Source: an uncultured Pseudomonadota bacterium (GTDB lineage: Bacteria > Oederibacteriota > Muellerivitia > Muellerivitales > Muellerivitaceae). Taken from it: a stretch of DNA of 64,000 bases. Below, one piece after another: positions 1-64,000 of this stretch. The stretch's first letter is position 1, and the number at the start of each line of letters is the position of its first letter. The stretch covers positions 32,001 through 96,000 of the forward strand of contig CAVYRH010000003.1 in the NCBI GenBank assembly GCA_963770835.1. The letters run 5' to 3'. The translations under genes were made by a program, and so were the position numbers. The notes under the pieces are model-generated. The model was given only the letters and a program-made list of their open reading frames with translations. It made no database searches and was not told where the DNA came from.

Positions 1-1
1 G

Positions 2-361
2 GAGGATACGGACATGGCCATCCGGATTTGGAAATCAGGCGGGTTGATCATTTTCGATCCGGAAGCTTGGCTGACTCATTTGGCGGCGCCGACGGGAGGG
101 TGCCGCATCAACGCCCCAGTGAAGGCCAATCCGGAATGGTGGGTGCCCTTTAACCGCCTTTATTTCGCTTTCCGGCATCTTTTTCCCACGATGGAATTTT
201 GGAAGAGCGTTTTTTTCGTGGATTTCCGCCAGACCGTCCTGCGAAAGGCCCATTTGTCCAGGCCGTGGAAGATACCCGGCGCCGCTTTTTCTTATTTTTA
301 TTCGGCTTCCCGGGCCGTCCGGGCGGCTTTGGAAAAGGGCCGGCAGGAACGCGGGGCCTAG
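2..361 (+). CDS. Glycosyltransferase family 2, C-terminal part (5' truncated by window)
   Basis: Frame open from base 2: EDTDMAIR...I.FDP.A...H, matching the GT2 ED.D...R motif; context of other glycosyltransferases. Confidence 0.65.
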   Translation, partial: EDTDMAIRIWKSGGLIIFDPEAWLTHLAAPTGGCRINAPVKANPEWWVPFNRLYFAFRHLFPTMEFWKSVFFVDFRQTVLRKAHLSRPWKIPGAAFSYFYSASRAVRAALEKGRQERGA

Positions 362-421
362 GGGCCCATCGCCTGGTTTTTCCCAACCCGAAAATGGAAT
401 TTTCTGTAGAATCGGCGCACC

Positions 422-1228
422 ATGAAAAACAGTTTTGAGCTGGCCAAAACCCTCTCCGGGCGTTTTTCCATCCTCCTTGAGGCCGACCAAAGGGAGATTG
501 ATAATCCGGATCCCCATCAACCCGCCTGCCGCAATTACATGGACCGCATCGAAAAGGTGGTGGACCTCGTCCAGGGGAGATTGCGCGAGGGCGGGACCGT
601 GGCTGAAATCGGGTGCGCCCAAGGCAACATGAGCCTGTTATTGGCCGAAAGGGGTTACAAAGTCCGGGCCATCGACCTCAATCCCGAATTCCTCAATTAT
701 TCAAGGTTGAAATATGAAAAAGGGGAAATGGAGTGGGTCCACTCCAATCTCCAGGACCTGGAGGCGGACGTCCGGTTTGATGCCATTATCCTGGCCGAGA
801 TCATCGAGCATTGCGCCTGGCCGGAGAAGGTAATCCAAGGCGCCCTGGACCGCCTCCATCCGGGCGGGTTCCTCGTCGTCACCACCCCCAACGCCGAAAA
901 GGTGGGGGAACACCTGCCGACTTTTTCGCGCTTCAACGGCGAGGAAAAACGGCGGGAACTGGAAAAGATGCAGTTCGGCCCGACGGGGGAGGACCACCTC
1001 TTCCTCTTTACCATGAAAGAAATGACGGGCCTGGTCCCGCAGGGCGCGGGTTTGGTGGAACAAGGTTACCTGGGCGGAAGCCTGGCCTTCAACAGCATCA
1101 CCCACCGGTTCTTCCGCTTCCTGCCCGTAAAAACCTACAAAGGCCTCATCCGGTCGCTGGCGGTGATACCGGTCTTCAACCGGTTCAGCTTCCATAACAT
1201 TTACATGGTCCTCCAAAAGCCGTCCTAG
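422..1228 (+). CDS. Class I SAM-dependent methyltransferase
   Basis: VAEIGCAQG motif I, IDLN, FDAIILAEIIEH, LHPGGFLVVTTPN. Confidence 0.9.
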   Translation: MKNSFELAKTLSGRFSILLEADQREIDNPDPHQPACRNYMDRIEKVVDLVQGRLREGGTVAEIGCAQGNMSLLLAERGYKVRAIDLNPEFLNYSRLKYEKGEMEWVHSNLQDLEADVRFDAIILAEIIEHCAWPEKVIQGALDRLHPGGFLVVTTPNAEKVGEHLPTFSRFNGEEKRRELEKMQFGPTGEDHLFLFTMKEMTGLVPQGAGLVEQGYLGGSLAFNSITHRFFRFLPVKTYKGLIRSLAVIPVFNRFSFHNIYMVLQKPS

Positions 1229-1257
1229 GGCGGGCGTACAAAAGGAAAGGGAAAATC

Positions 1258-2799
1258 GTGGGAATTTTTGAAGGCCGCAAACAAAGCAGGATCTGGTTCG
1301 CTGGATTTCTCCTTTTTTACGCCGTCTTTGCCCTCGCCACTTTCCGCCAGTACGGAGACACCTGCGACGAGGTCGACTGTTATTCCGGCGGAGGGGTCAT
1401 GCTGAGATATTATGCGGGCCACAGCACGGAAGTCCTCAATCCCGAATGGGCCTCCCATAACTACATTTATCCGGCTTTTTTGCGCGTCCTCTCCCTCAAC
1501 AAAGGGATTATTTTAGAACGGCTTCACCTGCTCAACTTGCTGTTCGCGGCCCTGGTTTTTTGGGCCTTTTACGAGCTTTTGTTTTTATATTTAGGGGACG
1601 GCCGGTGGGCCCTGATGGGGCCGATAGCCCTTTTCCTCATGCCGCGGTTCCTGGGTGATATCCCCGCCAACCCCAAGGACGCCACCTTCGCGGTGATCTA
1701 TTTTTGTGGGTTGGCGGCCATGATCCTGGCCAAGGAATGGTTCCACAGGCCATGGGCCCGGATTCTCTTCCTGGGTTTGATTTTCGGTTTCGCCTTTTGC
1801 CACCGGGTCGTCGGCCTGACCTTGTTCCCCCTTTACGCCTTCTTCCGGATCTATGAGGAAGCGGCCATTGAGCGGAATATTCCCCGCATCGGCTGGAAGA
1901 GATGGTTGTTCGGTGAGATCGGTAATGGAGCGTTGATTTTCCTGGCTTCCCAGCTTTTAGCCTGCGCCTTTTGGCCCTACCTGGCCACGGATTATTTTGC
2001 CCATTTCCGGGAGGCCTTGGCGCAGGGCCAAAAGTTCGAATGGGACAGCCCCATCCTTTTTGGGGGCGGGTTTGTCCAGCCTTCCCACCTCCCCTGGACC
2101 TACCTGCCCGGGTGGATCGCCGTCACCACCCCTCTTTTCCTTTTGGCGTTCTTCCTGTGGCGGTTGTTGCGTTGGAAGGGGTTTTTGAAGGATAGGATAC
2201 TGGTCCTGATGACGGCGGCTTTTGTCTTCAACTTTTCCCTGTATCTTTTCCTGCGCCCCGTTATTTACAACGCCTACCGCCATTTCATGTACTTGGCCCC
2301 GATCCTTGTCTTCATTGCTTGTTTGGGGGCCGTGGATTTTTACCGGAGCGTCAGGAACGGACCCGCCCGTTGGGTGGTGGCCGGCTTGTTGGCGGTGAAC
2401 ATCCTGGTGGTGGCTTCCCATTTGGTGCGCCTTTGTCCCTATTTCTATGTTTATTTCAACGAGGTGGTCGGCGGCGTACCGGGGGCCAACGGGAAATTTG
2501 AAATGGATTATTGGGGGCAGAGCCTGCGGGAAGCCAGCCTTTGGATGAAAGACAATATTCCAAAGGTTCCGGGGAAAACCTACCAGGTCAAACTGGACGG
2601 AAGCCCGTGGCAGGAGACGAATTATTTCCCGGCGTATATGACCGGCGCCGTCAAACTCAAACCCGGGAACGCCGACTATTACGTGGTCTTGAACGGCCTG
2701 AAGGGGGCCGACCTGCCCGAGGGAGGACGGGTAATCCATATCGTGGAAAGGGAAGGCGTCCCCCTAACCTATGTCCTTCAAATGAAAGGGAAACGGTAA
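1258..2799 (+). CDS. Polytopic membrane glycosyltransferase (GT-C/PMT-like)
   Basis: Many TM segments, N-terminal 'DE' in first loop (TCDE), NPKD motif, DYWG in C-terminal region. Confidence 0.7.
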   Translation: MGIFEGRKQSRIWFAGFLLFYAVFALATFRQYGDTCDEVDCYSGGGVMLRYYAGHSTEVLNPEWASHNYIYPAFLRVLSLNKGIILERLHLLNLLFAALVFWAFYELLFLYLGDGRWALMGPIALFLMPRFLGDIPANPKDATFAVIYFCGLAAMILAKEWFHRPWARILFLGLIFGFAFCHRVVGLTLFPLYAFFRIYEEAAIERNIPRIGWKRWLFGEIGNGALIFLASQLLACAFWPYLATDYFAHFREALAQGQKFEWDSPILFGGGFVQPSHLPWTYLPGWIAVTTPLFLLAFFLWRLLRWKGFLKDRILVLMTAAFVFNFSLYLFLRPVIYNAYRHFMYLAPILVFIACLGAVDFYRSVRNGPARWVVAGLLAVNILVVASHLVRLCPYFYVYFNEVVGGVPGANGKFEMDYWGQSLREASLWMKDNIPKVPGKTYQVKLDGSPWQETNYFPAYMTGAVKLKPGNADYYVVLNGLKGADLPEGGRVIHIVEREGVPLTYVLQMKGKR

Positions 2800-2807
2800 G
2801 AAACGGT

Positions 2808-3953
2808 TTAGGAGTGGCTCCCGTGGCCTGCCGATAGGTTCCTATAGATCCCGTAGATCTGGCCGGCGATCTTTTGATTGGTGTAAAGGCCCAAGACGCG
2901 CTTCCGGCCTTTGCGGCCTAGGGATTTCCGCAGCGTTGAGGAACCCGCCAGCTTTTTAAGCAATCCCGCCAATTTCAACACGTTGCCCTCGGGAAAGATC
3001 AGGCCCGCCTTATCAATCACTTCCGGGATGGCGCCCGAATCGGAGCCGATGACCGGCACCTCGCAGGCCTGGGCCTCGATGATGACCCTTCCAAACTGCT
3101 CCTTCCAGCGCTCCGTGGTGAGGGAAGGCAGGACCAGGACATCCATGCAGTTCAAGTAATCGGGAAGCTGGGGTTGGTTCATGGCCTTTACGAATCGGGT
3201 TTTATCCGCGATCCCCAGAGCCTTGGCTTTTTCCTCCAACTCCTCCCGCAGGGGGCCGTTGCCGATAATGAGCAGGTTCGAGGCGGGGCGGGCCAGTTTC
3301 GAGAAGGCCTCCAACAGGTGGCCGATGCCTTTTTCCGGGACCAGCCGGCCGACGTAGCCCACCGTGAAAGACCCCAAACCCAATTGTTTCTTGAGTTTCC
3401 GGGAATCCTTTTTTTGGAACAGCTTGGGGTTGACGCCGTATTGGGGGATCACCGAGGTGCGGGCCGGGGGATAACCGGCTTTCTTCAGCAATTGGGCGGC
3501 TTCCTGGTCGCCGGCGATGGCGTGGTCCGCGCGGCCAAGGACGTAGCCGCGGATATGCTGGTGGGGGAACTCGAAACGCTCCAGCAGGTTTTCCCAGGTG
3601 AAAAACACCAGCTTGGCCCGTAGTTTTTGGGCGGCGCGGGCGGCCTGCCAGGCCACAAGGCTGAAGGGTTCCTCCTCGACGTGGATGATGTCGGGCTTGG
3701 CATCCAGGACATGCGTGAAAAAGAAAGGGTAAAAATGGCGCTTGATGCGGCCCTCGAAGACGAGGGGGGCAGTGATGACGCGGAACCCCTCCGTTTCCGG
3801 CGGCTGGGGCTGGGGGAAAACCCTCTGCCCGGCCTCGGGCCAGGCCTTGGGCAGCAGGAGGGTCAATTCCACATCCCTCCTTTGGCAAAGAAGGCGCAGT
3901 TTTTCGCGGTAGGTGGGGATGACGGAGCTGTGGGAGATAAAAAATATCTTCAT
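2808..3953 (-). CDS. Glycosyltransferase family 4
   Basis: YVGRLVPEKG, EQFGRVIIEAQACEVPVIGSDSG (EX7E motif). Confidence 0.92.
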   Translation of the reverse strand: MKIFFISHSSVIPTYREKLRLLCQRRDVELTLLLPKAWPEAGQRVFPQPQPPETEGFRVITAPLVFEGRIKRHFYPFFFTHVLDAKPDIIHVEEEPFSLVAWQAARAAQKLRAKLVFFTWENLLERFEFPHQHIRGYVLGRADHAIAGDQEAAQLLKKAGYPPARTSVIPQYGVNPKLFQKKDSRKLKKQLGLGSFTVGYVGRLVPEKGIGHLLEAFSKLARPASNLLIIGNGPLREELEEKAKALGIADKTRFVKAMNQPQLPDYLNCMDVLVLPSLTTERWKEQFGRVIIEAQACEVPVIGSDSGAIPEVIDKAGLIFPEGNVLKLAGLLKKLAGSSTLRKSLGRKGRKRVLGLYTNQKIAGQIYGIYRNLSAGHGSHS

Positions 3954-4076
3954 GGGATGGTGATTGGATTATATTGAATGAACTTTTCAAATCCATTGAA
4001 ATTCGGGTGGCGTATCGGTTTGCCATTCCGAGCTTTGAACTGCGAAAAGGCAGGTAATACAGCGCAGGAACAACCA

Positions 4077-4154
4077 CCCTCATCCCAACCTTCTCCCCTT
4101 AAGGGAGAAGGAGCCAGTCTCCCTCGCCCCTTGGGGGAGAGGGTGGGGTGAGGG
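4077..4154. repeat. Intergenic REP-like inverted-repeat element
   Basis: CCCTCATCCCAACCTTCTCCC...GGGAGAAGG and CCCTCGCCCC...GGGGGAGAGGGTGGGGTGAGGG nested hairpins between divergent genes. Confidence 0.55.
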
Positions 4155-4252
4155 GTGCCTTGGAGGTTGTTCCTTAGTAAGGAAAAAAGTCGATAGGCTT
4201 GGTTTGCGACAAGCTTGTGGCGCGTTGGCCCAAAACGACGAAAAACCTGAGG

Positions 4253-4338
4253 TTGCCACGTCGGCAATCGCCCCGATTGGGGCGCCTCCTCGCAATGACA
4301 CCAATCATTACGACATGGTTCAAGGTTCTCGCAATGAC
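4253..4338. repeat. Second intergenic REP-like element (two CTCGCAATGAC ends)
   Basis: TTGCCACGTCG...hairpin CGCCCC/GGGGCG...CTCGCAATGAC, with CTCGCAATGAC repeated at ~4328-4338. Confidence 0.45.
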
Positions 4339-4365
4339 AACTTAAATAAAAGGCAGGGAAGTGCC

Positions 4366-5376
4366 GTGAAAGTTCTCATTGTGAAAATCGCCGCGGTCGG
4401 GGACGTGGTCATGGCCCTTGCCATGCTGGAACCCTTCCTCCAAAAGGACCCGGACGCCCAAATTACCTGGGTTTGTGGCAAGACGGTTGAACCCCTCCTG
4501 CGGCAGGTTGGAAAAATACATGAACTCATCGTGGTGGATGAAGCCAAGCTGTTGAAGGGCGGGTTCATCCCAAAAGCCCTGGCCTTGGCCGGCGTTTGGG
4601 CCAAGCTTTTGGGGAGGCGGTTTGATTTGGCGGTGACGGGCCACTCGGACCCGCGCTACCGGCTTTTAAGCCTTCCGGCCTCCGCGGCAATCCGCCGGGG
4701 TTTCGGCAAACAAGCGGACGGAAGAACAGGGCCGGTGAGCGGACGGTATCACGCGGATGAATATGCCCGCCTGGCGACGGGGGCGGACGGCCCAACGGCG
4801 GTAAAAGCTTCCATCCCCATCCTTCGGCTGCCTTTACCGGCGGAGTTGGAACAGATTCTCCAGCCGGGAAAGAAAATCGTCGCCCTCGCCCCGGGCGGCG
4901 CCAGGAACATCCTGAGGGATGACGCCCTCAGGCGATGGCCGCTGGAAAATTACGCCCAATTGGCGGAAAAGTTCCTGCGGGACGGGTTTCAAGTGCTGGT
5001 GACGGGCTCTTTATCGGACTTTTGGATCAGGGAATCCTTCAAAAATATGGCCGTCACCGATTTAGTGGGCCAAACACCCCTTCCGGACTTGATCGCCCTT
5101 TATGGGAAATGCCATCTGGTGGTCACGCACGACAGCGGGCCGCTTCACCTGGCTGTCGCATCGGGCGTTCCGGTTTTAGCCCTCTTCGGCCCCACCGTTC
5201 CGATGGAGAAGGTTCCCGTCAGTGAAAAAGTCAGCGTGATTTGGGGCGGAGAACATTTGGCCTGCCGGCCCTGTTACGATGGAAAAAATTACGCCGATTG
5301 CAACGACAACCAGTGCCTGAAAAGCGTCGGGGTGGAACGGGTTTATGCCGAGGCCAGCCGGATGCTCCGCGGATAG
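4366..5376 (+). CDS. Glycosyltransferase family 9 (LPS heptosyltransferase-like)
   Basis: GTG start VKVLIVKIAAVGDVV, RRWP, HDSGPLHLAVA, LFGPT, CRPC. Confidence 0.9.
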   Translation: MKVLIVKIAAVGDVVMALAMLEPFLQKDPDAQITWVCGKTVEPLLRQVGKIHELIVVDEAKLLKGGFIPKALALAGVWAKLLGRRFDLAVTGHSDPRYRLLSLPASAAIRRGFGKQADGRTGPVSGRYHADEYARLATGADGPTAVKASIPILRLPLPAELEQILQPGKKIVALAPGGARNILRDDALRRWPLENYAQLAEKFLRDGFQVLVTGSLSDFWIRESFKNMAVTDLVGQTPLPDLIALYGKCHLVVTHDSGPLHLAVASGVPVLALFGPTVPMEKVPVSEKVSVIWGGEHLACRPCYDGKNYADCNDNQCLKSVGVERVYAEASRMLRG

Positions 5377-5521
5377 GACCCGCATTGGACAGTCAAAAGT
5401 AAGTTGGAGTGGCATTTTGGAAAATCAAATTGACATAAAAGAGACCATGAAAGTCCTTTTGAACGCCTGGTGTGACCGTCGTTGCTTCCGTGCACTTCGG
5501 TTCATTTTACAAGGATGGCCG

Positions 5522-5668
5522 ATGCCCATGGGTTTGACTGACGATGTGAACAACTTATTAACCGCCCTGAAACACGTCCGGTCAATGGCAAGGGATGAGT
5601 TGACTGAAAAGGAGCTATATCAAGTTGACGCCATAGTGATTCAAGTTGAGAAAGCCTTAAACCGGTGA
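5522..5668 (+). CDS. Small hypothetical protein (cassette)
   Basis: 48-aa helical ORF ending just before hairpin site 5684. Confidence 0.5.
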   Translation: MPMGLTDDVNNLLTALKHVRSMARDELTEKELYQVDAIVIQVEKALNR

Positions 5669-5762
5669 ATTGAACAATTTGAAGTTGTCCACGATAGGGA
5701 CCCGGATTGGACAAGGAATCATGGTAAAGATAGAACCGTTTTAATAAGAAGAAGGAAAATCG

Positions 5763-6260
5763 ATGATTCGCTTGAGGGAACTGGTTGAGGGGGATGCGGA
5801 TATTCTTTTTCCCTTAATTTTTAAAACGCCTGTTACCGCTACCATATTGTGGGACGGACCCGATTCCATTGATTCTTACAGGAAAGCTATGGATTTGCGG
5901 CAAGCGCAGACACGGAACGGGGAAGCCCATTTTTTCGTCATCACTGAAGTAAGCACAAATAAACCTATCGGAACTATAACGATTCGCCCGGAAGAGAATA
6001 AGCTCCGGGGCGATATAGGACTTTGGATTGGGTTGCCCTTTCAGAGAAAGGGTTATGGTACCCAAGCCGTGAAAGATATTGTGAAATACGGTTTCGAAAA
6101 ATTAAGGCTTCAGAAAATTGAGGCGACAGTCTTTTTGGGTAATTTGGGCAGCCGAAGAATTTTCGAAAAAAACGGGTTCGTTTTAGAAGGAACAATCCGA
6201 AAGGCCTCATTAAAGCGTGGGAAGCTTATTGATGAATGGCTTTTAGGGATTGTTGAGTAA
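5763..6260 (+). CDS. GNAT N-acetyltransferase, RimJ/RimL type (cassette)
   Basis: IG.WIG..FQRKGYGT, N.GSRRIFEKNGF.LEG motifs. Confidence 0.92.
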   Translation: MIRLRELVEGDADILFPLIFKTPVTATILWDGPDSIDSYRKAMDLRQAQTRNGEAHFFVITEVSTNKPIGTITIRPEENKLRGDIGLWIGLPFQRKGYGTQAVKDIVKYGFEKLRLQKIEATVFLGNLGSRRIFEKNGFVLEGTIRKASLKRGKLIDEWLLGIVE

Positions 6261-6313
6261 ATATCTTTTCAATAGTCTAAGTTTGCCTACGACGGGGACC
6301 CAGAGTGGACATC

Positions 6314-7111
6314 GTGCCAGAGGAGGGTTTGCAGAGCCAGCAGGTGAGGGAGTAGGCCGATGAGGGTCAACCCAAGTCCTGACCAGGTAATCACCAGAGA
6401 GCCTGGAAGTCAGCCCCCGGCGTAGGATCGAGAGGTCCTGCCCGAAACGGGGTCATAAACCTCATTTAGTGAGGGAACAATCCAGCAGTCCGCAACATCA
6501 AGTGAATCCTGCCGCTTCGTGAATGGGACACCGAAAGGTGCAAGGGGATGCCGAGCCGCGTGTCTACTGGCGAAGGCCACGATCCCGCTGAAGAATCTGG
6601 TAGCAAGCGGGGCAAGTCCTCCGGAGTATGGGGAACGGAATGTTGGAAAGGCTATGCAAGCAAGCTGGGAGATCCTACCCGCCAAAAGACTTGCCGCTAT
6701 AAGGCTAAAACCGAAAAGAGGCAAGGGTGGGAGGAAGTCGGAGGGGGTCACAGTACCGATGAAGGGGTGGACAACAAAACCACCCTGAGGGAAGGACCCC
6801 TGCTTCAACCATGTGTCTCAAAGAAGGTAGGCGCTGGAGCATGCCCCAAAAGGGCCAACAACTCTGTAGTACCAAAGCGCGAGGCCTTTGACAACAGGCA
6901 CTATGCCGAGCGGCCAAGGGGGAAGTCGAACCTGTAAAGCCGCCGGAGGAGAGGTTGTCGGAAAGCCGTATGATCGAAAAGGTCACGTACGGTTTGACGA
7001 GGGGGCGCTGGAAACGAAGTGATGAGGGAACCTCGTTGGGGCACGGAACCGGAAACGGGGAAACAGATCAAGGAACCCTCTGCACACCATCGCGCCAGTG
7101 CTCTACTCTGC
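6314..7111 (+). mobile_element. ORF-less group II intron, copy 1
   Basis: Starts GTGCC right after hairpin site; domain V GAAAGCCGTATGATCGAAAAGGTCACGTACGGTTTG at ~6961; DVI end CTCTACTCTGC; closely similar to the RT-containing intron at 7446 but with the RT internally deleted. Confidence 0.88.
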
Positions 7112-7130
7112 AGCCTAGAAAGAGGAAACT

Positions 7131-7385
7131 ATGAAGAAATCTGTAACGCAGCCCTGGAACAAAAAGAAGGCCATCCAGGTCGGTGGTCCGCACACGGGCA
7201 TCGAATTCTTAAAAATCCCCAAGCCCGCGCAAAGGGCCCTTCTCAACAATGGCATCCGCACCATTGCCGATCTTTCAAAAAGAACAGTGGAAGAGGTGAA
7301 AAAGTTCCATGGAATCGGGCCTTCGACCTTTCTGGTTTTGAAACAAGCGCTTCGCCAGAACGGGATAACTTTTAAAGAGTCTTAA
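7131..7385 (+). CDS. Small HhH / RNA polymerase alpha-CTD-like DNA-binding protein (cassette)
   Basis: PAQRAL...GI.TI.DL......E....HGIGP motif. Confidence 0.75.
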   Translation: MKKSVTQPWNKKKAIQVGGPHTGIEFLKIPKPAQRALLNNGIRTIADLSKRTVEEVKKFHGIGPSTFLVLKQALRQNGITFKES

Positions 7386-7990
7386 TAACCTACCGTTTTA
7401 AACTGTCATGGAAGTTGTCCACGACGGGGACCCGTCGTGGACATCGTGCCAGCGAAGGTTTGTAGAGCCAGCAGGTGAGGGAGTAGGCCGAAGAGGGCCA
7501 GCCCAAATCCTGACCAGGTAATCGCCAGAGAGCCTGGAAGTCAGCCCCCGGCGTAGGATCGAGAGGTTCTGCCCGAAACGGGGTCATAAACCTCATGCAG
7601 TGAGGGAACCATCCAGCAGTCCGCAACATCAAGTGAATCCTGCCGCGTCGTGAATGGGACACCGAAAGGTGCAAGAGGATGCCGAGCCGCGTGTCTACCG
7701 GCGAAGGCCATGATCCCGCTGAAGAATCTGGAGCAAGCGGGGCAAGTCCTCCGGCGTACGGGGAACGGAATGTTGGAAAGGCTTTGCAGGCAACCTGGGA
7801 GATCCTACCCGCCAAAAGACTTGCCGCTATAAGGCTAAAACCGAAAAGGGGCAAGGGCGGGAGGAAGTCGGAGGGGGTCACAGTACCGTTGAAGGGTGGA
7901 CAACAAAACCACCTGGAGGGAAGGACCCCTGCTTCAACCAAGCAACCGGAAAAGGGAGGCGCTGGAGCATGCTCCAAAGGGCCAACAACT

Positions 7991-9513
7991 GATATGAATG
8001 AGCCAGTCAAGCCCGCTGGTTTTTCCTTTGGTTTTATCCTACTCTTTTCCACCTCAAGGCCCTGCGAAAAGCCCTGATCTCGAAAGCCCGGCTTGTTTCG
8101 ACGATGAATCAAACTGATATTCGCGTGTTAGACCCATTGCTGGTTCCAGGGACGCAAGATTTTCATTCGTCGGGAGCTGCCTCGATCTCTGATCGTGGGT
8201 CGTCGCAGGCTTAGGCCTTTGCGCCACAGAGTTGTACCGAGGGTTCTCCAAATCGTTGCCAAGCTTCCGGAAACAGGGTTCTTCCTTCATGACCTTGTTA
8301 AACCATTCCTGTTGTTTCCTGGGCGATGGCCCACACAAATCCAGCCAACTCCCGGGCTACGGCCACCACTACTTTTTGGATGGGCTTGTTACGTTGGGTC
8401 ATTTTTAGAAACTTTTTGTACAGACGATCCTGTGCTCTGCGGGCGATCTTTAAAATCTCCACCGGACAACCCTCCCGCCTTTTTTCTAAAACCACGCCGA
8501 CCGACTTCCCATGGCGGTAACTCCAAGCCGATTCCACAAGAATCCGTCTCAAATGGGCGTTCCCGGTCTTGGTGATTCCTCCCCGACGGATTTTTCCACC
8601 TGAACTGCTTTCACATATCCCCAAACCCGCGTAACCCATGAAATTACGAGCGCTCTCAAATCGCCTCAAATCTTGGCCTTCCACCGCCAAGGTCATGGCG
8701 CTCAAGGTATCAACCCCTTTCAGGCACCTCAAATGCTTGACCAGTTTCCTGTAGGGTTCTTGGCTGGCCATCTCCTCCACTCGGCTCGTCAAACTCCTCA
8801 ACCGCTCATCTGCCTCTTGCTTCCCGCGGACATATGCCTCGAAAGTCTCATGCAGTTCCAGAGGTTCGAACTTTTGGGTTTTCAGCCATGCCTCATGGGC
8901 TGATCTCCAATTCTTAGCTTCTCGAAAGATACGACCTTGCCGAAGAAAGAAATTCGACAACCGGTGCCGGGCCTTTTGCCGGTCTTCTAGGGCATCCTCA
9001 CGAACTCGAACCAGATCCCGACAGGCTTCCTCTTGGATGGTCGGAACCCGCACTTCCGTCAGCTCTCCCGCCCTCCAAAGACGGGCCAACTTTTCCGCAT
9101 CTCGGCGGTCTGTCTTCACCCGATCCCCGGCTTTCACTGGAATTTTCCCAGGGGCGATTACGACGCACTTCAACCCCTTTTGGGTTAATTGCCGGTGGAT
9201 GTCATATCCACAAGGGCCCGCCTCGTACACAAACGTTATTGACCCTCGTCCTTCGTACTTACCCAGCATTTTCCCCAATGCTTTTGGGGTGTTCTCGATT
9301 GTAAAAATATCCTTCACATTTTCGGCCCTAGCCGGCAGGACCGCACCTACCACCGTATCCTTATGGACATCCAACCCGACCACCGTGATATTATTTTCCA
9401 TGAGCCAGCCCTCCGTATGCGGATAGGCTCCCTCAAGGAGCAACCCGCGAATTAGGGCCCTTCAACAAGGCCCGTTTTATTTTACGCAGGCCGCTGGCTC
9501 ATTCATGTTATCT
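7991..9513 (-). mobile_element. IS110 family (IS1111-like) element inside the intron RT gene
   Basis: Subterminal IRs ATGAATGAGCCAG (7994-8006)/CTGGCTCATTCAT (9494-9506), CT core on both sides, ~300 bp non-coding region 3' of the transposase. Confidence 0.88.
8298..9401 (-). CDS. IS110 family transposase/recombinase
   Basis: VGLDVHK, YEAGPCG, KTDRRDA, SSGG...GGITKTGN, VAVAREL. Confidence 0.95.
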   Translation of the reverse strand: MENNITVVGLDVHKDTVVGAVLPARAENVKDIFTIENTPKALGKMLGKYEGRGSITFVYEAGPCGYDIHRQLTQKGLKCVVIAPGKIPVKAGDRVKTDRRDAEKLARLWRAGELTEVRVPTIQEEACRDLVRVREDALEDRQKARHRLSNFFLRQGRIFREAKNWRSAHEAWLKTQKFEPLELHETFEAYVRGKQEADERLRSLTSRVEEMASQEPYRKLVKHLRCLKGVDTLSAMTLAVEGQDLRRFESARNFMGYAGLGICESSSGGKIRRGGITKTGNAHLRRILVESAWSYRHGKSVGVVLEKRREGCPVEILKIARRAQDRLYKKFLKMTQRNKPIQKVVVAVARELAGFVWAIAQETTGMV

Positions 9514-9602
9514 CCGAAGACAAGGCGCGAACCCTTCAAAGGGCGCTATACCGAGCGGCCAAGAGGAGCCCAAGCCGAAGATTTCATGTACTGCATGACA
9601 GG

Positions 9603-10790
9603 ATGACCCGATGGGATGTCCTGACAGCGGCATGGAAACAGGTGAAGGCTAATAAAGGCCAAGGAGGAGTGGACGGGGAAACGCTGGAATGGATTGAAGA
9701 GAAAGTGGGGACTATTCCATTCCTGAAGGGCATTCAGGAAGAACTCAAGGCTGGGAAGTATCTGCCTAAACCTGTGAGACGAGTGGAAATACCCAAACCC
9801 GATGGTAGCAAGAGGCCGTTGGGAATCCCGGTGATTCGGGATCGGGTAGTTCAAGCGGCTTGCCGGAAGTTGGTGGAACCCATCTTTGAGGCGGACTTTC
9901 TGGAAGGCTCGTTTGGATTTCGGCCAAAACGCGGAGCCCAACAGGCCCACCGGGAGATCAAGAAGTGGATCAACGGGGGGTACACATGGGTGGTCGATGG
10001 AGATATTAGGAAGTACTTCGATTCCATCGACCACGACAAACTGATGGTGCTTGTGCGCCAGAGGGTCAGTGATCGAAAGGTTCTGAAACTGATCCAAGGG
10101 TGGCTGAAGGCGGGTGTGTTTGAGGAAGGAAGGCTTACGCCGACTCTCCGAGGGACACCGCAAGGCGGGGTGATCTCACCGCTGTTATCCAATGTTTACC
10201 TTCACTTGCTGGACAAGGTTTGGAATAAGAGGCACAGGAAACTGGGTAGGCTGGTGCGCTACGCCGACGATTTTGTGGTGTTGTGCGGAAGCCAAGCCCA
10301 TGCGGAAAAGAGCCTGGAAGTCATCAAGGAATTGATGGGACGACTAGGGCTTGAACTGCACCCCGAAAAGACACGGCTGGTGGAAATGGGGCCTGGGAAG
10401 GAAGGGTTTGACTTCCTTGGGTTCCACTTTCGAGTAGGTATGCCGGTGGTAGGATTGGGTAAGACCTGTTGCCTGAGCTGGCCGAGCCGGAAGGCCATGA
10501 AGAAAATCGCCGAGAAAGTGAAGCAGATGACGGCGGGCCGAGAGCGGCTCTTATCTCCAATGGAGGATGTAGCGAAGGCTTTGAACCCGGTGTTAAGGGG
10601 GTGGGTCAACTATTTCCGAATTGGGGACAGCCAGCCATACTTTTCCAAGCTTCAATTTTACGTACTCGAAAGGCTGACTTTGTTCCGGAGGCGTAAGTAC
10701 GCCTGGGAAGGACGAACATGGTCGATCGAGGAAGTGAAACGCCTTGGTTTGAACTGGATTCCAGCTTTTGCCTTGAATGCTGCCGGTTGA
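9603..10790 (+). CDS. ltrA: Group II intron reverse transcriptase/maturase (no endonuclease domain); true start at 7969 separated by IS
   Basis: RPLGIP..RDRVVQ, SFGFRP, DI..YFD.IDH, GTPQGGVISPLLSNVYL, RYADD, GFDFLGF, LNP.LRGW.NYF. Confidence 0.95.
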   Translation: MTRWDVLTAAWKQVKANKGQGGVDGETLEWIEEKVGTIPFLKGIQEELKAGKYLPKPVRRVEIPKPDGSKRPLGIPVIRDRVVQAACRKLVEPIFEADFLEGSFGFRPKRGAQQAHREIKKWINGGYTWVVDGDIRKYFDSIDHDKLMVLVRQRVSDRKVLKLIQGWLKAGVFEEGRLTPTLRGTPQGGVISPLLSNVYLHLLDKVWNKRHRKLGRLVRYADDFVVLCGSQAHAEKSLEVIKELMGRLGLELHPEKTRLVEMGPGKEGFDFLGFHFRVGMPVVGLGKTCCLSWPSRKAMKKIAEKVKQMTAGRERLLSPMEDVAKALNPVLRGWVNYFRIGDSQPYFSKLQFYVLERLTLFRRRKYAWEGRTWSIEEVKRLGLNWIPAFALNAAG

Positions 10791-10985
10791 AAGGTTGTCG
10801 GAAAGCCGTATGATCGAAAAGGTCACGTACGGTTTGATGAGGGGGCGCTGGAAACGTGGTGATGAGAGCCGGACTGAGGCCCAATCCGAAAGGGTTGGAT
10901 TCGCCACCGTACTCTAAGGCATACGCGCCAGCGCTCTACTCTGCGGTAGAAAAAGCTTACGAAGCCTCGAAGCATATGGGGGGGG

Positions 10986-11450
10986 GTGAATTCTTATCAT
11001 GAGGCGTTTGAATACAATGGAGATATTCCAGACATACTCATCGATAACACTTCTCTTGAGGACTGGAAACGGATGATGGAATACGCCCTTCGTTTTGGCG
11101 CACGACTTCATTTTCAAGCGGAAGGTGAAGACGAAGAAAAATCTATTTCAACCGATTTCAAATTTTTGTTCGGTCCGAAAAAACCCTATGTAGATATATT
11201 CATCGACTTCGATGAGATGGGGATAATCGGGCGTGCATTCTCTCCTGAATCAATTCTCATGGATGTGGACCTACGCGAAATTAATTCTTCTCAAAAAGAG
11301 GAAGCGTTCATCAAGTTTTTTCAGGGTTTAACCAATGCCCTCGGCAAAGAATGCGGCGTCAGCGAAAATGCCAATTATCCACCTTTTCTTAAATTCCTCC
11401 CCGGGGGAGACAATCCGATTTACGAACCTTCTTGTAAGATAAAACCGTAA
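10986..11450 (+). CDS. Hypothetical protein (cassette)
   Basis: 154-aa ORF between intron end and hairpin site 11452. Confidence 0.65.
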   Translation: MNSYHEAFEYNGDIPDILIDNTSLEDWKRMMEYALRFGARLHFQAEGEDEEKSISTDFKFLFGPKKPYVDIFIDFDEMGIIGRAFSPESILMDVDLREINSSQKEEAFIKFFQGLTNALGKECGVSENANYPPFLKFLPGGDNPIYEPSCKIKP

Positions 11451-11612
11451 ATTTGTCCACGACGGGGACCCGTCGTGGACAACAAAGAATTGTAAAAAAG
11501 GTCATTTCAAAGGGTGCCCGCAACTCTCATGCCTCTTAAATTTGTATTTTGAGGTAATCTTTATTGGTCTCACGTCCTTAGGAACGTTAGTATTTCGAGA
11601 ATTATTGATTGG

Positions 11613-13292
11613 GTGACACCAGTGAAATGTCTGTCGCAAAAGAAAACCGTCGGCTTTTCGCGAAAATCGGTTTTAAAAACTTTAGCGTTTTCTTTTATAA
11701 CCTTTTGCCTATTGTTCGTCCATTCTTCAACCTGGGCCATCCCGACTTCTGGTACCAATTTCTGGCTGTGCTTTCCATATGCTGAACCTTCAGCCGAGCA
11801 ATACATTGTTTTGCTTCTCGCCAGCAATATCGCCACTACCGCTACTGTTTTGGATCCTACTGCGGGAACCGCAACTTATACCATCACACCCGGCTCTACG
11901 ACCGCGGTAACGCTTCTACTTGCCGACCAAATGAACCCGGCCAACGATGATACGGTCACGCACTTAGGGATCCAGGTTACATCCCTGGATGCTATTTCGG
12001 TCTATGGAATCAATTACATTCAATTTAACACGGACGGTTACCTAGCATTGCCGGTCAACGCCCTGGGAAACAGTTATATCGTGGTCAATTACGAATGTGA
12101 GGGAAGCGGCTTTGAAGTTCAAAGTGAATTTTCGATCGTTGGGACCCAAAACGCAACCAGCGTGACCATCACACCTTCCGCCGCCGCGGATTCCCAGACT
12201 GCGGGAATCCCTTACGTCATTGCCTTGAACCAGGGTGATACTTATGAATTGGGCACGACCATCATCGGTGATGACTTAACTGGAACCCTGATCCAGTCAA
12301 ACCAGCCCATCGCGGTCTTTGGGGATAATGCCGTAGCCCAGGTTCCCACTGCCTATCCTTCAGGAAACCAGTTACTTGAGGAGCTTTGGCCCGTCAACGA
12401 TTGGGGCACAAATTTCGTGACCCTCCCTTTGGCTACCCGGACAGGAGGAGACACCTTCCGATTCTTGGCTTCGGTCAACGGAACCACAGTGAACGTCAAT
12501 GGAACAGTTTTACCAGTGCTCAACCAGGGCCAATTCGCCGAGCAGATCATCGCGGCCCCGGGATGGATCACGGCCAACAATCCCATTTACGTCACCCAAT
12601 ATTCCAATAGCCACAGTTACGATTGCGGCCTTGGCCTTGTTTGTATGGATGCGGATCCTTTCATGATCACGGTCCCGCCGACGAGCCAATACGGGAACAA
12701 TTACTTGACCAGCGTTTTGCCCCCGAGTTTTGGATTCTCGCCCAATTATGAAAATTTACTCGTTCCCACCTCGGCGGTTGGCGCGGTCTCGCTGGATGGA
12801 GCAGCAATTCCAGCGGCCAGTTTCGTTCCTATCGGGGCTAGCGGTTATTCAGGTGCGGCTGTATCGGTTTCGGCGGCGGAACATGTGCTCGTAGGCGTGG
12901 CGCCTTTCGGCGCCTTGGTTTATGGATTCAATACCTCGGATGGGTATGGTTATCCCGCTGGGTCTTTGGTGAGTAGCGCCACCGCCACCGCGACCGTACT
13001 TCCTACTTCGATCCCCACGTCCCCCTGTGCCATCCATGTTTGGCCCGATCCCTTTAACCCCCAATATGCTATTGGCGGAACCTTAAAAGTCGGCTGTCTC
13101 CCGCCCGGGGCCACGGTGTCTTTTTATACTGTTTCGGGAGAACTGGTGAGCCAAGTGAACGAAGCCGGTGGAATGGCTCAATGGGCTGGAACCAACCGCC
13201 AGAACCTATTGGTTTCGTCGGGAATTTATTTCTACGTCATCCAAAACGGAAGTAATGTTCTGGGGCGGGGCAAGTTTCTGATTAACCGTTGA
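11613..13292 (+). CDS. Secreted IgGFc-binding-like protein with FlgD-like C-terminal domain (cassette)
   Basis: Signal-like N-terminus, GT.FW, D.YLALPV.ALG..Y, DL.GT.I.S..PIAVF, DPFM..VPP..QY, YGYPAG; C-terminal PDPFNP...W.G.N....VSSGIYFY. Confidence 0.75.
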   Translation: MTPVKCLSQKKTVGFSRKSVLKTLAFSFITFCLLFVHSSTWAIPTSGTNFWLCFPYAEPSAEQYIVLLLASNIATTATVLDPTAGTATYTITPGSTTAVTLLLADQMNPANDDTVTHLGIQVTSLDAISVYGINYIQFNTDGYLALPVNALGNSYIVVNYECEGSGFEVQSEFSIVGTQNATSVTITPSAAADSQTAGIPYVIALNQGDTYELGTTIIGDDLTGTLIQSNQPIAVFGDNAVAQVPTAYPSGNQLLEELWPVNDWGTNFVTLPLATRTGGDTFRFLASVNGTTVNVNGTVLPVLNQGQFAEQIIAAPGWITANNPIYVTQYSNSHSYDCGLGLVCMDADPFMITVPPTSQYGNNYLTSVLPPSFGFSPNYENLLVPTSAVGAVSLDGAAIPAASFVPIGASGYSGAAVSVSAAEHVLVGVAPFGALVYGFNTSDGYGYPAGSLVSSATATATVLPTSIPTSPCAIHVWPDPFNPQYAIGGTLKVGCLPPGATVSFYTVSGELVSQVNEAGGMAQWAGTNRQNLLVSSGIYFYVIQNGSNVLGRGKFLINR

Positions 13293-13328
13293 TTTTGGCT
13301 GTCCGCGACGGGGACCCATCGTGGACAG

Positions 13329-14697
13329 GTAACATGATGGCCATTCCACCGCCGGGATTAAACTATTCCCGGTGAGTAGCCACTCATAAGGAGGAATGAC
13401 CATGAAACAGATTAGCAAAAAAGGATTCCAAGGCAAGGAGGTATCCAAGCGGGACGCCGTGTTTGTGGGGCTCGATGTCCACAAACGAAGTATTTACGTA
13501 GCAATCAGGATCAATGGAAAGGAAACCGGAACCAAGTCTGTGCCCGCGGATTGGGAAGCTGTGGTGAAGGTTCTGGAGCCTTACCGAAAAGGGTTAAAAA
13601 AGGTCGTCTACGAGGCAGGACCTACTGGCTTTGGCTTGGCACGTCGCCTTCGGGAAGTGGGATACCCATTGGACGTCATCGCCCCGAACAAAACACCTCG
13701 TGTAGCTCAGTTGGAAACAAAATCCGACCGGTTGGACTGCCGCAAGCTGGCGGAGTACGCCGAAAAGGATCTCTTGCGGGCTGTGGCGATCCCAACCCTC
13801 CAGGAAGAAGCGGATCGGCAAGTGGTGCGTTTGAGAAACGCGATGGTGGAACAAAAACGCAAGGCCAAACAAAGGATCAAAAGCTTTTTCCTCCAATATG
13901 GATTCAAGGAACCTAGAGGGCTGGATTACTGGACCCACGAGGCCATCGGAGTTTTGCGGGATATGGAACTGCCGCCGGCCCTGAGATTCACGTTGGATAG
14001 CCTATTGGAAGATCTCTTTTACTTTGATAGGCAGCTTAAAGACGTGAACATACGTTTGCGGGTCATGATGAAGGACAAGGCCTACGAGAAAAAGGCTAAG
14101 ATCCTCAGGTCCCACCCGGGAGTGGGTGAAGTAACGACCCTGCAAATGTTAACGGAGATTTACCAGCCGGAGCGCTTTCAAAACGCCAAACAGGTGGCGG
14201 CTTACGTGGGGTTGGCCCCAAGGATCAGGCAAAGCGGAGAAACTCGAAAGGAAGGCCATTTGCAGAAGGCCGGAAAAGGAACCTTGAGGGCTACCTTAGT
14301 TGAAGCTGCCTGGTCATGGATTCAAAAGGATACCCAGGCCAACCGCGTTTTCCGCCGGTTCGTCCGTAATACGGGGCATGTCAACAAAGCGATTGTGGCA
14401 ATGGCTCACAAGCTTTTGATTCACCTTTGGACTATGTTGGTTCGAAAGGAAGTTTATCGGCCCATGCTCTAAAGAGGTTTCAGCCTCAGTTTCGTGATTC
14501 GACCCCTTAGGAATGACCACGAGTTTTAGCTGTGCCTTAGGCACGTTGGACAGGTGGTGGCTTCCCTCAGGATTATCGAATTCTTATCTTGTGCCTCGAG
14601 CACGAATAGCAGCGTGAATCCACGAAACCAAAAGGCTGACCGTAGGAGAAAATTGGACTTGAGGAATGGCCTCATAGCAGGAATGGCCTCATAGCAG
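13329..14697 (+). mobile_element. IS110 family (IS1111-like) element inserted at hairpin site, copy 1
   Basis: CAG core on both sides, subterminal IRs ATGATGGCCATTCC/GGAATGGCCTCAT; apparently identical copy at 49922-51290. Confidence 0.9.
13396..14472 (+). CDS. IS110 family transposase/recombinase
   Basis: VGLDVHK, YEAGPTG, KSDRLD, QSG...GHLQKAG, AIVAMAHKL. Confidence 0.95.
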   Translation: MTMKQISKKGFQGKEVSKRDAVFVGLDVHKRSIYVAIRINGKETGTKSVPADWEAVVKVLEPYRKGLKKVVYEAGPTGFGLARRLREVGYPLDVIAPNKTPRVAQLETKSDRLDCRKLAEYAEKDLLRAVAIPTLQEEADRQVVRLRNAMVEQKRKAKQRIKSFFLQYGFKEPRGLDYWTHEAIGVLRDMELPPALRFTLDSLLEDLFYFDRQLKDVNIRLRVMMKDKAYEKKAKILRSHPGVGEVTTLQMLTEIYQPERFQNAKQVAAYVGLAPRIRQSGETRKEGHLQKAGKGTLRATLVEAAWSWIQKDTQANRVFRRFVRNTGHVNKAIVAMAHKLLIHLWTMLVRKEVYRPML

Positions 14698-14748
14698 GTA
14701 AAATTGGCTCAGCTGGGGGTTGGTCAACATGACCTGGGGGGATAAAAA

Positions 14749-15144
14749 ATGGAAGATTTGAAAGAAATCGCCCAAACGATATGCCGGTACCCCCTCATAT
14801 CGGACAAATCGATTCAAGATTATTTAAAAGAATCCGGATTTATGGACCACCGGAAGAACATTTGTGTTGAAGACTTCAAAGAATATTTAGAAGGCCACAA
14901 GGATTTAATAGATAAATGGATTGGGTGGTCAGACAAACGAACGGATTTTGGGTGGACATTCAGCAGTTGGGGGCAGGATGGATATTATCGGATCACTGGA
15001 TATGGCATCAAAGATCCCAAACCGAATCTGGGCCATGAATTAACATTTAAAAGTTCAATTGATGCGGTTGCGACCTATATCAGTCTCGAAATGAATGCTT
15101 GGGCTCAGTTTAACGAAAATAAGCAACCCGGAAAATGGTGGTAA
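14749..15144 (+). CDS. Hypothetical protein (cassette)
   Basis: 131-aa ORF with RBS, ends before hairpin site 15165. Confidence 0.7.
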   Translation: MEDLKEIAQTICRYPLISDKSIQDYLKESGFMDHRKNICVEDFKEYLEGHKDLIDKWIGWSDKRTDFGWTFSSWGQDGYYRITGYGIKDPKPNLGHELTFKSSIDAVATYISLEMNAWAQFNENKQPGKWW

Positions 15145-15268
15145 CGGATTTTTGATAGTTCATGGTTGTCCGCGACGGGGACCCTTCGTGAACAACGAAA
15201 ATAATGGATAATGGTATTCAGGCACTTTCAGCATAAAGATGGTTTACAAAATTTGGGGGGCAGACCAC

Positions 15269-16279
15269 ATGGACTTGCTTATTGATACTTACGGTACCAA
15301 GATCGGCGTAAATGGCGAGCGCATCGTCCTTTCTTTTCCGAAAGTTAAAGAGAAAAAAGAATACCCCATCCATAGACTGGAGAAAATAGTCATACTGCGG
15401 CCGGCCTCGCTCACGACTCACGCGGTTCAGCTCGCGATTGAGCACGATGTTGATATCGTCTATCTCGGTTCTTTTGGCAAGCCCATCGGAAGACTATTTT
15501 CAAGCGAACCAAAAGGGCTGGCGAGTCTTCGTAAAGCGCAACTGGAAGCGTCAACTTCGCTTGAGCGATCGTTCAAAATCGCGAAAGAATTAGTGCGGGG
15601 CAAATGCGCTAATCAGCTCGATCTACTCCGATATCTCGCGTACCGATATAAAAAGGATGTGGGGACCGAACTCTTACAAGCGCAGACCCTTTTTGATGTC
15701 TTGGACAATGTCCCGTGTTCGGAGAAAGGCAAGGAGCAACTCCTTGGTACGGAAGGATACATCGCGGACAAATATTTCAGCGGGTTAAAAAAATTCTATA
15801 GATTCCCGGGCCGAAAACCACAAGGCAGGGACCAGTTTAACAGCGTACTGAATTATGGTTAGGGCATCCTTTACAATGAAGTCGAACGGGCATGCCTTTA
15901 CGTCGGTCTTGATCCATATCTCGGCCTCTACCACAGTGAACGCTATGGTAAGCCTGCCCTCGTTCTCGATCTTGTCGAAGAATTCCGCGTACCAATCGTC
16001 GACTCGGTGCTTTTCCCGCTTTTCATAGAAAAGAAACTGAGCCAACGGAAATATTTTGAAAAAACCGCGGTTGGGCAATATCTGTTATCGCCTGAGGGAA
16101 AAAGCGTCGTGGTGGGGGCGATCATGAGGCGGTTGAATGAAACGACGGCATGGCGGGGGAAACAATATACTCTTAAGCAGATCATAGATAACCAGATTAG
16201 GGCGTTGGCACGTCACTTTGTCGAAAAGGAGGACAAGTACAACCCGTTTCGTGCGGAAAAACTTTTTTCGATATCATGA
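15269..16279 (+). pseudogene. cas1: CRISPR-associated integrase Cas1 with premature TAG at 15860-15862
   Basis: LLGTEG..A..YF, D.FNS.LNYG[*]GILY.EV..A....GLDPYLG.YH, ALVLDLVEEFR.PIVD; frame continues after TAG to 16279; duplicate at 29065-29067 has TAC. Confidence 0.93.
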
Positions 16280-16611
16280 ACAATTTCAATGCCATCACCC
16301 TAGTATCGTGGGAAACGCGCGACTGGCGGCATCGGGACAAGGCGGTTCTGTGGTGCAAGAATTATGGTCTCAAGCCGGTTTTCCGGAATATGTATATCGG
16401 AAAATTGTATTCAAAAGAACGGGAAAAACTCGAGAATAAATTCAAGGGGGCTTTCGCAAAGAAGACCGAAAAGTTTTTTATCAGTACGCTCTGTCGGTCG
16501 TGCTTTGAAGATTCGGTTTTCGGTGGTACGCTTAGTTCTAAGAAAGATGATGTCGACATTGAAACTGCGTTTGAACTTATCCAAATCACGCCGAATTCGG
16601 CGGAACGGTGA
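16276..16611 (+). CDS. cas2: Divergent Cas2-like protein
   Basis: Overlaps cas1 stop (ATGA); LVSWETRD..R......KNYGLKPVFRNMYIGKL....LCRSC aligns with the Cas2 LV.YDI.D..R.....K.YG..VQ.SVF.G.L...lC..C pattern. Confidence 0.75.
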   Translation: MNNFNAITLVSWETRDWRHRDKAVLWCKNYGLKPVFRNMYIGKLYSKEREKLENKFKGAFAKKTEKFFISTLCRSCFEDSVFGGTLSSKKDDVDIETAFELIQITPNSAER

Positions 16612-16633
16612 AAAACACCAATAATTGCAGGCT
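16612..16633 (+). promoter_or_regulatory. Very short (22 bp) putative leader
   Basis: AAAACACCAATAATTGCAGGCT between cas2 stop and first repeat; TGCAGG is the reverse complement of the repeat start CCTGCA. Confidence 0.5.
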
Positions 16634-16670
16634 CCTGCACATGCCTGTCGCAAAAAGGATAGTGTGCAAC
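16634..16670 (+). repeat. 37-bp direct repeat 1
   Basis: Exact match to consensus. Confidence 0.97.
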
Positions 16671-16815
16671 TAAGAGACTACCGAGATCGAAGGACGACTC
16701 TTAAAATTTTTGCGGGCAACTTACTTATGTAACAGAATCAGTCCTTGCCAGGGCCTTTCGCAAGAAACGAGTCCCCCAAACCCTGATTTTGAGAAATTTT
16801 CTTAAAAGAACTTAA

Positions 16816-17643
16816 ATGAAAACCAGAGAGAATATACAATTACAACCATTTTTAAAATGGGCTGGCGGTAAACGTTGGCTGGTTTCTAAATACTCAAAAA
16901 TATTTTTAAAACCGTTTAATACTTATTTTGAACCATTCCTGGGTAGTGGGGCGGTGTTTTTCCACTTAAAACCAAAAAAATCAGTTCTTTCAGATGTTAA
17001 TAAAGACTTAATCGATACGTTTCGTGCGATAAGGAATAATTGGAAAGGTGTTGTAAGTGAATTGAAGAAGCATAATTCGAAACATTCCACAAATTACTAT
17101 TACAAAATGAGAGATTGGAAGCCCAATTCCGCCAATAAAAAAGCTGCACTTTTTATTTATTTAAATCGCACTTGTTGGAATGCTTTGTATAGGGTTAATA
17201 AAGAGGGGAAGTTTAATGTCCCTATTGGAACGAAATTAAATGTTTTACTTGAAACGGATGATTTTGAAGCAGTTTCTAATGCCCTAAAAAATGTAACATT
17301 CAAAGACGGAGATTTTGAACATATTTTAGATACGGCAAAAAAAGGGGATTTCATTTACCTTGATCCGCCTTATACGGTTACACATTCAAATAACGGATTT
17401 ATTAAGTACAATAATCATATTTTCAAATGGGAAGATCAATGCCGACTAGCAAGTGTTTCAAAAGATTTGATAAACCGCGGCTGTGCAGTTGTTATAAGCA
17501 ATGCTTATCACAACAGTATCTTTGATTTATATAAAGGGTTTTACTATTTGGGTTTGAAACGCCACAGCCTTTTAGCCGCCGATCCAAGGAAAAGAGGAGA
17601 TTATAAAGAGTGCCTTTTTTCGTCTTTCCCAATCAAAATTTGA
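16816..17643 (+). CDS. Dam-family DNA adenine methyltransferase
   Basis: KWAGGK, YFEPFLGSGAV, LNRTC.NALYRVN..G.FNVP, YLDPPY. Confidence 0.93.
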   Translation: MKTRENIQLQPFLKWAGGKRWLVSKYSKIFLKPFNTYFEPFLGSGAVFFHLKPKKSVLSDVNKDLIDTFRAIRNNWKGVVSELKKHNSKHSTNYYYKMRDWKPNSANKKAALFIYLNRTCWNALYRVNKEGKFNVPIGTKLNVLLETDDFEAVSNALKNVTFKDGDFEHILDTAKKGDFIYLDPPYTVTHSNNGFIKYNNHIFKWEDQCRLASVSKDLINRGCAVVISNAYHNSIFDLYKGFYYLGLKRHSLLAADPRKRGDYKECLFSSFPIKI

Positions 17644-17655
17644 CGGGAGTTTACA

Positions 17656-18630
17656 ATGGCCGATGAAAATGTTTTTGGTGGATTCCTTTTACAAGAAAAA
17701 CCCCCAATTTATTTAGCTGCAATACCAGGAAAATGGTTGTTAAAACACACAACTCCTTCTTGGCGATTAGAAAATCCAGAAGAAGGTTTTCAAAGAGTTG
17801 TCCAAGAAAAAAGGGCTAGAGAAATAGCGACTGCTGTTTTAAATCAAAAACGAATATTTCCAAACGCAATTGTTTTAGCTACGGATATTCAAAATTTCGA
17901 GGCACGAAAAGGCGAGATAAGCATTGGAAATAGGATTAAATTTCTTGTTGTTGATGGGCAACATAGGTTGTGGGCTCAAAAATTTTCAGAATTTGAGGCT
18001 ATATATGCTTGCACCATTCATTGTGGCCTTGATGAAGTAAAAATGGCGGAATTATTTATCGAGATTAACAACAACCAGAAACGGGTTCCGTCTTCTCTTC
18101 GCTGGGATCTTGTTAGATTGGTTAGGCCGGATGAGGATCCATTTGGAATTGAAGCATCTGAACTTGTTTTTGAATTGGCGACAAATGAATCGAGCCCCTT
18201 ATATCAAAGGATTGATTTAACGGGAGAACAAAACGAAATCAGTTTGAAACAAGGTTCTATTGCTCCTGAATTCAAACATATTTTTTCTTTAAGAGATTCC
18301 CCATTCAAAGATTTAAATTTTGAAGTGGTTGTTGACAGCATCATTAAGTATTTGGCTGCAATTAAATCAATGGATGCTGATGGTTGGAAAAAAGGGAAAT
18401 CTGCTTTTTACCAGGCTAGGGTATTAAGGGTTTTAATAAAAATATTACCTGAGATCATTAAAAAAGAAGGAGTCGATGTTTCGAAAATAACAGCAATTTC
18501 CTATAAAAACCACTTGGAAAAAATTAAAGAGAATAAAATCACAAGAGAAGCTTTGACGGCTCAACATGGGAATTCGGGCATTAAAGCTATTTATGATGAG
18601 ATACATTCTCAAATATTTGGTAGAAGTTAA
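17656..18630 (+). CDS. DGQHR-domain (DndB/ParB-like) protein
   Basis: GFQR, FPNAIVL, VVDGQHRL, LFIEINNNQKRVP.SL. Confidence 0.88.
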   Translation: MADENVFGGFLLQEKPPIYLAAIPGKWLLKHTTPSWRLENPEEGFQRVVQEKRAREIATAVLNQKRIFPNAIVLATDIQNFEARKGEISIGNRIKFLVVDGQHRLWAQKFSEFEAIYACTIHCGLDEVKMAELFIEINNNQKRVPSSLRWDLVRLVRPDEDPFGIEASELVFELATNESSPLYQRIDLTGEQNEISLKQGSIAPEFKHIFSLRDSPFKDLNFEVVVDSIIKYLAAIKSMDADGWKKGKSAFYQARVLRVLIKILPEIIKKEGVDVSKITAISYKNHLEKIKENKITREALTAQHGNSGIKAIYDEIHSQIFGRS

Positions 18631-19499
18631 TGAATTTATTTGATTTTTCTCAAGCGCAATATTTTTGTGGCAGTCATGTTTCGGCTTTGAGAAATCGGTC
18701 CGTTGGGCTGCGGAACTTCTTTGTGGCTCGGCCTAGAACCTTAAATTTATTAAGAGAGGGGACGCCTGAATATAATGAGTTTCGGGATGGTCTTTTGTGT
18801 GATATCGAAAGAAATTTATTTTTATCAATCTCACTTTATAGAAGATCTTTAGATTTAATGATGACCAGCTCGGCTAGTTGGGCTTTTGTTACCCTTTATT
18901 ACAGTTCGTTTCATGCAGCGTCAGCAATTATGGGGTTGTTCGGGGGAGTCTCAAAGGTTCCTGAATATATTGTCGATGTCGTTAGAGGAAACTCTGGGCG
19001 GCAAGAGCTGCGAATAATTAGAAATCTTGGTAATAATCAAAGGATATTAAGAAATTTTTCTGCATACAATGGTCCGCACAGAGTTTTTTGGGACATATTT
19101 TACCCATCAAGCGCTGGATTAACTGCATGGATTCCTGATCAAAGTTTACATATTGCATTGACCCCGGTTAGTAATGATCGGTTATGGCAAATTAACAATA
19201 GAAATGATTTGAATTATAACTCCCTTGATTCATTGGAGGTTTGCAAAAGTTTTGAGAATAACTTTAATTCCACAAATTTCCCCAGTTCCCTTCCTGGCGT
19301 TTTAAGTACCCAATTTTCAATAACTGAAGCAATGATTCTTACGGCTGTCTTTTTTTCTAAAGAATTTAATTTGGGAACCGACTCCTTGAAAAACCTTAAT
19401 CCTGCTGGCGCGAGAGAAACGAAATTGCGGAATTTAATCCGGGATGGTGTATTGCCTGATTTGGCACAGAAATCTAAAATCGCAGAAATGATATCTTGA
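18630..19499 (+). CDS. Hypothetical protein (possibly HEPN-like)
   Basis: 289-aa ORF coupled to DGQHR gene; W...YYSSFHAA and RN..NY motifs resemble HEPN folds. Confidence 0.55.
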   Translation: MNLFDFSQAQYFCGSHVSALRNRSVGLRNFFVARPRTLNLLREGTPEYNEFRDGLLCDIERNLFLSISLYRRSLDLMMTSSASWAFVTLYYSSFHAASAIMGLFGGVSKVPEYIVDVVRGNSGRQELRIIRNLGNNQRILRNFSAYNGPHRVFWDIFYPSSAGLTAWIPDQSLHIALTPVSNDRLWQINNRNDLNYNSLDSLEVCKSFENNFNSTNFPSSLPGVLSTQFSITEAMILTAVFFSKEFNLGTDSLKNLNPAGARETKLRNLIRDGVLPDLAQKSKIAEMIS

Positions 19500-19580
19500 A
19501 TTCTTAAAATTGGCTTCTAATTATTTAAGCCCATAATTATTTTAAATGATAAATGGTAATTTTTTCAAAAGGGGCAACCG

Positions 19581-20282
19581 ATGTGTGTCTCCTACCAACT
19601 AAACCTCCCCATTAAAGACATCGCCAAGACCTTTAAAGCGAAGCCCCCCAAGAAGATTCTCTGGGACCCCTCCAAATTAGAAAGAATCCGGCCTTCCCAC
19701 TTGGTCCCCATCATCATGGTCGACCCCGCAACAGGGGAGAGGGTCATCAAGGAAATGATTTGGGGAATGCCCTTTTTCGACTTCCTGAAAAAGAAGCTGG
19801 TCAGGCACCACCTTTTCAACGCAAAGGCCGAAACCATCACCGAAAAGAAAACCTTTAAGACCAACTTCCAAAAAAACCGCATCCTGGTCCCCATCAACCC
19901 GGCCTTCATCGAATGGAAAGACGTCGGCGGAAAGAAAAAACAACCCTACCTTATCGGCTTAAAACCCAAGGCCCCCTTCGCCTTTGCCGGCATTTGGGGG
20001 AAGTGGAACCTCACAGTTGAGGACGATAAGACGCTTGAAGCGAAGTTTAATGTGAACCCGAAATATGACCCTCCAAAGAAGGACTTTGAGTTTTACACCG
20101 TCATCACGACCACACCAAATGAGCTTATGGCCGACATTCACAACCGAATGCCTGTCATTCTGGACCCCAAGAACTACGACGCCTGGCTGGACCCTAATAT
20201 CCCGGACGCGGGGATCCTCAAAGGCCTATTAAAGCCCTACCCGGCCGCCAAGATGCAAGCCAAAGCCGCGGAGAAAGTTTAA
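19581..20282 (+). CDS. SOS response-associated peptidase (SRAP/HMCES)
   Basis: N-terminal MC, FNAKAET, F.EW, FAGIW, IHNRMPVIL. Confidence 0.93.
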   Translation: MCVSYQLNLPIKDIAKTFKAKPPKKILWDPSKLERIRPSHLVPIIMVDPATGERVIKEMIWGMPFFDFLKKKLVRHHLFNAKAETITEKKTFKTNFQKNRILVPINPAFIEWKDVGGKKKQPYLIGLKPKAPFAFAGIWGKWNLTVEDDKTLEAKFNVNPKYDPPKKDFEFYTVITTTPNELMADIHNRMPVILDPKNYDAWLDPNIPDAGILKGLLKPYPAAKMQAKAAEKV

Positions 20283-20755
20283 TGAAAAAACCGGAAACCT
20301 TACCCACAAGGCAAATAGGTAAACTCGGGGAACTTCTAGTCCAATACAAGTTACTCCAATATGGCATCGAATCCGCTCCTTTAACCACGGACGCAGGAAT
20401 AGACTTGGTGGCTTACGGCCCCAAAATCAAAAGGGCAATTACAATCCAGGTAAAAACAAACTTGAAGCCAAAGCCGGGGGGAGGAAAAGGAAAGCCCGCA
20501 ATAAATTGGTGGGTGGATGACGATAACCCGGCCCAAATTTACGCCTTTGTAGATATTTCCACCGAAAAAGTCTGGATATTTTCCAAAAAAGAATTCGAAA
20601 AGGTAGCCCAACAGCATTCGAGCGGCCGGCGGCAACTATATATGACCCTTTCTTCCGAATCAGAATTGAAAGGAAAAATTGGAAAGGCGGCTCAAATATT
20701 AAAATTTAACGACTACTTGTTAGTAAATCGAATAAGCACCTTAATAGGAAAATAA
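20282..20755 (+). CDS. PD-(D/E)XK family nuclease-like protein
   Basis: G.LGE..V, GIDLV, IQVKT. Confidence 0.7.
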   Translation: MKKPETLPTRQIGKLGELLVQYKLLQYGIESAPLTTDAGIDLVAYGPKIKRAITIQVKTNLKPKPGGGKGKPAINWWVDDDNPAQIYAFVDISTEKVWIFSKKEFEKVAQQHSSGRRQLYMTLSSESELKGKIGKAAQILKFNDYLLVNRISTLIGK

Positions 20756-20757
20756 AA

Positions 20758-21309
20758 ATGGACTCCTTCGAAAACGTCATCACAAGTCTCTTGGAGCGGG
20801 AAGGCTTCTGGACCCGTACATCCGTCAAGGTTGAATTAACAGATGTAGAAAAGAAGAAAATCGGATGGAAAACCAATCCCCGTCCGGAATTTGACATTGT
20901 GGCTTACAAAGGGAAAACGAATGAATTATGGCTCGTCGAATGCAAATCCTATCTCAACTCCGGGGGTGTAAATTATAGAGCCTTCAATGGAACGAACCCC
21001 GGTTTCGCCAAAAGATTTAAATTATTTAACAAACAAAAAAAATATAGGCTTGTAAGAAAGATTTTATTAGAAAAGTTGGTTGAGGCGGGTTTTTGCCGTC
21101 CAAACCCCAAGGTTAGCCTTGTATTAGTAGCGGGTAATGTCGTTGAAAGTCATCGTGAAAAATTAAAGTCGCATTTTGATAAAAAAGGCTGGATTTTGTG
21201 GGATGAAAAAGAATGGCACCCCAAGCTTAAGAAACTAGCCGGAGAAGGTTATGAAAACTCCATCGTTTCTGTAGTCAGTAAAATGCTTTTGCGAAGAACT
21301 GATAAATAG
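20758..21309 (+). CDS. PD-(D/E)XK family nuclease-like protein
   Basis: FE..., EFDIVA, LVECKS. Confidence 0.7.
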   Translation: MDSFENVITSLLEREGFWTRTSVKVELTDVEKKKIGWKTNPRPEFDIVAYKGKTNELWLVECKSYLNSGGVNYRAFNGTNPGFAKRFKLFNKQKKYRLVRKILLEKLVEAGFCRPNPKVSLVLVAGNVVESHREKLKSHFDKKGWILWDEKEWHPKLKKLAGEGYENSIVSVVSKMLLRRTDK

Positions 21310-21490
21310 ACAGGAGTTTTCTTTGCCCAAACCCTTCCTCAAATCCGACTTCCCTCCGCCTCGAATCAATTTTAACCAAACAAAATACATCCCTTTTCCT
21401 TCCTGCCCGGTTTTCACCCACCCCTGTTTAGTTTAACGACAAGGCGCTATTTCATTTACAACCTAACCCTCCGGGCGGACACTGATGTTG

Positions 21491-21584
21491 TTCGGTGTGG
21501 CAAGACCCAAAGGCCTACCACATTGGACCCCCGCGAAACGCGGATCTCCCCGGCATAGCGAGATCCCACCTCACCTAGGAGGTG
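21491..21584 (+). ncRNA. Candidate structured 5' leader RNA, copy 1
   Basis: Near-identical to 22353-22445; four hairpins, last one covers the GAGGTG RBS. Confidence 0.5.
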
Positions 21585-21590
21585 TCCGTC

Positions 21591-22325
21591 ATGTCTAAAA
21601 GTCCCATTTATAATTATGTTCCAGCCTGGTTCACCCAACGAACCGTTGAAATTTACAAACCCATGCCACCTTATGGCAGCCCCAAGGTGGTACGCACTCA
21701 GGTAGTTCCGGAAGACGCACCCGATTTCGCCTGTCATTACTGCCTGGAACCCTTACCCCTGATTCAATTTGAATCCGCCGACGAGTACCGCGTTTGCCCC
21801 ATTTGCCGGCACCGGGTATTGGATGCTTTTCTTCAAACCCCGGTTCACCTTTTAACCCGGGCCCAACAGGTGGAAATGTTCATAGGGGAACTTATTTTCA
21901 TCAAACAATGGAGATCGGTATTGGATTTGAGTTTGGAATTCTTCGAGCATGCTTCCTACGAAAACGAAAACGAGAAAGCCGATTTTAAGGAAGCCTGGGA
22001 CTTTATCGTTTCCCAAAAAGAAGTTGTTCTCGCCATGAATGGGCGGGTGGAAGTGGACTTCTGCATGGTTTTTTTGGATTACAAAAAACCGAAAAGCAAT
22101 TTAAAGGTTTATCTCTATAAACCTCGGGATTTCTGGTTTGACGCCCATGTGCAGAGCCGTTTGGGGTGCAGGCCCATTGAAGTGAACGGGTTTCAACTGC
22201 GCCTGGTAACCGCCACCAATTGGGCCGCCTACGGCTACCCCCGCTGTGAACAAATGGCCGTGATCGGGCTTTTGAAATGCCGCGGCCAATTGGCGTGGGA
22301 CGAAGTCTACGGCAAAAAAGCCTAA
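21591..22325 (+). CDS. Hypothetical Zn-ribbon protein (paralog of 23271-23990)
   Basis: CHYCL...CPICRH..L...L.TPV...TRAQQ shared with downstream paralog. Confidence 0.7.
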   Translation: MSKSPIYNYVPAWFTQRTVEIYKPMPPYGSPKVVRTQVVPEDAPDFACHYCLEPLPLIQFESADEYRVCPICRHRVLDAFLQTPVHLLTRAQQVEMFIGELIFIKQWRSVLDLSLEFFEHASYENENEKADFKEAWDFIVSQKEVVLAMNGRVEVDFCMVFLDYKKPKSNLKVYLYKPRDFWFDAHVQSRLGCRPIEVNGFQLRLVTATNWAAYGYPRCEQMAVIGLLKCRGQLAWDEVYGKKA

Positions 22326-22352
22326 GAAGCCGAACATAAAAAGTTGGTTTGA

Positions 22353-22445
22353 TTCGGTGGGGCAAGACCCAAAGGCCTACCCCATTGACCCCCGCGAAAC
22401 GCGGATCTCCCCGGAATAGCGAGATCCCACCTCCTGAAAGAGGTG
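22353..22445 (+). ncRNA. Candidate structured 5' leader RNA, copy 2
   Basis: Repeat of 21491-21584 with a compensatory stem change. Confidence 0.5.
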
Positions 22446-22449
22446 AAAC

Positions 22450-23274
22450 ATGGAAAAATTATTCGGCGTTGTATTCTATTTAATTGGTGTCGTTCAATTT
22501 ATCGCGGTGGATATGGGGGCGGCCGGAAGTATCTTAGAAAACGAGGGGTGGCATTGGATTTACTTACCCATTCGGTTGGCCTCTTTCGTAATGATGCTTT
22601 GCTTAAACTGGTACATTTTTATTTGGGCTCCAGGACAATTTTACCTGGTTCAAGAAACCGTAGTCCCGCCTAAAAATTCTCCGCCTCTTCATCCAACGCC
22701 TGTCGTTCCCGTCGACCCAAAGCGAGAACTATTCAAACAACCCACTCTTAAACCAGAGGCAGTTCATTACCCAATAAGGAAAACAGTTGTACTCAAACCC
22801 CGAGGGGATTCCGCTTCCTATGAAGTTCCCGCCGCCAAGACACCACTAACGCCTGATGAAAAGAAGTTTGCCGCGATGGTATCGCGGTTGAAAGAATTAG
22901 ATAAAGAAGGCGTAAGTATTGACGAGAAGGCTGAAGAAATACGGCGTTTGGGGGGCGAATTAAAGCGGGTAAATGACAAAAACGGGAATGAGATATGGCC
23001 ATTGAGCGAGACCCAATGGGAAAGGGAAATAGCGGAAAGACTTAAGGGTATCCATTGCCCCAATTGCCGAGGGATAGATATTGGCATGATCCTTTACGGC
23101 CAGTTGCCTAGAGGGGATGGTCGGTTAAACCATCTGATTCGCATGAAGTTATTTATACCGGGCGGCGGCCTCTCGGGCCTCGAGAATCTTTACTGTAATG
23201 ACTGCGAGAGCTATTGGGTAAGTGATAAATATTTAAGTGAGACCCCTCCTCCAGCGAGAGGCGGTGAAAAATGA
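22450..23274 (+). CDS. Hypothetical membrane protein with C-terminal Cys motifs
   Basis: Two N-terminal TM segments; CPNC...YG...C.DC. Confidence 0.65.
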   Translation: MEKLFGVVFYLIGVVQFIAVDMGAAGSILENEGWHWIYLPIRLASFVMMLCLNWYIFIWAPGQFYLVQETVVPPKNSPPLHPTPVVPVDPKRELFKQPTLKPEAVHYPIRKTVVLKPRGDSASYEVPAAKTPLTPDEKKFAAMVSRLKELDKEGVSIDEKAEEIRRLGGELKRVNDKNGNEIWPLSETQWEREIAERLKGIHCPNCRGIDIGMILYGQLPRGDGRLNHLIRMKLFIPGGGLSGLENLYCNDCESYWVSDKYLSETPPPARGGEK

Positions 23275-23990
23275 ATGACTTTCGTTCTTCTATTTTAGAT
23301 CCTCCCAGCAGTACGATTAACCACCCCCCAAAAACGGAACGGCCCTTGCGCCATAAGCGCCACCGGGACAAGCGGAAAAGATGCCCCTATTGCTTATGGG
23401 ATTTGACCGACTACGACCCGGAAGAAATTAAGGAACGGGGTAATCTATGCCCCCTTTGCCGCCACGGCATCCTGGAAAATCTTTTGTCCACCCCTGTCTA
23501 TGAATTTACCCGGGCCCAACAGTGGGATCTTTTGGCCAATGAAATGGAATATATCTGGGATGCGGAGCACCTTGACGTGGAAACCTACATCTTCGCAATG
23601 GGAAGTTATTACAACCCGGACTACGGCGAGGCCAAGGAAAGGTTGTGCGGCATGTTGGTGGAAAAGGAAGCGGTGTTGAGGCTGGAAGAGGAATTTATCG
23701 AGGCCGAGGGGGAATTGGACCTTCTTATCATCGCTTACTTGAATAAGTTGGCCGCGTGGAGGGGGGACATGGCCAGGCGGCTTTTCGTGGGGCGGCAATG
23801 GCGGCTTTCGGCCCGGCGGCTGAGCATGACCCATTTCAGTGAAAGGGAAGCGGTCGGGTTCCAACTGGGTTTCATACAGTCCTGTCCCTGGGGGGCCTTC
23901 GGGAGCCTGGACAAAAAGGAAAAGACCGTGGTCTATCTCGAGAAAATATTGGAGAAGCTTACTTGGGACCAGGGAAATATGGGGGCGTGA
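23271..23990 (+). CDS. Hypothetical Zn-ribbon protein
   Basis: CPYCL...CPLCRH; paralog of 21591-22325. Confidence 0.7.
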   Translation: MNDFRSSILDPPSSTINHPPKTERPLRHKRHRDKRKRCPYCLWDLTDYDPEEIKERGNLCPLCRHGILENLLSTPVYEFTRAQQWDLLANEMEYIWDAEHLDVETYIFAMGSYYNPDYGEAKERLCGMLVEKEAVLRLEEEFIEAEGELDLLIIAYLNKLAAWRGDMARRLFVGRQWRLSARRLSMTHFSEREAVGFQLGFIQSCPWGAFGSLDKKEKTVVYLEKILEKLTWDQGNMGA

Positions 23991-24044
23991 AATACAATCA
24001 GTAAAAAAGTGGGTCCAGCCCGAAATACCCCTGTAAAATATCCC

Positions 24045-24275
24045 ATGCCCAAACCCTACAATAAATCCGACTTTACACCCGCCGTCAAAGATCCCAAAAC
24101 CGGCCAGGTTTGGACCGGTGAAGACCATAAGGAAGCGATAAATAAAGCCCACAACGAGGGAAATAAGAGTGTTTATTTTGAAAACACCGGCTTTCTTCAT
24201 AAGGACGGCATCTTTTTCACCCGTTCCCAAACCGAAAGGCAATGGGGCTTCAAAACCAGCGCCGATCTGCGCTGA
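24045..24275 (+). CDS. Hypothetical protein
   Basis: 76-aa ORF in co-oriented run. Confidence 0.5.
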   Translation: MPKPYNKSDFTPAVKDPKTGQVWTGEDHKEAINKAHNEGNKSVYFENTGFLHKDGIFFTRSQTERQWGFKTSADLR

Positions 24276-24360
24276 AAACGTTTTTCCACCCCTCAAAATC
24301 CTCTTACCACTTTCCTCGTTTTTGTTCATAATACCGGCCATTCCAACTGGAGGTATTTGG

Positions 24361-25092
24361 ATGCGTAAATATTTGTCTTTCGTCCTCGTTTTTTTCGCCC
24401 TGGTATTCCTGAAAAACAACAACGCCTTCGCCGACGACTCGACCGCCAAAACAGCCCCTGGCGACGACAATGGCAAATTCTACGGCCAGCTCGTCGATTC
24501 CGGGGTGGAGGTCCGCAAGTGCATCCTCCAATATTTCGTGGACTACAAGAAATACCTTGTTGAAGGCAAGGAAAACAGGCCGGTTTCGTACGGGAAAAAG
24601 TTCCCGTGGAAATACTGGCCAGCCTATAAAAAAATGGACGCCGCCATCACCAGGATTGCCGGCAACAAGGAATATCCCGACTATTTCCTCACCTATGGGG
24701 CCAAAATCTTCCGCAAGCTCGAGGAGCCGGAGGTGAAGGCCTTTTATGGAACCCAATGGTCAAAAGAGGTGGAGGACGCCGTTCTTTCCCATTTCGAGCA
24801 GGACAGCCTTTCGGATTACAGCCTGGACGATTTCGACGCCAAGAAGGACGCCGGGCTCACTGAAACCCCGCTCCCCCTGCCCAAGGCCCAACCCCTCAAA
24901 CCCCTTGTCCTATATGACTCCTCGACCGACCCGGAGACCATGAAGGCACGGGCCACCCTGGGAATTTCCAACCCCCCGGACACCTCCGACGGCCAAGAGA
25001 ATGTACCGGCCCAACCGACCGCCACACCTAAACCCAAGGACGTGATCGGGGATGCTGCCGGCGATGCGGCCAAAAAAGTCTTTGGCTTTTGA
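24361..25092 (+). CDS. Secreted hypothetical protein
   Basis: GGAGG RBS, signal peptide MRKYLSFVLVFFALVFL...AFA. Confidence 0.7.
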   Translation: MRKYLSFVLVFFALVFLKNNNAFADDSTAKTAPGDDNGKFYGQLVDSGVEVRKCILQYFVDYKKYLVEGKENRPVSYGKKFPWKYWPAYKKMDAAITRIAGNKEYPDYFLTYGAKIFRKLEEPEVKAFYGTQWSKEVEDAVLSHFEQDSLSDYSLDDFDAKKDAGLTETPLPLPKAQPLKPLVLYDSSTDPETMKARATLGISNPPDTSDGQENVPAQPTATPKPKDVIGDAAGDAAKKVFGF

Positions 25093-25334
25093 TGAAAGAC
25101 CTCCCCTTCTGGCGCGGTGCCATCCACAACGCAAAGACGGTCCTCGTCCTGAAATCCGTCGGGGAAGACCTGGCCACCTTCAAGAACCAGGCCGACTTTA
25201 TCGGCGACAAGCCCAAGCTGAACGAGGCCCAGCTGGAAACCCTCCGTCTGGAATATTCCCTGAAAATGAAGAAGTTGACCGCCGAAGCCATGCCTCCACG
25301 GCCGCCCGGGAAGCCGAAATTTAAAAATGAGTGA
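25089..25334 (+). CDS. Hypothetical protein
   Basis: Overlaps previous stop codon. Confidence 0.55.
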   Translation: MMKDLPFWRGAIHNAKTVLVLKSVGEDLATFKNQADFIGDKPKLNEAQLETLRLEYSLKMKKLTAEAMPPRPPGKPKFKNE

Positions 25335-25383
25335 TTTTAAGAACCAGGATTTAAGGTAAAAAATAATATCAAAGGAGTCATTT

Positions 25384-26094
25384 ATGAAAATAATTCTTTA
25401 CCTTTGTTTGGTTTTTAGTGGTGCTTCACTTTTATTCGCAAAAGGGGCAATGGACACCATTAAATCAAACACGGTTGAAACGGCTCAAGACGATCCAAAC
25501 AAAGCAGAATCCGATTACCAAAGATACATTAAGGACAAAGCCGGGGATCTTATAATCGAAAAAGATAAATTCGAGAATCGAACAGTTATCAAAACCAATT
25601 TTGGTAGGGGTTGGGCGAATCGCAATGAATTAGAATTCTTTAAGCACAAAGGTGAAGATGGCTTTGACTTAGCTGGGGTTGAATTAAAAATAGAAGCTTC
25701 AATATTCGACAGTAAAAAGAACTCGGATCAATATGTTCTTTTGTTCAAAACAACTAATCCAGACACACCTTTTGGTGATAAAAAAATCGATGAAAAAAAC
25801 TTCAAATTCATGGACTGTAATGATTTTCATTGGCTGGTCGATGGAGCACCATTATCGTTTGTAAGTGAGAAATATTCTAATCATGTGGGGAAGGACTTAG
25901 TGGATACCATTGAAACTTTTACGGTTGTTTTAAACAAAAAACAATTTGAAAAGCTGGCTGTTGCATCAACCGTTGAATGCAAAATATGCGATACCCAATT
26001 TGTCTTTAACAAGAAGCACTTTTGGGTTTTGCGTTGGGTTATGGAGAGGGCTAAGGAATTACGGGCCACGAAGGAAACTAATACAAAAAATTGA
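25384..26094 (+). CDS. Secreted hypothetical protein
   Basis: GGAG RBS, signal peptide. Confidence 0.7.
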   Translation: MKIILYLCLVFSGASLLFAKGAMDTIKSNTVETAQDDPNKAESDYQRYIKDKAGDLIIEKDKFENRTVIKTNFGRGWANRNELEFFKHKGEDGFDLAGVELKIEASIFDSKKNSDQYVLLFKTTNPDTPFGDKKIDEKNFKFMDCNDFHWLVDGAPLSFVSEKYSNHVGKDLVDTIETFTVVLNKKQFEKLAVASTVECKICDTQFVFNKKHFWVLRWVMERAKELRATKETNTKN

Positions 26095-26218
26095 TCTAAA
26101 TTCCCTGAAAATTCGAGCTTTTCAAATTTGCCAAATCCCCAAAACTTGACCGATTCTCCCAGGAGGGCGTATATCTAAGGTATACCGATGTATACCTTTT
26201 CCCCTTTTTGGAGGTTTT

Positions 26219-26659
26219 ATGGCCACTCTCTACTTTTTGGGCCCGGCCCAGGAGATATTCAGGGACCTTTCCTTGCCCCTTATAGAACCTCCCGTGCCTG
26301 CAGGGGCTCCGGGCCCCCCGGAGGAATACAAAGAAAAGCGGATCGACCTGAACCGGCTTTTCAACTTCAACGCGTCCACTTTCACCTGGCTTGCCCAGGG
26401 CGATTCCATGATCGGCGCGGGGATCCACACGGGGGACATCCTGATCGTCGACCGGGCCCTCCAAGCGGCCCTGGGGGATATCGTCATAGCGGAAATCAAC
26501 CGGCAGCCCACGGTCAAGCGCCTTGGAAAAAACAACAACGCCCCGGCCCTGCTCCCCGAAAACGTGAACCACAAACCCATCCCCATCGACGAGGTCGAGG
26601 GCATCCGGGTTTGGGGGGTGGTTACGGGGGTCTTTCATCGCTTCAAGACCTATCGGTGA
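26219..26659 (+). CDS. umuD: UmuD-like S24 peptidase (Pol V subunit)
   Basis: VPAG cleavage site, GDSM catalytic Ser, TVKRL catalytic Lys; adjacent to umuC. Confidence 0.88.
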   Translation: MATLYFLGPAQEIFRDLSLPLIEPPVPAGAPGPPEEYKEKRIDLNRLFNFNASTFTWLAQGDSMIGAGIHTGDILIVDRALQAALGDIVIAEINRQPTVKRLGKNNNAPALLPENVNHKPIPIDEVEGIRVWGVVTGVFHRFKTYR

Positions 26660-26829
26660 GTGTTTTTAAAAATATCTTTCACGCTACAGCCCCGGATTTC
26701 GACGATGAACTCCCCGACCCGTACTCGGATACCCCCTCTTTGGAGGCTTTCATGCCCCGCAACTCGAAAGGAATTTTATGACGCGCGGGGCGATACCATT
26801 TTCAATAAACGGTTTATAGGAGAAATGGG

Positions 26830-28101
26830 ATGGACAAAATCTTCGCCTTGGTCGACTGCAACAACTTCTACGTTTCCTGCGAAAGGGTCTTTGATTTCAC
26901 CCTCCGCGACCGCCCTGTAGTGGTTCTTTCCAACAACGACGGCCTGGTAATTGCCCGTTCCAACGAGGCGAAGGCGCTCGGTTTCAAAATGGGCGACGCC
27001 GTTTTCCAGATGCAGGAAGCCATCAAGGAGAACCAAGTCGTCGTAATGTCCTCCAACTACGCTCTCTACTTCGACATGCGCGACCGCGTCCGGGAGGTGC
27101 TTTCCAATTTCACCCCCCGTTTGGAAAAATACAGCATCGACGAATGTTTCCTCGACTTCACCGGGATTCCGAAGGACGAGTTAGAAGATTACGGCCGCAG
27201 GATAAAAGCAAAGGTTGAAAAGTGGACCGGGATTCCTGTTTCGGTCGGAATCGGATCGACAAAGTGTCTCTCGAAACTCGCCAATAAGCTTGCGAAGAAA
27301 TCCGAGAAGGCCCGAGGGGTGCTGGACATCTACAAATCCCCGCACCTGGACAAAGCTTTGGAAGCAACGGACGTTGGCGACCTTTGGGGTGTGGGCCAGG
27401 CCTATGAAGGGATGCTTAAATCCAACGGCATCAACAACGCCCAGCAGTTCCGGGACGCACCGGAGCATTGGGTCCGATCCAGGATGACCGTCGTCGGAGC
27501 CCGGATTCAATCTGAGCTAAAAGGGGTGTCATGTATTGCTCTTAAAGAAATCCCTGATCCTCAACAAATGGTCGGCACCGCCCAGGGATTCGGTGTCCCC
27601 ATCGAAACGATTGAGGAACTAAGGGAGGCGGCCGCCACCTATGCCAACAAGGAAGCCGTCAAACTTCGCCAGCAAAAACAATGCGTCAAGGAGCTGGTTG
27701 TTTGGGTCCAAACCAACCCTTTCGGGAGGGACCCCCAATACGGAAACAAGGCCGAGATCGTTTTTCCCGTGGCCACGAATGACCCCTCGCTCATCATAAA
27801 GAAAGTGGTAAACGCCGTGGAAATGCTTTATAAAAAAGGATATCGGTACAAACGAATCGGGCTCAACGCGACCAAGCTGGAACTGGAGGATTGCGTCCAG
27901 GAGCACCTTTTCGTGAAGCCAGAGGACACCAAACGGCAGAATCTTTTACGGGTGGTGGACCAATTGAACGAGGTCAGCGGAGCCGGCACGGTCCGGACCG
28001 CCTCCGTTGTGATCGACGCCCGTTGGATGACCCGTTTCTCGAAACAGTCACCCCACTACACCACTAAAGTTAGCGATATTCCAATTGCCCGGGTGGGGTA
28101 G
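26830..28101 (+). CDS. umuC: Y-family DNA polymerase V subunit UmuC
   Basis: [34 protein letters not shown]-terminal SPHYTT. Confidence 0.95.
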
Positions 28102-28135
28102 GAAAAACCAGAGAACACAAAGATCCACACCCAAC

Positions 28136-28504
28136 TTATGGTTTTGATTTTGGAAAATAGGTCGTGGCCTCGCCCGCCACTTGCCCATTTACGACCACAT
28201 AAACCTTCACGTTCTTTTTGGCTTTCGGAAATGGAACTTCGATTGATTTTGCCTTTTCCGAGACAATTTGGCCGCAGGGTCCATCCTTGTGCGTAAATTC
28301 AAAGGTCAGGTATTCGGTATCTGGATCTTCGACCTTACCGGGTGGAATGCCGACCTTGAGTTCTCCCGGGACATAACAAGTATCCAATGTGGTAACCGTC
28401 ACATGAATGCCATAAATATCGCCATGTAGCCAGGCCATCCCAATTTTTGCCCCCAGATGAAACACCATATCGTTTGGCATAATCCAAATCCTTTCCGATC
28501 CCAA
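28136..28504 (-). CDS. Hypothetical protein (start uncertain)
   Basis: 122-aa ORF convergent with umuC. Confidence 0.45.
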   Translation of the reverse strand: MGSERIWIMPNDMVFHLGAKIGMAWLHGDIYGIHVTVTTLDTCYVPGELKVGIPPGKVEDPDTEYLTFEFTHKDGPCGQIVSEKAKSIEVPFPKAKKNVKVYVVVNGQVAGEATTYFPKSKP

Positions 28505-28720
28505 TATTTGAGTTGTTTCTTTTCATATTTCTTTCCGGGAAACAATCCCAAGTAATTTATCATTTTAAAACTGGTGGATAACTAAAAAAGCCAACCTCTT
28601 CAGGAACTGGGCGTCGTTATTTTAATGATAAACTTTCAATTATTTTTCGTAATAGCGTTTTTATTGTTTAAAAAGTGTCTTTTATTATTTTGGTAAAAAT
28701 TATTTTGACCCCCTTAAATT

Positions 28721-28757
28721 CCTGCACATGCCTGTCGCAAAAAGGATAGTGTGCAAC
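28721..28757 (+). repeat. 37-bp direct repeat 2
   Basis: Exact match. Confidence 0.97.
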
Positions 28758-29484
28758 AACTTCGCTTGAGCGATCGTTCAAAATCGCGAAAGAATTAGTG
28801 CGGGGCAAATGCGCTAATCAGCTCGATCTACTCCGATATCTCGCGTACCGATATAAAAAGGATGTGGGGACCGAACTCTTACAAGCGCAGACCCTTTTTG
28901 ATGTCTTGGACAATGTCCCGTGTTCGGAGAAAGGCAAGGAGCAACTCCTTGGTACGGAAGGATACATCGCGGACAAATATTTCAGCGGGTTAAAAAAATT
29001 CTATAGATTCCCGGGCCGAAAACCACAAGGCAGGGACCAGTTTAACAGCGTACTGAATTATGGTTACGGCATCCTTTACAATGAAGTCGAACGGGCATGC
29101 CTTTACGTCGGTCTTGATCCATATCTCGGCCTCTACCACAGTGAACGCTATGGTAAGCCTGCCCTCGTTCTCGATCTTGTCGAAGAATTCCGCGTACCAA
29201 TCGTCGACTCGGTGCTTTTCCCGCTTTTCATAGAAAAGAAACTGAGCCAACGGAAATATTTTGAAAAAACCGCGGTTGGGCAATATCTGTTATCGCCTGA
29301 GGGAAAAAGCGTCGTGGTGGGGGCGATCATGAGGCGGTTGAATGAAACGACGGCATGGCGGGGGAAACAATATACTCTTAAGCAGATCATAGATAACCAG
29401 ATTAGGGCGTTGGCACGTCACTTTGTCGAAAAGGAGGACAAGTACAACCCGTTTCGTGCGGAAAAACTTTTTTCGATATCATGA
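28758..29484 (+). pseudogene. cas1: 5'-truncated copy of cas1 (no internal stop)
   Basis: 28758-29838 duplicates 15553-16633 (offset 13205). Confidence 0.93.
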
Positions 29485-29816
29485 ACAATTTCAATGCCAT
29501 CACCCTAGTATCGTGGGAAACGCGCGACTGGCGGCATCGGGACAAGGCGGTTCTGTGGTGCAAGAATTATGGTCTCAAGCCGGTTTTCCGGAATATGTAT
29601 ATCGGAAAATTGTATTCAAAAGAACGGGAAAAACTCGAGAATAAATTCAAGGGGGCTTTCGCAAAGAAGACCGAAAAGTTTTTTATCAGTACGCTCTGTC
29701 GGTCGTGCTTTGAAGATTCGGTTTTCGGTGGTACGCTTAGTTCTAAGAAAGATGATGTCGACATTGAAACTGCGTTTGAACTTATCCAAATCACGCCGAA
29801 TTCGGCGGAACGGTGA
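29481..29816 (+). CDS. cas2: Second identical copy of Cas2-like gene
   Basis: Translation identical to 16276-16611. Confidence 0.75.
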   Translation: MNNFNAITLVSWETRDWRHRDKAVLWCKNYGLKPVFRNMYIGKLYSKEREKLENKFKGAFAKKTEKFFISTLCRSCFEDSVFGGTLSSKKDDVDIETAFELIQITPNSAER

Positions 29817-29838
29817 AAAACACCAATAATTGCAGGCT

Positions 29839-29875
29839 CCTGCACATGCCTGTCGCAAAAAGGATAGTGTGCAAC
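29839..29875 (+). repeat. 37-bp direct repeat 3
   Basis: Exact match. Confidence 0.97.
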
Positions 29876-30962
29876 ACTCACGGCCTTAAATTTGGGTGGG
29901 CCGGTGACGAACTTAAATCAACTTTCAGGTGCAGCCACGGTCTCGGGCAAGACTTATGTGTGGTGTGGGAACAGGATTTGTGAGGAAAGAGACGCAACAG
30001 GCAAACAGGTACTCAAAAGGTTCTTTTCCAACGGCGAGCAAGACAATGGACAAAACCTGTACTATACAAAGGACCATCTGGGAAGTGTTCGTGAGGTGAT
30101 GGATGCTTCCGGAAACATCCAAGGTCAGTTTGATTATGATCCGTGGGGCAGGCAGACCCAAATAGCCGGAACTATGCAGCCTTCGTTTGGCTACACTGGT
30201 CATTTTCAGGAACCGACGACAGGGTTACTGCTTTCCAAATATCGTGTCTATAACGCGGATATGGGAAGGTGGACATCGGGAGACCCAAAAGGGCAGGTCG
30301 CGGGAGCAAACATTTATTCTTATGTAAGGAACAATCCTCTAAACACAAGAGACACATTAGGCCTTTATGATTCGAATTCCTTTATAGATAACTGGTTGTA
30401 TAACCCTGATTCTGTATCTGATTTTATCGATCCTGACTATTTTGATTGGTTTACTCCGCAAGTAGCCAATACAGCTGAAAGAGTTGCCCAAGGGGCTGCG
30501 ATTGTAGGTGGTACCGTTGGCGGTATTTCCACACTTGCAGGGGCCGGAACATTGCTCTACTGCGGTTATGATGTTTTAGCTTCCGGGTCTTCTGCTTACA
30601 CTTCATTCGCAATTGGCAATGTACTTACTGGCGCTGCCCAGACGGGTTTGGGTCTGTTCGGGGGAGCACAAATCATAAATCAAGGTTATCAATTCTTCAC
30701 CAATCCAAATCCTGCATACAGTGAAGGTCAACCACTTTTCCAACAAAATGCTTTAACGACCGCATTGGATCTCGCAGGTGGCTTTGTAGGAAGTTCGACG
30801 ATGGATTTATTAAATGGAGCTGCGAGCGCGACCTCAGATTATTCTGACATGGATCAGCAACAGGAGTCAGGGGACCCGACTAATCAAGCAACGGATACTG
30901 CCCCAGCTTCAACCGATAACTGGTATTGGCAAGAAATTGATTTAAATCCAGATGGGACATGA
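29876..30962 (+). CDS. RHS repeat-associated core plus variable C-terminal (toxin) region; 5' part absent
   Basis: YYTKDHLGSVR, YDPWG, FGYTG, RVYN...GRW...DP, N.YSYV.NNP....D.LG. Confidence 0.88.
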
Positions 30963-30970
30963 CTTTTAGA

Positions 30971-31527
30971 TAAACCCTGCCAGCTAACCCCAGGCTTCAG
31001 CCTGGGGGCGAATGGCAGCCCGGAGGGCCGACTGAGTTTGTCGGCCCGAAGGCAAGGAACTGTGGAATGCTCTGGTCATGGGAAAATATTGGTCAGGCGC
31101 ACATACCAGACACCGACTGCAATATCACCTCGTTTGGATACCCAAGTATCGGAAACGAGTCTTGCTTGGCAAAGTTGCCGTCCGCCTGCAAGAGCTGTTT
31201 AGAGAGGCGGCCCACGTCAACCGTTGGGTAATCCACGAATTGAATATTCAGCGAGACCACGTGCATATGCTGATCCAGGTTGAGCCAAAGGTGAGTGTGG
31301 CTAAAGTGGTGCAGGTGCTAAAAGGCGGTACAAGCACCAAGATCAGGCGTGAGTACCCTGAACTTGAGGAGTTTCTCTGGGGGGATAGTTTTTGGGCGGA
31401 CGGCTACTTTGCGGAAAGTATAGGCACTGTGCAGGAGGAGATGATCCGCAAATATATCCGCGAGCAACAGCATGACCAGAGTATGCCGAAAGGTAGAAAC
31501 CCCGGGCTTTAGCCCGGGGAGATTCAT
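30971..31527 (+). mobile_element. IS200/IS605-family element (tnpA only), copy 1; ends approximate
   Basis: Subterminal hairpins CCCCAGGCTTCAGCCTGGGG (30988-31007) and CCCCGGGCTTTAGCCCGGGG (31500-31519). Confidence 0.82.
31078..31512 (+). CDS. tnpA: IS200/IS605 Y1 transposase
   Basis: YHLVWIPKYR, DHVH (HUH), KG..S, FWADGYF, YI.EQ. Confidence 0.95.
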   Translation: MGKYWSGAHTRHRLQYHLVWIPKYRKRVLLGKVAVRLQELFREAAHVNRWVIHELNIQRDHVHMLIQVEPKVSVAKVVQVLKGGTSTKIRREYPELEEFLWGDSFWADGYFAESIGTVQEEMIRKYIREQQHDQSMPKGRNPGL

Positions 31528-31614
31528 TAGCAAATAAACTAACTTTCTTGAATCGAACCTTTTTGGGGGATAATTACCAAACAAGTTTCTTGTCCAATAA
31601 TTTTGGGAGTGAAA

Positions 31615-31896
31615 ATGGCCGATAAGAAAAGAATTATTGTGAATGTTTTTTTTGTGCTGACAGTACTATTGGCGGGAATTGCAGCTCTCTTTTTATTTTT
31701 TTTAATGCCGGTAATACATTCTAAGTTTGCAATTTTCCATGAATATGGATTTTTGTGGCCTCTTTTTTACATTCTTTTTATTGTTTTATACTTTTTTGTT
31801 TTTTTTAAGTTGATCATTTGGTTATTAATCAAGTTTGTATATATGAAAATTATTGCTTGGATTGACAGAACAGACCCCCAAAGAAAAATCCCTTGA
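31615..31896 (+). CDS. Small membrane protein (candidate immunity protein)
   Basis: Two TM helices downstream of RHS tip. Confidence 0.55.
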   Translation: MADKKRIIVNVFFVLTVLLAGIAALFLFFLMPVIHSKFAIFHEYGFLWPLFYILFIVLYFFVFFKLIIWLLIKFVYMKIIAWIDRTDPQRKIP

Positions 31897-31935
31897 GGGT
31901 TCGAGGTTCAAAAACGCTTTTCCAGAGGAAGTTAA

Positions 31936-32335
31936 TTGAATAACACTTTTAAAATACTGGGATTCTTTTTTCTTTCTACGGCCCTGTTCTTTATTCAGAA
32001 CCCAAGCCAGGATTTTGGAAATATCGGGTCGGTTGTCTCTGCCATTCTGGCGATTGTTTTCCTTATAGGTGGTTTCAAATATCCGGGTGCCCTTAAAAAA
32101 ATCTCGATTTTCCTCCTGCTTGTTTTTTTGGGAGCGTGCATCCCCGTTTTTCTTTTTCCGGTTGTGGAAATACTGACGGGATTCCAGGTGTATAGCCAGT
32201 TGGTATCTAATAATTGGAAGCTTATAAGTGCGATTTTAGGCGCCTTATTTTCCCCTTCCTTTTGGTATTTGTTTCGTCGAATCAACCCGGACTGGAAAAG
32301 GTTGGCTGGCGGCATCCTTATATGGACGATTCTTT
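31936..32335 (+). pseudogene. Membrane protein truncated by repeat 4
   Basis: ORF runs into the repeat and ends with repeat-encoded CTCLSQKG*. Confidence 0.65.
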
Positions 32336-32372
32336 CCTGCACATGCCTGTCGCAAAAAGGATAGTGTGCAAC
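32336..32372 (+). repeat. 37-bp direct repeat 4
   Basis: Exact match. Confidence 0.97.
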
Positions 32373-32653
32373 ATGGTATGGGTGGAGATTTGGTGTTGAA
32401 GCCTGCCCTCAACCTCAACGTTAGTCGGGAACTGATGAACACCCAAGCCCAATACCAAGCCGCACTGGGTGGAGCATCCAATACGTCTTTTGTGGTGATG
32501 GGCGTGAATCCGGCTCCCGTCCTGATGGGACTTTCTGGAAATTTGGAGCTTATGGCTGGAAAGAACTTGAGCCTTTTCATCGGATATAGCGGTTATTTCA
32601 GTGGAACGGAGACCCTTAATACCTTCTCGGGGGGTGGAAATATTAATTTTTAG
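32373..32653 (+). pseudogene. C-terminal fragment of an outer-membrane/autotransporter beta-barrel
   Basis: Amphipathic strands, terminal Phe (GGGNINF); no start after repeat. Confidence 0.6.
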
Positions 32654-32821
32654 GTGGTTAATTTTTGGTTCGCGAGCAACCACAACTTGTTGAGGATGGG
32701 TTGAGATTAAATTCCTATATGTTGGAGTTGAGAATTTTAATGAGACTGGAGATCTTGTTGAAAAGCGTTGTATTTCAATTAAATTCTTAATTGAATAAGT
32801 TTTTCTTCGGAGGACATAAAT

Positions 32822-33484
32822 TTGAAAAAGTTTGTCTTTGCAATATTGATTTTCTTTTTTGTTGCCAACGAGGGATTTGCGGGGGAACTTGGATTTGGAG
32901 TCAATGCTGGTTTGAACGTTGCTAATCAAGGAATTAATAATTCCCCGGGCAATAATTTTAGTTCTCTTATTGGTTTTACTGGTGGCCTATTTACCGATAT
33001 AAAATTGTTTGATTTTTTGTCTCTTCAATCAGAAGCGGATTTTACAATGAAGGGAATTCAAGATGCCGTTCCTTCTTATCCTGACTATGACACAATGGGT
33101 AATCTATTAGGATTCCCCCGATCTGATTTTTCGTTCAAATATGAATATCTTGAAGTTCCCCTACTACTGAAGGGCAATTTTAATTTGACGCCTCAACTAC
33201 AAATTAATTTATTGTCCGGGCCCTCAGTAGCATTTCTTTTAAATGAAACTACTACTTTGTCACAGCCATCTTTCGACAATTCATTGGCTTCTTCGGCAAG
33301 CGTTGACGATACAAAAGATCATTCTGGAATTGATTGGGGAGTGATATTGGGAGCCGGAATAGAATATCAAAAATTATTATTTGAAATTCGCTATGACCTT
33401 GGGTTGGATTCGGTCAATAAACCTACGTTGGGAATTGTTAAAAACAGCGTTCTATCTTTTGTAGTAGGCTACCGAATTTTTTGA
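32822..33484 (+). CDS. Outer-membrane beta-barrel (porin family) protein
   Basis: Signal peptide, G..AGLN, YLEVPLLLK, RYDLGL, terminal GYRIF. Confidence 0.82.
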   Translation: MKKFVFAILIFFFVANEGFAGELGFGVNAGLNVANQGINNSPGNNFSSLIGFTGGLFTDIKLFDFLSLQSEADFTMKGIQDAVPSYPDYDTMGNLLGFPRSDFSFKYEYLEVPLLLKGNFNLTPQLQINLLSGPSVAFLLNETTTLSQPSFDNSLASSASVDDTKDHSGIDWGVILGAGIEYQKLLFEIRYDLGLDSVNKPTLGIVKNSVLSFVVGYRIF

Positions 33485-33790
33485 CTCACTAGGTTTAAAG
33501 AGTATTCCACTTTTGCACTGTTCTCCCTTCAAGCTCTTGATGGTGATTTATGAATTACTTGCTATCAATTGAGATTTATTCATGCCAAAAGTGTAAAAAG
33601 CCGTTAAAACAATGATTTTATCATTTTAGGTCATCATTTGTGCGAATTTTGAACGGAAGTATGCCTTTGTAAGATCTCACAGGCTTTAACCCTAAGCTCT
33701 AAATTGACAAACTACAAGATGGGCAGTAACGTTTTACTTGCCTTTGTTACTTTGCATGTAACTTTTAACAATATCTAATAGAAACATTTT

Positions 33791-34471
33791 TTGGTGGAGG
33801 GTTGCGTGAAGAAGCAAACCTTAATATTTGCAATTGCTTTTTTTGGGACAAGTTCGTTTCTGTTCGCTCAGGGTTTGAGGTTAGGAGTCGAGGCGGGACC
33901 AAGCTTTACTAATTTTGTTGGCCAACAAGGTAAGTCGGTGACTTCAGTAGGTCTTACTTGGGATGGATATCAAATTGACACCGGATTTACAGGCGGCCTT
34001 TTCGTAGATTGGTTTTTGTTTAACAATTTCTCCATTGAACCGGAAGTGTCTTTTGTTCAAAAAGGCTCCAACCCTCAGTCTACCATCAACAATAGTTCGG
34101 TAAATGACACAAGCAGTTCGGTTTACAGTTTGAATTACTTGGAGTTTTCATTGTTCCCAATGTATCATTTTCCTCTATTGGGCTTTACCGCAAATGTTTT
34201 TGGCGGACCATCCATTGGATTTTTGCTCTCCAACCAGATTCATTTTTTCGATTCCCAGAATTCTATAAATGTCACTTTGAATAACTACACCGGTATAAAC
34301 AATCTTGATTATGGTTTGAATCTTGGCTGTGGCGTTGAGCTTGGGCATTTTTTGCTGAATCTAAAATATCAACTGGGATTGGCGAATATTGAGAATCCTA
34401 ATCCTGGAAGTGGCGGGTTGCTTCCGGTTCAAAACCAAATGTTAACCCTTACCGCAGGTTATTACATTTAA
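33791..34471 (+). CDS. Outer-membrane beta-barrel (porin family) protein, paralog
   Basis: GFTGGLF.D, PE..F..KG, YLE, GPS.GFLL, KYQLGL. Confidence 0.8.
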   Translation: MVEGCVKKQTLIFAIAFFGTSSFLFAQGLRLGVEAGPSFTNFVGQQGKSVTSVGLTWDGYQIDTGFTGGLFVDWFLFNNFSIEPEVSFVQKGSNPQSTINNSSVNDTSSSVYSLNYLEFSLFPMYHFPLLGFTANVFGGPSIGFLLSNQIHFFDSQNSINVTLNNYTGINNLDYGLNLGCGVELGHFLLNLKYQLGLANIENPNPGSGGLLPVQNQMLTLTAGYYI

Positions 34472-34510
34472 TGAAAAAATTTTAGTGTTCGTTTTACGTA
34501 GGAGAATTTT

Positions 34511-34890
34511 ATGAAAGTGATACTTAAAACGATATTATTTTTTTCGTTAGCAACCCTTTGTTGGTCACAGACTATTTTCACTCCTACGAATACTCCAACC
34601 TCCACACCAACTGCAACGACGACCTTGACACCGACAAATACTACAACTCCTACCCCAACTACCACGCCGTTACGTATTCTGTTTCCTCCTACAAATACAT
34701 CGGATTTCACTTCAAATTCAAACATGTATTTCTTGTGGCACTACGATACCTCGACTGGGTGGGCTCAAATCCCATTCATGCCACACCAAGGAAGTGGAAA
34801 TAATGCAGTAGGATTGTTGGCGCCCGTTACTACCTTTAATGGACAATATGCTGTTGTAAAAGGTCAGGCTCTTCCTACTTCGAATTATTT
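34511..34890 (+). pseudogene. Secreted Thr/Pro-rich protein truncated by repeat 5
   Basis: Signal peptide, TPT linker; reads into repeat (LHMPVAKRIVCN*). Confidence 0.7.
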
Positions 34891-34927
34891 CCTGCACATG
34901 CCTGTCGCAAAAAGGATAGTGTGCAAC
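34891..34927 (+). repeat. 37-bp direct repeat 5
   Basis: Exact match. Confidence 0.97.
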
Positions 34928-35127
34928 TGAGATGGACGATACGGTGTTTATGGCTTCACCAACTAATTATTTCAACAACGGGAATAGTGATAGTTCCTTG
35001 ATTAATCCACCAGGGAATGCGAACGGATTGGAATTATCTGATACTGCCGAGTTACAAATTAATCCTGATTATGCGCCGCCAGAGATTTGTAACCAATCGA
35101 TAGGACTTGTTTATTGGAGGTTTACCG

Positions 35128-36288
35128 ATGAATTTGGAAACTAAGAAAAATCTCGGACGGTTGTTTTTTTGTTTTTCTTTTTTGGGCTGTTTTTTTGTAA
35201 TTCGAATTCTATTGTCTGCGGAGATCCCAAGCGATGGCGTTTTACTTTCCTTTCAAGGTAAGCCAGCCCAATTTACAGCTAAGGATGGTACAAAAGCCGA
35301 GTTATATGCTTCCGGCAAACAGGTGTGGGTTTGTTTTTTCCCCCCAGGAAAGAAAATGTACCTATTTCCTTGTAATCGGTATTTTTTAACCGGAAAGACT
35401 CCTTCCGGTCAGGATCGGGGATTAGTAGATGATCCAACTGGATTTTTTTTCCAGGATAAGGATGAAAAGAAAGCGGAGTTCATTGTCACGACAAAATCGT
35501 ATGGCGGAGAGTCCTTGGATGTGTTCGGTTGGAACGGCTATTTCTTCACACCCCAACCTTTTTGCCCTCCACATTTGCTTTGGGGAGTTAAGAAGGTGGA
35601 ACGCGAGTACTCAGAAACCTTAGGTCAAGATTATTTCTCGCTCGATTTTATTAATGGTCAAAGGGATATCTACTACGTTCATAACCATTATTTGGTACTA
35701 GGAAATGACGCCTTACTAAAAGTCGGTGAAAAACCCCGCACACAAGATTCTGACATCCTGGAATTAAATTCCCGCGTTGCAAAGGGTGATTGGGAAGGAG
35801 CACTGGATTCGGCAAAAAAGAATCGAAGCGCAAAAAAAGTACCGGGTAAACGAGAGATCATAAGCAATCGTATGCTCCAGGCCATTGATATTGAAAAAGG
35901 TAATTATGACGAGGCTGTGAGCGATTACTTTAAAAAGAATGACGGAACATATAACGAAAAAGCCCTTGCACCCGAGAGTTACGCAATGAGTTATGAATCT
36001 CTGGGAGATCAGTTGATCGTCAGTGGAAAGCTCGCGGAAGCAAAAGGATTTTACGAAAAGGCTATTGAGAATTATCAAAGTGAAATTGAAGGACTAAACA
36101 ACATGGAAGCTTCTTTTTTAAGCGTTTATAAGAATCTCAAATCAGTTCCAAATCTAAAACCACAACAACAAATAACCGATGAATACGCGAAACAACAAAA
36201 AGATTCTTTTGCTAAGTCTGTCGAAAAAGAAAATTCAAATATTGATCGGGTGAAACAAAAAACCGAAATGATCGACGAGCAAAAATAG
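35128..36288 (+). CDS. Hypothetical exported protein with TPR-like helices
   Basis: GGAGG RBS, N-terminal TM/signal, SYESLGD......G.LAEA..FYEKAI. Confidence 0.7.
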   Translation: MNLETKKNLGRLFFCFSFLGCFFVIRILLSAEIPSDGVLLSFQGKPAQFTAKDGTKAELYASGKQVWVCFFPPGKKMYLFPCNRYFLTGKTPSGQDRGLVDDPTGFFFQDKDEKKAEFIVTTKSYGGESLDVFGWNGYFFTPQPFCPPHLLWGVKKVEREYSETLGQDYFSLDFINGQRDIYYVHNHYLVLGNDALLKVGEKPRTQDSDILELNSRVAKGDWEGALDSAKKNRSAKKVPGKREIISNRMLQAIDIEKGNYDEAVSDYFKKNDGTYNEKALAPESYAMSYESLGDQLIVSGKLAEAKGFYEKAIENYQSEIEGLNNMEASFLSVYKNLKSVPNLKPQQQITDEYAKQQKDSFAKSVEKENSNIDRVKQKTEMIDEQK

Positions 36289-36348
36289 AATTTTTTTGGT
36301 TGAATTAGAAATTTTTACCGAGTTATTGGTCTTGAGCGAGGGTTTGAA

Positions 36349-37150
36349 ATGTGGAGTTTAAAACTATCAGCCCTAAAAGCGGTTATTAACATGGCAAAAA
36401 AAGTATTCAAATTATTTATGGTTATTTATCTTTTTCAAGGCATTTCGGCCTTGGAGGCGCAGCAGGCTTTTCAGTTCTTACAATTTACCGACAATCCCAC
36501 CTACCAATCCGATTATAATTTACCTTCAACCGACCCGCTTTATGACAGCTTGGCTGGCTTGACAGCGACAAAATTTTTGAGCGATCCAGCCCCTTCTGAA
36601 TGGGCTTCAGTGCCAAGTGTCTTGGTTTGTGATTCATTTGCGAACCGGATAGTTTGGAAAGCCTGGGATACGGCCGCAAATGCATATGGTTTTAATGCTT
36701 ATTCCCATGGTTTTTCAAATCCCCAAGGAATTGCGGCCCGCAGTAACGGCCAAATTTACGTCGTGGACTCGAACAACAACCAAATAGTCCAACTTTCCTA
36801 CAACGCGGGCACCATTAATTTTGTATCCCAGTTTGGGTCGACTGGTCATGCGCCCGGCCAATTTGTTTCTCCCATGGGAATTTCTTTAGATCAAAGCGGA
36901 AATATCTATGTGGCGGATTCTGGAAACAATCGAATTCAAAAATTCGATTCCAACGGGCATCCAATTAATTCATTCATGACTCCTAGCGGCCAAAATCTGC
37001 AATCCGAACCTACAAACTGTATCGGTCCATTTTTTGGGGGGCCGTTTGGAACCCCTCGCGGGATCACGGCTAGTTATTTAGATGGTAGTATTTACGTCGC
37101 CGACACCACTGGGAATATTGCGAAATTCGATTCATCCGGGAACTTGATTA
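36349..37150 (+). pseudogene. NHL-repeat protein truncated by repeat 6
   Basis: F..P.GI......IYVADSGNNRIQKFD repeats; ends in repeat-encoded TCLSQKG*. Confidence 0.82.
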
Positions 37151-37187
37151 CCTGCACATGCCTGTCGCAAAAAGGATAGTGTGCAAC
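37151..37187 (+). repeat. 37-bp direct repeat 6
   Basis: Exact match. Confidence 0.97.
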
Positions 37188-37248
37188 CCCCTACGCCGCC
37201 TAACCCATTTCCTTCACCAACACCGACACATCCATAAGGAGTTTATTT

Positions 37249-37902
37249 TTGAAAACATCCAATCAAAAAAATGAATTCAAATACCTTTATGGTGGCCATT
37301 ATGGGGGTCATCTTTTTCAATTATTCATTAACACTTTGTTCTTTGTTGCGTTCGGGTTAACTCATCACTACGATCACACCTTTTTCCCATTTGCGATAAT
37401 CCTGGGAATTTTTTGGATTGTCTTTGCAGTCCTTTTCTTAAAACGTATCAGTAACTTCCATACTTTGAAAAGGAATACCTATTTAAATGATTATTTAACC
37501 CAAAGATTTTATGAGTTGATGATGTTGGTCTTTGTGCCATTTTTTTTCTACTTTGTCTTTAATAAGGAGATATTTCTGTGGGTCTCTAGTTTGTTAGCAA
37601 TCTTGTATTGTTTTGAACATTTTTACATTAGGTATTCGGCCGAAAAATTAAATTTAAAACACCAAAGTATTTGGGCGGTTCGAATAGTTGTTTTTTCATG
37701 CGTCTTTTTTTATTTGTTTTTGATTTACACTTTTCGAAAATTTTTGCCTGATTTTTCTGGATTGATATGGAATCAGTTTTTTCTGGCTTCGGTGCTGACA
37801 CTGGTAATTGAAAGAATTTTGATGACTGTTTTGGGAGTAAGGGAAGGGAAAAAAATCATTTTTGATTTTTGGCAAAGGGCAACAAGTTTTAAAAAAATCT
37901 GA
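37249..37902 (+). CDS. Polytopic membrane protein
   Basis: Several hydrophobic segments, AGGAG RBS. Confidence 0.65.
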   Translation: MKTSNQKNEFKYLYGGHYGGHLFQLFINTLFFVAFGLTHHYDHTFFPFAIILGIFWIVFAVLFLKRISNFHTLKRNTYLNDYLTQRFYELMMLVFVPFFFYFVFNKEIFLWVSSLLAILYCFEHFYIRYSAEKLNLKHQSIWAVRIVVFSCVFFYLFLIYTFRKFLPDFSGLIWNQFFLASVLTLVIERILMTVLGVREGKKIIFDFWQRATSFKKI

Positions 37903-37991
37903 TACTCGAAGCCTTAGGGTAAATGCAAAGCAAAAAACATTCTACTTTATTCACATTCGGCTTGTTCTAAGCCAAAACTGGAGGAGATTTA

Positions 37992-38540
37992 ATGCGATTC
38001 AATAAAAAAGAATATTGGGTCTTTGGTTTCTTGGGGGTTTTGTTTGGGAATGTTCCACTTATGGCGCAGGAGATAAAACCAACGCCTTTACTCCAAAAAC
38101 CTATTGTCTGCAAATGGACGACTCTTGGCGGGATGCGTTATTTCTTTGCGGGCAAGCGAATCGAAGGAAAGGACTTGGAACAAACTATTTTTTCCCTAAA
38201 GGATATGGAGGCCACCAAACTTTTGAAACAATCCGAGGATTGTGAAACTCTCGGTTGGTTTGGAATCGGCATCGGGGTTCCTTTGATGGTGGCCGGAGTT
38301 GTTGGGCTAGCGAATACCGCTACGAATAATCCGAACGTGGTTAACCCCCTTTGGGCGAGCACGGGACTTGGCGGGGCAGTGATTGGAGTAGCCGGGTCCT
38401 TTTTGCTGATCCAGGGAAGGACTTCCCAATTTGCCGCAGTGCAGCGTTATAACGCCGTAATCCATGATGAAGGGGATATGTCTTTTAACCCAAGGCCGAA
38501 AACGTCAGTACCTTTGTTGACTCTAAGCGCGAAGTTTTAA
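37992..38540 (+). CDS. Hypothetical exported/membrane protein
   Basis: GGAGGAG RBS, signal peptide, two Gly-rich helices. Confidence 0.7.
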   Translation: MRFNKKEYWVFGFLGVLFGNVPLMAQEIKPTPLLQKPIVCKWTTLGGMRYFFAGKRIEGKDLEQTIFSLKDMEATKLLKQSEDCETLGWFGIGIGVPLMVAGVVGLANTATNNPNVVNPLWASTGLGGAVIGVAGSFLLIQGRTSQFAAVQRYNAVIHDEGDMSFNPRPKTSVPLLTLSAKF

Positions 38541-38606
38541 CCTGTTGATTTTGTTTTGAGGGTGGGTTTGTAAAAGCAAGTTTTTAACCAAGTTTTTTGA
38601 AACGCG

Positions 38607-38985
38607 ATGGATATGAAAAAATATTGGATTTTAACCTTATATTTCATTCTCGAGGCCGGGATAGCGTGCGCCCAGACCCCGACCACATGGCCGTTTTTCA
38701 AGAACGACGTTTATCGTTCTTCTGAGCAGACGTTTGATAAAATCGCCATTAATTCCACGAACCTGTCCTTGAAATGGCAGACAACCACCCTAGGGCTGGC
38801 TAATGCTGTCGCTTATTCTTCCCCGGTCATATCCCTTGCAAACGTCTATATTGCTGCCTTGGACGGGAATATTTATGCCTACCAAAACAACCCCGTATTG
38901 GGTTCCTCCACCATCAACCCACCCCTTTGGCATTACAAAACGGACGCGCCAATCTATGGGACGCCTGCTGTTTTTGATATAGGAA
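38607..38985 (+). pseudogene. PQQ-like beta-propeller protein truncated by repeat 7
   Basis: WP.F..D..RS, LKW, SSPV, DG.IYA, LW.Y.T...I..TPAV; ends in repeat-encoded TCLSQKG*. Confidence 0.75.
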
Positions 38986-39022
38986 CCTGCACATGCCTGT
39001 CGCAAAAAGGATAGTGTGCAAC
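38986..39022 (+). repeat. 37-bp direct repeat 7
   Basis: Exact match. Confidence 0.97.
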
Positions 39023-39395
39023 TTTTTGGGGTCCCGGCTTGCAATACAATGGATCAGGCGATTATGCGACTGCTGGTTACTTCGCAGGAACACCGACATC
39101 AATTGGACAATCAGGAGGAGGTTTTGGTTTGGGTGCTGCCGCGAGTGCAGGGGGTGGTTTTTGGGTTTCTAATGCGAATTCTATTTATGATTTAAACGGG
39201 CCATTTAATCTCTTCAACATTTATTTACCATTTACGACCATCAGCTTTTCGACTGGAACTGGAAGTCAAGGACAGTCGATATGGCAAGCTGGTTTTAGTT
39301 TTGGACCTTTTGGAGGTGTTGGTATTTCAGATTACACAACAACAACAGAAGGCTCGATGAACTCGGTCTCGAGTGGGTGTCCTCATGCACCGTAG
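39023..39395 (+). pseudogene. Gly-rich C-terminal fragment, probably an RHS toxin tip
   Basis: No start after repeat; overlaps following small membrane gene as in toxin/immunity pairs. Confidence 0.45.
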
Positions 39396-39771
39396 TAATT
39401 TGATCGACCTTTTCATTGTCTTTTTCACTCCGGTTTTTATCGGCGCATTTCTTTTCCAATTTATTTTCAGAAGAAAGGAGCAAATTTTATTCAAGTTTGA
39501 GATTCTGCCAGCGCAGCTGAGGATTCATATTTTCCCGTTTTTTTGGTTGAGCTTCAATTACGACACTTTTGAATCGTTGGAAATCGCTCCATTTGGAAAA
39601 TCCTTCTCGACTATTTTTCGATTTAATATTCGGCTGATGAATGATGGGATTTATATAAAAAGGAATCGGGGGTTAATCCGTGAATTTTTTATCGGCCCCA
39701 ATGATGTCGAAAAATTCTTCCAAAAACTAAATGCGGTGGTTTCCGATTTCAAAACACAAAATGAACGTTAA
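39385..39771 (+). CDS. Small membrane protein (candidate immunity protein)
   Basis: N-terminal TM; overlaps upstream stop. Confidence 0.55.
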   Translation: MHRSNLIDLFIVFFTPVFIGAFLFQFIFRRKEQILFKFEILPAQLRIHIFPFFWLSFNYDTFESLEIAPFGKSFSTIFRFNIRLMNDGIYIKRNRGLIREFFIGPNDVEKFFQKLNAVVSDFKTQNER

Positions 39772-39869
39772 AAATCATGCTGGCTTATACTTTAAAAACG
39801 GTGGAGGATGAGAAGGAAATCAAAGAACTAAATAAAAATTGATCTGGTAATAGATAAAAGGGGGTTTGG

Positions 39870-41631
39870 ATGCTCAAGTCGACGGGAAATCAGGGAAGCT
39901 TTTACGACGCGGATTACGTATGCGAGCAGTTGATCCCGAAGGATAGCTTCTACCGTAAATTCAGGGTAATGGTGTCCCCACTGGTTCAGGATGCTGGTCT
40001 GGATGAGATGTATTGCCAGGACAACGGCCGCCCTCCTATTTCTCCCTCTCTCCTGGCCATGGCGACAATACTTCAATTTTATAGGGGGTTTTCCGACAGG
40101 GATATGGAGAGGGCCTGCATGTTCGACATCGAGATCAAGTACGCCCTTGGGCTTCGGTTGGACGAGCGGCCCTTCGACCATTCTTCCTTAGGCGATTTCA
40201 GGGAACGCCTTCTTCAAAACAGCCGGGAGAAAGAGATTTTCGACACGATACTTGAACACCTGATCGAAAAGGGGTTGGTCAAGAAGGATGAAATCCAACG
40301 CATTGACGCCACCCATGTTTTGGCCGACCTCGCCATCCCCACCATGGTGACCCTGGTGAAGAAAGGGATATTCGAGGTTCTCAAGCCCTTGAGCAAGAAC
40401 AAGGAAGTATATGAGGGATTGGGTAAGGATGTGGATTTGCGCGAATACAACAAGGAAAAGGTCAACGACGAAGGCCCTGGAAGAATGGACCTGGAGAAAA
40501 GGAAACGCAAATTGGTGGAGGTGGTGGGTGACGCCCACAAGGTGCTGGAACACGTAAGAACCCTAAAGACCAACAAAGACCTGAAGGAGCCCATTGAGAT
40601 GCTCAAGACGGATACTCCGGGAGAACATCGAGGAAGACGAAGAAGGTAATCCCAAGGAGAGAGGCTACAAGGAGAAACCAAAGGACATCATGGTTTCTCC
40701 CATTGACCCGGATGCCAGGTTTGGGGCGAAATCCGCCACCAAGCACTTCATGGGTTACAAGGCCAACATCACGGAAAGCGTCGGAAACAACATCATCACC
40801 AACGTCAAGGTCATGCGGGGAAACGCCCATGACGCGACGACCATGGTGGAGGCCATCGTTGAGCAAAAAGAGCAGGGACTTGTTCCGGCCAAGGTTATCG
40901 GTGATGCGGCTTATGGGCGAACGATCAACCGGGAAGAATTGAAGACAAACGGCACGATGGTGGTGGCCCCCATTTACAACAAGAACGACCGAGCCAAGGG
41001 GATATACCCCAAGAGCATGTTCAAATACGACGCGAAAAAGAAGCTTTTGACCTGTCCCCAGGGCGTGACGACCAAGGCGGCCTATTGGGACAAGCTTCAC
41101 CAGCTTTACAACTTCCATTTCCCAATGGCGAAATGCAACGCCTGTCCTGTGCAGAAAGAATGTACCCGTGACGCCGACGGGCGGCGGACGGTGGGAATCA
41201 GCATTAGGCATGAGGAGATGATGGAGGCGGAGACCTATAACAGGTCGTCACAGTACAAAAAAGAAATGAAATTACGCCCGGCTGTTGAAAGAAAGCTTGG
41301 CGGAGTTGGTCCGGTATCACGGCATGAGGCGGGCGAGATACCGGGGATTAAAGAAGTTGGGCCTGCAATGCTTCTTCACGGCGGCGGCGGTGAATATCAA
41401 AAGATGGATCAAGCTGATTTCGGGCGAAAGTCCAGGTCTTTCCTGTGCCGGAATGGCGTGAAAAGGCAAACCAGAAGAGATTTAAAAGGCCAAGCAGAGA
41501 AGAAAAGAAGGGAACCGGAAAAATGACTATGGTAGCCAACGAAAAACCGAGGGAGTTTTGGGTGGATTTGATCTGCCAAGATCAAGTTGTGCCCCATCCC
41601 GAAAACTTAACCTGGGTTTTCCGACGGTCTC
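39870..41631 (+). mobile_element. IS1182-family element, transposase frameshifted (~40610 and ~41300)
   Basis: GRPPISP...SDR...PFDHSSL..FR, IDATH, DPDARFG, GYK, GDAAYG, TCPQG..C..CP....CT; right end GGTTTTCCGACGGTCTC at 41631; left IR not recognised. Confidence 0.8.
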
Positions 41632-43249
41632 ATGTAAGGAACAATCCTCTAAACACAAGAGACACATTAGGCCTTTATGATTCGAATTCCTTTATAGATA
41701 ACTGGTTGTATAACCCTGATTCTGTATCTGATTTTATCGATCCTGACTATTTTGATTGGTTTACTCCGCAAGTAGCCAATACAGCTGAAAGAGTTGCCCA
41801 AGGGGCTGCGATTGTAGGTGGTACCGTTGTCGGTATTTCCGCACTTGCAGGGGCCGGAACATTGCTCTACTGCGGTCTTGATGTTTTAGCTTCCGGGTCT
41901 TCTGCTTACACTTCATTCGCAATTGGCAATGTACTTACTGGCGCTGCCCAGACGGGTTTGGGTCTGTTCGGGGGAGCACAAATCATAAATCAAGGTTATC
42001 AATTCTTCACCAATCCAAATCCTGCATACAGTGAAGGTCAACCACTTTTCCAACAAAATGCTTTAACGACCGCATTGGATCTCGCAGGTGGCTTTGTAGG
42101 AAGTTCGACGATGGATTTATTAAATGGAGCTGCGAGCGCGACCTCAGATTATTCTGACATGGATCAGCAACAGGAGTCAGGGGACCCGACTAATCAAGCA
42201 ACGGATACTGCCCCAGCTTCAACCGATAACTGGTATTGGCAAGAAATTGATTTAAATCCAGATGGGACATGACTTTTAGATAAACCCTGCCAGCTAACCC
42301 CAGGCTTCAGCCTGGGGGCGAATGGCAGCCCGGAGGGCCGACTGAGTTTGTCGGCCCGAAGGCAAGGAACTGTGGAATGCTCTGGTCATGGGAAAATATT
42401 GGTCAGGCGCACATACCAGACACCGACTGCAATATCACCTCGTTTGGATACCCAAGTATCGGAAACGAGTCTTGCTTGGCAAAGTTGCCGTCCGCCTGCA
42501 AGAGCTGTTTAGAGAGGCGGCCCACGTCAACCGTTGGGTAATCCACGAATTGAATATTCAGCGAGACCACGTGCATATGCTGATCCAGGTTGAGCCAAAG
42601 GTGAGTGTGGCTAAAGTGGTGCAGGTGCTAAAAGGCGGTACAAGCACCAAGATCAGGCGTGAGTACCCTGAACTTGAGGAGTTTCTCTGGGGGGATAGTT
42701 TTTGGGCGGACGGCTACTTTGCGGAAAGTATAGGCACTGTGCAGGAGGAGATGATCCGCAAATATATCCGCGAGCAACAGCATGACCAGAGTATGCCGAA
42801 AGGTAGAAACCCCGGGCTTTAGCCCGGGGAGATTCATTAGCAAATAAACTAACTTTCTTGAATCGAACCTTTTTGGGGGATAATTACCAAACAAGTTTCT
42901 TGTCCAATAATTTTGGGAGTGAAAATGGCCGATAAGAAAAGAATTATTGTGAATGTTTTTTTTGTGCTGATAGTACTATTGGCGGGAATTGCAGCTCTCT
43001 TTTTATTTTTTTTAATGCCGGTAATACATTCTAAGTTTGCAATTTTCCATGAATATGGATTTTTGTGGCCTCTTTTTTACATTCTTTTTATTGTTTTATA
43101 CTGTTTTGTTTTTTTTAAGTTGATCATTTGGTTATTAATCAAGTTTGTATATATGAAAATTATTGCTTGGATTGACAGAACAGACCCCCAAAGAAAAATC
43201 CCTTGAGGGTTCGAGGTTCAAAAACGCTTTTCCAGAGGAAGTTAATTGA
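41632..43249 (+). repeat. Near-identical duplicate of 30322-31939 (RHS tip, IS200 tnpA, membrane gene)
   Basis: Offset 11310; six substitutions seen. Confidence 0.93.
42388..42822 (+). CDS. tnpA: IS200/IS605 Y1 transposase, copy 2
   Basis: Translation identical to 31078-31512. Confidence 0.95.
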   Translation: MGKYWSGAHTRHRLQYHLVWIPKYRKRVLLGKVAVRLQELFREAAHVNRWVIHELNIQRDHVHMLIQVEPKVSVAKVVQVLKGGTSTKIRREYPELEEFLWGDSFWADGYFAESIGTVQEEMIRKYIREQQHDQSMPKGRNPGL

Positions 43250-43286
43250 CCTGCACATGCCTGTCGCAAAAAGGATAGTGTGCAAC
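43250..43286 (+). repeat. 37-bp direct repeat 8
   Basis: Exact match. Confidence 0.97.
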
Positions 43287-43825
43287 CCCATACCGCCCGT
43301 ACTGGCAGGCCAGCCGGAGAATGGCGGTCGTCAGGAGGTCCTCATCGGGCAGGATCTGAGGGATATATCGCTGGGTGCTCCGGGGTTGGCCGAGGGCCCG
43401 GCATACGCGCCGCTGGGAGGCTCGGTGGGTTTCACACGCTTCCCGAACCGCTTTTCGGCGCTTTTCCGGGCTTAGGAGTTTCCCCGGGCCAAGTCTTTCA
43501 GGATGCGGTTATCCAGGGAGAGGTCGGCCACCACCCGCTTGAGCTGGGTATTCTCTTTCTCCAATTCCTTTAGGCGTTTGGCCTGGTCCAGCTTGAGACC
43601 GCCGTATTCTTTTCGCCAGCGGTAGTAGGTATGTGGGGTTATTTGAAGCTCACGGCAGACTTCTTCAACAGCACGGCCTTTGGACTGCTCAACCTCGGCC
43701 TGGCGCAACATGGAAATGATCTGCTCGGCGTTGTGTTTCTTCCTTGGCATAAATGCCCCCTTTTTCTTGGCCCATTATAGAAAAGTATGACTTTTCAACT
43801 GGACCAGGTTGAGGGGGGCGGGTCA
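43287..43825 (-). mobile_element. IS3-family fragment (left end + orfA 43472-43750), cut at repeat 8
   Basis: Matches 56216-56753 except one T in a T-run; orfA TYYRWRKEYGG..RLKELEKEN..LK. Confidence 0.92.
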
Positions 43826-44376
43826 AAAGCATCAGAATTTTTAATCCTGACTATCACAAGGTAAGCAAAGGGGAAAAAGTCGGTTATGGAAGTATTACGG
43901 TCGAGCTAACACAGGCTGAAAAAACCAGGATTATTACTACACAGGTCTTTAAAATTTTAATGAAACTAGGAATATCATTAGATTCCAAAGCGAGAGTTTT
44001 AGTTGTTTTCGAGGAAGCTCATTCTTTAATTCCGGAGTGGAATTCCGTGGCTAGTGAAGGGGATAAAAACGCAACAAATGGAACCGCTAAAGTAATTTTA
44101 CAAGGCCGAAAATATGGACTTGGCAGCTTGGTCATCACTCAAAGAACAGCCAACGTTAGTAAAAGTATTTTGAATCAATGCAATACTATATTTGCTCTTA
44201 GAGTATTTGATGACACCGGAAAAAGTTTTCTTGAAAATTATATCGGTGAAGATTATTCGAATACCCTTCCCACCTTAGAAGAACGGCATGCAATAGCTAT
44301 AGGGAAAGGCCTAAAATTAAAGCAACCTGTAATTATTCAATTAAATGACAAGAAATATATAACTCTTACTTCTTGA
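43826..44376 (+). pseudogene. HerA/FtsK-type ATPase C-terminal fragment
   Basis: Walker B VVFEEAH, QGRKYG, ITQR..NVSK.IL.QCNT. Confidence 0.82.
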
Positions 44377-44386
44377 GCGTACCTAA

Positions 44387-45145
44387 ATGTCCAAATACTA
44401 CACCGGGAAACGAACTCGAAACCTATTTGACCCCAAGAGCAAGGAGCCGTTCCGGCTTTCTCGGTCCAAGATCGATCTCTTTATCTCCTGCCCACGTTGC
44501 TTTTACCAGGACCGCCGCCTTGGGGTTGGCCAGCCTCCCGGGTATCCGTTTAGCCTCAATTCGGCAGTGGATACTCTTCTCAAAAAGGAATTCGACGACT
44601 ATCGGAAGAAAAAACAACCCCATCCTTTAATGACCGCCAACAAGATCGACGCGGTCCCTTTCCAACATGAGAAACTAGACGAGTGGCGGGATTCCCTCCG
44701 GCGGGGAGTTTCCTTCTACCACAAAGCCACCAAATTTATGGTTACGGGCGGAGTGGACGACGTTTGGGTTAAGCCCAATGGGGAACTGATAATCGCCGAT
44801 TACAAGGCCACTTCCAAGACCGGTGAGGTGGGCATCGAGGCAGATTGGCAGGATGGTTACAAGCGCCAGATGGAAGTCTATCAATGGCTTTTCCGGAAGA
44901 ACGGCTTCAAGGTGTCCTCCACCGGCTACTTCGTCTACTGCAACGGGAAAACCGATCGGCCGGCCTTTAATTCCAAGCTCGAATTTGATATCTCAGTCCT
45001 ACCTTATAAGGGGAACGACGATTGGGTCGAACCCACGTTGATTAAAGCGAGAAAATGCCTGGACTCTAAAAAGATCCCGAATGCGGATCCGGACTGCGAC
45101 TTCTGCAGGTATGTAGAGGCTATCAATAATGAAGTTGGAGATTGA
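44387..45145 (+). CDS. PD-(D/E)XK nuclease, RecB/Cas4-like family
   Basis: LSRS.I..F..CPRCF, GGVDD, IADYK, QM..Y, C-terminal C..C. Confidence 0.82.
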   Translation: MSKYYTGKRTRNLFDPKSKEPFRLSRSKIDLFISCPRCFYQDRRLGVGQPPGYPFSLNSAVDTLLKKEFDDYRKKKQPHPLMTANKIDAVPFQHEKLDEWRDSLRRGVSFYHKATKFMVTGGVDDVWVKPNGELIIADYKATSKTGEVGIEADWQDGYKRQMEVYQWLFRKNGFKVSSTGYFVYCNGKTDRPAFNSKLEFDISVLPYKGNDDWVEPTLIKARKCLDSKKIPNADPDCDFCRYVEAINNEVGD

Positions 45146-45147
45146 CC

Positions 45148-45351
45148 ATGGCAGACCCAAAGAAAATTGAAGAAGTTACTCGAAAAATTCAGGATGTTGC
45201 CAAAAAGTTAAAAGACCGCGAAGGGAATATCGATCGAATAGAGCGTCAAAAAGCGGACCAGGACCGTTATTACGATCGTCAAATACAAACTGAAAAGGAA
45301 GAAATAAAAAGGCTTGAGAGGGAAATTGACGGGTTAAAAAGACAGCTATAA
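45148..45351 (+). CDS. Small coiled-coil protein
   Basis: GGAG RBS, heptad pattern. Confidence 0.6.
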   Translation: MADPKKIEEVTRKIQDVAKKLKDREGNIDRIERQKADQDRYYDRQIQTEKEEIKRLEREIDGLKRQL

Positions 45352-45380
45352 CCGAATAGGTATTTATCTTAGGGGGATAT

Positions 45381-45788
45381 ATGGGAAATGCCACACAGCA
45401 CGTTTGGGAGATCGTTGAAAAAGCCGTCGGCCACTCATGGAGCGTACCAGAATTCCAGAGAGGGTTTGTTTGGAAAACTGTACAGGTTCGCGACCTGGTT
45501 GAATCCCTATGGATGGATTACCCAATAGGGAGTGTCCTTCTTTGGGACACCAAGGGCAATATACAGGAACGGGTGGCCAGGGACGGGAAAGACCAAAAGC
45601 AGTGGGTTGTAGATGGCCAGCAACGAACTACGGCAATGTGCATCCTTTTTGGAAGGAAACCCTACTGGTGGCCATCTGCGGAGGAATGGGAAAAGACTTT
45701 AAAGAAATACGATATTCGTTTCGACATTAACGCCAAAGAGCCCCCTTATTTCTGGACAGCGGACGCATCCATCAAAAGGACTAAAGGA
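45381..45788 (+). pseudogene. DUF262 (GmrSD-type) N-terminal fragment truncated by repeat 9
   Basis: VPEFQRGFVW, LVESL..DYPIGSVLLW, VVDGQQRTT. Confidence 0.88.
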
Positions 45789-45825
45789 CCTGCACATGCC
45801 TGTCGCAAAAAGGATAGTGTGCAAC
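45789..45825 (+). repeat. 37-bp direct repeat 9
   Basis: Exact match. Confidence 0.97.
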
Positions 45826-46817
45826 AACGCGTCCACGGACATATCGCTTTGACCTCCAAAAATAAGAATGGTTTACAGAAGGCGGGCAGGGTGTTTCGTG
45901 GGGGATTCGGGGCTGGACTTTTGATCCTTTCTTCAGCCCTTCCAGCCCTTTCCCTGGGGGCGGGTCTTCCTGAATTAAGCCAAGTCCCTCTTGGCGGTGA
46001 TTCGAGAATCCTCGAGAAACTGCGGGACGATAGGAGCCAATTAGAGGCCAGGAAAGACAAGCTTAAGTCCGATATCGCGGTGAACAAGGCCAAATGCGGC
46101 AACGTTGAGGAAGGGTCGGGGCTGGAAAGGGAATGTCAAAAAGAGGACAAGCGGATCAAAGACCAGTTCGCGGCCCTGCTTGCGGACTATCAGGATTTCA
46201 ATAAAAGGGCCCGATCGGCGAAAAAGACGGTTGGTTCTGGTGCCTTAATGGAGGGATCGAAAAAATCGTCCACCGAACCTTACATTCCCCCGGGACCCTC
46301 CGGCCGGGTGGTCGAGAGTAAGGGGGATTTTTATTTCATCACCAAGGATGGCCGCAAGATCGAGGGGGCCCAGGCCGCCAATGTCCCCTTGGAAGCGGGG
46401 ACAAGATTGAGGACAGGCCCCAACGGCGGTTTGAAGCTGCTCCTTCCCGATGAGACCACTTTCACCATCGGGGCGGACAGCGACCTCGTCATGGACGAAT
46501 TTGTATATGACACAAGATCCACTCCGGGGATATTCGCGGCGCGGATCGCGAAAGGCGCCTTTCACTGGGTGACGGGAAAGATCGCCCATCGTACCGGGAA
46601 TAAAATGGAACTCAAATTCGGTGTGGATGCGGTCGGAATTCGTGGGACCGAGTTCGATCTTTGGGTGAACCAGGATCAGTCCGGCTATATCAAATTGTAT
46701 TCGGGGAAATTGGACATAACCGAGCGGACGGTCCCGAAGTTACTGTTAAAGGGCGGCCAAAGGGTGGATTTTGGGGTGGATGGACGTTTTGAAAAGCCGG
46801 TGGCGCTGGATCAGTAA
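45826..46817 (+). CDS. Exported coiled-coil + FecR-domain protein (start uncertain; in frame with upstream DUF262 fragment)
   Basis: L..G..L.TG..G...L.L.D.T.F..G.DS...GIRGTEF FecR motif. Confidence 0.75.
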
Positions 46818-46846
46818 CACTAAAATTTTATTAAAGGGGTGGTGCG

Positions 46847-47827
46847 ATGAAACGAAATATCATTTTGGGATGGAGAACAGCATTCCTTTTACTGATGTTC
46901 GCCCCCATTCCTCCGGCCGGGGCCCAAAGCCTCAAAGCCCAGCTGACCGCTTTGGTCGCCCAGCTTCAAAGCTCGCCCCAGGATCAGGAACTCCGCAAGA
47001 AAATCATCCAAAAGGTGTTGACCTTTTCCAAACAACCGGCGGCCCCGGAGGACCTGGTGGAGTTGATGGGAAAAGCCAAAGCCATCATGAAAGACGCGAA
47101 AAGTCCCGAGGATTACAAAGAGGCGGTCAAGGTTTTTCAACAAGCGTCGCTCCTAGCCCCCTGGCTCGGGGATCTCTATTACAACCTGGGGGTTGTGCAG
47201 GAGAAAGCCGAAGAACCCGAGGACGCCGTCACCAGTTTTAATTATTATCTTTTAGCCAAACCACACGCCAAGGACCGCGAAAGCGTCAAGGAACGGATCG
47301 GGGCCTTGGAATACAAGGCTGAAAAATCCGTAAAACTGAAGCAGGTGAAAGGGCTGATCGAACAACTCCGGGGCCCTTGGTATTGCAGCTTTTGCGGGGA
47401 GCCCGGAGATGATTTCGCCGCCTCCATCAAGCTGGGCTGTACGGCCGCGGAGTTTGACGGGTCCTATTGGGTTGGCGGGGCGCCGTCCGGGCAGACAGCG
47501 CCCGCGCTTCAAATGGAGATCGAAAATGACGGAACCGTGAAATTGATCGGCCAGGTTTGGAACGCCCAAGCCGGGTGTTATGAGGGGCCGGTCTTTGGTG
47601 TTCCCCAGGGAGATTCGTTCAGCTCCATCCGCTGGGAAATCAGGCCGGCCACCGGAGCGCCGCGCCAAATATGGAGCCGGATGAGTCAAGACGGAAATAC
47701 CCTCTGGATCAGTTGTACCCGACCCCTGTCCGGTGGGGACGATACCATTCATTACTCCTACGCATGTTGGTCGAGAACCGCCCCCGTCAGTGACCATCCT
47801 TCAACCCGTCCCCACGGATTTTTTTAA
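46847..47827 (+). CDS. Secreted TPR protein
   Basis: Signal peptide; APW..DLYYNLG.V.E......DA...F..YL...P. Confidence 0.75.
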   Translation: MKRNIILGWRTAFLLLMFAPIPPAGAQSLKAQLTALVAQLQSSPQDQELRKKIIQKVLTFSKQPAAPEDLVELMGKAKAIMKDAKSPEDYKEAVKVFQQASLLAPWLGDLYYNLGVVQEKAEEPEDAVTSFNYYLLAKPHAKDRESVKERIGALEYKAEKSVKLKQVKGLIEQLRGPWYCSFCGEPGDDFAASIKLGCTAAEFDGSYWVGGAPSGQTAPALQMEIENDGTVKLIGQVWNAQAGCYEGPVFGVPQGDSFSSIRWEIRPATGAPRQIWSRMSQDGNTLWISCTRPLSGGDDTIHYSYACWSRTAPVSDHPSTRPHGFF

Positions 47828-47888
47828 GCGGTGGGTTCTTTTAGGTCCGGCGGTTGATCCGGGTTGAAGAAACCTTGAATATCTTACT

Positions 47889-48458
47889 TCACGCTACCAG
47901 CATCAGTAGATCGACGAGGACTAGGCCGACGATCGCGATGCCCGCTAGGCCGTTCAAGAGTCCCGAAACCCAGCCGAGTAATTGGGCCCAAAGGCCGGCG
48001 AGAATCCCCGCCGCGTAACCCGGCAGAATCCCCAGCACTCCGGTGGCAAAGACCAGCAGGCGGGGTTGATGGTTGGCCGAGGCGAGAAAAAGCCCTCCGC
48101 TGAAGCCCAGAAAAACCAAAAAGAAAAAGATACAGATGTGAAAGTCCCCATAGTTGGGTTTGAGACCATTTTGACCGGCGATACTATTCACCAAAATAAA
48201 CAGTATCCCGATGAAACCTAATATCGCCAGTGGCCACCCGATAATGGCATTCGGCCCCAAGGCCATGGGCAAACCCAAGGCTACCAGCGCCATACTTGCG
48301 GCGACCATGGCGGTCAGTCCCATGTTGTGGTTGAAGGAGGTGCCCTGGGGTTCGTTTTTCTTCGGGGAAAGCCGGGACCAGAGCAGCCCGGGAAAGAATA
48401 CGGCATGGAATTCCCAACTCAGGATACTCGGCGGAATAATGGGATTGGTGTTGCTCAT
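47889..48458 (-). CDS. Membrane protein
   Basis: Five hydrophobic segments, GAGGAG RBS. Confidence 0.7.
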   Translation of the reverse strand: MSNTNPIIPPSILSWEFHAVFFPGLLWSRLSPKKNEPQGTSFNHNMGLTAMVAASMALVALGLPMALGPNAIIGWPLAILGFIGILFILVNSIAGQNGLKPNYGDFHICIFFFLVFLGFSGGLFLASANHQPRLLVFATGVLGILPGYAAGILAGLWAQLLGWVSGLLNGLAGIAIVGLVLVDLLMLVA

Positions 48459-48686
48459 TCTGGGCTCCTCTCAACGATGATAGGTGTTTTCAAGGGCATT
48501 TGGGCTGATTAATTTCTTTTCCAGTCCCACGTCCATTAAAAGGCTCTGGTAAACTTGTCCGCGACGGGGATCCGTCGTGGACAGAGCGAAAGCATAAAAT
48601 GAATTTGGGCATCGAATGATCGAATGTTGTCCAATCTCTGAGACGCTCGCACTTCGGCGAGCGGATCGGGCAGGGGACAGCTGAGT

Positions 48687-49484
48687 GTGGAAAAAGGTTA
48701 TGATTTGAAAAAAATATTGAAAATATTCATCTTGGGGTGGATAGGGTTAAATCCAGCAAAAGGGATTGCCCTGAGCGCTCAAGAAGTCCCGGTTCTCCGT
48801 TCATTCGGAAATGCCATTACGTTAACAGGCTTGGTGTTAAAAGAGAATAATGATTGGATTTTCAAATTAGACAAACCGGCGCTTGTCCCATGGCCAAGTA
48901 TTTTTCGGCGGGCACAGAATGCCAAGTTGAGGATCGAACGGACGAATTTAAAGTCGGACGTGTATGAAATAAATGATAAATGGTTGAATCAACATTTAGC
49001 CTTCAAATGCCAATTAAGCATCGAGCGAACGGCTACCGCGGTATCGGGGGTGGTCTGTGATCTGAAGGAATTGGTTGGAGAATCTTCCTTAAAAAAGATG
49101 TTCGCGGGCCTGACCACATATCCATTTAATGAAACTATTACCCTATCGGGAGTTTTGTCCTCTAAAACATTTTCCTCTTGGCGTCCAACCAATGGCCCTG
49201 CTACCGCCGCCCACGAAGAAAAAGTGAGGGTTCTCTATCTCGACGAACCCATCAATGTGGCTGCGAAAGAACCCCATGGACCAGCTTATGGAGTAACAAA
49301 GGTTCAATTTGATTCATCGATCTATTTCCCGACGGATAGATTTATGGACAAACATGTTTGGGTATCCGGGAAGTTATCTACCGCCGATGAGTGGTCCCAA
49401 TTCTTGCCTGTTTTGCTCGATGTAAAAGATCAAAATGAAATTTCGTTAACGAAGAAGGCTAAAAATTGGTGGTGGCCTTTTTGA
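48687..49484 (+). CDS. Secreted hypothetical protein (DUF4431-like; cassette)
   Basis: Signal peptide; TLSG.L...L.LD.PI.V...V.V.GKL..A......PVLL.V. Confidence 0.6.
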   Translation: MEKGYDLKKILKIFILGWIGLNPAKGIALSAQEVPVLRSFGNAITLTGLVLKENNDWIFKLDKPALVPWPSIFRRAQNAKLRIERTNLKSDVYEINDKWLNQHLAFKCQLSIERTATAVSGVVCDLKELVGESSLKKMFAGLTTYPFNETITLSGVLSSKTFSSWRPTNGPATAAHEEKVRVLYLDEPINVAAKEPHGPAYGVTKVQFDSSIYFPTDRFMDKHVWVSGKLSTADEWSQFLPVLLDVKDQNEISLTKKAKNWWWPF

Positions 49485-49560
49485 ATCGTCCGCGACGGGG
49501 GCCCGGATTGGACAATGAAAATTGCGCCGGAAATTGCCCAGTGGGGAAAGGTTGGTTTCA

Positions 49561-49845
49561 ATGACCTATAAGGTAATGGTCGATGATAATTACGACTATA
49601 TGGACCCTGAAAAACGGTATACCCATGGCGAGTTCGAGGCATTGGAAGCGGCCATCGAAGCTTGCAAGAGGATCGTCAACGAGTGGCTGGAGTCCAGTTA
49701 TAAGGCCGGAATGAGCGCCGAGGAACTTTGCAAAAGCTACAAGGGTTTTGGATTGGACCCATGGGTTTTGGGTGCCGAAAAAAAAGTCTTTTCCGCGTGG
49801 GAATATGCCGAACAGCGTTGCGCTGAGATCTGCTCAAAAGGATGA
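49561..49845 (+). CDS. Hypothetical protein (cassette)
   Basis: ORF bounded by two hairpin sites. Confidence 0.7.
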   Translation: MTYKVMVDDNYDYMDPEKRYTHGEFEALEAAIEACKRIVNEWLESSYKAGMSAEELCKSYKGFGLDPWVLGAEKKVFSAWEYAEQRCAEICSKG

Positions 49846-49921
49846 CTCCAAGAAGTGCCTGCCTCAAACAAAACATTTTGTTATGGATGGATTGTCCACG
49901 ACGGGGACCCATCGTGGACAG

Positions 49922-51290
49922 GTAACATGATGGCCATTCCACCGCCGGGATTAAACTATTCCCGGTGAGTAGCCACTCATAAGGAGGAATGACCATGAAA
50001 CAGATTAGCAAAAAAGGATTCCAAGGCAAGGAGGTATCCAAGCGGGACGCCGTGTTTGTGGGGCTCGATGTCCACAAACGAAGTATTTACGTAGCAATCA
50101 GGATCAATGGAAAGGAAACCGGAACCAAGTCTGTGCCCGCGGATTGGGAAGCTGTGGTGAAGGTTCTGGAGCCTTACCGAAAAGGGTTAAAAAAGGTCGT
50201 CTACGAGGCAGGACCTACTGGCTTTGGCTTGGCACGTCGCCTTCGGGAAGTGGGATACCCATTGGACGTCATCGCCCCGAACAAAACACCTCGTGTAGCT
50301 CAGTTGGAAACAAAATCCGACCGGTTGGACTGCCGCAAGCTGGCGGAGTACGCCGAAAAGGATCTCTTGCGGGCTGTGGCGATCCCAACCCTCCAGGAAG
50401 AAGCGGATCGGCAAGTGGTGCGTTTGAGAAACGCGATGGTGGAACAAAAACGCAAGGCCAAACAAAGGATCAAAAGCTTTTTCCTCCAATATGGATTCAA
50501 GGAACCTAGAGGGCTGGATTACTGGACCCACGAGGCCATCGGAGTTTTGCGGGATATGGAACTGCCGCCGGCCCTGAGATTCACGTTGGATAGCCTATTG
50601 GAAGATCTCTTTTACTTTGATAGGCAGCTTAAAGACGTGAACATACGTTTGCGGGTCATGATGAAGGACAAGGCCTACGAGAAAAAGGCTAAGATCCTCA
50701 GGTCCCACCCGGGAGTGGGTGAAGTAACGACCCTGCAAATGTTAACGGAGATTTACCAGCCGGAGCGCTTTCAAAACGCCAAACAGGTGGCGGCTTACGT
50801 GGGGTTGGCCCCAAGGATCAGGCAAAGCGGAGAAACTCGAAAGGAAGGCCATTTGCAGAAGGCCGGAAAAGGAACCTTGAGGGCTACCTTAGTTGAAGCT
50901 GCCTGGTCATGGATTCAAAAGGATACCCAGGCCAACCGCGTTTTCCGCCGGTTCGTCCGTAATACGGGGCATGTCAACAAAGCGATTGTGGCAATGGCTC
51001 ACAAGCTTTTGATTCACCTTTGGACTATGTTGGTTCGAAAGGAAGTTTATCGGCCCATGCTCTAAAGAGGTTTCAGCCTCAGTTTCGTGATTCGACCCCT
51101 TAGGAATGACCACGAGTTTTAGCTGTGCCTTAGGCACGTTGGACAGGTGGTGGCTTCCCTCAGGATTATCGAATTCTTATCTTGTGCCTCGAGCACGAAT
51201 AGCAGCGTGAATCCACGAAACCAAAAGGCTGACCGTAGGAGAAAATTGGACTTGAGGAATGGCCTCATAGCAGGAATGGCCTCATAGCAG
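49922..51290 (+). mobile_element. IS110 family (IS1111-like) element at hairpin site, copy 2
   Basis: Apparently identical to 13329-14697 (offset 36593) with different flanking cassettes. Confidence 0.9.
49989..51065 (+). CDS. IS110 family transposase/recombinase
   Basis: Translation identical to 13396-14472. Confidence 0.95.
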   Translation: MTMKQISKKGFQGKEVSKRDAVFVGLDVHKRSIYVAIRINGKETGTKSVPADWEAVVKVLEPYRKGLKKVVYEAGPTGFGLARRLREVGYPLDVIAPNKTPRVAQLETKSDRLDCRKLAEYAEKDLLRAVAIPTLQEEADRQVVRLRNAMVEQKRKAKQRIKSFFLQYGFKEPRGLDYWTHEAIGVLRDMELPPALRFTLDSLLEDLFYFDRQLKDVNIRLRVMMKDKAYEKKAKILRSHPGVGEVTTLQMLTEIYQPERFQNAKQVAAYVGLAPRIRQSGETRKEGHLQKAGKGTLRATLVEAAWSWIQKDTQANRVFRRFVRNTGHVNKAIVAMAHKLLIHLWTMLVRKEVYRPML

Positions 51291-51312
51291 CTATATTTGA
51301 TTGGAAGACTCA

Positions 51313-51885
51313 ATGGACAAATTGATTGTAAGAAACATTAACTCTATTGCGGAATTGAAGCGTGCTTGGTCATTGAGCAAAAGATACGCTGGCAATCAAC
51401 AGAGTTTTAGCGAATACAAAGCTGAATTCAAAAAATATCCTGAATTGTTCATTGGATGTTTTAACGGCGGGAAATTAATAGGCGAGGCAAGCGGGAGTCC
51501 CTTTGGGAAATCCCATGTCGGCCTTTACAGCATTTTGGTGGAAGAGGGATACCAAAAAGAAGGGCTTGGCCTAAAGCTCATTCGATTTTTCGAGAAAAAA
51601 GCCGTTAAATATAAATCGCGAGTAACGGTTGCTTCAGGCAAAAAAACGGATGGATTCTATTTGAAGGCGAAATATAGGCCCTTTGAAATTCTCTTTCAGG
51701 TTAGGAATCAAAACCTGCCTGATAACTATTCCGAGTTGGCGGTTATAAGCCACGAACGCAATGTTGGAAAAGACAAATTCTTGTACATTAAAGTAAAAAA
51801 ATATATCCCTCTACTCAGGGATTCTCTTGAAAAGAAATTCCACGCACATGGCGCAAATTTTATTTTTGAACGTGTTTTGAAATGA
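51313..51885 (+). CDS. GNAT N-acetyltransferase (cassette)
   Basis: ILV..GYQKEGLG..LI, GFY.K..Y. Confidence 0.75.
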   Translation: MDKLIVRNINSIAELKRAWSLSKRYAGNQQSFSEYKAEFKKYPELFIGCFNGGKLIGEASGSPFGKSHVGLYSILVEEGYQKEGLGLKLIRFFEKKAVKYKSRVTVASGKKTDGFYLKAKYRPFEILFQVRNQNLPDNYSELAVISHERNVGKDKFLYIKVKKYIPLLRDSLEKKFHAHGANFIFERVLK

Positions 51886-51981
51886 CTGATTTTGGTTGAA
51901 GTCTGTCCACGACGGGGACCCATCGTGGACACGAAAGAAGCTCTGGTTTTTTTATCAAATGAATTTGGAAATGGTGTTGAA

Positions 51982-52581
51982 ATGAAAGTTGAAACCGAAA
52001 ATCTTGATGAATATCTTGTGTCGGACGAGGTCATCGACTGGCATCACCCGGACATCCAACGGATGGCTAAGGGACTGGTCGGGAATTGTCCCGATCAACT
52101 ATCCAAAATACGAGTGCTCTTTGAATGGGTGAGGGATGAGATCCCCCATACCAAAGACATTGATGAAAGGGTTGTGACATGCAAAGCGAGTGATGTCCTT
52201 CGGCACAGGACCGGGATGTGTTACGCCAAAAGTCATTTACTTGCCGCTCTATTAAGGGCGAATGGTATTCCCGCAGGATTTTGTTACCAGGTACTCGTTC
52301 GTGACGAGCCTTATACCGGGTTGGTATTGCATGGTTTGAATGGGGTCTATCTTGAGGACGTAAAAAGATGGGTCAGGGTGGATTCCAGGGGGAATGTTGG
52401 GAACATCAACGCCCAGTTCGATCCAAACAAAGAACGACTGGCATTTCAAATGGACCCGGCTTTGGGCGAGTTCATCTATGACACCATTTTTAAGGCACCG
52501 GTTCCTGAGGTGACGGAGACATTAAGAAAGTTCACTGACTTGCAGGAGATGTGGCCGCATTTACCAAAAAAACTGGGATAA
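51982..52581 (+). CDS. Transglutaminase-like protein (cassette)
   Basis: FEWVRDEIPH, G.CYAKSHLL.ALLR..GIPAG, LHGLN, W.RVD.RG (Cys-His-Asp). Confidence 0.88.
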   Translation: MKVETENLDEYLVSDEVIDWHHPDIQRMAKGLVGNCPDQLSKIRVLFEWVRDEIPHTKDIDERVVTCKASDVLRHRTGMCYAKSHLLAALLRANGIPAGFCYQVLVRDEPYTGLVLHGLNGVYLEDVKRWVRVDSRGNVGNINAQFDPNKERLAFQMDPALGEFIYDTIFKAPVPEVTETLRKFTDLQEMWPHLPKKLG

Positions 52582-52612
52582 CCTGTCCACGACGGGGCCC
52601 ATCGTGGACATC

Positions 52613-53410
52613 GTGCCAGAGGAGGGTTTGCAGAGCCAGCAGGTGAGGGAGTAGGCCGATGAGGGTCAACCCAAGTCCTGACCAGGTAATCACCAGAGAG
52701 CCTGGAAGTCAGCCCCCGGCGTAGGATCGAGAGGTCCTGCCCGAAACGGGGTCATAAACCTCATTTAGTGAGGGAACAATCCAGCAGTCCGCAACATCAA
52801 GTGAATCCTGCCGCTTCGTGAATGGGACACCGAAAGGTGCAAGGGGATGCCGAGCCGCGTGTCTACTGGCGAAGGCCACGATCCCGCTGAAGAATCTGGT
52901 AGCAAGCGGGGCAAGTCCTCCGGAGTATGGGGAACGGAATGTTGGAAAGGCTATGCAAGCAAGCTGGGAGATCCTACCCGCCAAAAGACTTGCCGCTATA
53001 AGGCTAAAACCGAAAAGAGGCAAGGGTGGGAGGAAGTCGGAGGGGGTCACAGTACCGATGAAGGGGTGGACAACAAAACCACCCTGAGGGAAGGACCCCT
53101 GCTTCAACCATGTGTCTCAAAGAAGGTAGGCGCTGGAGCATGCCCCAAAAGGGCCAACAACTCTGTAGTACCAAAGCGCGAGGCCTTTGACAACAGGCAC
53201 TATGCCGAGCGGCCAAGGGGGAAGTCGAACCTGTAAAGCCGCCGGAGGAGAGGTTGTCGGAAAGCCGTATGATCGAAAAGGTCACGTACGGTTTGACGAG
53301 GGGGCGCTGGAAACGAAGTGATGAGGGAACCTCGTTGGGGCACGGAACCGGAAACGGGGAAACAGATCAAGGAACCCTCTGCACACCATCGCGCCAGTGC
53401 TCTACTCTGC
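52613..53410 (+). mobile_element. ORF-less group II intron, copy 2
   Basis: Apparently identical to 6314-7111 (offset 46299), different flanks, again after GTGGACATC. Confidence 0.88.
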
Positions 53411-53444
53411 AAGAAGAACGTAAATTATCTGGAGGGTTGAAAAT

Positions 53445-54005
53445 ATGGAACATGTTCAAACAAAAACAGAATTGCCTATAACTTATCGGCCATCGATTAT
53501 TTATTCGGTCCCTTTTATTTATTTTTTTATCCGATATGGGTTGCCTAGCTATTTAGGGCTTTTTTCACTTAAAGAACATTTCGTTTTAGCATTTTTTTTA
53601 TTTGTGCTTTTTGGTTTACCCACTACTTTTTTAATGTTTGTGATTTTTAATATAAAAATTAAAGCCGTAGAAGATGGCTTGATATATTCAAAAAAAATAA
53701 AAGTGCCATGGACGGAAATTACAAAAATTACAGCCAAATCCGGTTTATTGCCGAACATAAAGATTTATTACCAAACCATGAAACCTTATGTGCCAAAGGG
53801 GATGACAGGCATTTATTCGACAAAATCGATGGTTAATTTCCTGGAGCTTTTAACTATTAAATCTCCTCAAGCGGAATTTGGAGATGGAATCATAGAGTTC
53901 GAAGAAAAATATAAAACATATATTTCTGAATCTTTACGACAAGCCATCAATAACAAAATGACGAAAAAAGATTCAACTCAATTAGTTCAAGTCGAAAAGG
54001 TTTAG
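53445..54005 (+). CDS. Hypothetical membrane protein (cassette)
   Basis: Two TM segments, low GC. Confidence 0.65.
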   Translation: MEHVQTKTELPITYRPSIIYSVPFIYFFIRYGLPSYLGLFSLKEHFVLAFFLFVLFGLPTTFLMFVIFNIKIKAVEDGLIYSKKIKVPWTEITKITAKSGLLPNIKIYYQTMKPYVPKGMTGIYSTKSMVNFLELLTIKSPQAEFGDGIIEFEEKYKTYISESLRQAINNKMTKKDSTQLVQVEKV

Positions 54006-54056
54006 AGATGCGTTGTTCACGACGGGGACCCGGAGTGAACAACCAAAAGGACCGTT

Positions 54057-55241
54057 TTGCGAGTTAAATATAAGGGGTGTCTTTTGAAGAATATTTATAA
54101 ATCTTTAATGATTTCAATTTTTATTCCATTGTTCTCATCGGTTTTGGCTCAACCAGTTTCGACACCCCTCTCTACTACAGAATCAGCTCCGATCATTCAA
54201 CCGACACTTGGTGATTTAAAGAGGGACAAACCGGACTTTCCATCGTTTTATGCCAAAAAGGATATAACGAATAAAAACGATCATAATATTTATTTGATTA
54301 CCAAAAAAGAGACACTAACGCAGCAAATCCCAAGGGGGGAAATCAGCATTGATCCAAATGGATGGTTGTTTGAGGAAAGGTGTGGAGAGGGTATAAACAA
54401 AGATTGTTCATCATTCGATGGAAAATGGACTTATTCTGCGGAAAGTGGCCTCTCCGGTTCATTCGCTGTGCGAAATACTTCATCAAAAACAGAGACGGAT
54501 ATCGACAATCCCTCGGACCCCTTTGGTTTGTTTCCTTTAGTGTGGAACCCTTCTAAGGATGTTCTCTATTTTCTTAGTGTTTTAGGTGACTCCACCCAAC
54601 ATACTTTAGTTCTTTTTCAGTTTGACCCTGAAAGTAAAATTTTCATCAAATTCCCTGAGGCGATGGATTTTCTAAAAGTTTTCAATTTAAGCCCTGATGG
54701 GAAATGGATCGTTTGGACCGAAAAAAGTATTCATGTTTATAACGTAGAAAAAAACATCGATTATCCATTGACGGAAGTACCCGATTATTTCCAATTTTAT
54801 AATTGGTGTTATGCCGATAACGAGGATACGAAAACAAGGATCGCTAAATTCATCAACGATGGAAAGCAGTTTTACTTAAAACACCAGTTCGCTGATGCTA
54901 TTCAGGAATATCAAAAAGCGATCGATCTAGATTCTTCGAATTCGCTTGCATATGGGTATATGGGTTATTCTGCTTTTCGCATGGGAGACTTTAAAGATTC
55001 CATTCGAGATCTGGAAAAATCTATTGAATTAGACAAATGGAATAAAATGTCTTATTACAATTTGGCTTTGGTCTATTGGGACAATCATCAAAAGGAACGT
55101 TCGATCGCCTGTTTAGGCTCTATTCCTTACAAAAATGCAAAGCCAAGTTCGGAGTATTTGGATAAAAAACCAATCCAGGATGATCCTCAATTCAAAGAAA
55201 TGTTAGATAGCCCTGAATTTATAAAAGCTTTTGGTCGTTAG
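54057..55241 (+). CDS. Secreted TPR-containing protein (cassette)
   Basis: AI.EYQKAI.LD....AY..MG, YYNLA TPR units. Confidence 0.8.
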   Translation: MRVKYKGCLLKNIYKSLMISIFIPLFSSVLAQPVSTPLSTTESAPIIQPTLGDLKRDKPDFPSFYAKKDITNKNDHNIYLITKKETLTQQIPRGEISIDPNGWLFEERCGEGINKDCSSFDGKWTYSAESGLSGSFAVRNTSSKTETDIDNPSDPFGLFPLVWNPSKDVLYFLSVLGDSTQHTLVLFQFDPESKIFIKFPEAMDFLKVFNLSPDGKWIVWTEKSIHVYNVEKNIDYPLTEVPDYFQFYNWCYADNEDTKTRIAKFINDGKQFYLKHQFADAIQEYQKAIDLDSSNSLAYGYMGYSAFRMGDFKDSIRDLEKSIELDKWNKMSYYNLALVYWDNHQKERSIACLGSIPYKNAKPSSEYLDKKPIQDDPQFKEMLDSPEFIKAFGR

Positions 55242-55487
55242 AGTTTTGATTGATTCTTTGTCCGCGACGGGGACCCTTCGTGGACAGGTCAAAAGAGGGT
55301 AAAGTGACAGAACTCAAACCAAGTTGGCCGGAATATTCCGGTGGAAAGAAACTCGAACAAGACACCCTTCTGTCCTCCCCCACAGGCACCACTTTTATCG
55401 CCCCTCAAGGATGGCATGCCGCTTTCCAAAAGGATTCTTGGGTCCTGGAAGACCCGGAGCGGGAATTGATCATCGCCTTGGTGGAGA

Positions 55488-56753
55488 TGACCGGCCCCCC
55501 AAGTTTGTGCCACCAATTAAGTCACTCCCGGAGTAGGAGTTCCTGAGGTCGTCATGGGCAAGGTGTTGCCTTTGGGCCCCATGACGACCGCCTCCGGGGC
55601 AGGCGGTTTATACCCCAGAGAGCTGTGCGGCCGTTTCGTATTGTACTCCTTCCTCCACCTCTCAGCGAGCACTCGGCCTTCCCACACCGTGTCGAGCAGT
55701 TCGCCGTTCAATAGTTCGTCCCTGAATTTGCCGTTGAAGCTTTCGTTATAGCCGTTCTCCCAAGGGCTTCCCGGTTCGATGAAAAGGGTCTTTACTCCCA
55801 CCTTCGGGAGCCAGTCCTTCACCCTCTCCGCTGTGAATTCAGGCCCATTGTCGGAGCGGATGTGCTCCGGCACTCCCCGTTGGACGAACAAGTCCGTCAG
55901 CACTGCCTGCACGTCGTCCGCCGTAAACTTCCGAGCTACCGGCAGGGCCAGGCATTCACGGGTGAACTCATCGATCAGCGTCAGGAACCGAAGAGGCCGT
56001 CCGTCGCTGGTCCTCTCGGCGACGAAGTCATAGCTCCAAACGTGGTTGGGGTGTTCCGCCCTCAACCTGACACAGGAACCATCCGTAAACCACAACCTCC
56101 TTCGTTTCGGCTGTTTTTTCGGTACTTTCAACCCTTCCTGCTTCCAAATCCTTTCCACCCGCTTCTTGTTGACCCTCCAGCCCTCCTCCTGAAGCATCTT
56201 GGTAATCCGCTTATACCCATACCGCCCGTACTGGCAGGCCAGCCGGAGAATGGCGGTCGTCAGGAGGTCCTCATCGGGCAGGATCTGAGGGATATATCGC
56301 TGGGTGCTCCGGGGTTGGCCGAGGGCCCGGCATACGCGCCGCTGGGAGGCTCGGTGGGTTTCACACGCTTCCCGAACCGCTTTTCGGCGCTTTTCCGGGC
56401 TTAGGAGTTTCCCCGGGCCAAGTCTTTCAGGATGCGGTTATCCAGGGAGAGGTCGGCCACCACCCGCTTGAGCTGGGTATTCTCTTTCTCCAATTCCTTT
56501 AGGCGTTTGGCCTGGTCCAGCTTGAGACCGCCGTATTCTTTTCGCCAGCGGTAGTAGGTATGTGGGGTTATTTGAAGCTCACGGCAGACTTCTTCAACAG
56601 CACGGCCTTTGGACTGCTCAACCTCGGCCTGGCGCAACATGGAAATGATCTGCTCGGCGTTGTGTTTCTTCCTTGGCATAAATGCCCCCTTTTCTTGGCC
56701 CATTATAGAAAAGTATGACTTTTCAACTGGACCAGGTTGAGGGGGGCGGGTCA
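55488..56753 (-). mobile_element. IS3-family element, complete (orfA 56401-56679, orfB ends 55517)
   Basis: IRs TGACCGGCCCCCC / GGGGGGCGGGTCA; DDE motifs WSYDF, RSDNGPEF, PWENGYNESFNG, YN..RPHSSLGY. Confidence 0.93.
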
Positions 56754-57144
56754 GAGGAACCAAGCCTTTTACAACCACGCAACCGACAGCATTACCCTTC
56801 CTTTTAAAGAGGCTTTTAAATCCACCGAAGGATTTTACGAAACGGTTTGCCATGAGCTCATTCACTGGACGGGAGGCCCGGCCCGGCTCAACCGCATTTC
56901 CAAAGCGGCCTTTGGTTCCGAAGAATACGCCGCCGAGGAGCTTGTGGCCGAGTTTGGGGCTTCGATCCTTTGCGCTCATGTCGGAATCCCTTACAAAACC
57001 AACCACGCCGCTTATATCGCCTCATGGATTAAGAAGTTAAAAGACGATCCGAAGGCCCTTTCCACCGCCATCACCCAAGCCCAAAAGGCCGTTGATTTTC
57101 TTTTGAAACCCGCCGCAGACGAAATAATTAAGGAGGTAGCTTAA
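56754..57144 (+). pseudogene. ardC: ArdC-like antirestriction protein, zincin-like C-terminal fragment
   Basis: AFY....D.I.LP....F, HELIHWTG...RLNR, YAAEELVAE.GA, HAAYIASW...LK.D. Confidence 0.82.
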
Positions 57145-57146
57145 CC

Positions 57147-57584
57147 ATGAACAAAAGACACTTAAAAAAACTATTAAAGGTGGCCGACGGGGTTTACCCC
57201 GACGGCCTTATTGAAAGACTACTCAAAGGAGAGGAGGAGGTAGGGGACGGCCTGGCCAAATTCATTTTTAACGAAATGACCGAAACCGCCGAAGGGAAGA
57301 CACCCTGGGAAATTACCGAAAGCGTAATCAAAGCCTTGGAAACGGGCGCTAAGGAACTGGACTGCGTAATCCGGGCTTTGCGCCAGGTCAATACCAAAGG
57401 CCCCAAGAGGGTTGGGCCCAGGAAAAGGCTTAAGGAATTTACCGTTACTTGGGTTCGCAAGGGAATGAAAACCTACAAAGCCACCAGTGAGGAGGCCGCC
57501 GAACAGCAATTTTCCGACGATCCAAACGCGCCAGATGAAGAACAGACAACCGATGTTTACACGCAGGAAGGGGGGATTTTATGA
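57147..57584 (+). CDS. Hypothetical protein (mobile-element type)
   Basis: AAGGAGG RBS; coupled to neighbours. Confidence 0.65.
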   Translation: MNKRHLKKLLKVADGVYPDGLIERLLKGEEEVGDGLAKFIFNEMTETAEGKTPWEITESVIKALETGAKELDCVIRALRQVNTKGPKRVGPRKRLKEFTVTWVRKGMKTYKATSEEAAEQQFSDDPNAPDEEQTTDVYTQEGGIL

Positions 57585-57817
57585 AAAAGCCGAAAATTGT
57601 TATTCACTTAGACGGGGGTTTAGTCCAAAGCGTTGTATCCGACCAAGGGGGAATTGATTTTAAGGTTATCGACCATGACATCGAGGGGAGCCAGGAAGGC
57701 GAGAGCCAGGTTGTTGACGGCCAGGAGGTAATCATTACTCAACACGATCGGGCAGAGAAAAACACCCGCCACGTTAAGGAGGTTTTTTCGGCCAAAAGTA
57801 ATTTCTTGGATAGATAG
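57581..57817 (+). CDS. Hypothetical protein
   Basis: IVI.L.GGLVQ.V.SD...V.D.D motif. Confidence 0.65.
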   Translation: MKKPKIVIHLDGGLVQSVVSDQGGIDFKVIDHDIEGSQEGESQVVDGQEVIITQHDRAEKNTRHVKEVFSAKSNFLDR

Positions 57818-57837
57818 CCAACCCCTCCAAGAGCAAC

Positions 57838-57864
57838 GCCCCCGGTTAACGCTGGGGGCTTTTT
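57838..57864 (+). terminator. Intrinsic terminator
   Basis: GCCCCCGG-TTAACG-CTGGGGGC followed by TTTTT. Confidence 0.7.
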
Positions 57865-57970
57865 GCTTTCGCAGGGTAGGGAAATGCCCCTCCCCTGGAC
57901 CCCACCCTAGCCCGGGCGGTAGATCCCCCCGGTCGCAAACAGCTTCTTTGCTGTTTGCACAACTTAAGCG

Positions 57971-58007
57971 CCTGCACATGCCTGTCGCAAAAAGGATAGT
58001 GTGCAAC
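57971..58007 (+). repeat. 37-bp direct repeat 10
   Basis: Exact match. Confidence 0.97.
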
Positions 58008-61000
58008 CCCTTTATGAGACCTGGCGCGAGGACAACACGGTGGAGTACGACTTCGACGTTCCCCCGGGCCTCTACCAGGTTAACTGCCACTGGGCCGAAA
58101 CCACCTACGATACCCCGGGTGAAAGGGAGTTCAACGTCCTGGCGGACGGCCAAACCCTGGTTTCCCCCGTGGACCTGCTCACCCTGACGCCCGAGGGTAA
58201 CGCCTACAACACGAGTTTCTACGACATAAATGTCCAACTGCCCCAACCTCAATTCCTGGGTTTGGATGGCAACGAAAACCCAATCTACAGCGCGGTGCCT
58301 CCCTATGGGATTCTTGCCCTGAAGTTCGTGAAGACCAAGGGCTCCTTGGGCGGGGCGATGATTTCGGCCCTTGAGGTCATCGGGGAACAGCCCGTGCCCA
58401 CCATCACCCCGACGGGCACTTACACCCCGCCCCCGACCATCACCTTCACCCCAACGCCCAGCCCCACGTCCACGCCCAGCCCCACCCCGGCGGCCGCCGG
58501 GCCTTCTCCGACCTACACCTTCACGCCCAGCCCAACGGGCACCCTGGTGCCTCTTACGAACACCCCAACAGCCACTCCAACTGTATCTCCCACAGCTTCA
58601 TTCACCCCCGTTACCGGAGCCTATACGGCCCGCTTGGAGATGGTTGGGCCCAACGTTGTTTCCCGGGCAACACCTGGACCACGGACCAGGAGTACAGCTA
58701 CGGCGGGGCAGGATGGCTCATCGAGGGCCAGCCCGTTTATACGACCGACCCCATTTCCGGCATAGGCCAGGCCAGCGTTTCGCTTTTCCAGTATTACCGT
58801 GAGGGCCCGGCTCCCCCGTCCGGCTTTGGCCCAGCGCTGGAATACCGCTTCGACGTTCCGAACGGCCAATACCAGGTCACCCTCAACTTCGCCGAGGCAG
58901 AAAACCTCCAAGCCGGGGCGCGAGTATTCAGTGTTTTGGCCCAAGGGCTGACGGTCATTTCCAACCTGGATATTTACAAAACGGTTGGCTTTGAGACGGC
59001 CTTGAGCCAAACCTTCCTTACCACCGTCAACAATGGAACCCTCGACCTCCAGTGGATCGCTTCGGTGGGCAACGCCACCATTTCTTCCATCCAGGTCTTA
59101 GGCCAGCAAGTACTTCAGACCCCGACATCGACCCGCACGCCCGTTTCCGGGGCCCTCGATATCCCGGTGAACGTGGGGGGAACCTCCTTCACCGATTCAA
59201 CCAACAAAACCTGGTTCGCTGACCAAGCTTATACCTCCGGTGGTTATGGTTACGTGAACCCCCAATCGGCCTTCTTCACCAGCGACACGGTGGATGGGGC
59301 GGCTCTCAAGGACCAGCCGCTTTACCAGGATTGGCGGGAAGGCACCAGCCTGGAATACGAATTCACCGTTCCCAACGGCAGCTACCAAGTGAACCTCTAC
59401 TGGAACCAGATCGCGGACACGCCCGGCGAGTATAACTTCAACGTCCTTACCCAGGGCCAGACGGTCGGCTCCAACCTTGACCTTTCCTTCGAGGGCCCTT
59501 ATTTCAGCGCCGTGACCCAGTCCTTCTACGACGCAGCCGTGACCAACGGCATTTTCGACGTCCAACTGGATTCTCCCACGGATTTCGCGGCCTTAGCCGG
59601 CATTGAGGTCATCGGGGAACAGTCCAACCCCACGGCGACCTTCACGCCCACGGCAACTCCCAGTTTGACCCCAACCGGTACACCCACAATAAGTCCCACT
59701 CCCACTGGCACTTGGTACACCTCCACGCCCACCGGAACCCCGACACCCACCGCTGTTCCACCAGCCTTGTTCGCCTCCGTGGATTACGTCCAGGAACTTC
59801 CCCCCAATTCCACCGCGACGGTCACTGCTGATGGCGCCCGGGTGACCACCCGGATCAACATCATCGGAACCGCCAACGGCAACTTCTCCCCCGCGCCGCA
59901 AGGATCGGCATCCAAAGCGGTTGGTTCCTGCTCTACCAGCCCGTCAGCGGGACGGGTACGGCGGTGACCATCGCCACGGGCACCAACCAGGTCAACGAAG
60001 GTGTCTTGGGAACCCTCGACCCGACCCTTCTCTTGAATGGAACCTATAACTTATTGCTTTTGGCCATGCAGCCGGATGGGACCAACACCAACTGGGTTGT
60101 GGCCAACATCAGCATCGACGGCAACCAGAAGGTGGGGAATTTCACCCTTTCCTTCACCGACCTTAACGTGCCCGTTTCAGGCCTCCCGATGCAAGTGGTA
60201 CGAACCTATGACAGCCGAAACCAGAACCAGGGGGATTTTGGCATCGGATGGACCCTGGATATCCACAACGTCCAGGTGGAGGAATCGGGGGTGATGGGCG
60301 ACGGATGGCAATCGGTCATTCAAGCCGGAACCGGATTAGATGGCGCGTTCAGACAAATCTTCATATCCTCCACCCAATCCCATTTCGTGGACATTGTATT
60401 GGGCAACGGAAAGGTTTACTCCTTCGAGCCGCATTTCCTGGATGTCTCAGACAACGACGTGGCGCCCGGAGGGAAGGGGGAACAGGATATATCGGGCGGT
60501 ACTTACGGGGTGTTATTCAAACCCCTGTTCGGAACCGCGCCCAACTGCACCCTGGTACCCATAGGCGGAAATGGCAAGCCTGTGACGGACGTCTCTGCCA
60601 ACAGCTCGCCCGACGTCGTTCCCGATGTGCTTAATTGGTCGGATGCTTCGGACTCGGTGAACGACATTAACGGAAGTTACGATCCACAAAGGTTCCTCTT
60701 CACCGATGAAGCCGGCAACCAGTACATCGTGAACACCTCCACGGGCCTGGAACAGATGACGGCCCTCAATGGGGATATGTTAAAAGTGGACAACGCCGGC
60801 ATCCACTGGGTCAGCGCTTCCCAAGCCGGCCATAAGGACATCCTCTTTACCCGGGATAACTTCGGCCGCATCCAGCAGATCCAGGACCCCGCGGGGAACC
60901 TGTACCACTACAGCTATACCGACGGCAAGGGCAACCTGACGGCCTTCCAGGATCCGGCGGGCGCGGCCAAGAGGGCAAATGGACACTTATACATACAACA

Positions 61001-64000
61001 ATACCCACGGGCTCTTGGCCATCAAGGACCCCCTGCTCCAGACGCCCATCCGAAACGACTACGACGCCAATGGCAGGCTCGTCGACACCTACGACGCGAA
61101 CAACAACAAGATCACCTACAATTACAACCTGGCCGCCAACAGTGAATCGGTGACCGACCGGGCGGACGCGCCCACCAGCTATGTCTACGACGACGAGGGG
61201 AACGTTACCCAGGAAACCGACCCCCTGGGCAATGTGACCCATTACACCTATTCGTCCGACGGGTTCAACAACAAGACCAGCGAGCTTTTGCCGGGCAACT
61301 CGAGGGCCAACACTTATATCTACGGCGACCCCAACAACCCCCGCAGCATCACCGAGCAGGTCGACCCCGATGGCGACAAGACCTTTTACACCTACGACGG
61401 CCAGGGCCATGTACTGACGACGACCGACCCCAACGGCAACGTGGCCACCAATACCTACGACATCCACGGAAATCTTACGTCAAGCAAGGCCGCCCAGGAT
61501 CAGCCGCCTTCCGGCTACCAGTACGACCCCAATAGCAACTTGCTCCAGCAAACCGACCCGGCGGGGATCGTGACAGCCTACGGTTACGATTCCTCGGGCA
61601 ACCAGAATGCGGTGACGGTGGCCTATGGCCGCGCCAAACAGCAGGTCACCACTTACACTTACGATTCCAACGGCAACCGTTTAAGCCAGACGCTAAACAA
61701 CCCATCCGGGTAAGGCAACCAAACAACCCTCTACCAGTACGACGGCAACAACCGGCTGGTCACCACCATCTACCCTGACGGCACCAACACCAGCACCACC
61801 TACGATGCACTGGGCCACACGGTTTCCACGACGGACCAGAAGACAAGGGTGACTTTACATTATTACGATCCCATGGGCCGTGCCACGACCATCCAATACC
61901 CCGACAACCGCAAGAGCGTATACGACTACGACGTCAACGGGAACCGCCAGGACGACACCGAATACGGCACGGATGGAATATCCCGGAATACCCATACGGA
62001 TTACGACCAGGACAACCGGCCCTACGAGGTGGACTATACCATCGGCTCGACCCAGTCAAAATACAACCCTGGCCAAGGGGCGGTAACCCAGTTCGAGGAC
62101 GAAAACAACAACTTCACCTACAAGTATTACGACCAGGCCGGCCGCGCGACGTCCATCCTCGCCGGGGCTGGGGGCATCAACCAGGAAACCCAATACGGCT
62201 ACGACCCGAACGGCAACCAGACGGCAGTTACCGTGGCGAATCAAGTGCAGTCCAACACGGGTTACGACAGCCTCAATCGGGCCGCCACCGTCACCTACCC
62301 CTCCCCAGGGACAAATGTTGCCACCCATCATCACGACCTATGACCCGGATGGGCGGAAACTGAACCAGAACGACCTGGCTGGCAAGGTGACCAACTACGG
62401 CTACGACGGCCTGGGGCGCTTGACGGGCGTAACCCTGGTTTCATCCTCCGGCAACCAGGGCGAAAGCTACACCTACGACCAGGCGGGCGACGAGTTGAGC
62501 CAGACTGACGCCAACGGCCACACCACCCGCTACACCTACGACAACATGAACCGGCGCAAGAGCCGCACCCTTCCGGGCGGCCAAAAACGAGACCTACAAC
62601 AGCTACGACGCCACGGGCAACTTGACGTCCAAGACGACCTTCAACGGCCAGGTAATCGCCTACGCCTATACCCAGCTGGACGATAAACTTCAAACGGAGT
62701 CCCTGCCCGAGTACAACATCACCTTCAATTACGACGACTTCCTTCGCCGCCAGAGCATGACGGACGTGAGCGGGACAACCACCTACAATTACGATTCAAG
62801 GGACAGGATGACGGCCAAACAAGGCCCCGAGGGCACTCTTTCCTACACCTACTACAACCACGGGGAATTGGAGAGCGTTAAATCCTCTCTACCAACGGCA
62901 CTAACGTCAGTTACACATACGACTCCCTGAACCGGCTGACGACGGTGAATGACACCCATTGGACCGGGAATACAAGTTACACCTACGACCCCTTCGGCAA
63001 CCTGGCTTCCGTCAACAAGCCCAACGGCGAATCGGTGACTTACACCTATGACGTTTTGAACCGCCTGAACAGCATGGCGGCCACGGTCAACGGTTCGTCC
63101 ATTCGTTCCTACACCTACACTTTGGGCCCGAATGGCAACAGGACAAATGTGGCCCCGCAGCTCTCCAACCGGGCCGTGACCTACACCTACGACGACTTAT
63201 ATCGTCTCACGGGGGAAATTGTATCGAGTGACCCGGCGACCCAGAATATCGGGGCCATCAGCTACCAGTATGACGCCGTAGGGAACCGCACCAACCGGAC
63301 ATCGGGGATCACGGCCATTTCAAGCCAATCCCCGTCTTATGACGCCGGTGGGGACGACCGCATGACCTCGGACGGAACTTCCAGTTATTCCTATGACGCC
63401 AACGGCTCCACCACCCAAATAGGGCCAAACACTTACGCTTTTGACAGTTTAGGCCGGATGACCCAGGCCACGGTGGGGGACCACAACGACCACTTATGTT
63501 TACGATGGCGACGGGAACAAGATCCAGCAGGTGGTGAACAACGGGACGGGACCAGTGACCACAAGTTACCTAGTGGATTCCACCAACCCCACCGGCTACG
63601 CCCAGGTGCTTGAGGAAAACCAGGGTAGCGGTGTGAATTTGGTTTACACCTATGGTTCCAGCCGGATAAGTGAAGACCAGTACAACGGGACAAGTTGGAA
63701 TTTGAGCTTCTATGGCTATGACGGTCAAGGATCAGTGAGGTATTTGACCGACTCCCGCTTGGAACTAAAACGGATACTTACGATTACGATGCGTTTGGGA
63801 CACTTATTAACCAGACCCAGCCGTGGGTGCGCCCACCCCGAATGAGTTTTTCTTCGATGCCGAGCAATTAGATGGGAATTCAGGTTTCTACAACCTAAGA
63901 GCGCGTTGGATGAATGTTGGAATTGGAAGGTTCCAAACGATGGACAGTTTTGAAGGGCGTCAACAACCCCATTGAGTTTGCATAAATATGAATTTTCAGC
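58008..64000 (+). pseudogene. Large RHS/YD-repeat protein with malectin-like domains and Thr/Pro linkers; 5' truncated at repeat 10, multiple frameshifts
   Basis: Three LY...R......Y.F.VPNG.Y.V.L.FAE malectin-like units, RTYDSR...GDFG.GW, many YD repeats, RHS core (D.QGSVR, YNLRARW...GRF...D) at window end. Confidence 0.85.

Follow-up and report, generated by a model that had tools for sequence, protein, structure and literature searches.

A 28-bp palindrome at the joints of shuffled gene cassettes, with a short serine recombinase as its likely enzyme

What bounds the single, co-oriented genes that follow a glycosyltransferase gene in this DNA, and which enzyme moves them? We addressed this in a stretch of 64,000 nucleotides (the window) from an uncultured soil bacterium. 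A preliminary description had listed 14 related sites in the window, seven in each of two groups and all in one orientation, as borders of cassettes served by a recombinase encoded elsewhere. A plus-strand search with its consensus, allowing up to 7 mismatches, returned 12 copies, and a hybrid at 5364-5391 and a copy lacking one base at 52584-52610 completed the 14. The GTT...AAC ends ascribed to the site were not conserved in flank counts; the unit is a palindrome of 28 bp, 13 + GA + 13. In line with that description, no tyrosine or serine recombinase was found among the 77 window ORFs scanned.

The first group (5364-15194, plus strand unless stated) opens with the hybrid site, whose left 13 bases are the end of a GT9 glycosyltransferase gene (stop codon 5374-5376), followed by GA and a normal right half. 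This is likely the pseudo-site at which the array was seeded, and a site after GT9 was absent from 6/6 orthologous genes. An O-antigen ligase gene that is the immediate downstream neighbour of GT9 in 3/6 orthologous loci lies about 73.5 kb from it here. Thereafter a gene for a 73-aa hypothetical protein without Pfam match (5447-5668) is followed by a site with a variant right arm and a weak hairpin (5686-5713), a GNAT acetyltransferase gene (5763-6260) and a site at 6284-6311, with an ORF-less group II intron of type A (6312-7111, Rfam) at its 3' edge. A gene for a helix-hairpin-helix protein (7131-7385) precedes a perfect consensus site (7416-7443, also analyzed by folding) and a further type A intron (7444-10944), which encodes a reverse transcriptase/maturase (9603-10790) and is split by an IS110 element with its transposase gene on the minus strand (8298-9443). 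Next are a gene for a 154-aa hypothetical protein (10986-11450), ending 3 bases 5' of a second perfect site (11454-11481), a gene for an IgGFc-binding domain protein (11613-13292) and a site at 13300-13327. An IS110-family element lies at the 3' edge of the latter (13326-14694, ends uncertain by 7 bases; transposase 13396-14472), and a second copy of it follows the site at 49893. The group closes with a 131-aa hypothetical gene (14749-15144) and a site at 15167-15194; all six complete sites of this group were also found by weight matrix. The reading of 5366-15196 as a cassette array holds in that cassettes lie between the sites, but about 5.7 of the 9.8 kb consist of two group II intron copies (one with IS110) and the IS110-family element rather than cassette genes. 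The introns and IS target the site, and contigs from five public DNA runs contain intron-less and IS-less alleles: a contig is missing exactly the 800 bases at 6312-7111, and a contig the 1369 bases at 13326-14694.

The second group (48556-55286, plus strand) has its sites at 48556, 49487, 49893, 51904, 52584, 54014 and 55259. Besides hypothetical cassettes, an IS110 copy and a copy of intron A (52611-53410), it contains the GNAT (51301), transglutaminase (51892) and TPR (54057) genes noted earlier. The cassettes are indeed more AT-rich than the upstream DNA, with 31-52% GC in 13 cassette ORFs vs 57% for 422-5376. The array runs past the window end, to G000:C3:110866 of the host genome (G000).

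A weight matrix found 90 matches above 12 bits in the whole genome, 87 of them above 20 bits, and a single match of 13.3 bits in a triplet-shuffled control. Of the 31 other genomes in the host's order (lineage FCPU426), 27 contain the site (28/32 with the host); it was present in 0/29 genomes outside the order and had no exact match in IMG/VR phages. Across 583 distinct sites conservation stops at the 28 bp, apart from weak preferences in the adjoining 1-3 bases, and the core is GA in 550. The sites are located in accessory clusters, with 342 of 356 neighbouring pairs co-oriented, and not dispersed in both orientations among core genes as an ordinary REP would be. A resemblance to the 5' end of tRNA-Glu/Gln was considered as the origin of the site and set aside as mere resemblance. 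Between sites, the spacing has a median of 837 bp (406 cassettes), and in simple cassettes the longest ORF is co-oriented in 260/275, beginning a median of 54 bp after one site and ending 22 bp before the next. Cassettes of one or two genes, many of them toxin-antitoxin or GNAT cassettes, recur across genera with their ends at sites and with different neighbours. Cassette order is thus variable, the neighbour being identical in 0/20 determinable cases of cassettes common to several genomes. One 975-bp cassette is 100% identical between two genera and an 800-bp cassette 99.7%, each with different neighbours. Contigs of the five DNA runs contained no excised circles or cassette-skipping joints, a result that is uninformative either way; a joint of 7400 to 5681 in one run is probably a misplacement at a stretch edge.

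Positions 16-28 of the site showed 4 differences in 16 pairs sharing the downstream flank vs 41 in 20 pairs sharing the upstream flank; on these counts the right half is shown to travel together with the downstream cassette. The left half showed 8 differences in the 20 upstream-sharing and 8 in the 16 downstream-sharing pairs (0.89 per random pair), and is not cleanly linked to the upstream flank, where a strict central crossover predicts close to zero differences. In 37 left-only hybrids the match to consensus was 0.76-0.89 at positions 12-15, 0.35 at position 16 and 0.08 at position 19; some of these are insertions of other repeats, and the 27 right-only hybrids look for the most part like chance matches. 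A set of apparent right-only junctions, all with the same left flank, in fact marks the 3' end of another group II intron, inserting between positions 11 and 12, and was left out of the hybrid counts. Taken together, the right half and the hybrids agree with a crossover at the central dinucleotide, and the left-half linkage is mixed.

The preliminary description had separated the site from attC. Integron attC sites are about 55-140 bp with RYYYAAC ... GTTRRRY boxes, and are used as a folded single strand with a covarying stem and extrahelical bases. The present site is 28 bp without such boxes or extrahelical bases, and among the 583 sites 11 of 13 arm pairs gave |z| of at most 1.7 (the remaining two 3.1 and 3.8), with whole-arm tests of integrated sites at z -0.65 and 0.04. 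Because it is not an attC and its arms lack covariation, the palindrome looks like a double-stranded crossover site, probably acting as duplex DNA and not as a hairpin.

Our candidate for the enzyme is a 275-aa serine recombinase encoded at G000:C17:12078-12905, on another contig of the host genome. It belongs to a clade of 19 proteins (275-283 aa, 68-100% identity; next relatives at most 59%) with only the Resolvase (PF00239) and Recombinase (PF07508) domains of Pfam; 19/19 stop before the zinc-ribbon cysteines, so that zinc ribbon and coiled-coil are missing. Y14, R16 and S18 of the YxRVS serine motif and D87, R88 and R91 are invariant, the predicted structure matches those of the Bxb1, phiC31 and Listeria integrases (Foldseek), and the catalytic part, with dN 0.02-0.11 vs dS of at least 0.7, appears to be under purifying selection. 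All 15 short-form 3' ends, in 9 genomes, adjoin a site within about 70 bases (13 whole sites, 2 right halves), always convergently, vs 0/8 long-form gene ends. In 4/5 genomes no further site was found upstream of the gene within the 18-20 kb fetched. The nearest full-length relatives have their ends in tRNA genes, without the 28-bp site, and for four full-length elements the opposite ends were absent among the matches listed. None of 37 viral relatives has the site, and one plasmid relative has 31% identity. The 15 junctions are kin, however, and may stem from one event, a cargo gene would likewise adjoin a site, and in the host genome the recombinase module is flanked by two sites. Clustering of 2598 ORFs of at least 120 aa around the arrays gave the short recombinase as a 6-member cluster and no recombinase recurring in at least three labelled genomes. 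Co-occurrence with the site is partial: the short form adjoins sites, but is intact in only 5/32 genomes of the order (3' ends in 9/32), and had no match in the site-rich genomes G023, G025, G012 and G018. A study on the Listeria integrase (PMC3783163) gives a contact area of 13 bp for the recombinase domain, and reports that zinc-domain deletion weakens binding about 25-fold and that coiled-coil deletion allows excision with all four site pairs and no integration between molecules. Since these deletions weaken binding and abolish integration, reinsertion by the short enzyme would need compensation. On comparative grounds the short serine recombinase is the likely enzyme of the site, which refines the earlier proposal of a separate cassette-capture system using a trans-encoded recombinase: that proposal is supported, and the candidate adjoins the site at some array ends.

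The same cassettes could be served by a tyrosine recombinase for which the site is an 11-6-11 sequence, either the core Xer or one of the multi-copy 360-375-aa island integrases, with the short serine recombinase as a passenger; we regard this as unlikely, if far from negligible. The site can be read in that way, its clusters point from origin to terminus in 17/20 cases by hand count (replichore placement by GC skew gave too weak a signal), and island integrases are common in the order, some of them 1-10 kb from sites. A single Xer-like gene in 30/31 other genomes of the order and 0/29 outside (E 1e-30) has the same range as the site, an attractive co-distribution. We nevertheless set the core Xer aside because of a palindrome of its own: an AT-rich 28-bp sequence with covarying arms, unlike the cassette site, in 28/28 xer loci with upstream DNA, which we take to be dif by analogy with single-Xer systems, and in 30 loci no cassette site is closer than 1.5 kb to xer. 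Moreover, hybrids retain GA and switch at position 16, which the 11-6-11 reading would place within the 6-bp overlap, and of the six island integrases of the host genome at least three lack a nearby site.

Alternatively, there may be no dedicated enzyme, the palindrome being a dispersed repeat and safe landing place between whose 28-bp copies cassettes are lost, duplicated and swapped by homology (through slippage or the host's own recombination), as might happen in natural transformation. This is in line with the left arm being linked to neither flank, with one site pair that has 60 downstream bases in common and yet differs at positions 19-21, and with many site-rich genomes having no match to the recombinase. 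We consider it improbable, as it leaves unexplained the tight flanking of new genes by sites, the near-invariant GA, the sharp right-half linkage, the core-switching hybrids and a conserved recombinase fixed next to a site.

Slightly less probable still is that a REP-like hairpin, carrying neighbouring genes along, spreads in single-stranded form through an HUH (Y1/RAYT) transposase. The hairpin of the preliminary description does exist in perfect copies, which fold strongly (z -4.5 and -5.6), but several copies fold poorly (5686, z -1.3; 5364, z -0.3), and common right-arm variants break the stem. Points that would fit such a transposase are a strand bias that follows replication, 11 genomic matches to Y1 transposases and, when the circle junction is reconstructed, a weak excess of pairing (z 2.3, p 0.015; one among four tests). 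Against it, covariation is absent within integrated sites, flank counts revealed no conserved tetranucleotide at the palindrome foot, neighbouring pairs are not inverted doublets, and the Y1 genes are multi-copy with none recurring beside arrays across genomes. It is hardly credible that the site is an attC that has degenerated in a true integron with IntI as its enzyme: in size, orientation and toxin-antitoxin content the cassettes resemble those of sedentary integrons, as does the targeting by introns and IS, but exchange occurs near the middle rather than the 3' end, IntI (TIGR02249) was found in 0/32 genomes at E 1e-40 (control genomes contained no positive either), and the core Xer scored 76.6 bits, with a cut-off of 265.

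We return to the short serine recombinase, and hold it fairly probable that an integron-like cassette system has its joints at the palindrome, likely a double-stranded crossover site which this enzyme would cut at the central GA. One subunit would bind each 13-bp arm, and the non-palindromic GA would impose a single direction on all sites. Recombination of two direct sites would release a cassette as a circle, and reinsertion would proceed by site-by-site recombination. Loss of the zinc ribbon and coiled-coil would remove attP/attB directionality, and therefore any two sites could react. Rare crossovers at chromosomal look-alikes, such as the GT9 stop codon, would seed new arrays and probably also yield new cassettes. 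The enzyme is carried by ArdC/RadC-type mobile islands and would act in trans on the many distant arrays, array loss would probably be limited by toxin-antitoxin cassettes, and the site is a landing place for introns and IS110.

Nested in the array is a second capture system, formed by 37-bp repeats and a Cas1-Cas2 cassette. The cassette (15195-16670, plus strand) comprises cas1, broken by an internal stop (15860-15862), a Cas2-like gene (16276-16611) and a CRISPR-type repeat (16634-16670), and shares the right arm of site 15167-15194 at 3/3 places in the genome and in two other genera. Its protein is 99-100% identical across three genera. Ten exact repeats (16634, 28721, 29839, 32336, 34891, 37151, 38986, 43250, 45789 and 57971; 16634-58007, plus strand) are separated by 1.1-12 kb, i.e. 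by "spacers" of kilobase size. The Cas2-like protein has no Pfam or NCBIfam match and no useful PDB match; Atlas matches to Cas2 at 0.88-0.89 provide a lead. No description of the kilobase-spacer unit or of the cassette system was found in the literature covered, which excluded most subscription journals and bioRxiv supplements.

The wider reading, to which we give slightly better than even chances, is that the integron has evolved a second time, independently: a serine integrase of phage type, stripped of its directionality domains, with a minimal 13-GA-13 site as universal joint, would capture genes at look-alike sites, shuffle them and pass them between genera of an order, including a Cas1-Cas2 unit that captures kilobase DNA. 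Integrons are the textbook platform of cassette capture and are detected via IntI and attC; if true, a system of the same logic that combines a serine enzyme with a double-stranded site of 28 bp would escape such searches and would illustrate convergent evolution of gene capture. The enzyme also poses a biochemical puzzle: judging from the engineered deletions, an integrase that naturally lacks zinc ribbon and coiled-coil is expected to bind weakly without integrating, yet this one is apparently under purifying selection. If active, the 275-aa recombinase and its site are a candidate for a compact tool, and the arrays offer a collection of accessory genes yet to be characterised.

Several known systems share parts of this arrangement. 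REP/BIME/REPIN elements with RAYT are short palindromes in many extragenic copies that are targeted by IS110, as is the present site; unlike them, it is restricted to accessory arrays, has a single orientation and reassorting halves, and lacks a conserved foot tetramer. The pdif modules of Acinetobacter plasmids also have 28-bp sites bounding movable genes, served in trans by XerC/XerD, but pdif sites resemble dif, are AT-rich and usually occur in alternating orientation, whereas ours are GC-rich, direct and located on the chromosome, in a host whose Xer has a dif-like site of its own. With the large serine recombinases (phiC31, Bxb1, Listeria LI/A118 integrase) the candidate has in common the catalytic and recombinase domains, the YxRVS motif and a pseudo-palindromic site with a central dinucleotide; it differs in that the natural protein ends before the zinc ribbon and coiled-coil, and in its probable sites, dozens of copies of a single short type where those enzymes have a single attP and a single attB of 40-50 bp. 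Integrons and CALINs likewise consist of rows of co-oriented, shuffled, mostly single-gene, AT-rich cassettes each bounded by a repeat, and integrons share the toxin-antitoxin and GNAT cassettes, the arrays remote from the enzyme, and group II introns and IS110 at the site. In contrast to integrons, the repeat here is a palindrome without attC boxes or structural covariation, IntI was not found in the 32 genomes, arrays are scattered over many loci, and each joint is a hybrid because exchange occurs near the site centre; the candidate is a serine recombinase, convergent at the array's downstream end. Since the cassettes change neighbours and the likely enzyme is a shortened serine recombinase beside the site, our results point to an integron-like capture system built from different parts.

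The repeats that the preliminary description had noticed in the window (C3:32001-96000) are real, as twelve were recovered by direct match together with a hybrid copy (5364-5391) and a copy at 52584 that is one base short. The conserved unit, described there as about 30 bp, measures 28 bp and is a palindrome, TGTCCACGACGGG-GA-CCCGTCGTGGACA (the site, positions 1-28). The whole genome holds 87 strong copies, where a shuffled control gave one 13-bit match, and on each contig all copies lie on the same strand. Within the family 26 of 30 genomes contain the site, as does the single genome (1/1) of the sister family; no match occurred in any of the 29 genomes of other orders searched. Among the site-bearing genome loci listed (at least 80), most titles name candidate division FCPU426 and the remainder are loosely labelled; the public sequencing runs with the window region are soil metagenomes.

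To describe what the sites bound we used 337 cassettes from this genome and from selected array regions of nine relatives. Neighbouring sites were co-oriented in 342 of 356 pairs, which together with the single strand per contig argues against a REP-type repeat scattered in both orientations. In simple cassettes the longest ORF has the orientation of the site in 260 of 275 cases; its start lies a median of 54 bp downstream of one site and its end 22 bp upstream of the next. Median cassette GC is 46%. A Pfam scan of 83 cassettes (18 loci, three genomes) found type II toxin-antitoxin genes in at least 17. Sixteen cross-genome pairs shared a whole cassette at ≥85%, and a 975-bp cassette has identical copies in two genera. 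The suggested shuffling was borne out by gene order, as none of the 20 comparable cross-genome cases kept the same neighbour; within-genome comparisons gave a common neighbour in 3. We are highly confident that the arrays are a cassette system. By a hand count among the clusters listed, 7 of 8 site clusters are directed away from dnaA and 10 of 12 towards xer; the simplest reading is selection for co-directional transcription, and the bias fits any mechanism alike.

The stop codon of a GT9 glycosyltransferase gene falls within the first site, and no site follows GT9 in the six orthologous genes examined. In three of these six loci the next gene is an O-antigen ligase homologue, which here lies about 73.5 kb beyond GT9, directly past the last site (C3:110866), and therefore the window covers most of one large inserted island. 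Between the upstream glycosyltransferase genes a short repeat (3950-4161) had high depth in all four runs. The stretch 5364-15194 contains six small cassettes (hypotheticals, one GNAT, one HhH protein and one IgGFc-domain protein). It also contains three passengers, each inserted at a site's 3' edge: a group II intron lacking an ORF, another copy of the intron with a reverse transcriptase and holding an IS110, and a further IS110-family element. Public contigs hold alleles without exactly the 800-bp intron and without the 1369-bp IS, which confirms the edges of both.

Copies of this intron, type A (6312-7111, 7444-10944 and 52611-53410), always landed at a site's 3' edge, and its empty allele shows that it moves together with two bases beyond its usual 5' end and a few beyond its 3' end. 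Elsewhere in the genome (C3:106043-107995, plus C2, C4, C11, C16, C20, C23 and C24) the site is interrupted after position 11 by a second group II intron type, and intron A comes after many of its copies. The IS110-family element (13326-14694 and 49921-51290 in the window; C3:103118 and C8:165044) uses either palindrome edge as target, in opposite orientations, and would lend itself well to an analysis of bridge-RNA targets.

A cassette beyond 15194 combines cas1 and a Cas2-like gene with a 37-bp repeat. It stands behind the site in this genome and in two relatives, G004 and G014, and travels across genera as a cassette; its Cas1 protein was found, 96-100% identical, in 5 of 99 genomes. The genome has 27 of the 37-bp repeats, and a second variant is also present. 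Twenty-one gaps between repeats are under 15 kb (0.2-12 kb); one gap consists of a further copy of this unit's cas1-cas2, ending exactly at a repeat, and other "spacers" include IS pieces and array pieces. The arrays of this unit lie at 15195-58007 in the window and at C3:383301-400905, C15:11428-17231 and C16:21525-37475. The window cas1 has an internal stop (15860-15862), at which two public runs differ. Cargo within the window array includes a Dam-type methylase with a DndB-like protein, SRAP, Pol V-type ImuB/UmuC, a PD-(D/E)XK nuclease and a GmrSD-FecR fusion (16816-19499, 19581-20282, 26830-28101, 44387-46817), and directly after the last 37-bp repeat begins a malectin and RHS-repeat gene split over several frames (58001-64000).

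Among 583 distinct sites, 11 of 13 arm pairs lack covariation and common right-arm variants destroy the hairpin, both of which argue against a folded substrate; reconstructed circle joints gave a slight pairing excess (z 2.3) in one of four tests. The GA centre is retained in 550 of the 583. After removal of pairs beside introns or IS, and with the remaining pairs not independent, positions 16-28 showed 4 differences in 16 downstream-sharing pairs vs. 41 in 20 upstream-sharing pairs and so go along with the downstream cassette, and positions 1-13, with 8 differences in the 20 and 8 in the 16 (random 0.89 per pair), are tied cleanly to neither flank. Left-only hybrid sites match the consensus up to and including GA and drop at position 16. 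Together, GA conservation, right-half linkage and the hybrids favour an exchange that would occur at or near the central GA, with the behaviour of the left arm unaccounted for. This is the geometry of serine recombinases, which have a 2-bp core.

As to the enzyme, a profile search of 32 genomes, run without a positive control, found no IntI. The single core Xer of the order has the same range as the site, but immediately upstream of xer all 28 loci examined carry a separate AT-rich palindrome with compensating changes, likely the order's dif. This 11-6-11 palindrome (L001:10010-10045 and extracted loci L021-L049) has arms that covary across the 28 loci and overlaps a probable promoter. Six paralogous tyrosine integrases (356-371 aa; C5:233290, C5:241383, C10:70284, C1:7328, C2:210367, C26:882158) lie mostly beside tRNA genes, one beginning about 700 bp after a site. 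Atypical genes at C7:173000-177400 (long GC-rich frames, a different tRNA-Trp and an integrase) are possibly bin contamination.

The preliminary description had proposed a recombinase encoded in trans, and our candidate, a short serine recombinase, is indeed on another contig (C17:12078-12905, 275 aa, Resolvase and Recombinase domains only), but its 3' end adjoins a site, the gene stopping 14 bp short of a convergent copy. Its clade has 19 proteins (275-283 aa) without zinc ribbon and coiled-coil; the nearest proteins outside are ≤59% identical and many have the zinc ribbon. The predicted structure resembles large serine integrases, and the gene is under purifying selection. A search of 32 genomes with its last 77 residues gave 23 matches, in which a site abuts 15 of 15 short-form ends and 0 of 8 long-form ends. 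An intact gene is present in only 5 of the 32 genomes, with ArdC upstream in three of the five loci and RadC in two. We consider it reasonably likely that this is the enzyme of the cassette system. Between recombinase and ArdC, three genomes have a conserved non-coding 260-bp element, 69-85% alike (L015:11550-11810 and again some 2.3 kb from there; also L375 and L377). In many full-length relatives the end lies in tRNA-like sequence. On its bottom strand, the inner part of the site resembles the 5' end of the tRNA-Glu genes at C5:213645 and C8:236656; together with the tRNA genes in which full-length relatives of the recombinase end, this makes a tRNA origin of the site possible.

A literature search found the cassette system nowhere described, and supplements and paywalled papers may hold a description. 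For the Listeria integrase, a large serine recombinase, one study (PMC3783163) gives a recombinase domain contact area of 13 bp and promiscuous excision after coiled-coil removal, which fit our proposal, whereas the 25-fold weaker binding after zinc domain removal and the loss of intermolecular integration after coiled-coil removal do not. The enzyme is probably a large-serine-recombinase derivative without that family's directionality domains. Compared with integrons the cassette system works alike, yet lacks three defining integron features that we tested; it is integron-like in its working and not an integron.

What the first reader, a model, noticed from the sequence alone, without database searches (positions are those of the whole stretch)
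15269..64000. cas1-cas2 followed by a CRISPR-like array whose spacers are 1-12 kb gene-bearing DNA fragments
Seen: ten identical 37-bp direct repeats, the first 22 bp after cas2. Like CRISPR repeats, they have internal dyad symmetry (TGCACA...TGTGCA, CCT...AGG) and end in AAC. The intervening segments are 12050, 1081, 2460, 2518, 2223, 1798, 4227, 2502, 12145 and >5990 bp. Many junctions cut through genes (NHL, PQQ-like, DUF262, cas1, IS3, RHS, beta-barrel), and I see no shared terminal IRs or integrase within the segments. Established: Cas1-Cas2 integrates DNA at the leader-repeat junction and duplicates the repeat, normally with 30-40 bp spacers. Inference: this stand-alone Cas1-Cas2 captures kilobase fragments, forming an ordered archive or gene-capture platform rather than a crRNA template. 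Standard CRISPR finders would miss it.
Basis: partly seen in the sequence, partly recalled or inferred. Interest (0 to 1): 0.97.

Follow-up and report, generated by a model that had tools for sequence, protein, structure and literature searches.

The report
CRISPR integrase storing gene-sized DNA pieces
In an uncultured bacterium, the two CRISPR "memory-writing" genes sit beside true CRISPR repeats that hold 1-12-kb chunks of cut-out DNA instead of the usual ~35-base snippets, with no CRISPR killing machinery found, which points to a natural enzyme that pastes almost any large DNA fragment into one fixed site.

Summary
Confirmed. Ten identical 37-bp repeats follow cas1-cas2 after a 22-bp leader, at the stated spacings; an eleventh lies beyond the window. 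The genome holds 27 repeats and two further, intact cas1-cas2 copies. No Cas3, RAMP, Cas9, Cas12f, Cas4 or ordinary array was found.

The segments are excised fragments. Of 194 repeat-flanking ends in five related genomes, 27 non-leader ends have a copy elsewhere, and all 27 run on without a repeat. Four segments (559-7,247 bp) map end to end onto contiguous DNA. Both ends share an A/T bias at positions 3-7, with no PAM or terminal repeats.

The layout marks a Cas1 clade, mainly Patescibacteria, related to type V-F adaptation modules. Ordinary arrays occur at 0 of 37 clade loci and 27 of 39 outgroup loci.

Best reading: an effector-less Cas1-Cas2 that has lost its length ruler. Activity, benefit and single-read junction support are untested. 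This scan noted the clade before on other genomes. Ten paper searches found no description.

The parts
15165..15196 (+). Palindromic cassette site (about 11-bp arms around an asymmetric 8-bp core); the 5' boundary of the mobile cas1-cas2-leader unit
   Evidence: Five near-identical copies of the unit (C3, C15, C16, G004, G014) share the right arm and differ to the left of the core; 85 such sites in G000, 0 in a shuffled contig
15239..16279 (+). cas1 (346 aa; probable start 15269), with an internal TAG at 15860-15862 in this copy
   Evidence: PF01867 and TIGR00287; copies at C15, C16 and in S2 have a Tyr codon there; E172, H232, D244, E247 invariant in 34 clade sequences
16276..16611 (+). Variant cas2 (111 aa), missed by Pfam and NCBIfam; W-E-T-R-D in place of the Y-D-I-S motif
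   Evidence: Profile match to Pfam-positive outgroup Cas2, probability 97.8%; model pLDDT 81, top 12 Foldseek rows are Cas2 or Cas2-type entries; motif
16612..16633 (+). 22-bp leader; its last bases form a palindrome with the start of the repeat, and the end (mostly GCT) is kept across the clade
16634..16670 (+). Repeat 1 (leader-proximal)
16671..28720 (+). S1, 12,050 bp: adenine methylase, DGQHR protein, SRAP, Y-family polymerase, unknowns; looks like a mobile-element fragment
   Evidence: only patchy 65-92% relatives in 14 of 30 family genomes; no copy at 95% or more elsewhere in G000
28721..28757 (+). Repeat 2
28758..29838 (+). S2, 1,081 bp: self-capture of the cas1 3' part, cas2 and leader, ending exactly at the leader-repeat junction; carries the intact allele
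   Evidence: 100% to C15:16872-15792, one difference from the window's cas1
29839..29875 (+). Repeat 3 (preceded by a second full leader)
29876..32335 (+). S3, 2,460 bp: starts inside an RHS core gene, IS200 transposase, ends inside a gene that is whole in another array segment
32336..32372 (+). Repeat 4
32373..34890 (+). S4, 2,518 bp: end of an autotransporter barrel, two outer-membrane barrel genes, a cut ORF
34891..34927 (+). Repeat 5
34928..37150 (+). S5, 2,223 bp: TPR-like gene and an NHL-repeat gene cut at the repeat
37151..37187 (+). Repeat 6
37188..38985 (+). S6, 1,798 bp: two unknown ORFs and a cut beta-propeller gene
38986..39022 (+). Repeat 7
39023..43249 (+). S7, 4,227 bp: DDE transposase (DUF772 type); its last 1,622 bp overlap S3 and stop at a different breakpoint
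   Evidence: a contig of run X2 reaches its first base from different, non-repeat DNA
43250..43286 (+). Repeat 8
43287..45788 (+). S8, 2,502 bp: starts in the middle of a resident IS3-family element; HerA fragment, PD-(D/E)XK nuclease, cut GmrSD gene
45789..45825 (+). Repeat 9; read through in frame, fusing a GmrSD N-terminus to a FecR-domain protein (ORF 45381-46817)
45826..57970 (+). S9, 12,145 bp: piece of a palindromic-site cassette array (six sites) with IS110, an intron remnant and IS3
57971..58007 (+). Repeat 10
58008..64000 (+). S10 (first 5,993 bp; closes at repeat 11, G000:C3:101992): malectin and RHS genes in several frames; assembly quality doubtful
5684..15164 (+). Host cassette array (palindromic sites at 5684, 6282, 7414, 11452, 13298) in which the cas1-cas2 unit sits; context, not part of the CRISPR array

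Best explanation
An effector-less, Cas4-less Cas1-Cas2 integrase, related to type V-F adaptation modules, that no longer measures its substrate. It takes free DNA ends with little sequence preference (A/T-rich just inside each end, no PAM) and joins them to the two borders of a 37-bp repeat at the leader junction. Fill-in duplicates the repeat, so a contiguous fragment of about 30 bp to at least 7 kb (segments reach 26 kb) is stored between identical repeats. Substrates are mostly accessory and mobile DNA circulating among relatives, sometimes the cell's own DNA, including the cas locus. The product is stored DNA, not a guide RNA template. SHOWN in sequence: anatomy, Cas2 fold, clade-wide link, excised contiguous fragments, end bias, no tested effector. 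INFERRED: that Cas1-Cas2 catalyses it, the two-nick chemistry (from canonical systems), the role of the Cas2 change and Cas4 loss, fraying as the reason for the A/T bias, and any benefit. In this family the unit also travels as a cassette of a separate palindromic-site system.
For: (1) A cognate 37-mer lies 337-383 nt after cas1 in 29 of 37 genome loci (12 of them seeded the matrix) and in 17 of 23 metagenome loci with enough DNA. (2) Spacings are 140-4,242 bp in 38 gaps outside FCPU426 and 67-26,097 bp (median 1,856) in 57 segments of five family genomes. (3) Ordinary arrays occur at 0 of 37 clade loci against 27 of 39 outgroup loci of 8 kb or more; the clade has 97/96 support; a sister-group locus is cas1-cas2-cas4-cas12f2, and outgroup repeats are similar with 36-41-bp spacers. 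(4) Of 194 ends, 27 non-leader ends have a copy elsewhere and none of the 27 has a repeat there; four segments map end to end at 99.96-100% (559, 885 reversed, 1,081, 7,247 bp). (5) S3, S7 and C3:393393 are overlapping cuts of one source. (6) The end bias is symmetric (position 3 p=2e-8, position 5 p=4e-9, n=174; left against right r=0.55, p=0.006) and shared with the Patescibacteria set (r=0.66, p=0.0005). (7) In 31 family genomes all 5 with the clade cas1 have the repeat; 23 of the other 26 lack it. (8) Units 97-100% identical carry different first spacers.
Against: No activity assay. The window's cas1 carries a stop, so supply in trans from C15 or C16 is assumed. 152 of 194 ends and most window segments have no known source. 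G023 has two ordinary-sized spacers (30, 38 bp) among seven, and it also has a canonical array of another repeat. Three genomes (89-90% complete) have repeats but no clade cas1 found. No spacer junction is shared between arrays, so leader-first order is not shown. Lone repeats, leaderless arrays and two head-to-head repeat pairs exist, which clean full-site insertion alone does not give. The largest segments could have grown after capture by IS or cassette insertion. The genomes are kin, so the counts are not independent. Cas6, Cas10, type I-specific Cas7/Cas8 and Cas12 families other than Cas12f were not searched.
Confidence: 0.8

Rival explanations
1. Uncoupled end-joining: the integrase mainly makes one-ended (half-site) joins of broken chromosome or foreign DNA ends to the repeat. 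Arrays are then scars of rearrangements, and a segment's two ends often come from separate events.
For: Head-to-head repeat pairs 109 and 144 bp apart (G000:C3:400723/400869; G030:C170), lone repeats and leaderless arrays. The DNA after the window array's last repeat starts inside a region with an 86% counterpart at C9 and has no closing repeat. S2 is equally explained as a tandem duplication ending at the nick site.
Against: Four segments have both ends in one contiguous source with exact length, one in reverse orientation. Most repeats are in direct arrays. Patescibacteria arrays of up to 9 repeats start neatly at the leader.
Confidence: 0.1
2. Ordinary CRISPR arrays whose short spacers were later inflated by IS elements, introns or cassettes.
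For: Segments hold IS200, IS110, IS3, a DDE transposase, intron remnants and cassette sites. G023 keeps 30- and 38-bp spacers.
Against: 0 of 57 and 0 of 38 measured gaps are under 60 bp. Fully mapped segments have no short remnant at their ends. IS3 is cut through, not inserted whole, at two junctions.
Confidence: 0.03
3. The 37-mer is a small mobile insertion, or a site for an unrelated recombinase, and cas1-cas2 is a bystander.
For: Repeats occur away from cas1 in this genome and in three genomes without a detected clade cas1. An integrase, resolvase or transposase lies upstream at 4 of 28 clade loci.
Against: The repeat sits at a fixed distance behind cas2 and changes with Cas1 across phyla. 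It resembles canonical repeats of the sister group. Left and right flanks are never contiguous where a source is known. No shared recombinase among 79 upstream ORFs.
Confidence: 0.03
4. Assembly or library artefact (chimeric joins through a linker).
For: This contig has a 1-kb homopolymer run and frame-broken RHS genes in S10. No single-read test was possible.
Against: The same anatomy occurs with different cognate repeats in dozens of separate assemblies. A contig of run X3 joins the repeat to the same DNA that follows it at G000:C16:21525, and contigs of X2 and X3 join the leader to the repeat.
Confidence: 0.02

Closest known systems
CRISPR adaptation module of type V-F (Cas12f/Cas14) and neighbouring archaeal systems
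   Same: Cas1 with conserved catalytic-site residues, Cas2 fold, 37-nt repeat ending in GCAAC, leader-adjacent array; the sister group includes a cas1-cas2-cas4-cas12f2 locus.
   Different: No Cas4 and no effector found; Cas2 motif changed; 22-bp leader; spacers irregular, up to kilobases; no PAM.
Casposons / casposase (PMC5137440, abstract seen; PMC6977970, passages seen)
   Same: A Cas1-family enzyme inserts long DNA at a leader-like site and duplicates the target.
   Different: Casposase inserts its own element through terminal inverted repeats with a 14-15-bp duplication. Here the inserts are unrelated passengers without terminal repeats, the duplication is 37 bp, Cas2 is present and the enzyme genes stay outside.
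Integrons (recalled)
   Same: A fixed chromosomal platform that stacks foreign genes in tandem.
   Different: Integrons use IntI and attC-bounded whole-gene cassettes. Here breakpoints are arbitrary and often cut genes, and the linker is a duplicated CRISPR repeat.
Stand-alone cas1-cas2 modules and orphan arrays (recalled)
   Same: Adaptation genes without an effector at the locus.
   Different: Those have ordinary spacers and serve an effector in trans; none of the tested effector families and no ordinary array is in G000.

Membership tests
CRISPR-Cas adaptive immune system | cas1 and cas2 beside a direct-repeat array | tested here: met
CRISPR-Cas adaptive immune system | CRISPR-type repeat (23-50 nt, dyad, related to known repeats) | tested here: met
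   37 nt, weak dyad, similar to outgroup repeats with 36-41-bp spacers; no Rfam CRISPR family hit
CRISPR-Cas adaptive immune system | Regular spacers of about 30-45 bp | tested here: not met
   0 of 57 and 0 of 38 gaps under 60 bp; exception: 2 of 7 in G023
CRISPR-Cas adaptive immune system | Effector or interference genes in the genome | tested here: not met
   Cas3 none over cut-off; RAMP, Cas9, Cas12f-like, Cas4 none; genome 96% complete; Cas6, Cas10, Cas8 and other Cas12 families not searched
CRISPR-Cas adaptive immune system | PAM beside the source of the spacer | tested here: not met
   No common motif by eye in the source flanks of 27 ends; only an internal A/T bias
CRISPR-Cas adaptive immune system | Polar addition at the leader | tested here: inconclusive
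   First spacers differ between near-identical units, but no shared older spacers were found to fix the order
CRISPR-Cas adaptive immune system | Array transcribed and processed into crRNA | not testable with these tools
   No RNA run listed
Type V-F (Cas12f) | cas12f effector and cas4 in the locus | tested here: not met
   Present at outgroup locus L064; not found in G000 or among 79 upstream ORFs of 28 clade loci
Casposon | Terminal inverted repeats on the inserted DNA | tested here: not met
   At most 8 of 15 matches over 57 segments
Casposon | cas1-solo with PolB inside the mobile unit | tested here: not met
   cas2 follows cas1; no PolB among window ORFs or upstream ORFs scanned
Integron | Whole-gene cassettes bounded by attC | tested here: not met
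   Junctions cut through genes and IS elements
Integron | IntI integrase at the head of the array | tested here: not met
   None of the 12 tyrosine recombinase matches in G000 lies on C3, C15 or C16 (the list may be incomplete)

The most novel reading that the evidence does not exclude
A selected gene-capture system: a CRISPR-derived, sequence-independent integrase kept across Patescibacteria, DPANN archaea and FCPU426 because it fixes incoming multi-gene DNA (defence systems, surface proteins, polymorphic toxin loci) in the chromosome without homology or att sites, and sometimes builds fusion genes through the repeat. It would be a third route of gene acquisition beside homologous recombination and integrons.
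Probability: 0.35. Interest if true: 0.98.

Novelty: categorically new. Interest (0 to 1): 0.92.

Why it matters
Fixed spacer length is treated as a hard property of Cas1-Cas2 (10.1101/602623, start of abstract seen), and a bridging Cas2 dimer is proposed as what turned a transposase into a short-spacer integrase (PMC6977970, passages seen). A natural Cas1-Cas2 that stores 0.03 to more than 7 kb would be the reverse step, and would make that model testable by swapping Cas2. It would give small-genome bacteria a homology-free way to gain genes. As a tool it would be a two-gene integrase that puts arbitrary linear kilobase DNA into a roughly 60-bp landing site without needing special ends, useful for cargo insertion or DNA recording. 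Standard CRISPR finders and Pfam's Cas2 model miss it.

Tried and rejected
Cas1(2)-Cas2(2) complex prediction: no verdict (0.30 against a mark of 0.32); not used either way.

Raw reads: only contigs were served, no RNA holder was listed, and no piece spans a whole repeat-segment-repeat unit. X1 pieces stop exactly at both ends of S6, but the letters beyond were not shown, and X1 may be the source sample, so I do not count it.

Sources for window segments: S1 and S4-S6 have only patchy relatives in 30 family genomes. Only 7,343 of 52,988 bases of S1-S10 have a copy at 95% or more elsewhere in G000.

The clade Cas1 was not found in viral contigs; phage and plasmid hits are all under 35% identity among the rows shown and under 60% overall.

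Universal co-orientation of cargo genes: rejected. Window 10 of 10 forward and five family genomes 38 of 50, but Patescibacteria and others 11 of 29.

Defence enrichment: 19 of 143 and 4 of 30 segment ORFs hit PADLOC, some generically, with no control; not claimed.

Microhomology with the repeat: at most 2 bases where checked by eye. A shared trailer after the last repeat: none seen. No sigma-70 promoter near cas1 or the leader. My first regex for the palindromic site failed and was replaced by a matrix. L074 was dropped from the tree for a frameshift.

Literature: ten searches gave no paper on this system; I saw listings only, except PMC5137440 (abstract), PMC6977970 and 10.64898/2026.07.20.739571 (passages). 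The library lacks most subscription papers.
Full report
OBSERVATION. The window is G000:C3:32001-96000. Records titled candidate division FCPU426 hold a 96-100% identical Cas1, and earlier notes on this genome give the same phylum. Ten identical 37-mers follow cas2 after 22 bp, with exactly the spacings reported; an eleventh closes the last segment outside the window. The genome has 27 copies with at most 5 mismatches, in four clusters. It has three cas1-cas2-leader units 99.7-99.9% alike, plus the partial copy in S2. Only the window's cas1 has an internal stop. One caution: S10 holds a 1-kb homopolymer run and frame-broken genes, so the assembly is weak there.

THE PROTEINS. Cas1 passes TIGR00287 but no subtype cut-off. 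E172, H232, D244 and E247 are invariant in 34 clade sequences; naming them the metal site rests on recalled analogy with E. coli Cas1. The second gene hits neither Pfam nor NCBIfam. Its family profile matches Pfam-positive Cas2 at 97.8%, and its model matches Cas2 structures. The Y-D-I-S motif of the outgroup is replaced by W-x-T-R-N. G000 (96% complete) has no Cas3 over cut-off, no RAMP, Cas9, Cas12f-like or Cas4 match, and no ordinary array. Cas6, Cas8, Cas10 and other Cas12 families were not searched.

THE SEGMENTS ARE CUT-OUT FRAGMENTS. I collected 97 repeats and 57 closed segments from G000, G004, G014, G027 and G030. Lengths run from 67 to 26,097 bp, median 1,856. Of 194 flanking ends, 15 are leaders, 152 have no match in the DNA held, and 27 have a copy elsewhere; in all 27 the copy runs on without a repeat, and no junction is shared. 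Four segments map end to end onto contiguous DNA at 99.96-100%: 559 bp, 885 bp (reversed, inside a longer segment of another genome), 1,081 bp and 7,247 bp. In the window, S2 is the intact allele of the cas locus ending exactly at the leader-repeat junction. S8 starts in mid-IS3. S3, S7 and a segment at C3:393393 are overlapping cuts of one source; the gene cut at residue 133 in S3 is whole (243 aa) there. A contig of run X2 enters S7's first base from other DNA, and X3 reproduces a repeat junction of C16. Segments average 46.8% GC against 54.5% for the genome.

END SIGNATURE. There are no terminal repeats, and by eye no PAM or microhomology. Both ends, read inwards, are A/T-rich at positions 3-7: G at position 3 in 9 of 174, T at position 5 in 84 of 174. 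The left and right profiles agree (p=0.006), and the Patescibacteria set shows the same profile (p=0.0005). So one activity treats both ends alike. Inference: easy fraying about 5 nt from the end, as canonical Cas1 needs (recalled), or the preference of an upstream nuclease.

THE CLADE. Close homologues are mostly from Patescibacteria. A tree of 49 Cas1 proteins gives a 30-row clade (97/96) with FCPU426 nested next to a Nomurabacteria sequence (99/96), which suggests transfer from Patescibacteria. The sister group is a Woesearchaeota locus plus Methanospirillum-type loci. That Woesearchaeota locus is cas1-cas2-cas4-cas12f2, and Methanospirillum has similar repeats with 36-41-bp spacers. A cognate repeat follows cas2 in 29 of 37 genome loci and 17 of 23 metagenome loci. 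The 38 gaps outside FCPU426 are 140-4,242 bp. Ordinary arrays occur at 0 of 37 clade loci and 27 of 39 outgroup loci of 8 kb or more (some rows are duplicates or kin, and metagenome rows were assigned by identity, not by tree). No Cas family was found among 79 upstream ORFs of 28 clade loci. In the family, all 5 of 31 genomes with the clade cas1 have the repeat; 3 more have the repeat only. G023 has two short spacers (30, 38 bp) among seven and also a canonical array of another repeat, so short inserts are possible, or were made by the other system.

HOW THE UNIT MOVES. Five near-identical units in three genera begin inside the same kind of palindromic site, sharing its right arm and differing to the left. 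G000 has 85 such sites in co-oriented runs, with half-site swaps between loci. The cas unit therefore behaves as a cassette of a second system whose recombinase I did not identify. Excision to a site inside a captured segment could explain leaderless arrays and unlike trailers; three leaderless clusters have such a site within about 0.5 kb upstream, but many have none. G027 and G030 units lack this boundary.

MECHANISM. Most likely Cas1-Cas2 holds two DNA ends, attacks both borders of the leader-proximal repeat, and repair duplicates the repeat, as in canonical adaptation but without a fixed distance between the ends. Loss of Cas4 and the changed Cas2 are the candidate causes (inferred). Two head-to-head repeat pairs and lone repeats suggest that the two ends sometimes act separately and rearrange the chromosome. 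Benefit is open. Whole operons are captured, such as a HEC-01 pair and type III restriction-modification genes, but most small segments cut genes, cargo orientation is biased only in FCPU426, and I have no control for enrichment. A selfish or near-neutral element is not excluded.

COMPARISON AND NOVELTY. It works like a CRISPR adaptation integrase and, in cargo size, like casposase (PMC5137440 abstract; PMC6977970 passages). It fails defining tests for CRISPR immunity, type V-F, casposons and integrons. Ten literature searches found no description, within a library that lacks most subscription papers. Eight earlier notes of this scan describe the same clade on other genomes; they are unchecked AI notes and not independent support, and I had reached the reading before opening them. 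What this locus adds is a host outside Patescibacteria, end-to-end source mapping, self-capture, the symmetric end bias and cassette-borne spread.

VERDICT. Real, undescribed as far as I could search, and a different kind of product from any known Cas1 system. Interest 0.92; confidence in the mechanism 0.8; function unproven.

Noticed in passing
window 5684-15196 and 48554-55288; 85 sites in G000: Cassette arrays bounded by a 30-bp site (11-bp arms, asymmetric 8-bp core) with half-site swaps between loci; group II introns and IS110 sit at these sites; recombinase not identified.
   Followed up: partly
window 45381-46817: In-frame fusion across repeat 9 of a GmrSD N-terminal domain and a FecR-domain protein, made by two unrelated captures.
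   Followed up: partly
window 6295-7110, 52594-53410: About 820-bp internally deleted group II intron copied at 99-100% to at least eight places in the genome, always just behind a palindromic site.
   Followed up: no
G000:C3:383301-400905 (L002, L003): Leaderless array of nine repeats with two variant repeats typical of other genera and one inverted repeat; one segment starts with about 22 bp of cas1 followed by a cut IS3.
   Followed up: partly
G014:C3:497434, G027:C27/C12/C3, G030:C183/C50/C20/C113: Eight short cas2-end plus leader plus repeat pieces (59-243 bp) without cas1, each with its own 5' break, several next to TGACCCC-like motifs that recall Y1-transposase element ends (recalled); possible satellite arrays.
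   Followed up: partly
G000:C3:97310-98340 (L001:1310-2370): About 1 kb of poly-T and poly-A, probably an assembly artefact, inside S10.
   Followed up: no
G000:C17, G004:C2, G027:C3 and C8: Stretches of 0.6-7 kb are 99-100% identical between genomes of different genera, which implies very recent DNA exchange within the family.
   Followed up: no
L169 (G023:C23:60001-80000): A canonical 34-repeat array with a different repeat and Cas1 in a genome that also has long-spacer arrays.
   Followed up: no
window 16816-19499: Adenine methylase, DGQHR-domain protein and a 289-aa unknown in one operon at the start of S1; a possible undescribed defence or modification module.
   Followed up: no

What the first reader, a model, noticed from the sequence alone, without database searches (positions are those of the whole stretch)
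28758..29838. The array captured its own cas1-cas2-leader, and the copy preserves the intact cas1 codon
Seen: spacer 2 duplicates 15553-16633 and ends exactly at the leader-repeat junction. The only difference I see is 15862 G (TAG stop) versus 29067 C (TAC, Tyr of the conserved LNYGY motif). Inference: Cas1 was active when this spacer was made and was later inactivated, freezing the array, which suggests the activity is costly. The copy could restore cas1 by gene conversion. It also creates a second leader-repeat site at repeat 3. Ending precisely at the integration site suggests a half-site integration/strand-transfer product, which is a mechanistic clue.
Basis: partly seen in the sequence, partly recalled or inferred. 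Interest (0 to 1): 0.8.

Follow-up and report, generated by a model that had tools for sequence, protein, structure and literature searches.

The report
CRISPR integrase that captured itself
A soil bacterium's CRISPR-type repeat array holds kilobase pieces of DNA instead of 35-base snippets, and one piece is a copy of the array's own DNA-inserting genes, likely picked up by an integrase that no longer limits insert length; the array is probably not frozen, because two intact copies of those genes lie elsewhere in the same assembly.

Summary
The duplication is real: 28758-29838 equals 15553-16633 except TAG versus TAC. It sits in a cas1-cas2 array of perfect 37-bp repeats with kilobase inserts; no effector was found. 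The layout recurs in related genera and Patescibacteria; this scan reported it before on other DNA, and nine paper searches found no description. "Frozen array" is not supported: the assembly holds two intact cas1-cas2-leader-repeat cassettes, and the copy is 100% identical to one, so donor and timing of the stop are open. Only the left junction is demonstrably new; leader-repeat 3 is the native junction. Relatives show inserts that span a repeat, so the copy was most likely carried inside a longer captured piece; a one-ended join, or a piece cut at the leader, gives the same sequence. Added here: insert ends share a symmetric sequence preference on both sides of the repeat (r 0.87, confirmed on 30 held-out ends), several inserts are cut cleanly from continuous sequence present elsewhere in the assembly, and a second repeat-cas1 junction exists. 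The stop is probably real (about 70%); no reads were available. The self-copy is a by-product; the length-free capture system is the discovery.

The parts
15167..15194 (+). 28-bp 11-6-11 palindromic site ('B site') that forms the left border of the mobile cas1-cas2 cassette
   Evidence: Same right arm directly before cas1 in all three G000 cassettes and in G004 and G014, left arm varies; contigs of 3 runs leave the window at 15163-15165
15239..16279 (+). cas1, 346 codons, with TAG at codon 208 (15860-15862), before the invariant H232, D244, E247
   Evidence: Translation; Pfam Cas_Cas1; intact form passes TIGR00287 at 251 bits, cut-off 72; alignment
16276..16611 (+). divergent cas2-like gene, 111 aa, intact
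   Evidence: No Pfam or NCBIfam hit; nearest Atlas clusters all Cas2, score 0.89, a lead only; conserved behind cas1 in 6 aligned loci
16612..16633 (+). 22-bp leader ending in GGCT
   Evidence: Sequence; 19 distinct leader-like flanks, nearly all ending in GCT
16634..16670 (+). repeat 1 (37 bp); 10 perfect copies in the window, 27 with variants in the assembly
16671..28720 (+). insert 1, 12,050 bp (adenine methylase, DndB-like, SRAP, UmuC-like genes); no near-identical copy elsewhere in the assembly
28721..28757 (+). repeat 2; its right end is the one demonstrably new junction of the self-copy
28758..29484 (+). 3' two-thirds of cas1 (from the last base of codon 105), with TAC at 29065-29067; longest frame 228 aa from GTG 28798, lacking the N-terminal domain
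29481..29816 (+). second intact cas2 copy
29817..29875 (+). second leader plus repeat 3 (native leader-repeat junction, a potential second insertion site)
29876..32335 (+). insert 3, 2,460 bp, RHS-locus fragment with IS200-like gene; both ends cut inside sequence that continues elsewhere in the assembly; likely the rest of the piece that carried the self-copy
   Evidence: its being part of the same captured piece is inference
32336..58007 (+). repeats 4-10 (32336, 34891, 37151, 38986, 43250, 45789, 57971) and inserts 4-9 of 1,798-12,145 bp, several with genes cut at the repeats; the array goes on to an 11th repeat at C3:101992

Best explanation
The stretch is a real 1,081-bp copy of the 3' part of cas1, cas2 and the leader, lying between two perfect repeats of an array with kilobase inserts, and it was likely captured by the array's own Cas1-Cas2, which appears to join any free DNA ends to the two sides of the repeat without measuring length. 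Shown: the left end is a new, exact repeat-cas1 junction; the right end is the native leader-repeat junction; intact cas1-cas2 cassettes exist on two other contigs. Inferred: the captured piece did not stop at the leader but ran across repeat 3 to a later junction (3.6 kb if it ended at repeat 4), taken from another copy of the cassette, because DNA around leader-repeat sites breaks often. Inferred: the TAG is a real, locus-private loss of one of three cassettes and does not stop growth of the array, since Cas1 can come from the other two.
For: Exact junction without microhomology. Insert ends, oriented by their 3' end, avoid C at -3 (8 of 192) and G at -4 (18 of 192) and favour A at -5 (87 of 192); the profiles of the two junction types correlate (r 0.87 at positions 1-6, 0.47 at 7-12, about 0 beyond; 110 and 82 ends) and the matrix holds on 30 held-out ends (p 4e-4). 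The copy's left end scores as a normal end (59th-71st percentile), the leader end low (5th). Repeats of one variant nested between repeats of another show inserts that span a repeat: G000 C3:385264/393106, L200:4517, L205:4493, L203, and inverted in L157; L205 also has a 7-bp leader remnant plus repeat in mid-array. Self DNA is enriched: a second repeat is followed by 22-23 bp of cas1 and then IS3; 2 of 27 against 0.03 expected (p 3e-4). Inserts 3, 7 and C3:393393 are overlapping cuts of one source that begins right behind leader-repeat 3. Intact cas1 on C15 and C16. Hotspots of self-acquisition upstream of the E. coli array are known (PMC10011333, passages).
Against: No donor locus with a repeat followed by the start of insert 3 is in the assembly, and capture from the sister copy of this same locus would leave a longer insert 3 behind repeat 4, which is not there. 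With a matrix trained only on ends of paired inserts the leader end scores -0.84 against 0.27 +/- 1.12 for true ends and -0.58 for controls, which is uninformative. The self-copy structure was seen only in this assembly: 2 of 110 right flanks start in the cassette, both in G000; none in the complete Patescibacteria genome G061. No integration activity has been shown; C15 and C16 could belong to a close strain (contamination 3.65%); action in trans is assumed.
Confidence: 0.5

Rival explanations
1. One-ended join: a sister chromosome broken at cas1 position 15553 was joined by Cas1 to the spacer side of the first repeat, giving a tandem duplication of cas1'-cas2-leader-repeat; insert 1 was added later at the first leader.
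For: Needs one new junction and no missing donor. Right flanks with no further repeat also carry the end preference (29 flanks with at least 3 kb in view, p 1e-4; 12 with at least 8 kb, p 0.02), and no conserved trailer follows the last repeat. Head-to-head repeat pairs in G000 C3:400723/400905 and L157 fit one-ended inversions.
Against: The reciprocal product (5' part of cas1 joined to a repeat) was found in 0 of 101 left flanks. Canonical integrases join the leader side first (PMC13034035, passages). Unpaired flanks can also come from very long inserts (25-26 kb gaps in G004) or from deletions between B sites.
Confidence: 0.22
2. One reading: a 1,081-bp fragment whose right end was made by Cas1 at the leader-repeat junction (half-site nick, then fork collapse) was inserted with both ends.
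For: Gives exactly the observed sequence with no missing donor; breaks upstream of arrays are known in E. coli (PMC10011333); both self junctions in G000 are in the sense that this needs.
Against: The leader end fits the end preference poorly (5th percentile; inconclusive). A fragment with a free leader end could also enter reversed; no reversed leader was found after any of 110 repeats. Leader-repeat travels intact in 13 truncated units, none directly preceded by a repeat among the 12 of them read, nor in a further 7-bp remnant.
Confidence: 0.18
3. Rearrangement without Cas1: recombination between repeats or an IS event fused two arrays.
For: The region is full of IS110, IS200, IS3, IS1182-like elements, group II introns and B sites; truncated leader units in relatives are bordered by mobile-element-like ends.
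Against: The new junction lies exactly at the repeat end, has no IS end or microhomology, and fits the end preference; repeat-by-repeat recombination cannot join a repeat to the middle of cas1.
Confidence: 0.06
4. Assembly artefact: the duplication is a mis-join, or (a separate question, about 25-30%) the TAG is a consensus error.
For: A 1-kb poly-T/poly-A stretch at C3:97310-98300 and a fragmented RHS gene at 59964-63845 show poor spots on this contig. All other copies and contigs of 4 runs have C.
Against: A mis-join would not respect the repeat end; kilobase arrays recur in independent genomes. Private substitutions are 14 in 86,274 multi-copy positions, 3 in 10,099 with no indel in this array region, and only 154 of 3,114 single changes in cas1 give a stop.
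Confidence: 0.04

Closest known systems
CRISPR adaptation module (Cas1-Cas2, leader, 36-37-bp repeat); nearest solved Cas1 is PDB 4N06, then 7CR6
   Same: cas1-cas2-leader-repeat order, invariant catalytic residues, perfect repeats on both sides of each insert, no fixed insert sequence
   Different: Inserts of 30-12,145 bp, median 1,154 (64 inserts) against a ruler-set 27-40 bp (PMC13034035); 22-bp leader; divergent Cas2; no RAMP, Cas5, Cas12f/TnpB, Cas9 or short-spacer array found in the assembly
Self-acquisition hotspot upstream of the E. coli CRISPR-1 array (PMC10011333, review passages)
   Same: DNA next to the array's own leader is over-represented among inserts
   Different: There it gives 33-bp self-spacers; here a kilobase copy that carries a whole cas2, leader and second insertion site
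Casposons (casposase, e.g. PDB 6OPM; PMC8464041, passages)
   Same: Cas1-family enzyme inserting kilobase DNA with a duplicated target next to a leader
   Different: Casposases insert their own TIR-flanked element, lack Cas2 and come with PolB; here inserts are unrelated fragments, Cas2 is present and the cassette holds only two genes
Integrons and dif-type cassette arrays (recalled, not from a call)
   Same: Growing array of gene-sized DNA at one site, genes mostly in one orientation (26 of 33)
   Different: Inserts are cut in mid-gene and bounded by a CRISPR-type repeat; the separate 11-6-11 B sites that carry the cassette are the part that resembles these systems

Membership tests
CRISPR-Cas system | Cas1 with catalytic residues, followed by Cas2 | tested here: met
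   TIGR00287 251 bits; E172, H232, D244, E247 invariant in 52 sequences; Cas2 assignment rests on position and an Atlas lead at 0.89
CRISPR-Cas system | Leader followed by identical, partly palindromic direct repeats | tested here: met
   10 perfect 37-bp copies, hairpin -12.5 kcal/mol; conserved leader end
CRISPR-Cas system | Spacers of uniform short length | tested here: not met
   64 inserts of 30-12,145 bp, only 2 under 50 bp
CRISPR-Cas system | Effector or crRNA-processing genes | tested here: not met
   0 hits for RAMPs, Cas5, Cas12f/TnpB, Cas9 in a 96% complete assembly; Cas12a, Cas13 and unknown effectors not searched
CRISPR-Cas system | Array transcribed and processed into guides | not testable with these tools
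Casposon | Terminal inverted repeats around a fixed element | tested here: not met
   Insert ends are unrelated to each other; no such repeat among the 25 longest inverted pairs
Casposon | No Cas2; PolB in the element | tested here: not met
   Cassette from B site to repeat holds only cas1 and the cas2-like gene
Integron | Whole-gene cassettes bounded by attC, with IntI beside the array | tested here: not met
   Inserts cut genes at the repeats; none of 12 tyrosine-recombinase hits lies on contig C3; the IntI-specific patch was not tested
   Leader end at the 5th percentile of true ends, uninformative with a stricter training set; sequence alone cannot separate the models

The most novel reading that the evidence does not exclude
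This Cas1-Cas2 clade is a natural length-free, sequence-blind DNA integrase: it treats each free end independently, so it files kilobase genes behind a 22-bp leader, copies its own insertion site, and also joins chromosome ends to the repeat, causing duplications and inversions. The self-copy is a fossil of that reaction, and repeated loss of cas1 (TAG here, an IS3-hit allele, truncated units in five relatives) is the host's way of damping a genome-rearranging enzyme.
Probability: 0.45. Interest if true: 0.92.

Novelty: categorically new. Interest (0 to 1): 0.78.

Why it matters
All characterised Cas1-Cas2 integrases measure about 30-40 bp; a two-gene version that inserts arbitrary kilobase DNA at a 59-bp leader-repeat site would break that rule, bridge CRISPR adaptation and casposon-like large insertion, give bacteria a gene-capture route distinct from integrons, and be a candidate tool for site-specific insertion or long-fragment recording. 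The self-copy matters as a clue: it shows the enzyme acts on its own neighbourhood and can multiply its target site. The end preference found here is a direct, testable prediction for the enzyme. The class 'categorically new' refers to the system, whose parts are known but which failed defining features of CRISPR arrays, casposons and integrons; the self-copy alone is a by-product.

Tried and rejected
Frozen array: rejected by two intact cassettes. C16 as donor: 2 mismatches, disfavoured; G004-type copy also 2. Capture from the sister copy of the same locus across repeat 3: predicted second copy of insert 3 is absent. Read pile-up: only contigs were served; 4 of 4 runs show C at 15862 but none covers insert 1, so none represents this locus. 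Recurrence in Patescibacteria: 3 of 401 genomes carried the Cas1 clade and 1 of 401 the leader-repeat pattern, too few to test; G061 has 8 repeats and no self-copy. Viral contigs: no relative and no repeat. Synteny test of the flank behind the C16 repeat: only short or partial matches in 12 of 30 relatives, no usable breakpoint. Search for a broken gene whose halves flank two different repeats: none among 27 repeats. Avoidance of C at the last base: not significant (p 0.07 and 0.21). Promoter scan of 15000-16900: 0 sites. No structure prediction was obtained, so why the ruler is lost is left open. Paper searches without a description of kilobase spacers: (listings only; open-licence library, most subscription papers missing; no supplements read).

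Full report
Observation. The two stretches are 1,081 bp each and differ only at 15862 G / 29067 C; identity extends one base to the left and through the 37-bp repeat to the right. The G makes codon 208 of cas1 TAG, upstream of the invariant H232, D244 and E247, so the product would be inactive; Y208 is invariant in 52 relatives. The copy begins on the last base of codon 105, lacks the N-terminal domain, and carries an intact cas2-like gene and the 22-bp leader.

The setting. The window has 10 perfect copies of a 37-bp repeat separated by 1,081-12,145 bp; the assembly G000 (4.58 Mb, 26 contigs, 96% complete) has 27 on three contigs. Several inserts cut genes at the repeats. No short-spacer array and no RAMP, Cas5, Cas12f/TnpB or Cas9 gene was found. 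Cas1 at 96-100% identity, without stops, occurs in 4 of 60 relatives, from three other genera of the family, with the same repeat at kilobase spacing; 7 of 30 family genomes match the cassette or repeat. Relatives at 58-72% lie mostly in Patescibacteria and show the same layout. Record titles of the closest hits name candidate division FCPU426, as do earlier notes on this genome. Across 64 distinct inserts bounded by repeats in the DNA I fetched, lengths run from 30 to 12,145 bp, median 1,154 (gaps over 30 kb and gaps not held in one locus were left out). Earlier notes of this scan describe the clade in other genomes (eight notes shown); I had reached the kilobase-insert reading before seeing them and took from them the phrase 'lost ruler'.

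Is the array frozen? The assembly holds two further complete cassettes, C15:17186-16149 and C16:36044-37081, both with TAC and open frames. The self-copy is 1081/1081 identical to C15, one base from the window's gene and two from C16; apart from the stop, the window and C15 cassettes are identical from cas1 to the repeat. The donor therefore cannot be named and the stop cannot be dated against the capture. With identical leaders and repeats, Cas1 from C15 or C16 would be expected to serve this array (inference; cis preference untested, and these short contigs could stem from a close strain). Freezing is not supported, and gene conversion from the copy, though possible by homology, has no evidence and no special need.

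Is the stop real? No reads were served; contigs of 4 of 4 runs have C, but none extends into insert 1. In 86,274 positions with at least two other copies there are 14 private substitutions (5 on one poor contig) and in the array region 3 in 10,099 with no indel; 4.9% of single changes in cas1 give a stop. Two of C16's three private changes recur in other runs, so they are real. Against this, a 1-kb homopolymer artefact and a fragmented RHS gene lie 45-50 kb downstream on the same contig. I put the stop at about 70% real. Loss of cas1-cas2 is common in the family: a second repeat in G000 is followed by 22-23 bp of cas1 and then IS3, a record of an IS-hit allele; 13 left-truncated cas2'-leader-repeat units lie in five relatives, two of which gave no close cas1. 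This fits a cost but also neutral decay.

Are the junctions made by Cas1? Where an insert has a second copy in the assembly, the copy runs on without a repeat: inserts 2, 3, 7 and 8 and C3:393393 are cut at arbitrary points of continuous sequence. Oriented by the 3' end that would attack the repeat, insert ends avoid C at -3 (8 of 192) and G at -4 (18 of 192) and favour A at -5 (87 of 192). The profiles of spacer-side (110) and leader-side (82) ends correlate at r 0.87 over positions 1-6, 0.47 over 7-12 and about 0 further in, and a matrix from the older set separates 30 held-out ends from their interior controls (p 4e-4) (leader flanks were dropped before counting, duplicates removed by exact 30-mer). 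One enzyme with one preference acting on both sides is the simplest reading (inference). The self-copy's left end scores as an ordinary end (59th-71st percentile).

What does 'ends exactly at the leader' mean? Leader-repeat is the native junction, so only repeat 2-cas1 is demonstrably new. Three routes give the same sequence. (a) A longer piece spanning leader-repeat 3 was captured from another copy. Precedent is direct: repeats of one variant sit nested between repeats of another in G000 C3 (two copies, 5 differences), L200, L205 and L203, and inverted in L157, and L205 has a leader remnant plus repeat in mid-array. Three overlapping cuts of the source that starts behind repeat 3 and two repeat-cas1 junctions among 27 repeats (expected 0.03 if drawn evenly from the genome) suggest frequent breakage around leader-repeat sites, as known upstream of the E. 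coli array (PMC10011333, passages read). Against it, the donor locus is not in the assembly and the same-locus version is excluded. (b) A one-ended join of a broken sister chromosome: supported by unpaired right flanks that carry the preference (29 flanks, p 1e-4; 12 with long view, p 0.02) and by head-to-head repeats; the reciprocal product was seen in 0 of 101 left flanks, and canonical enzymes join the leader side first (PMC13034035, passages). I rank them 0.5, 0.22, 0.18. The structure itself did not recur: both cassette-derived right flanks among 110 are in G000.

Mobility. In all three G000 cassettes and in G004 and G014, cas1 follows a 28-bp 11-6-11 site whose right arm travels with the cassette while the left arm varies; other runs leave the window at that site and after the first repeat. 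This points to a tyrosine-recombinase cassette array (inference; recombinase not identified) and explains several copies per genome and near-identity across genera.

Comparison and verdict. The unit works like CRISPR adaptation but fails uniform spacer length and shows no effector; it is not a casposon (Cas2 present, no terminal repeats or PolB; PMC8464041, passages) nor an integron. Nine searches of the open library (listings only) gave no description; subscription papers are mostly outside it. Observation confirmed; interpretation partly supported; the self-copy is a by-product and clue, and the length-free capture system is the surprising thing. Interest 0.78.

Noticed in passing
window 5686, 6284, 7416, 11454, 13300, 15167, 48556, 49487, 49893, 51904, 54014, 55259; dozens more on about 17 contigs: 28-bp 11-6-11 palindromic sites separate gene-sized cassettes in one orientation; arms assort as if crossover is in the 6-bp core. 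Looks like a dif-type cassette array with an unidentified recombinase; group II introns and IS110 sit directly behind many sites.
   Followed up: partly
L023:4203-4225 (G000 C3:384203): Repeat followed by 22-23 bp of cas1 (window 15877-15899) and then the left end of IS3: trace of a second self-capture and of an IS-interrupted cas1.
   Followed up: yes
33 inserts of at least 500 bp in G000 and family relatives: 26 of 33 with a clear call carry their genes in the sense of the array (17 of 21 in G000, p 0.007; 9 of 12 in relatives, p 0.15), although end preference is symmetric; selection or a replication-linked bias.
   Followed up: partly
G000 C3:400723(+) and 400905(-); L157:4253(+) and 4470(-): Head-to-head repeat pairs 109 and 144 bp apart; in L157 the two are different variants.
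   Followed up: partly
L187/L205, L200, L203, L023: The shortest inserts (30, 73, 94, 213 bp) lie beside a nested repeat variant, suggesting breaks close behind repeats.
   Followed up: partly
L143-L152, L159, L181, L199: Left-truncated cas2-leader-repeat units are often bordered by short motifs with TGACCCC or GGCCTGGCCCC/GGCCAGGCACC, or by IS ends; one such motif abuts a repeat directly (L199).
   Followed up: no
window 16626-16639: The last 8 leader bases and the first 6 repeat bases form an inverted repeat around the insertion point.
   Followed up: no
window 16671-28720: Insert 1 carries an adenine methylase, a DndB-like gene, SRAP and a UmuC-like polymerase, and has no copy elsewhere in the assembly.
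   Followed up: no
window 59964-63845 and G000 C3:97310-98300: RHS gene split over several frames, followed just beyond the window by about 1 kb of poly-T/poly-A, an apparent assembly artefact.
   Followed up: partly
G004 C1:431426, 405292, 380527: Successive repeats 26 and 25 kb apart behind an intact cassette; possibly very large inserts or inserts expanded by cassettes.
   Followed up: no
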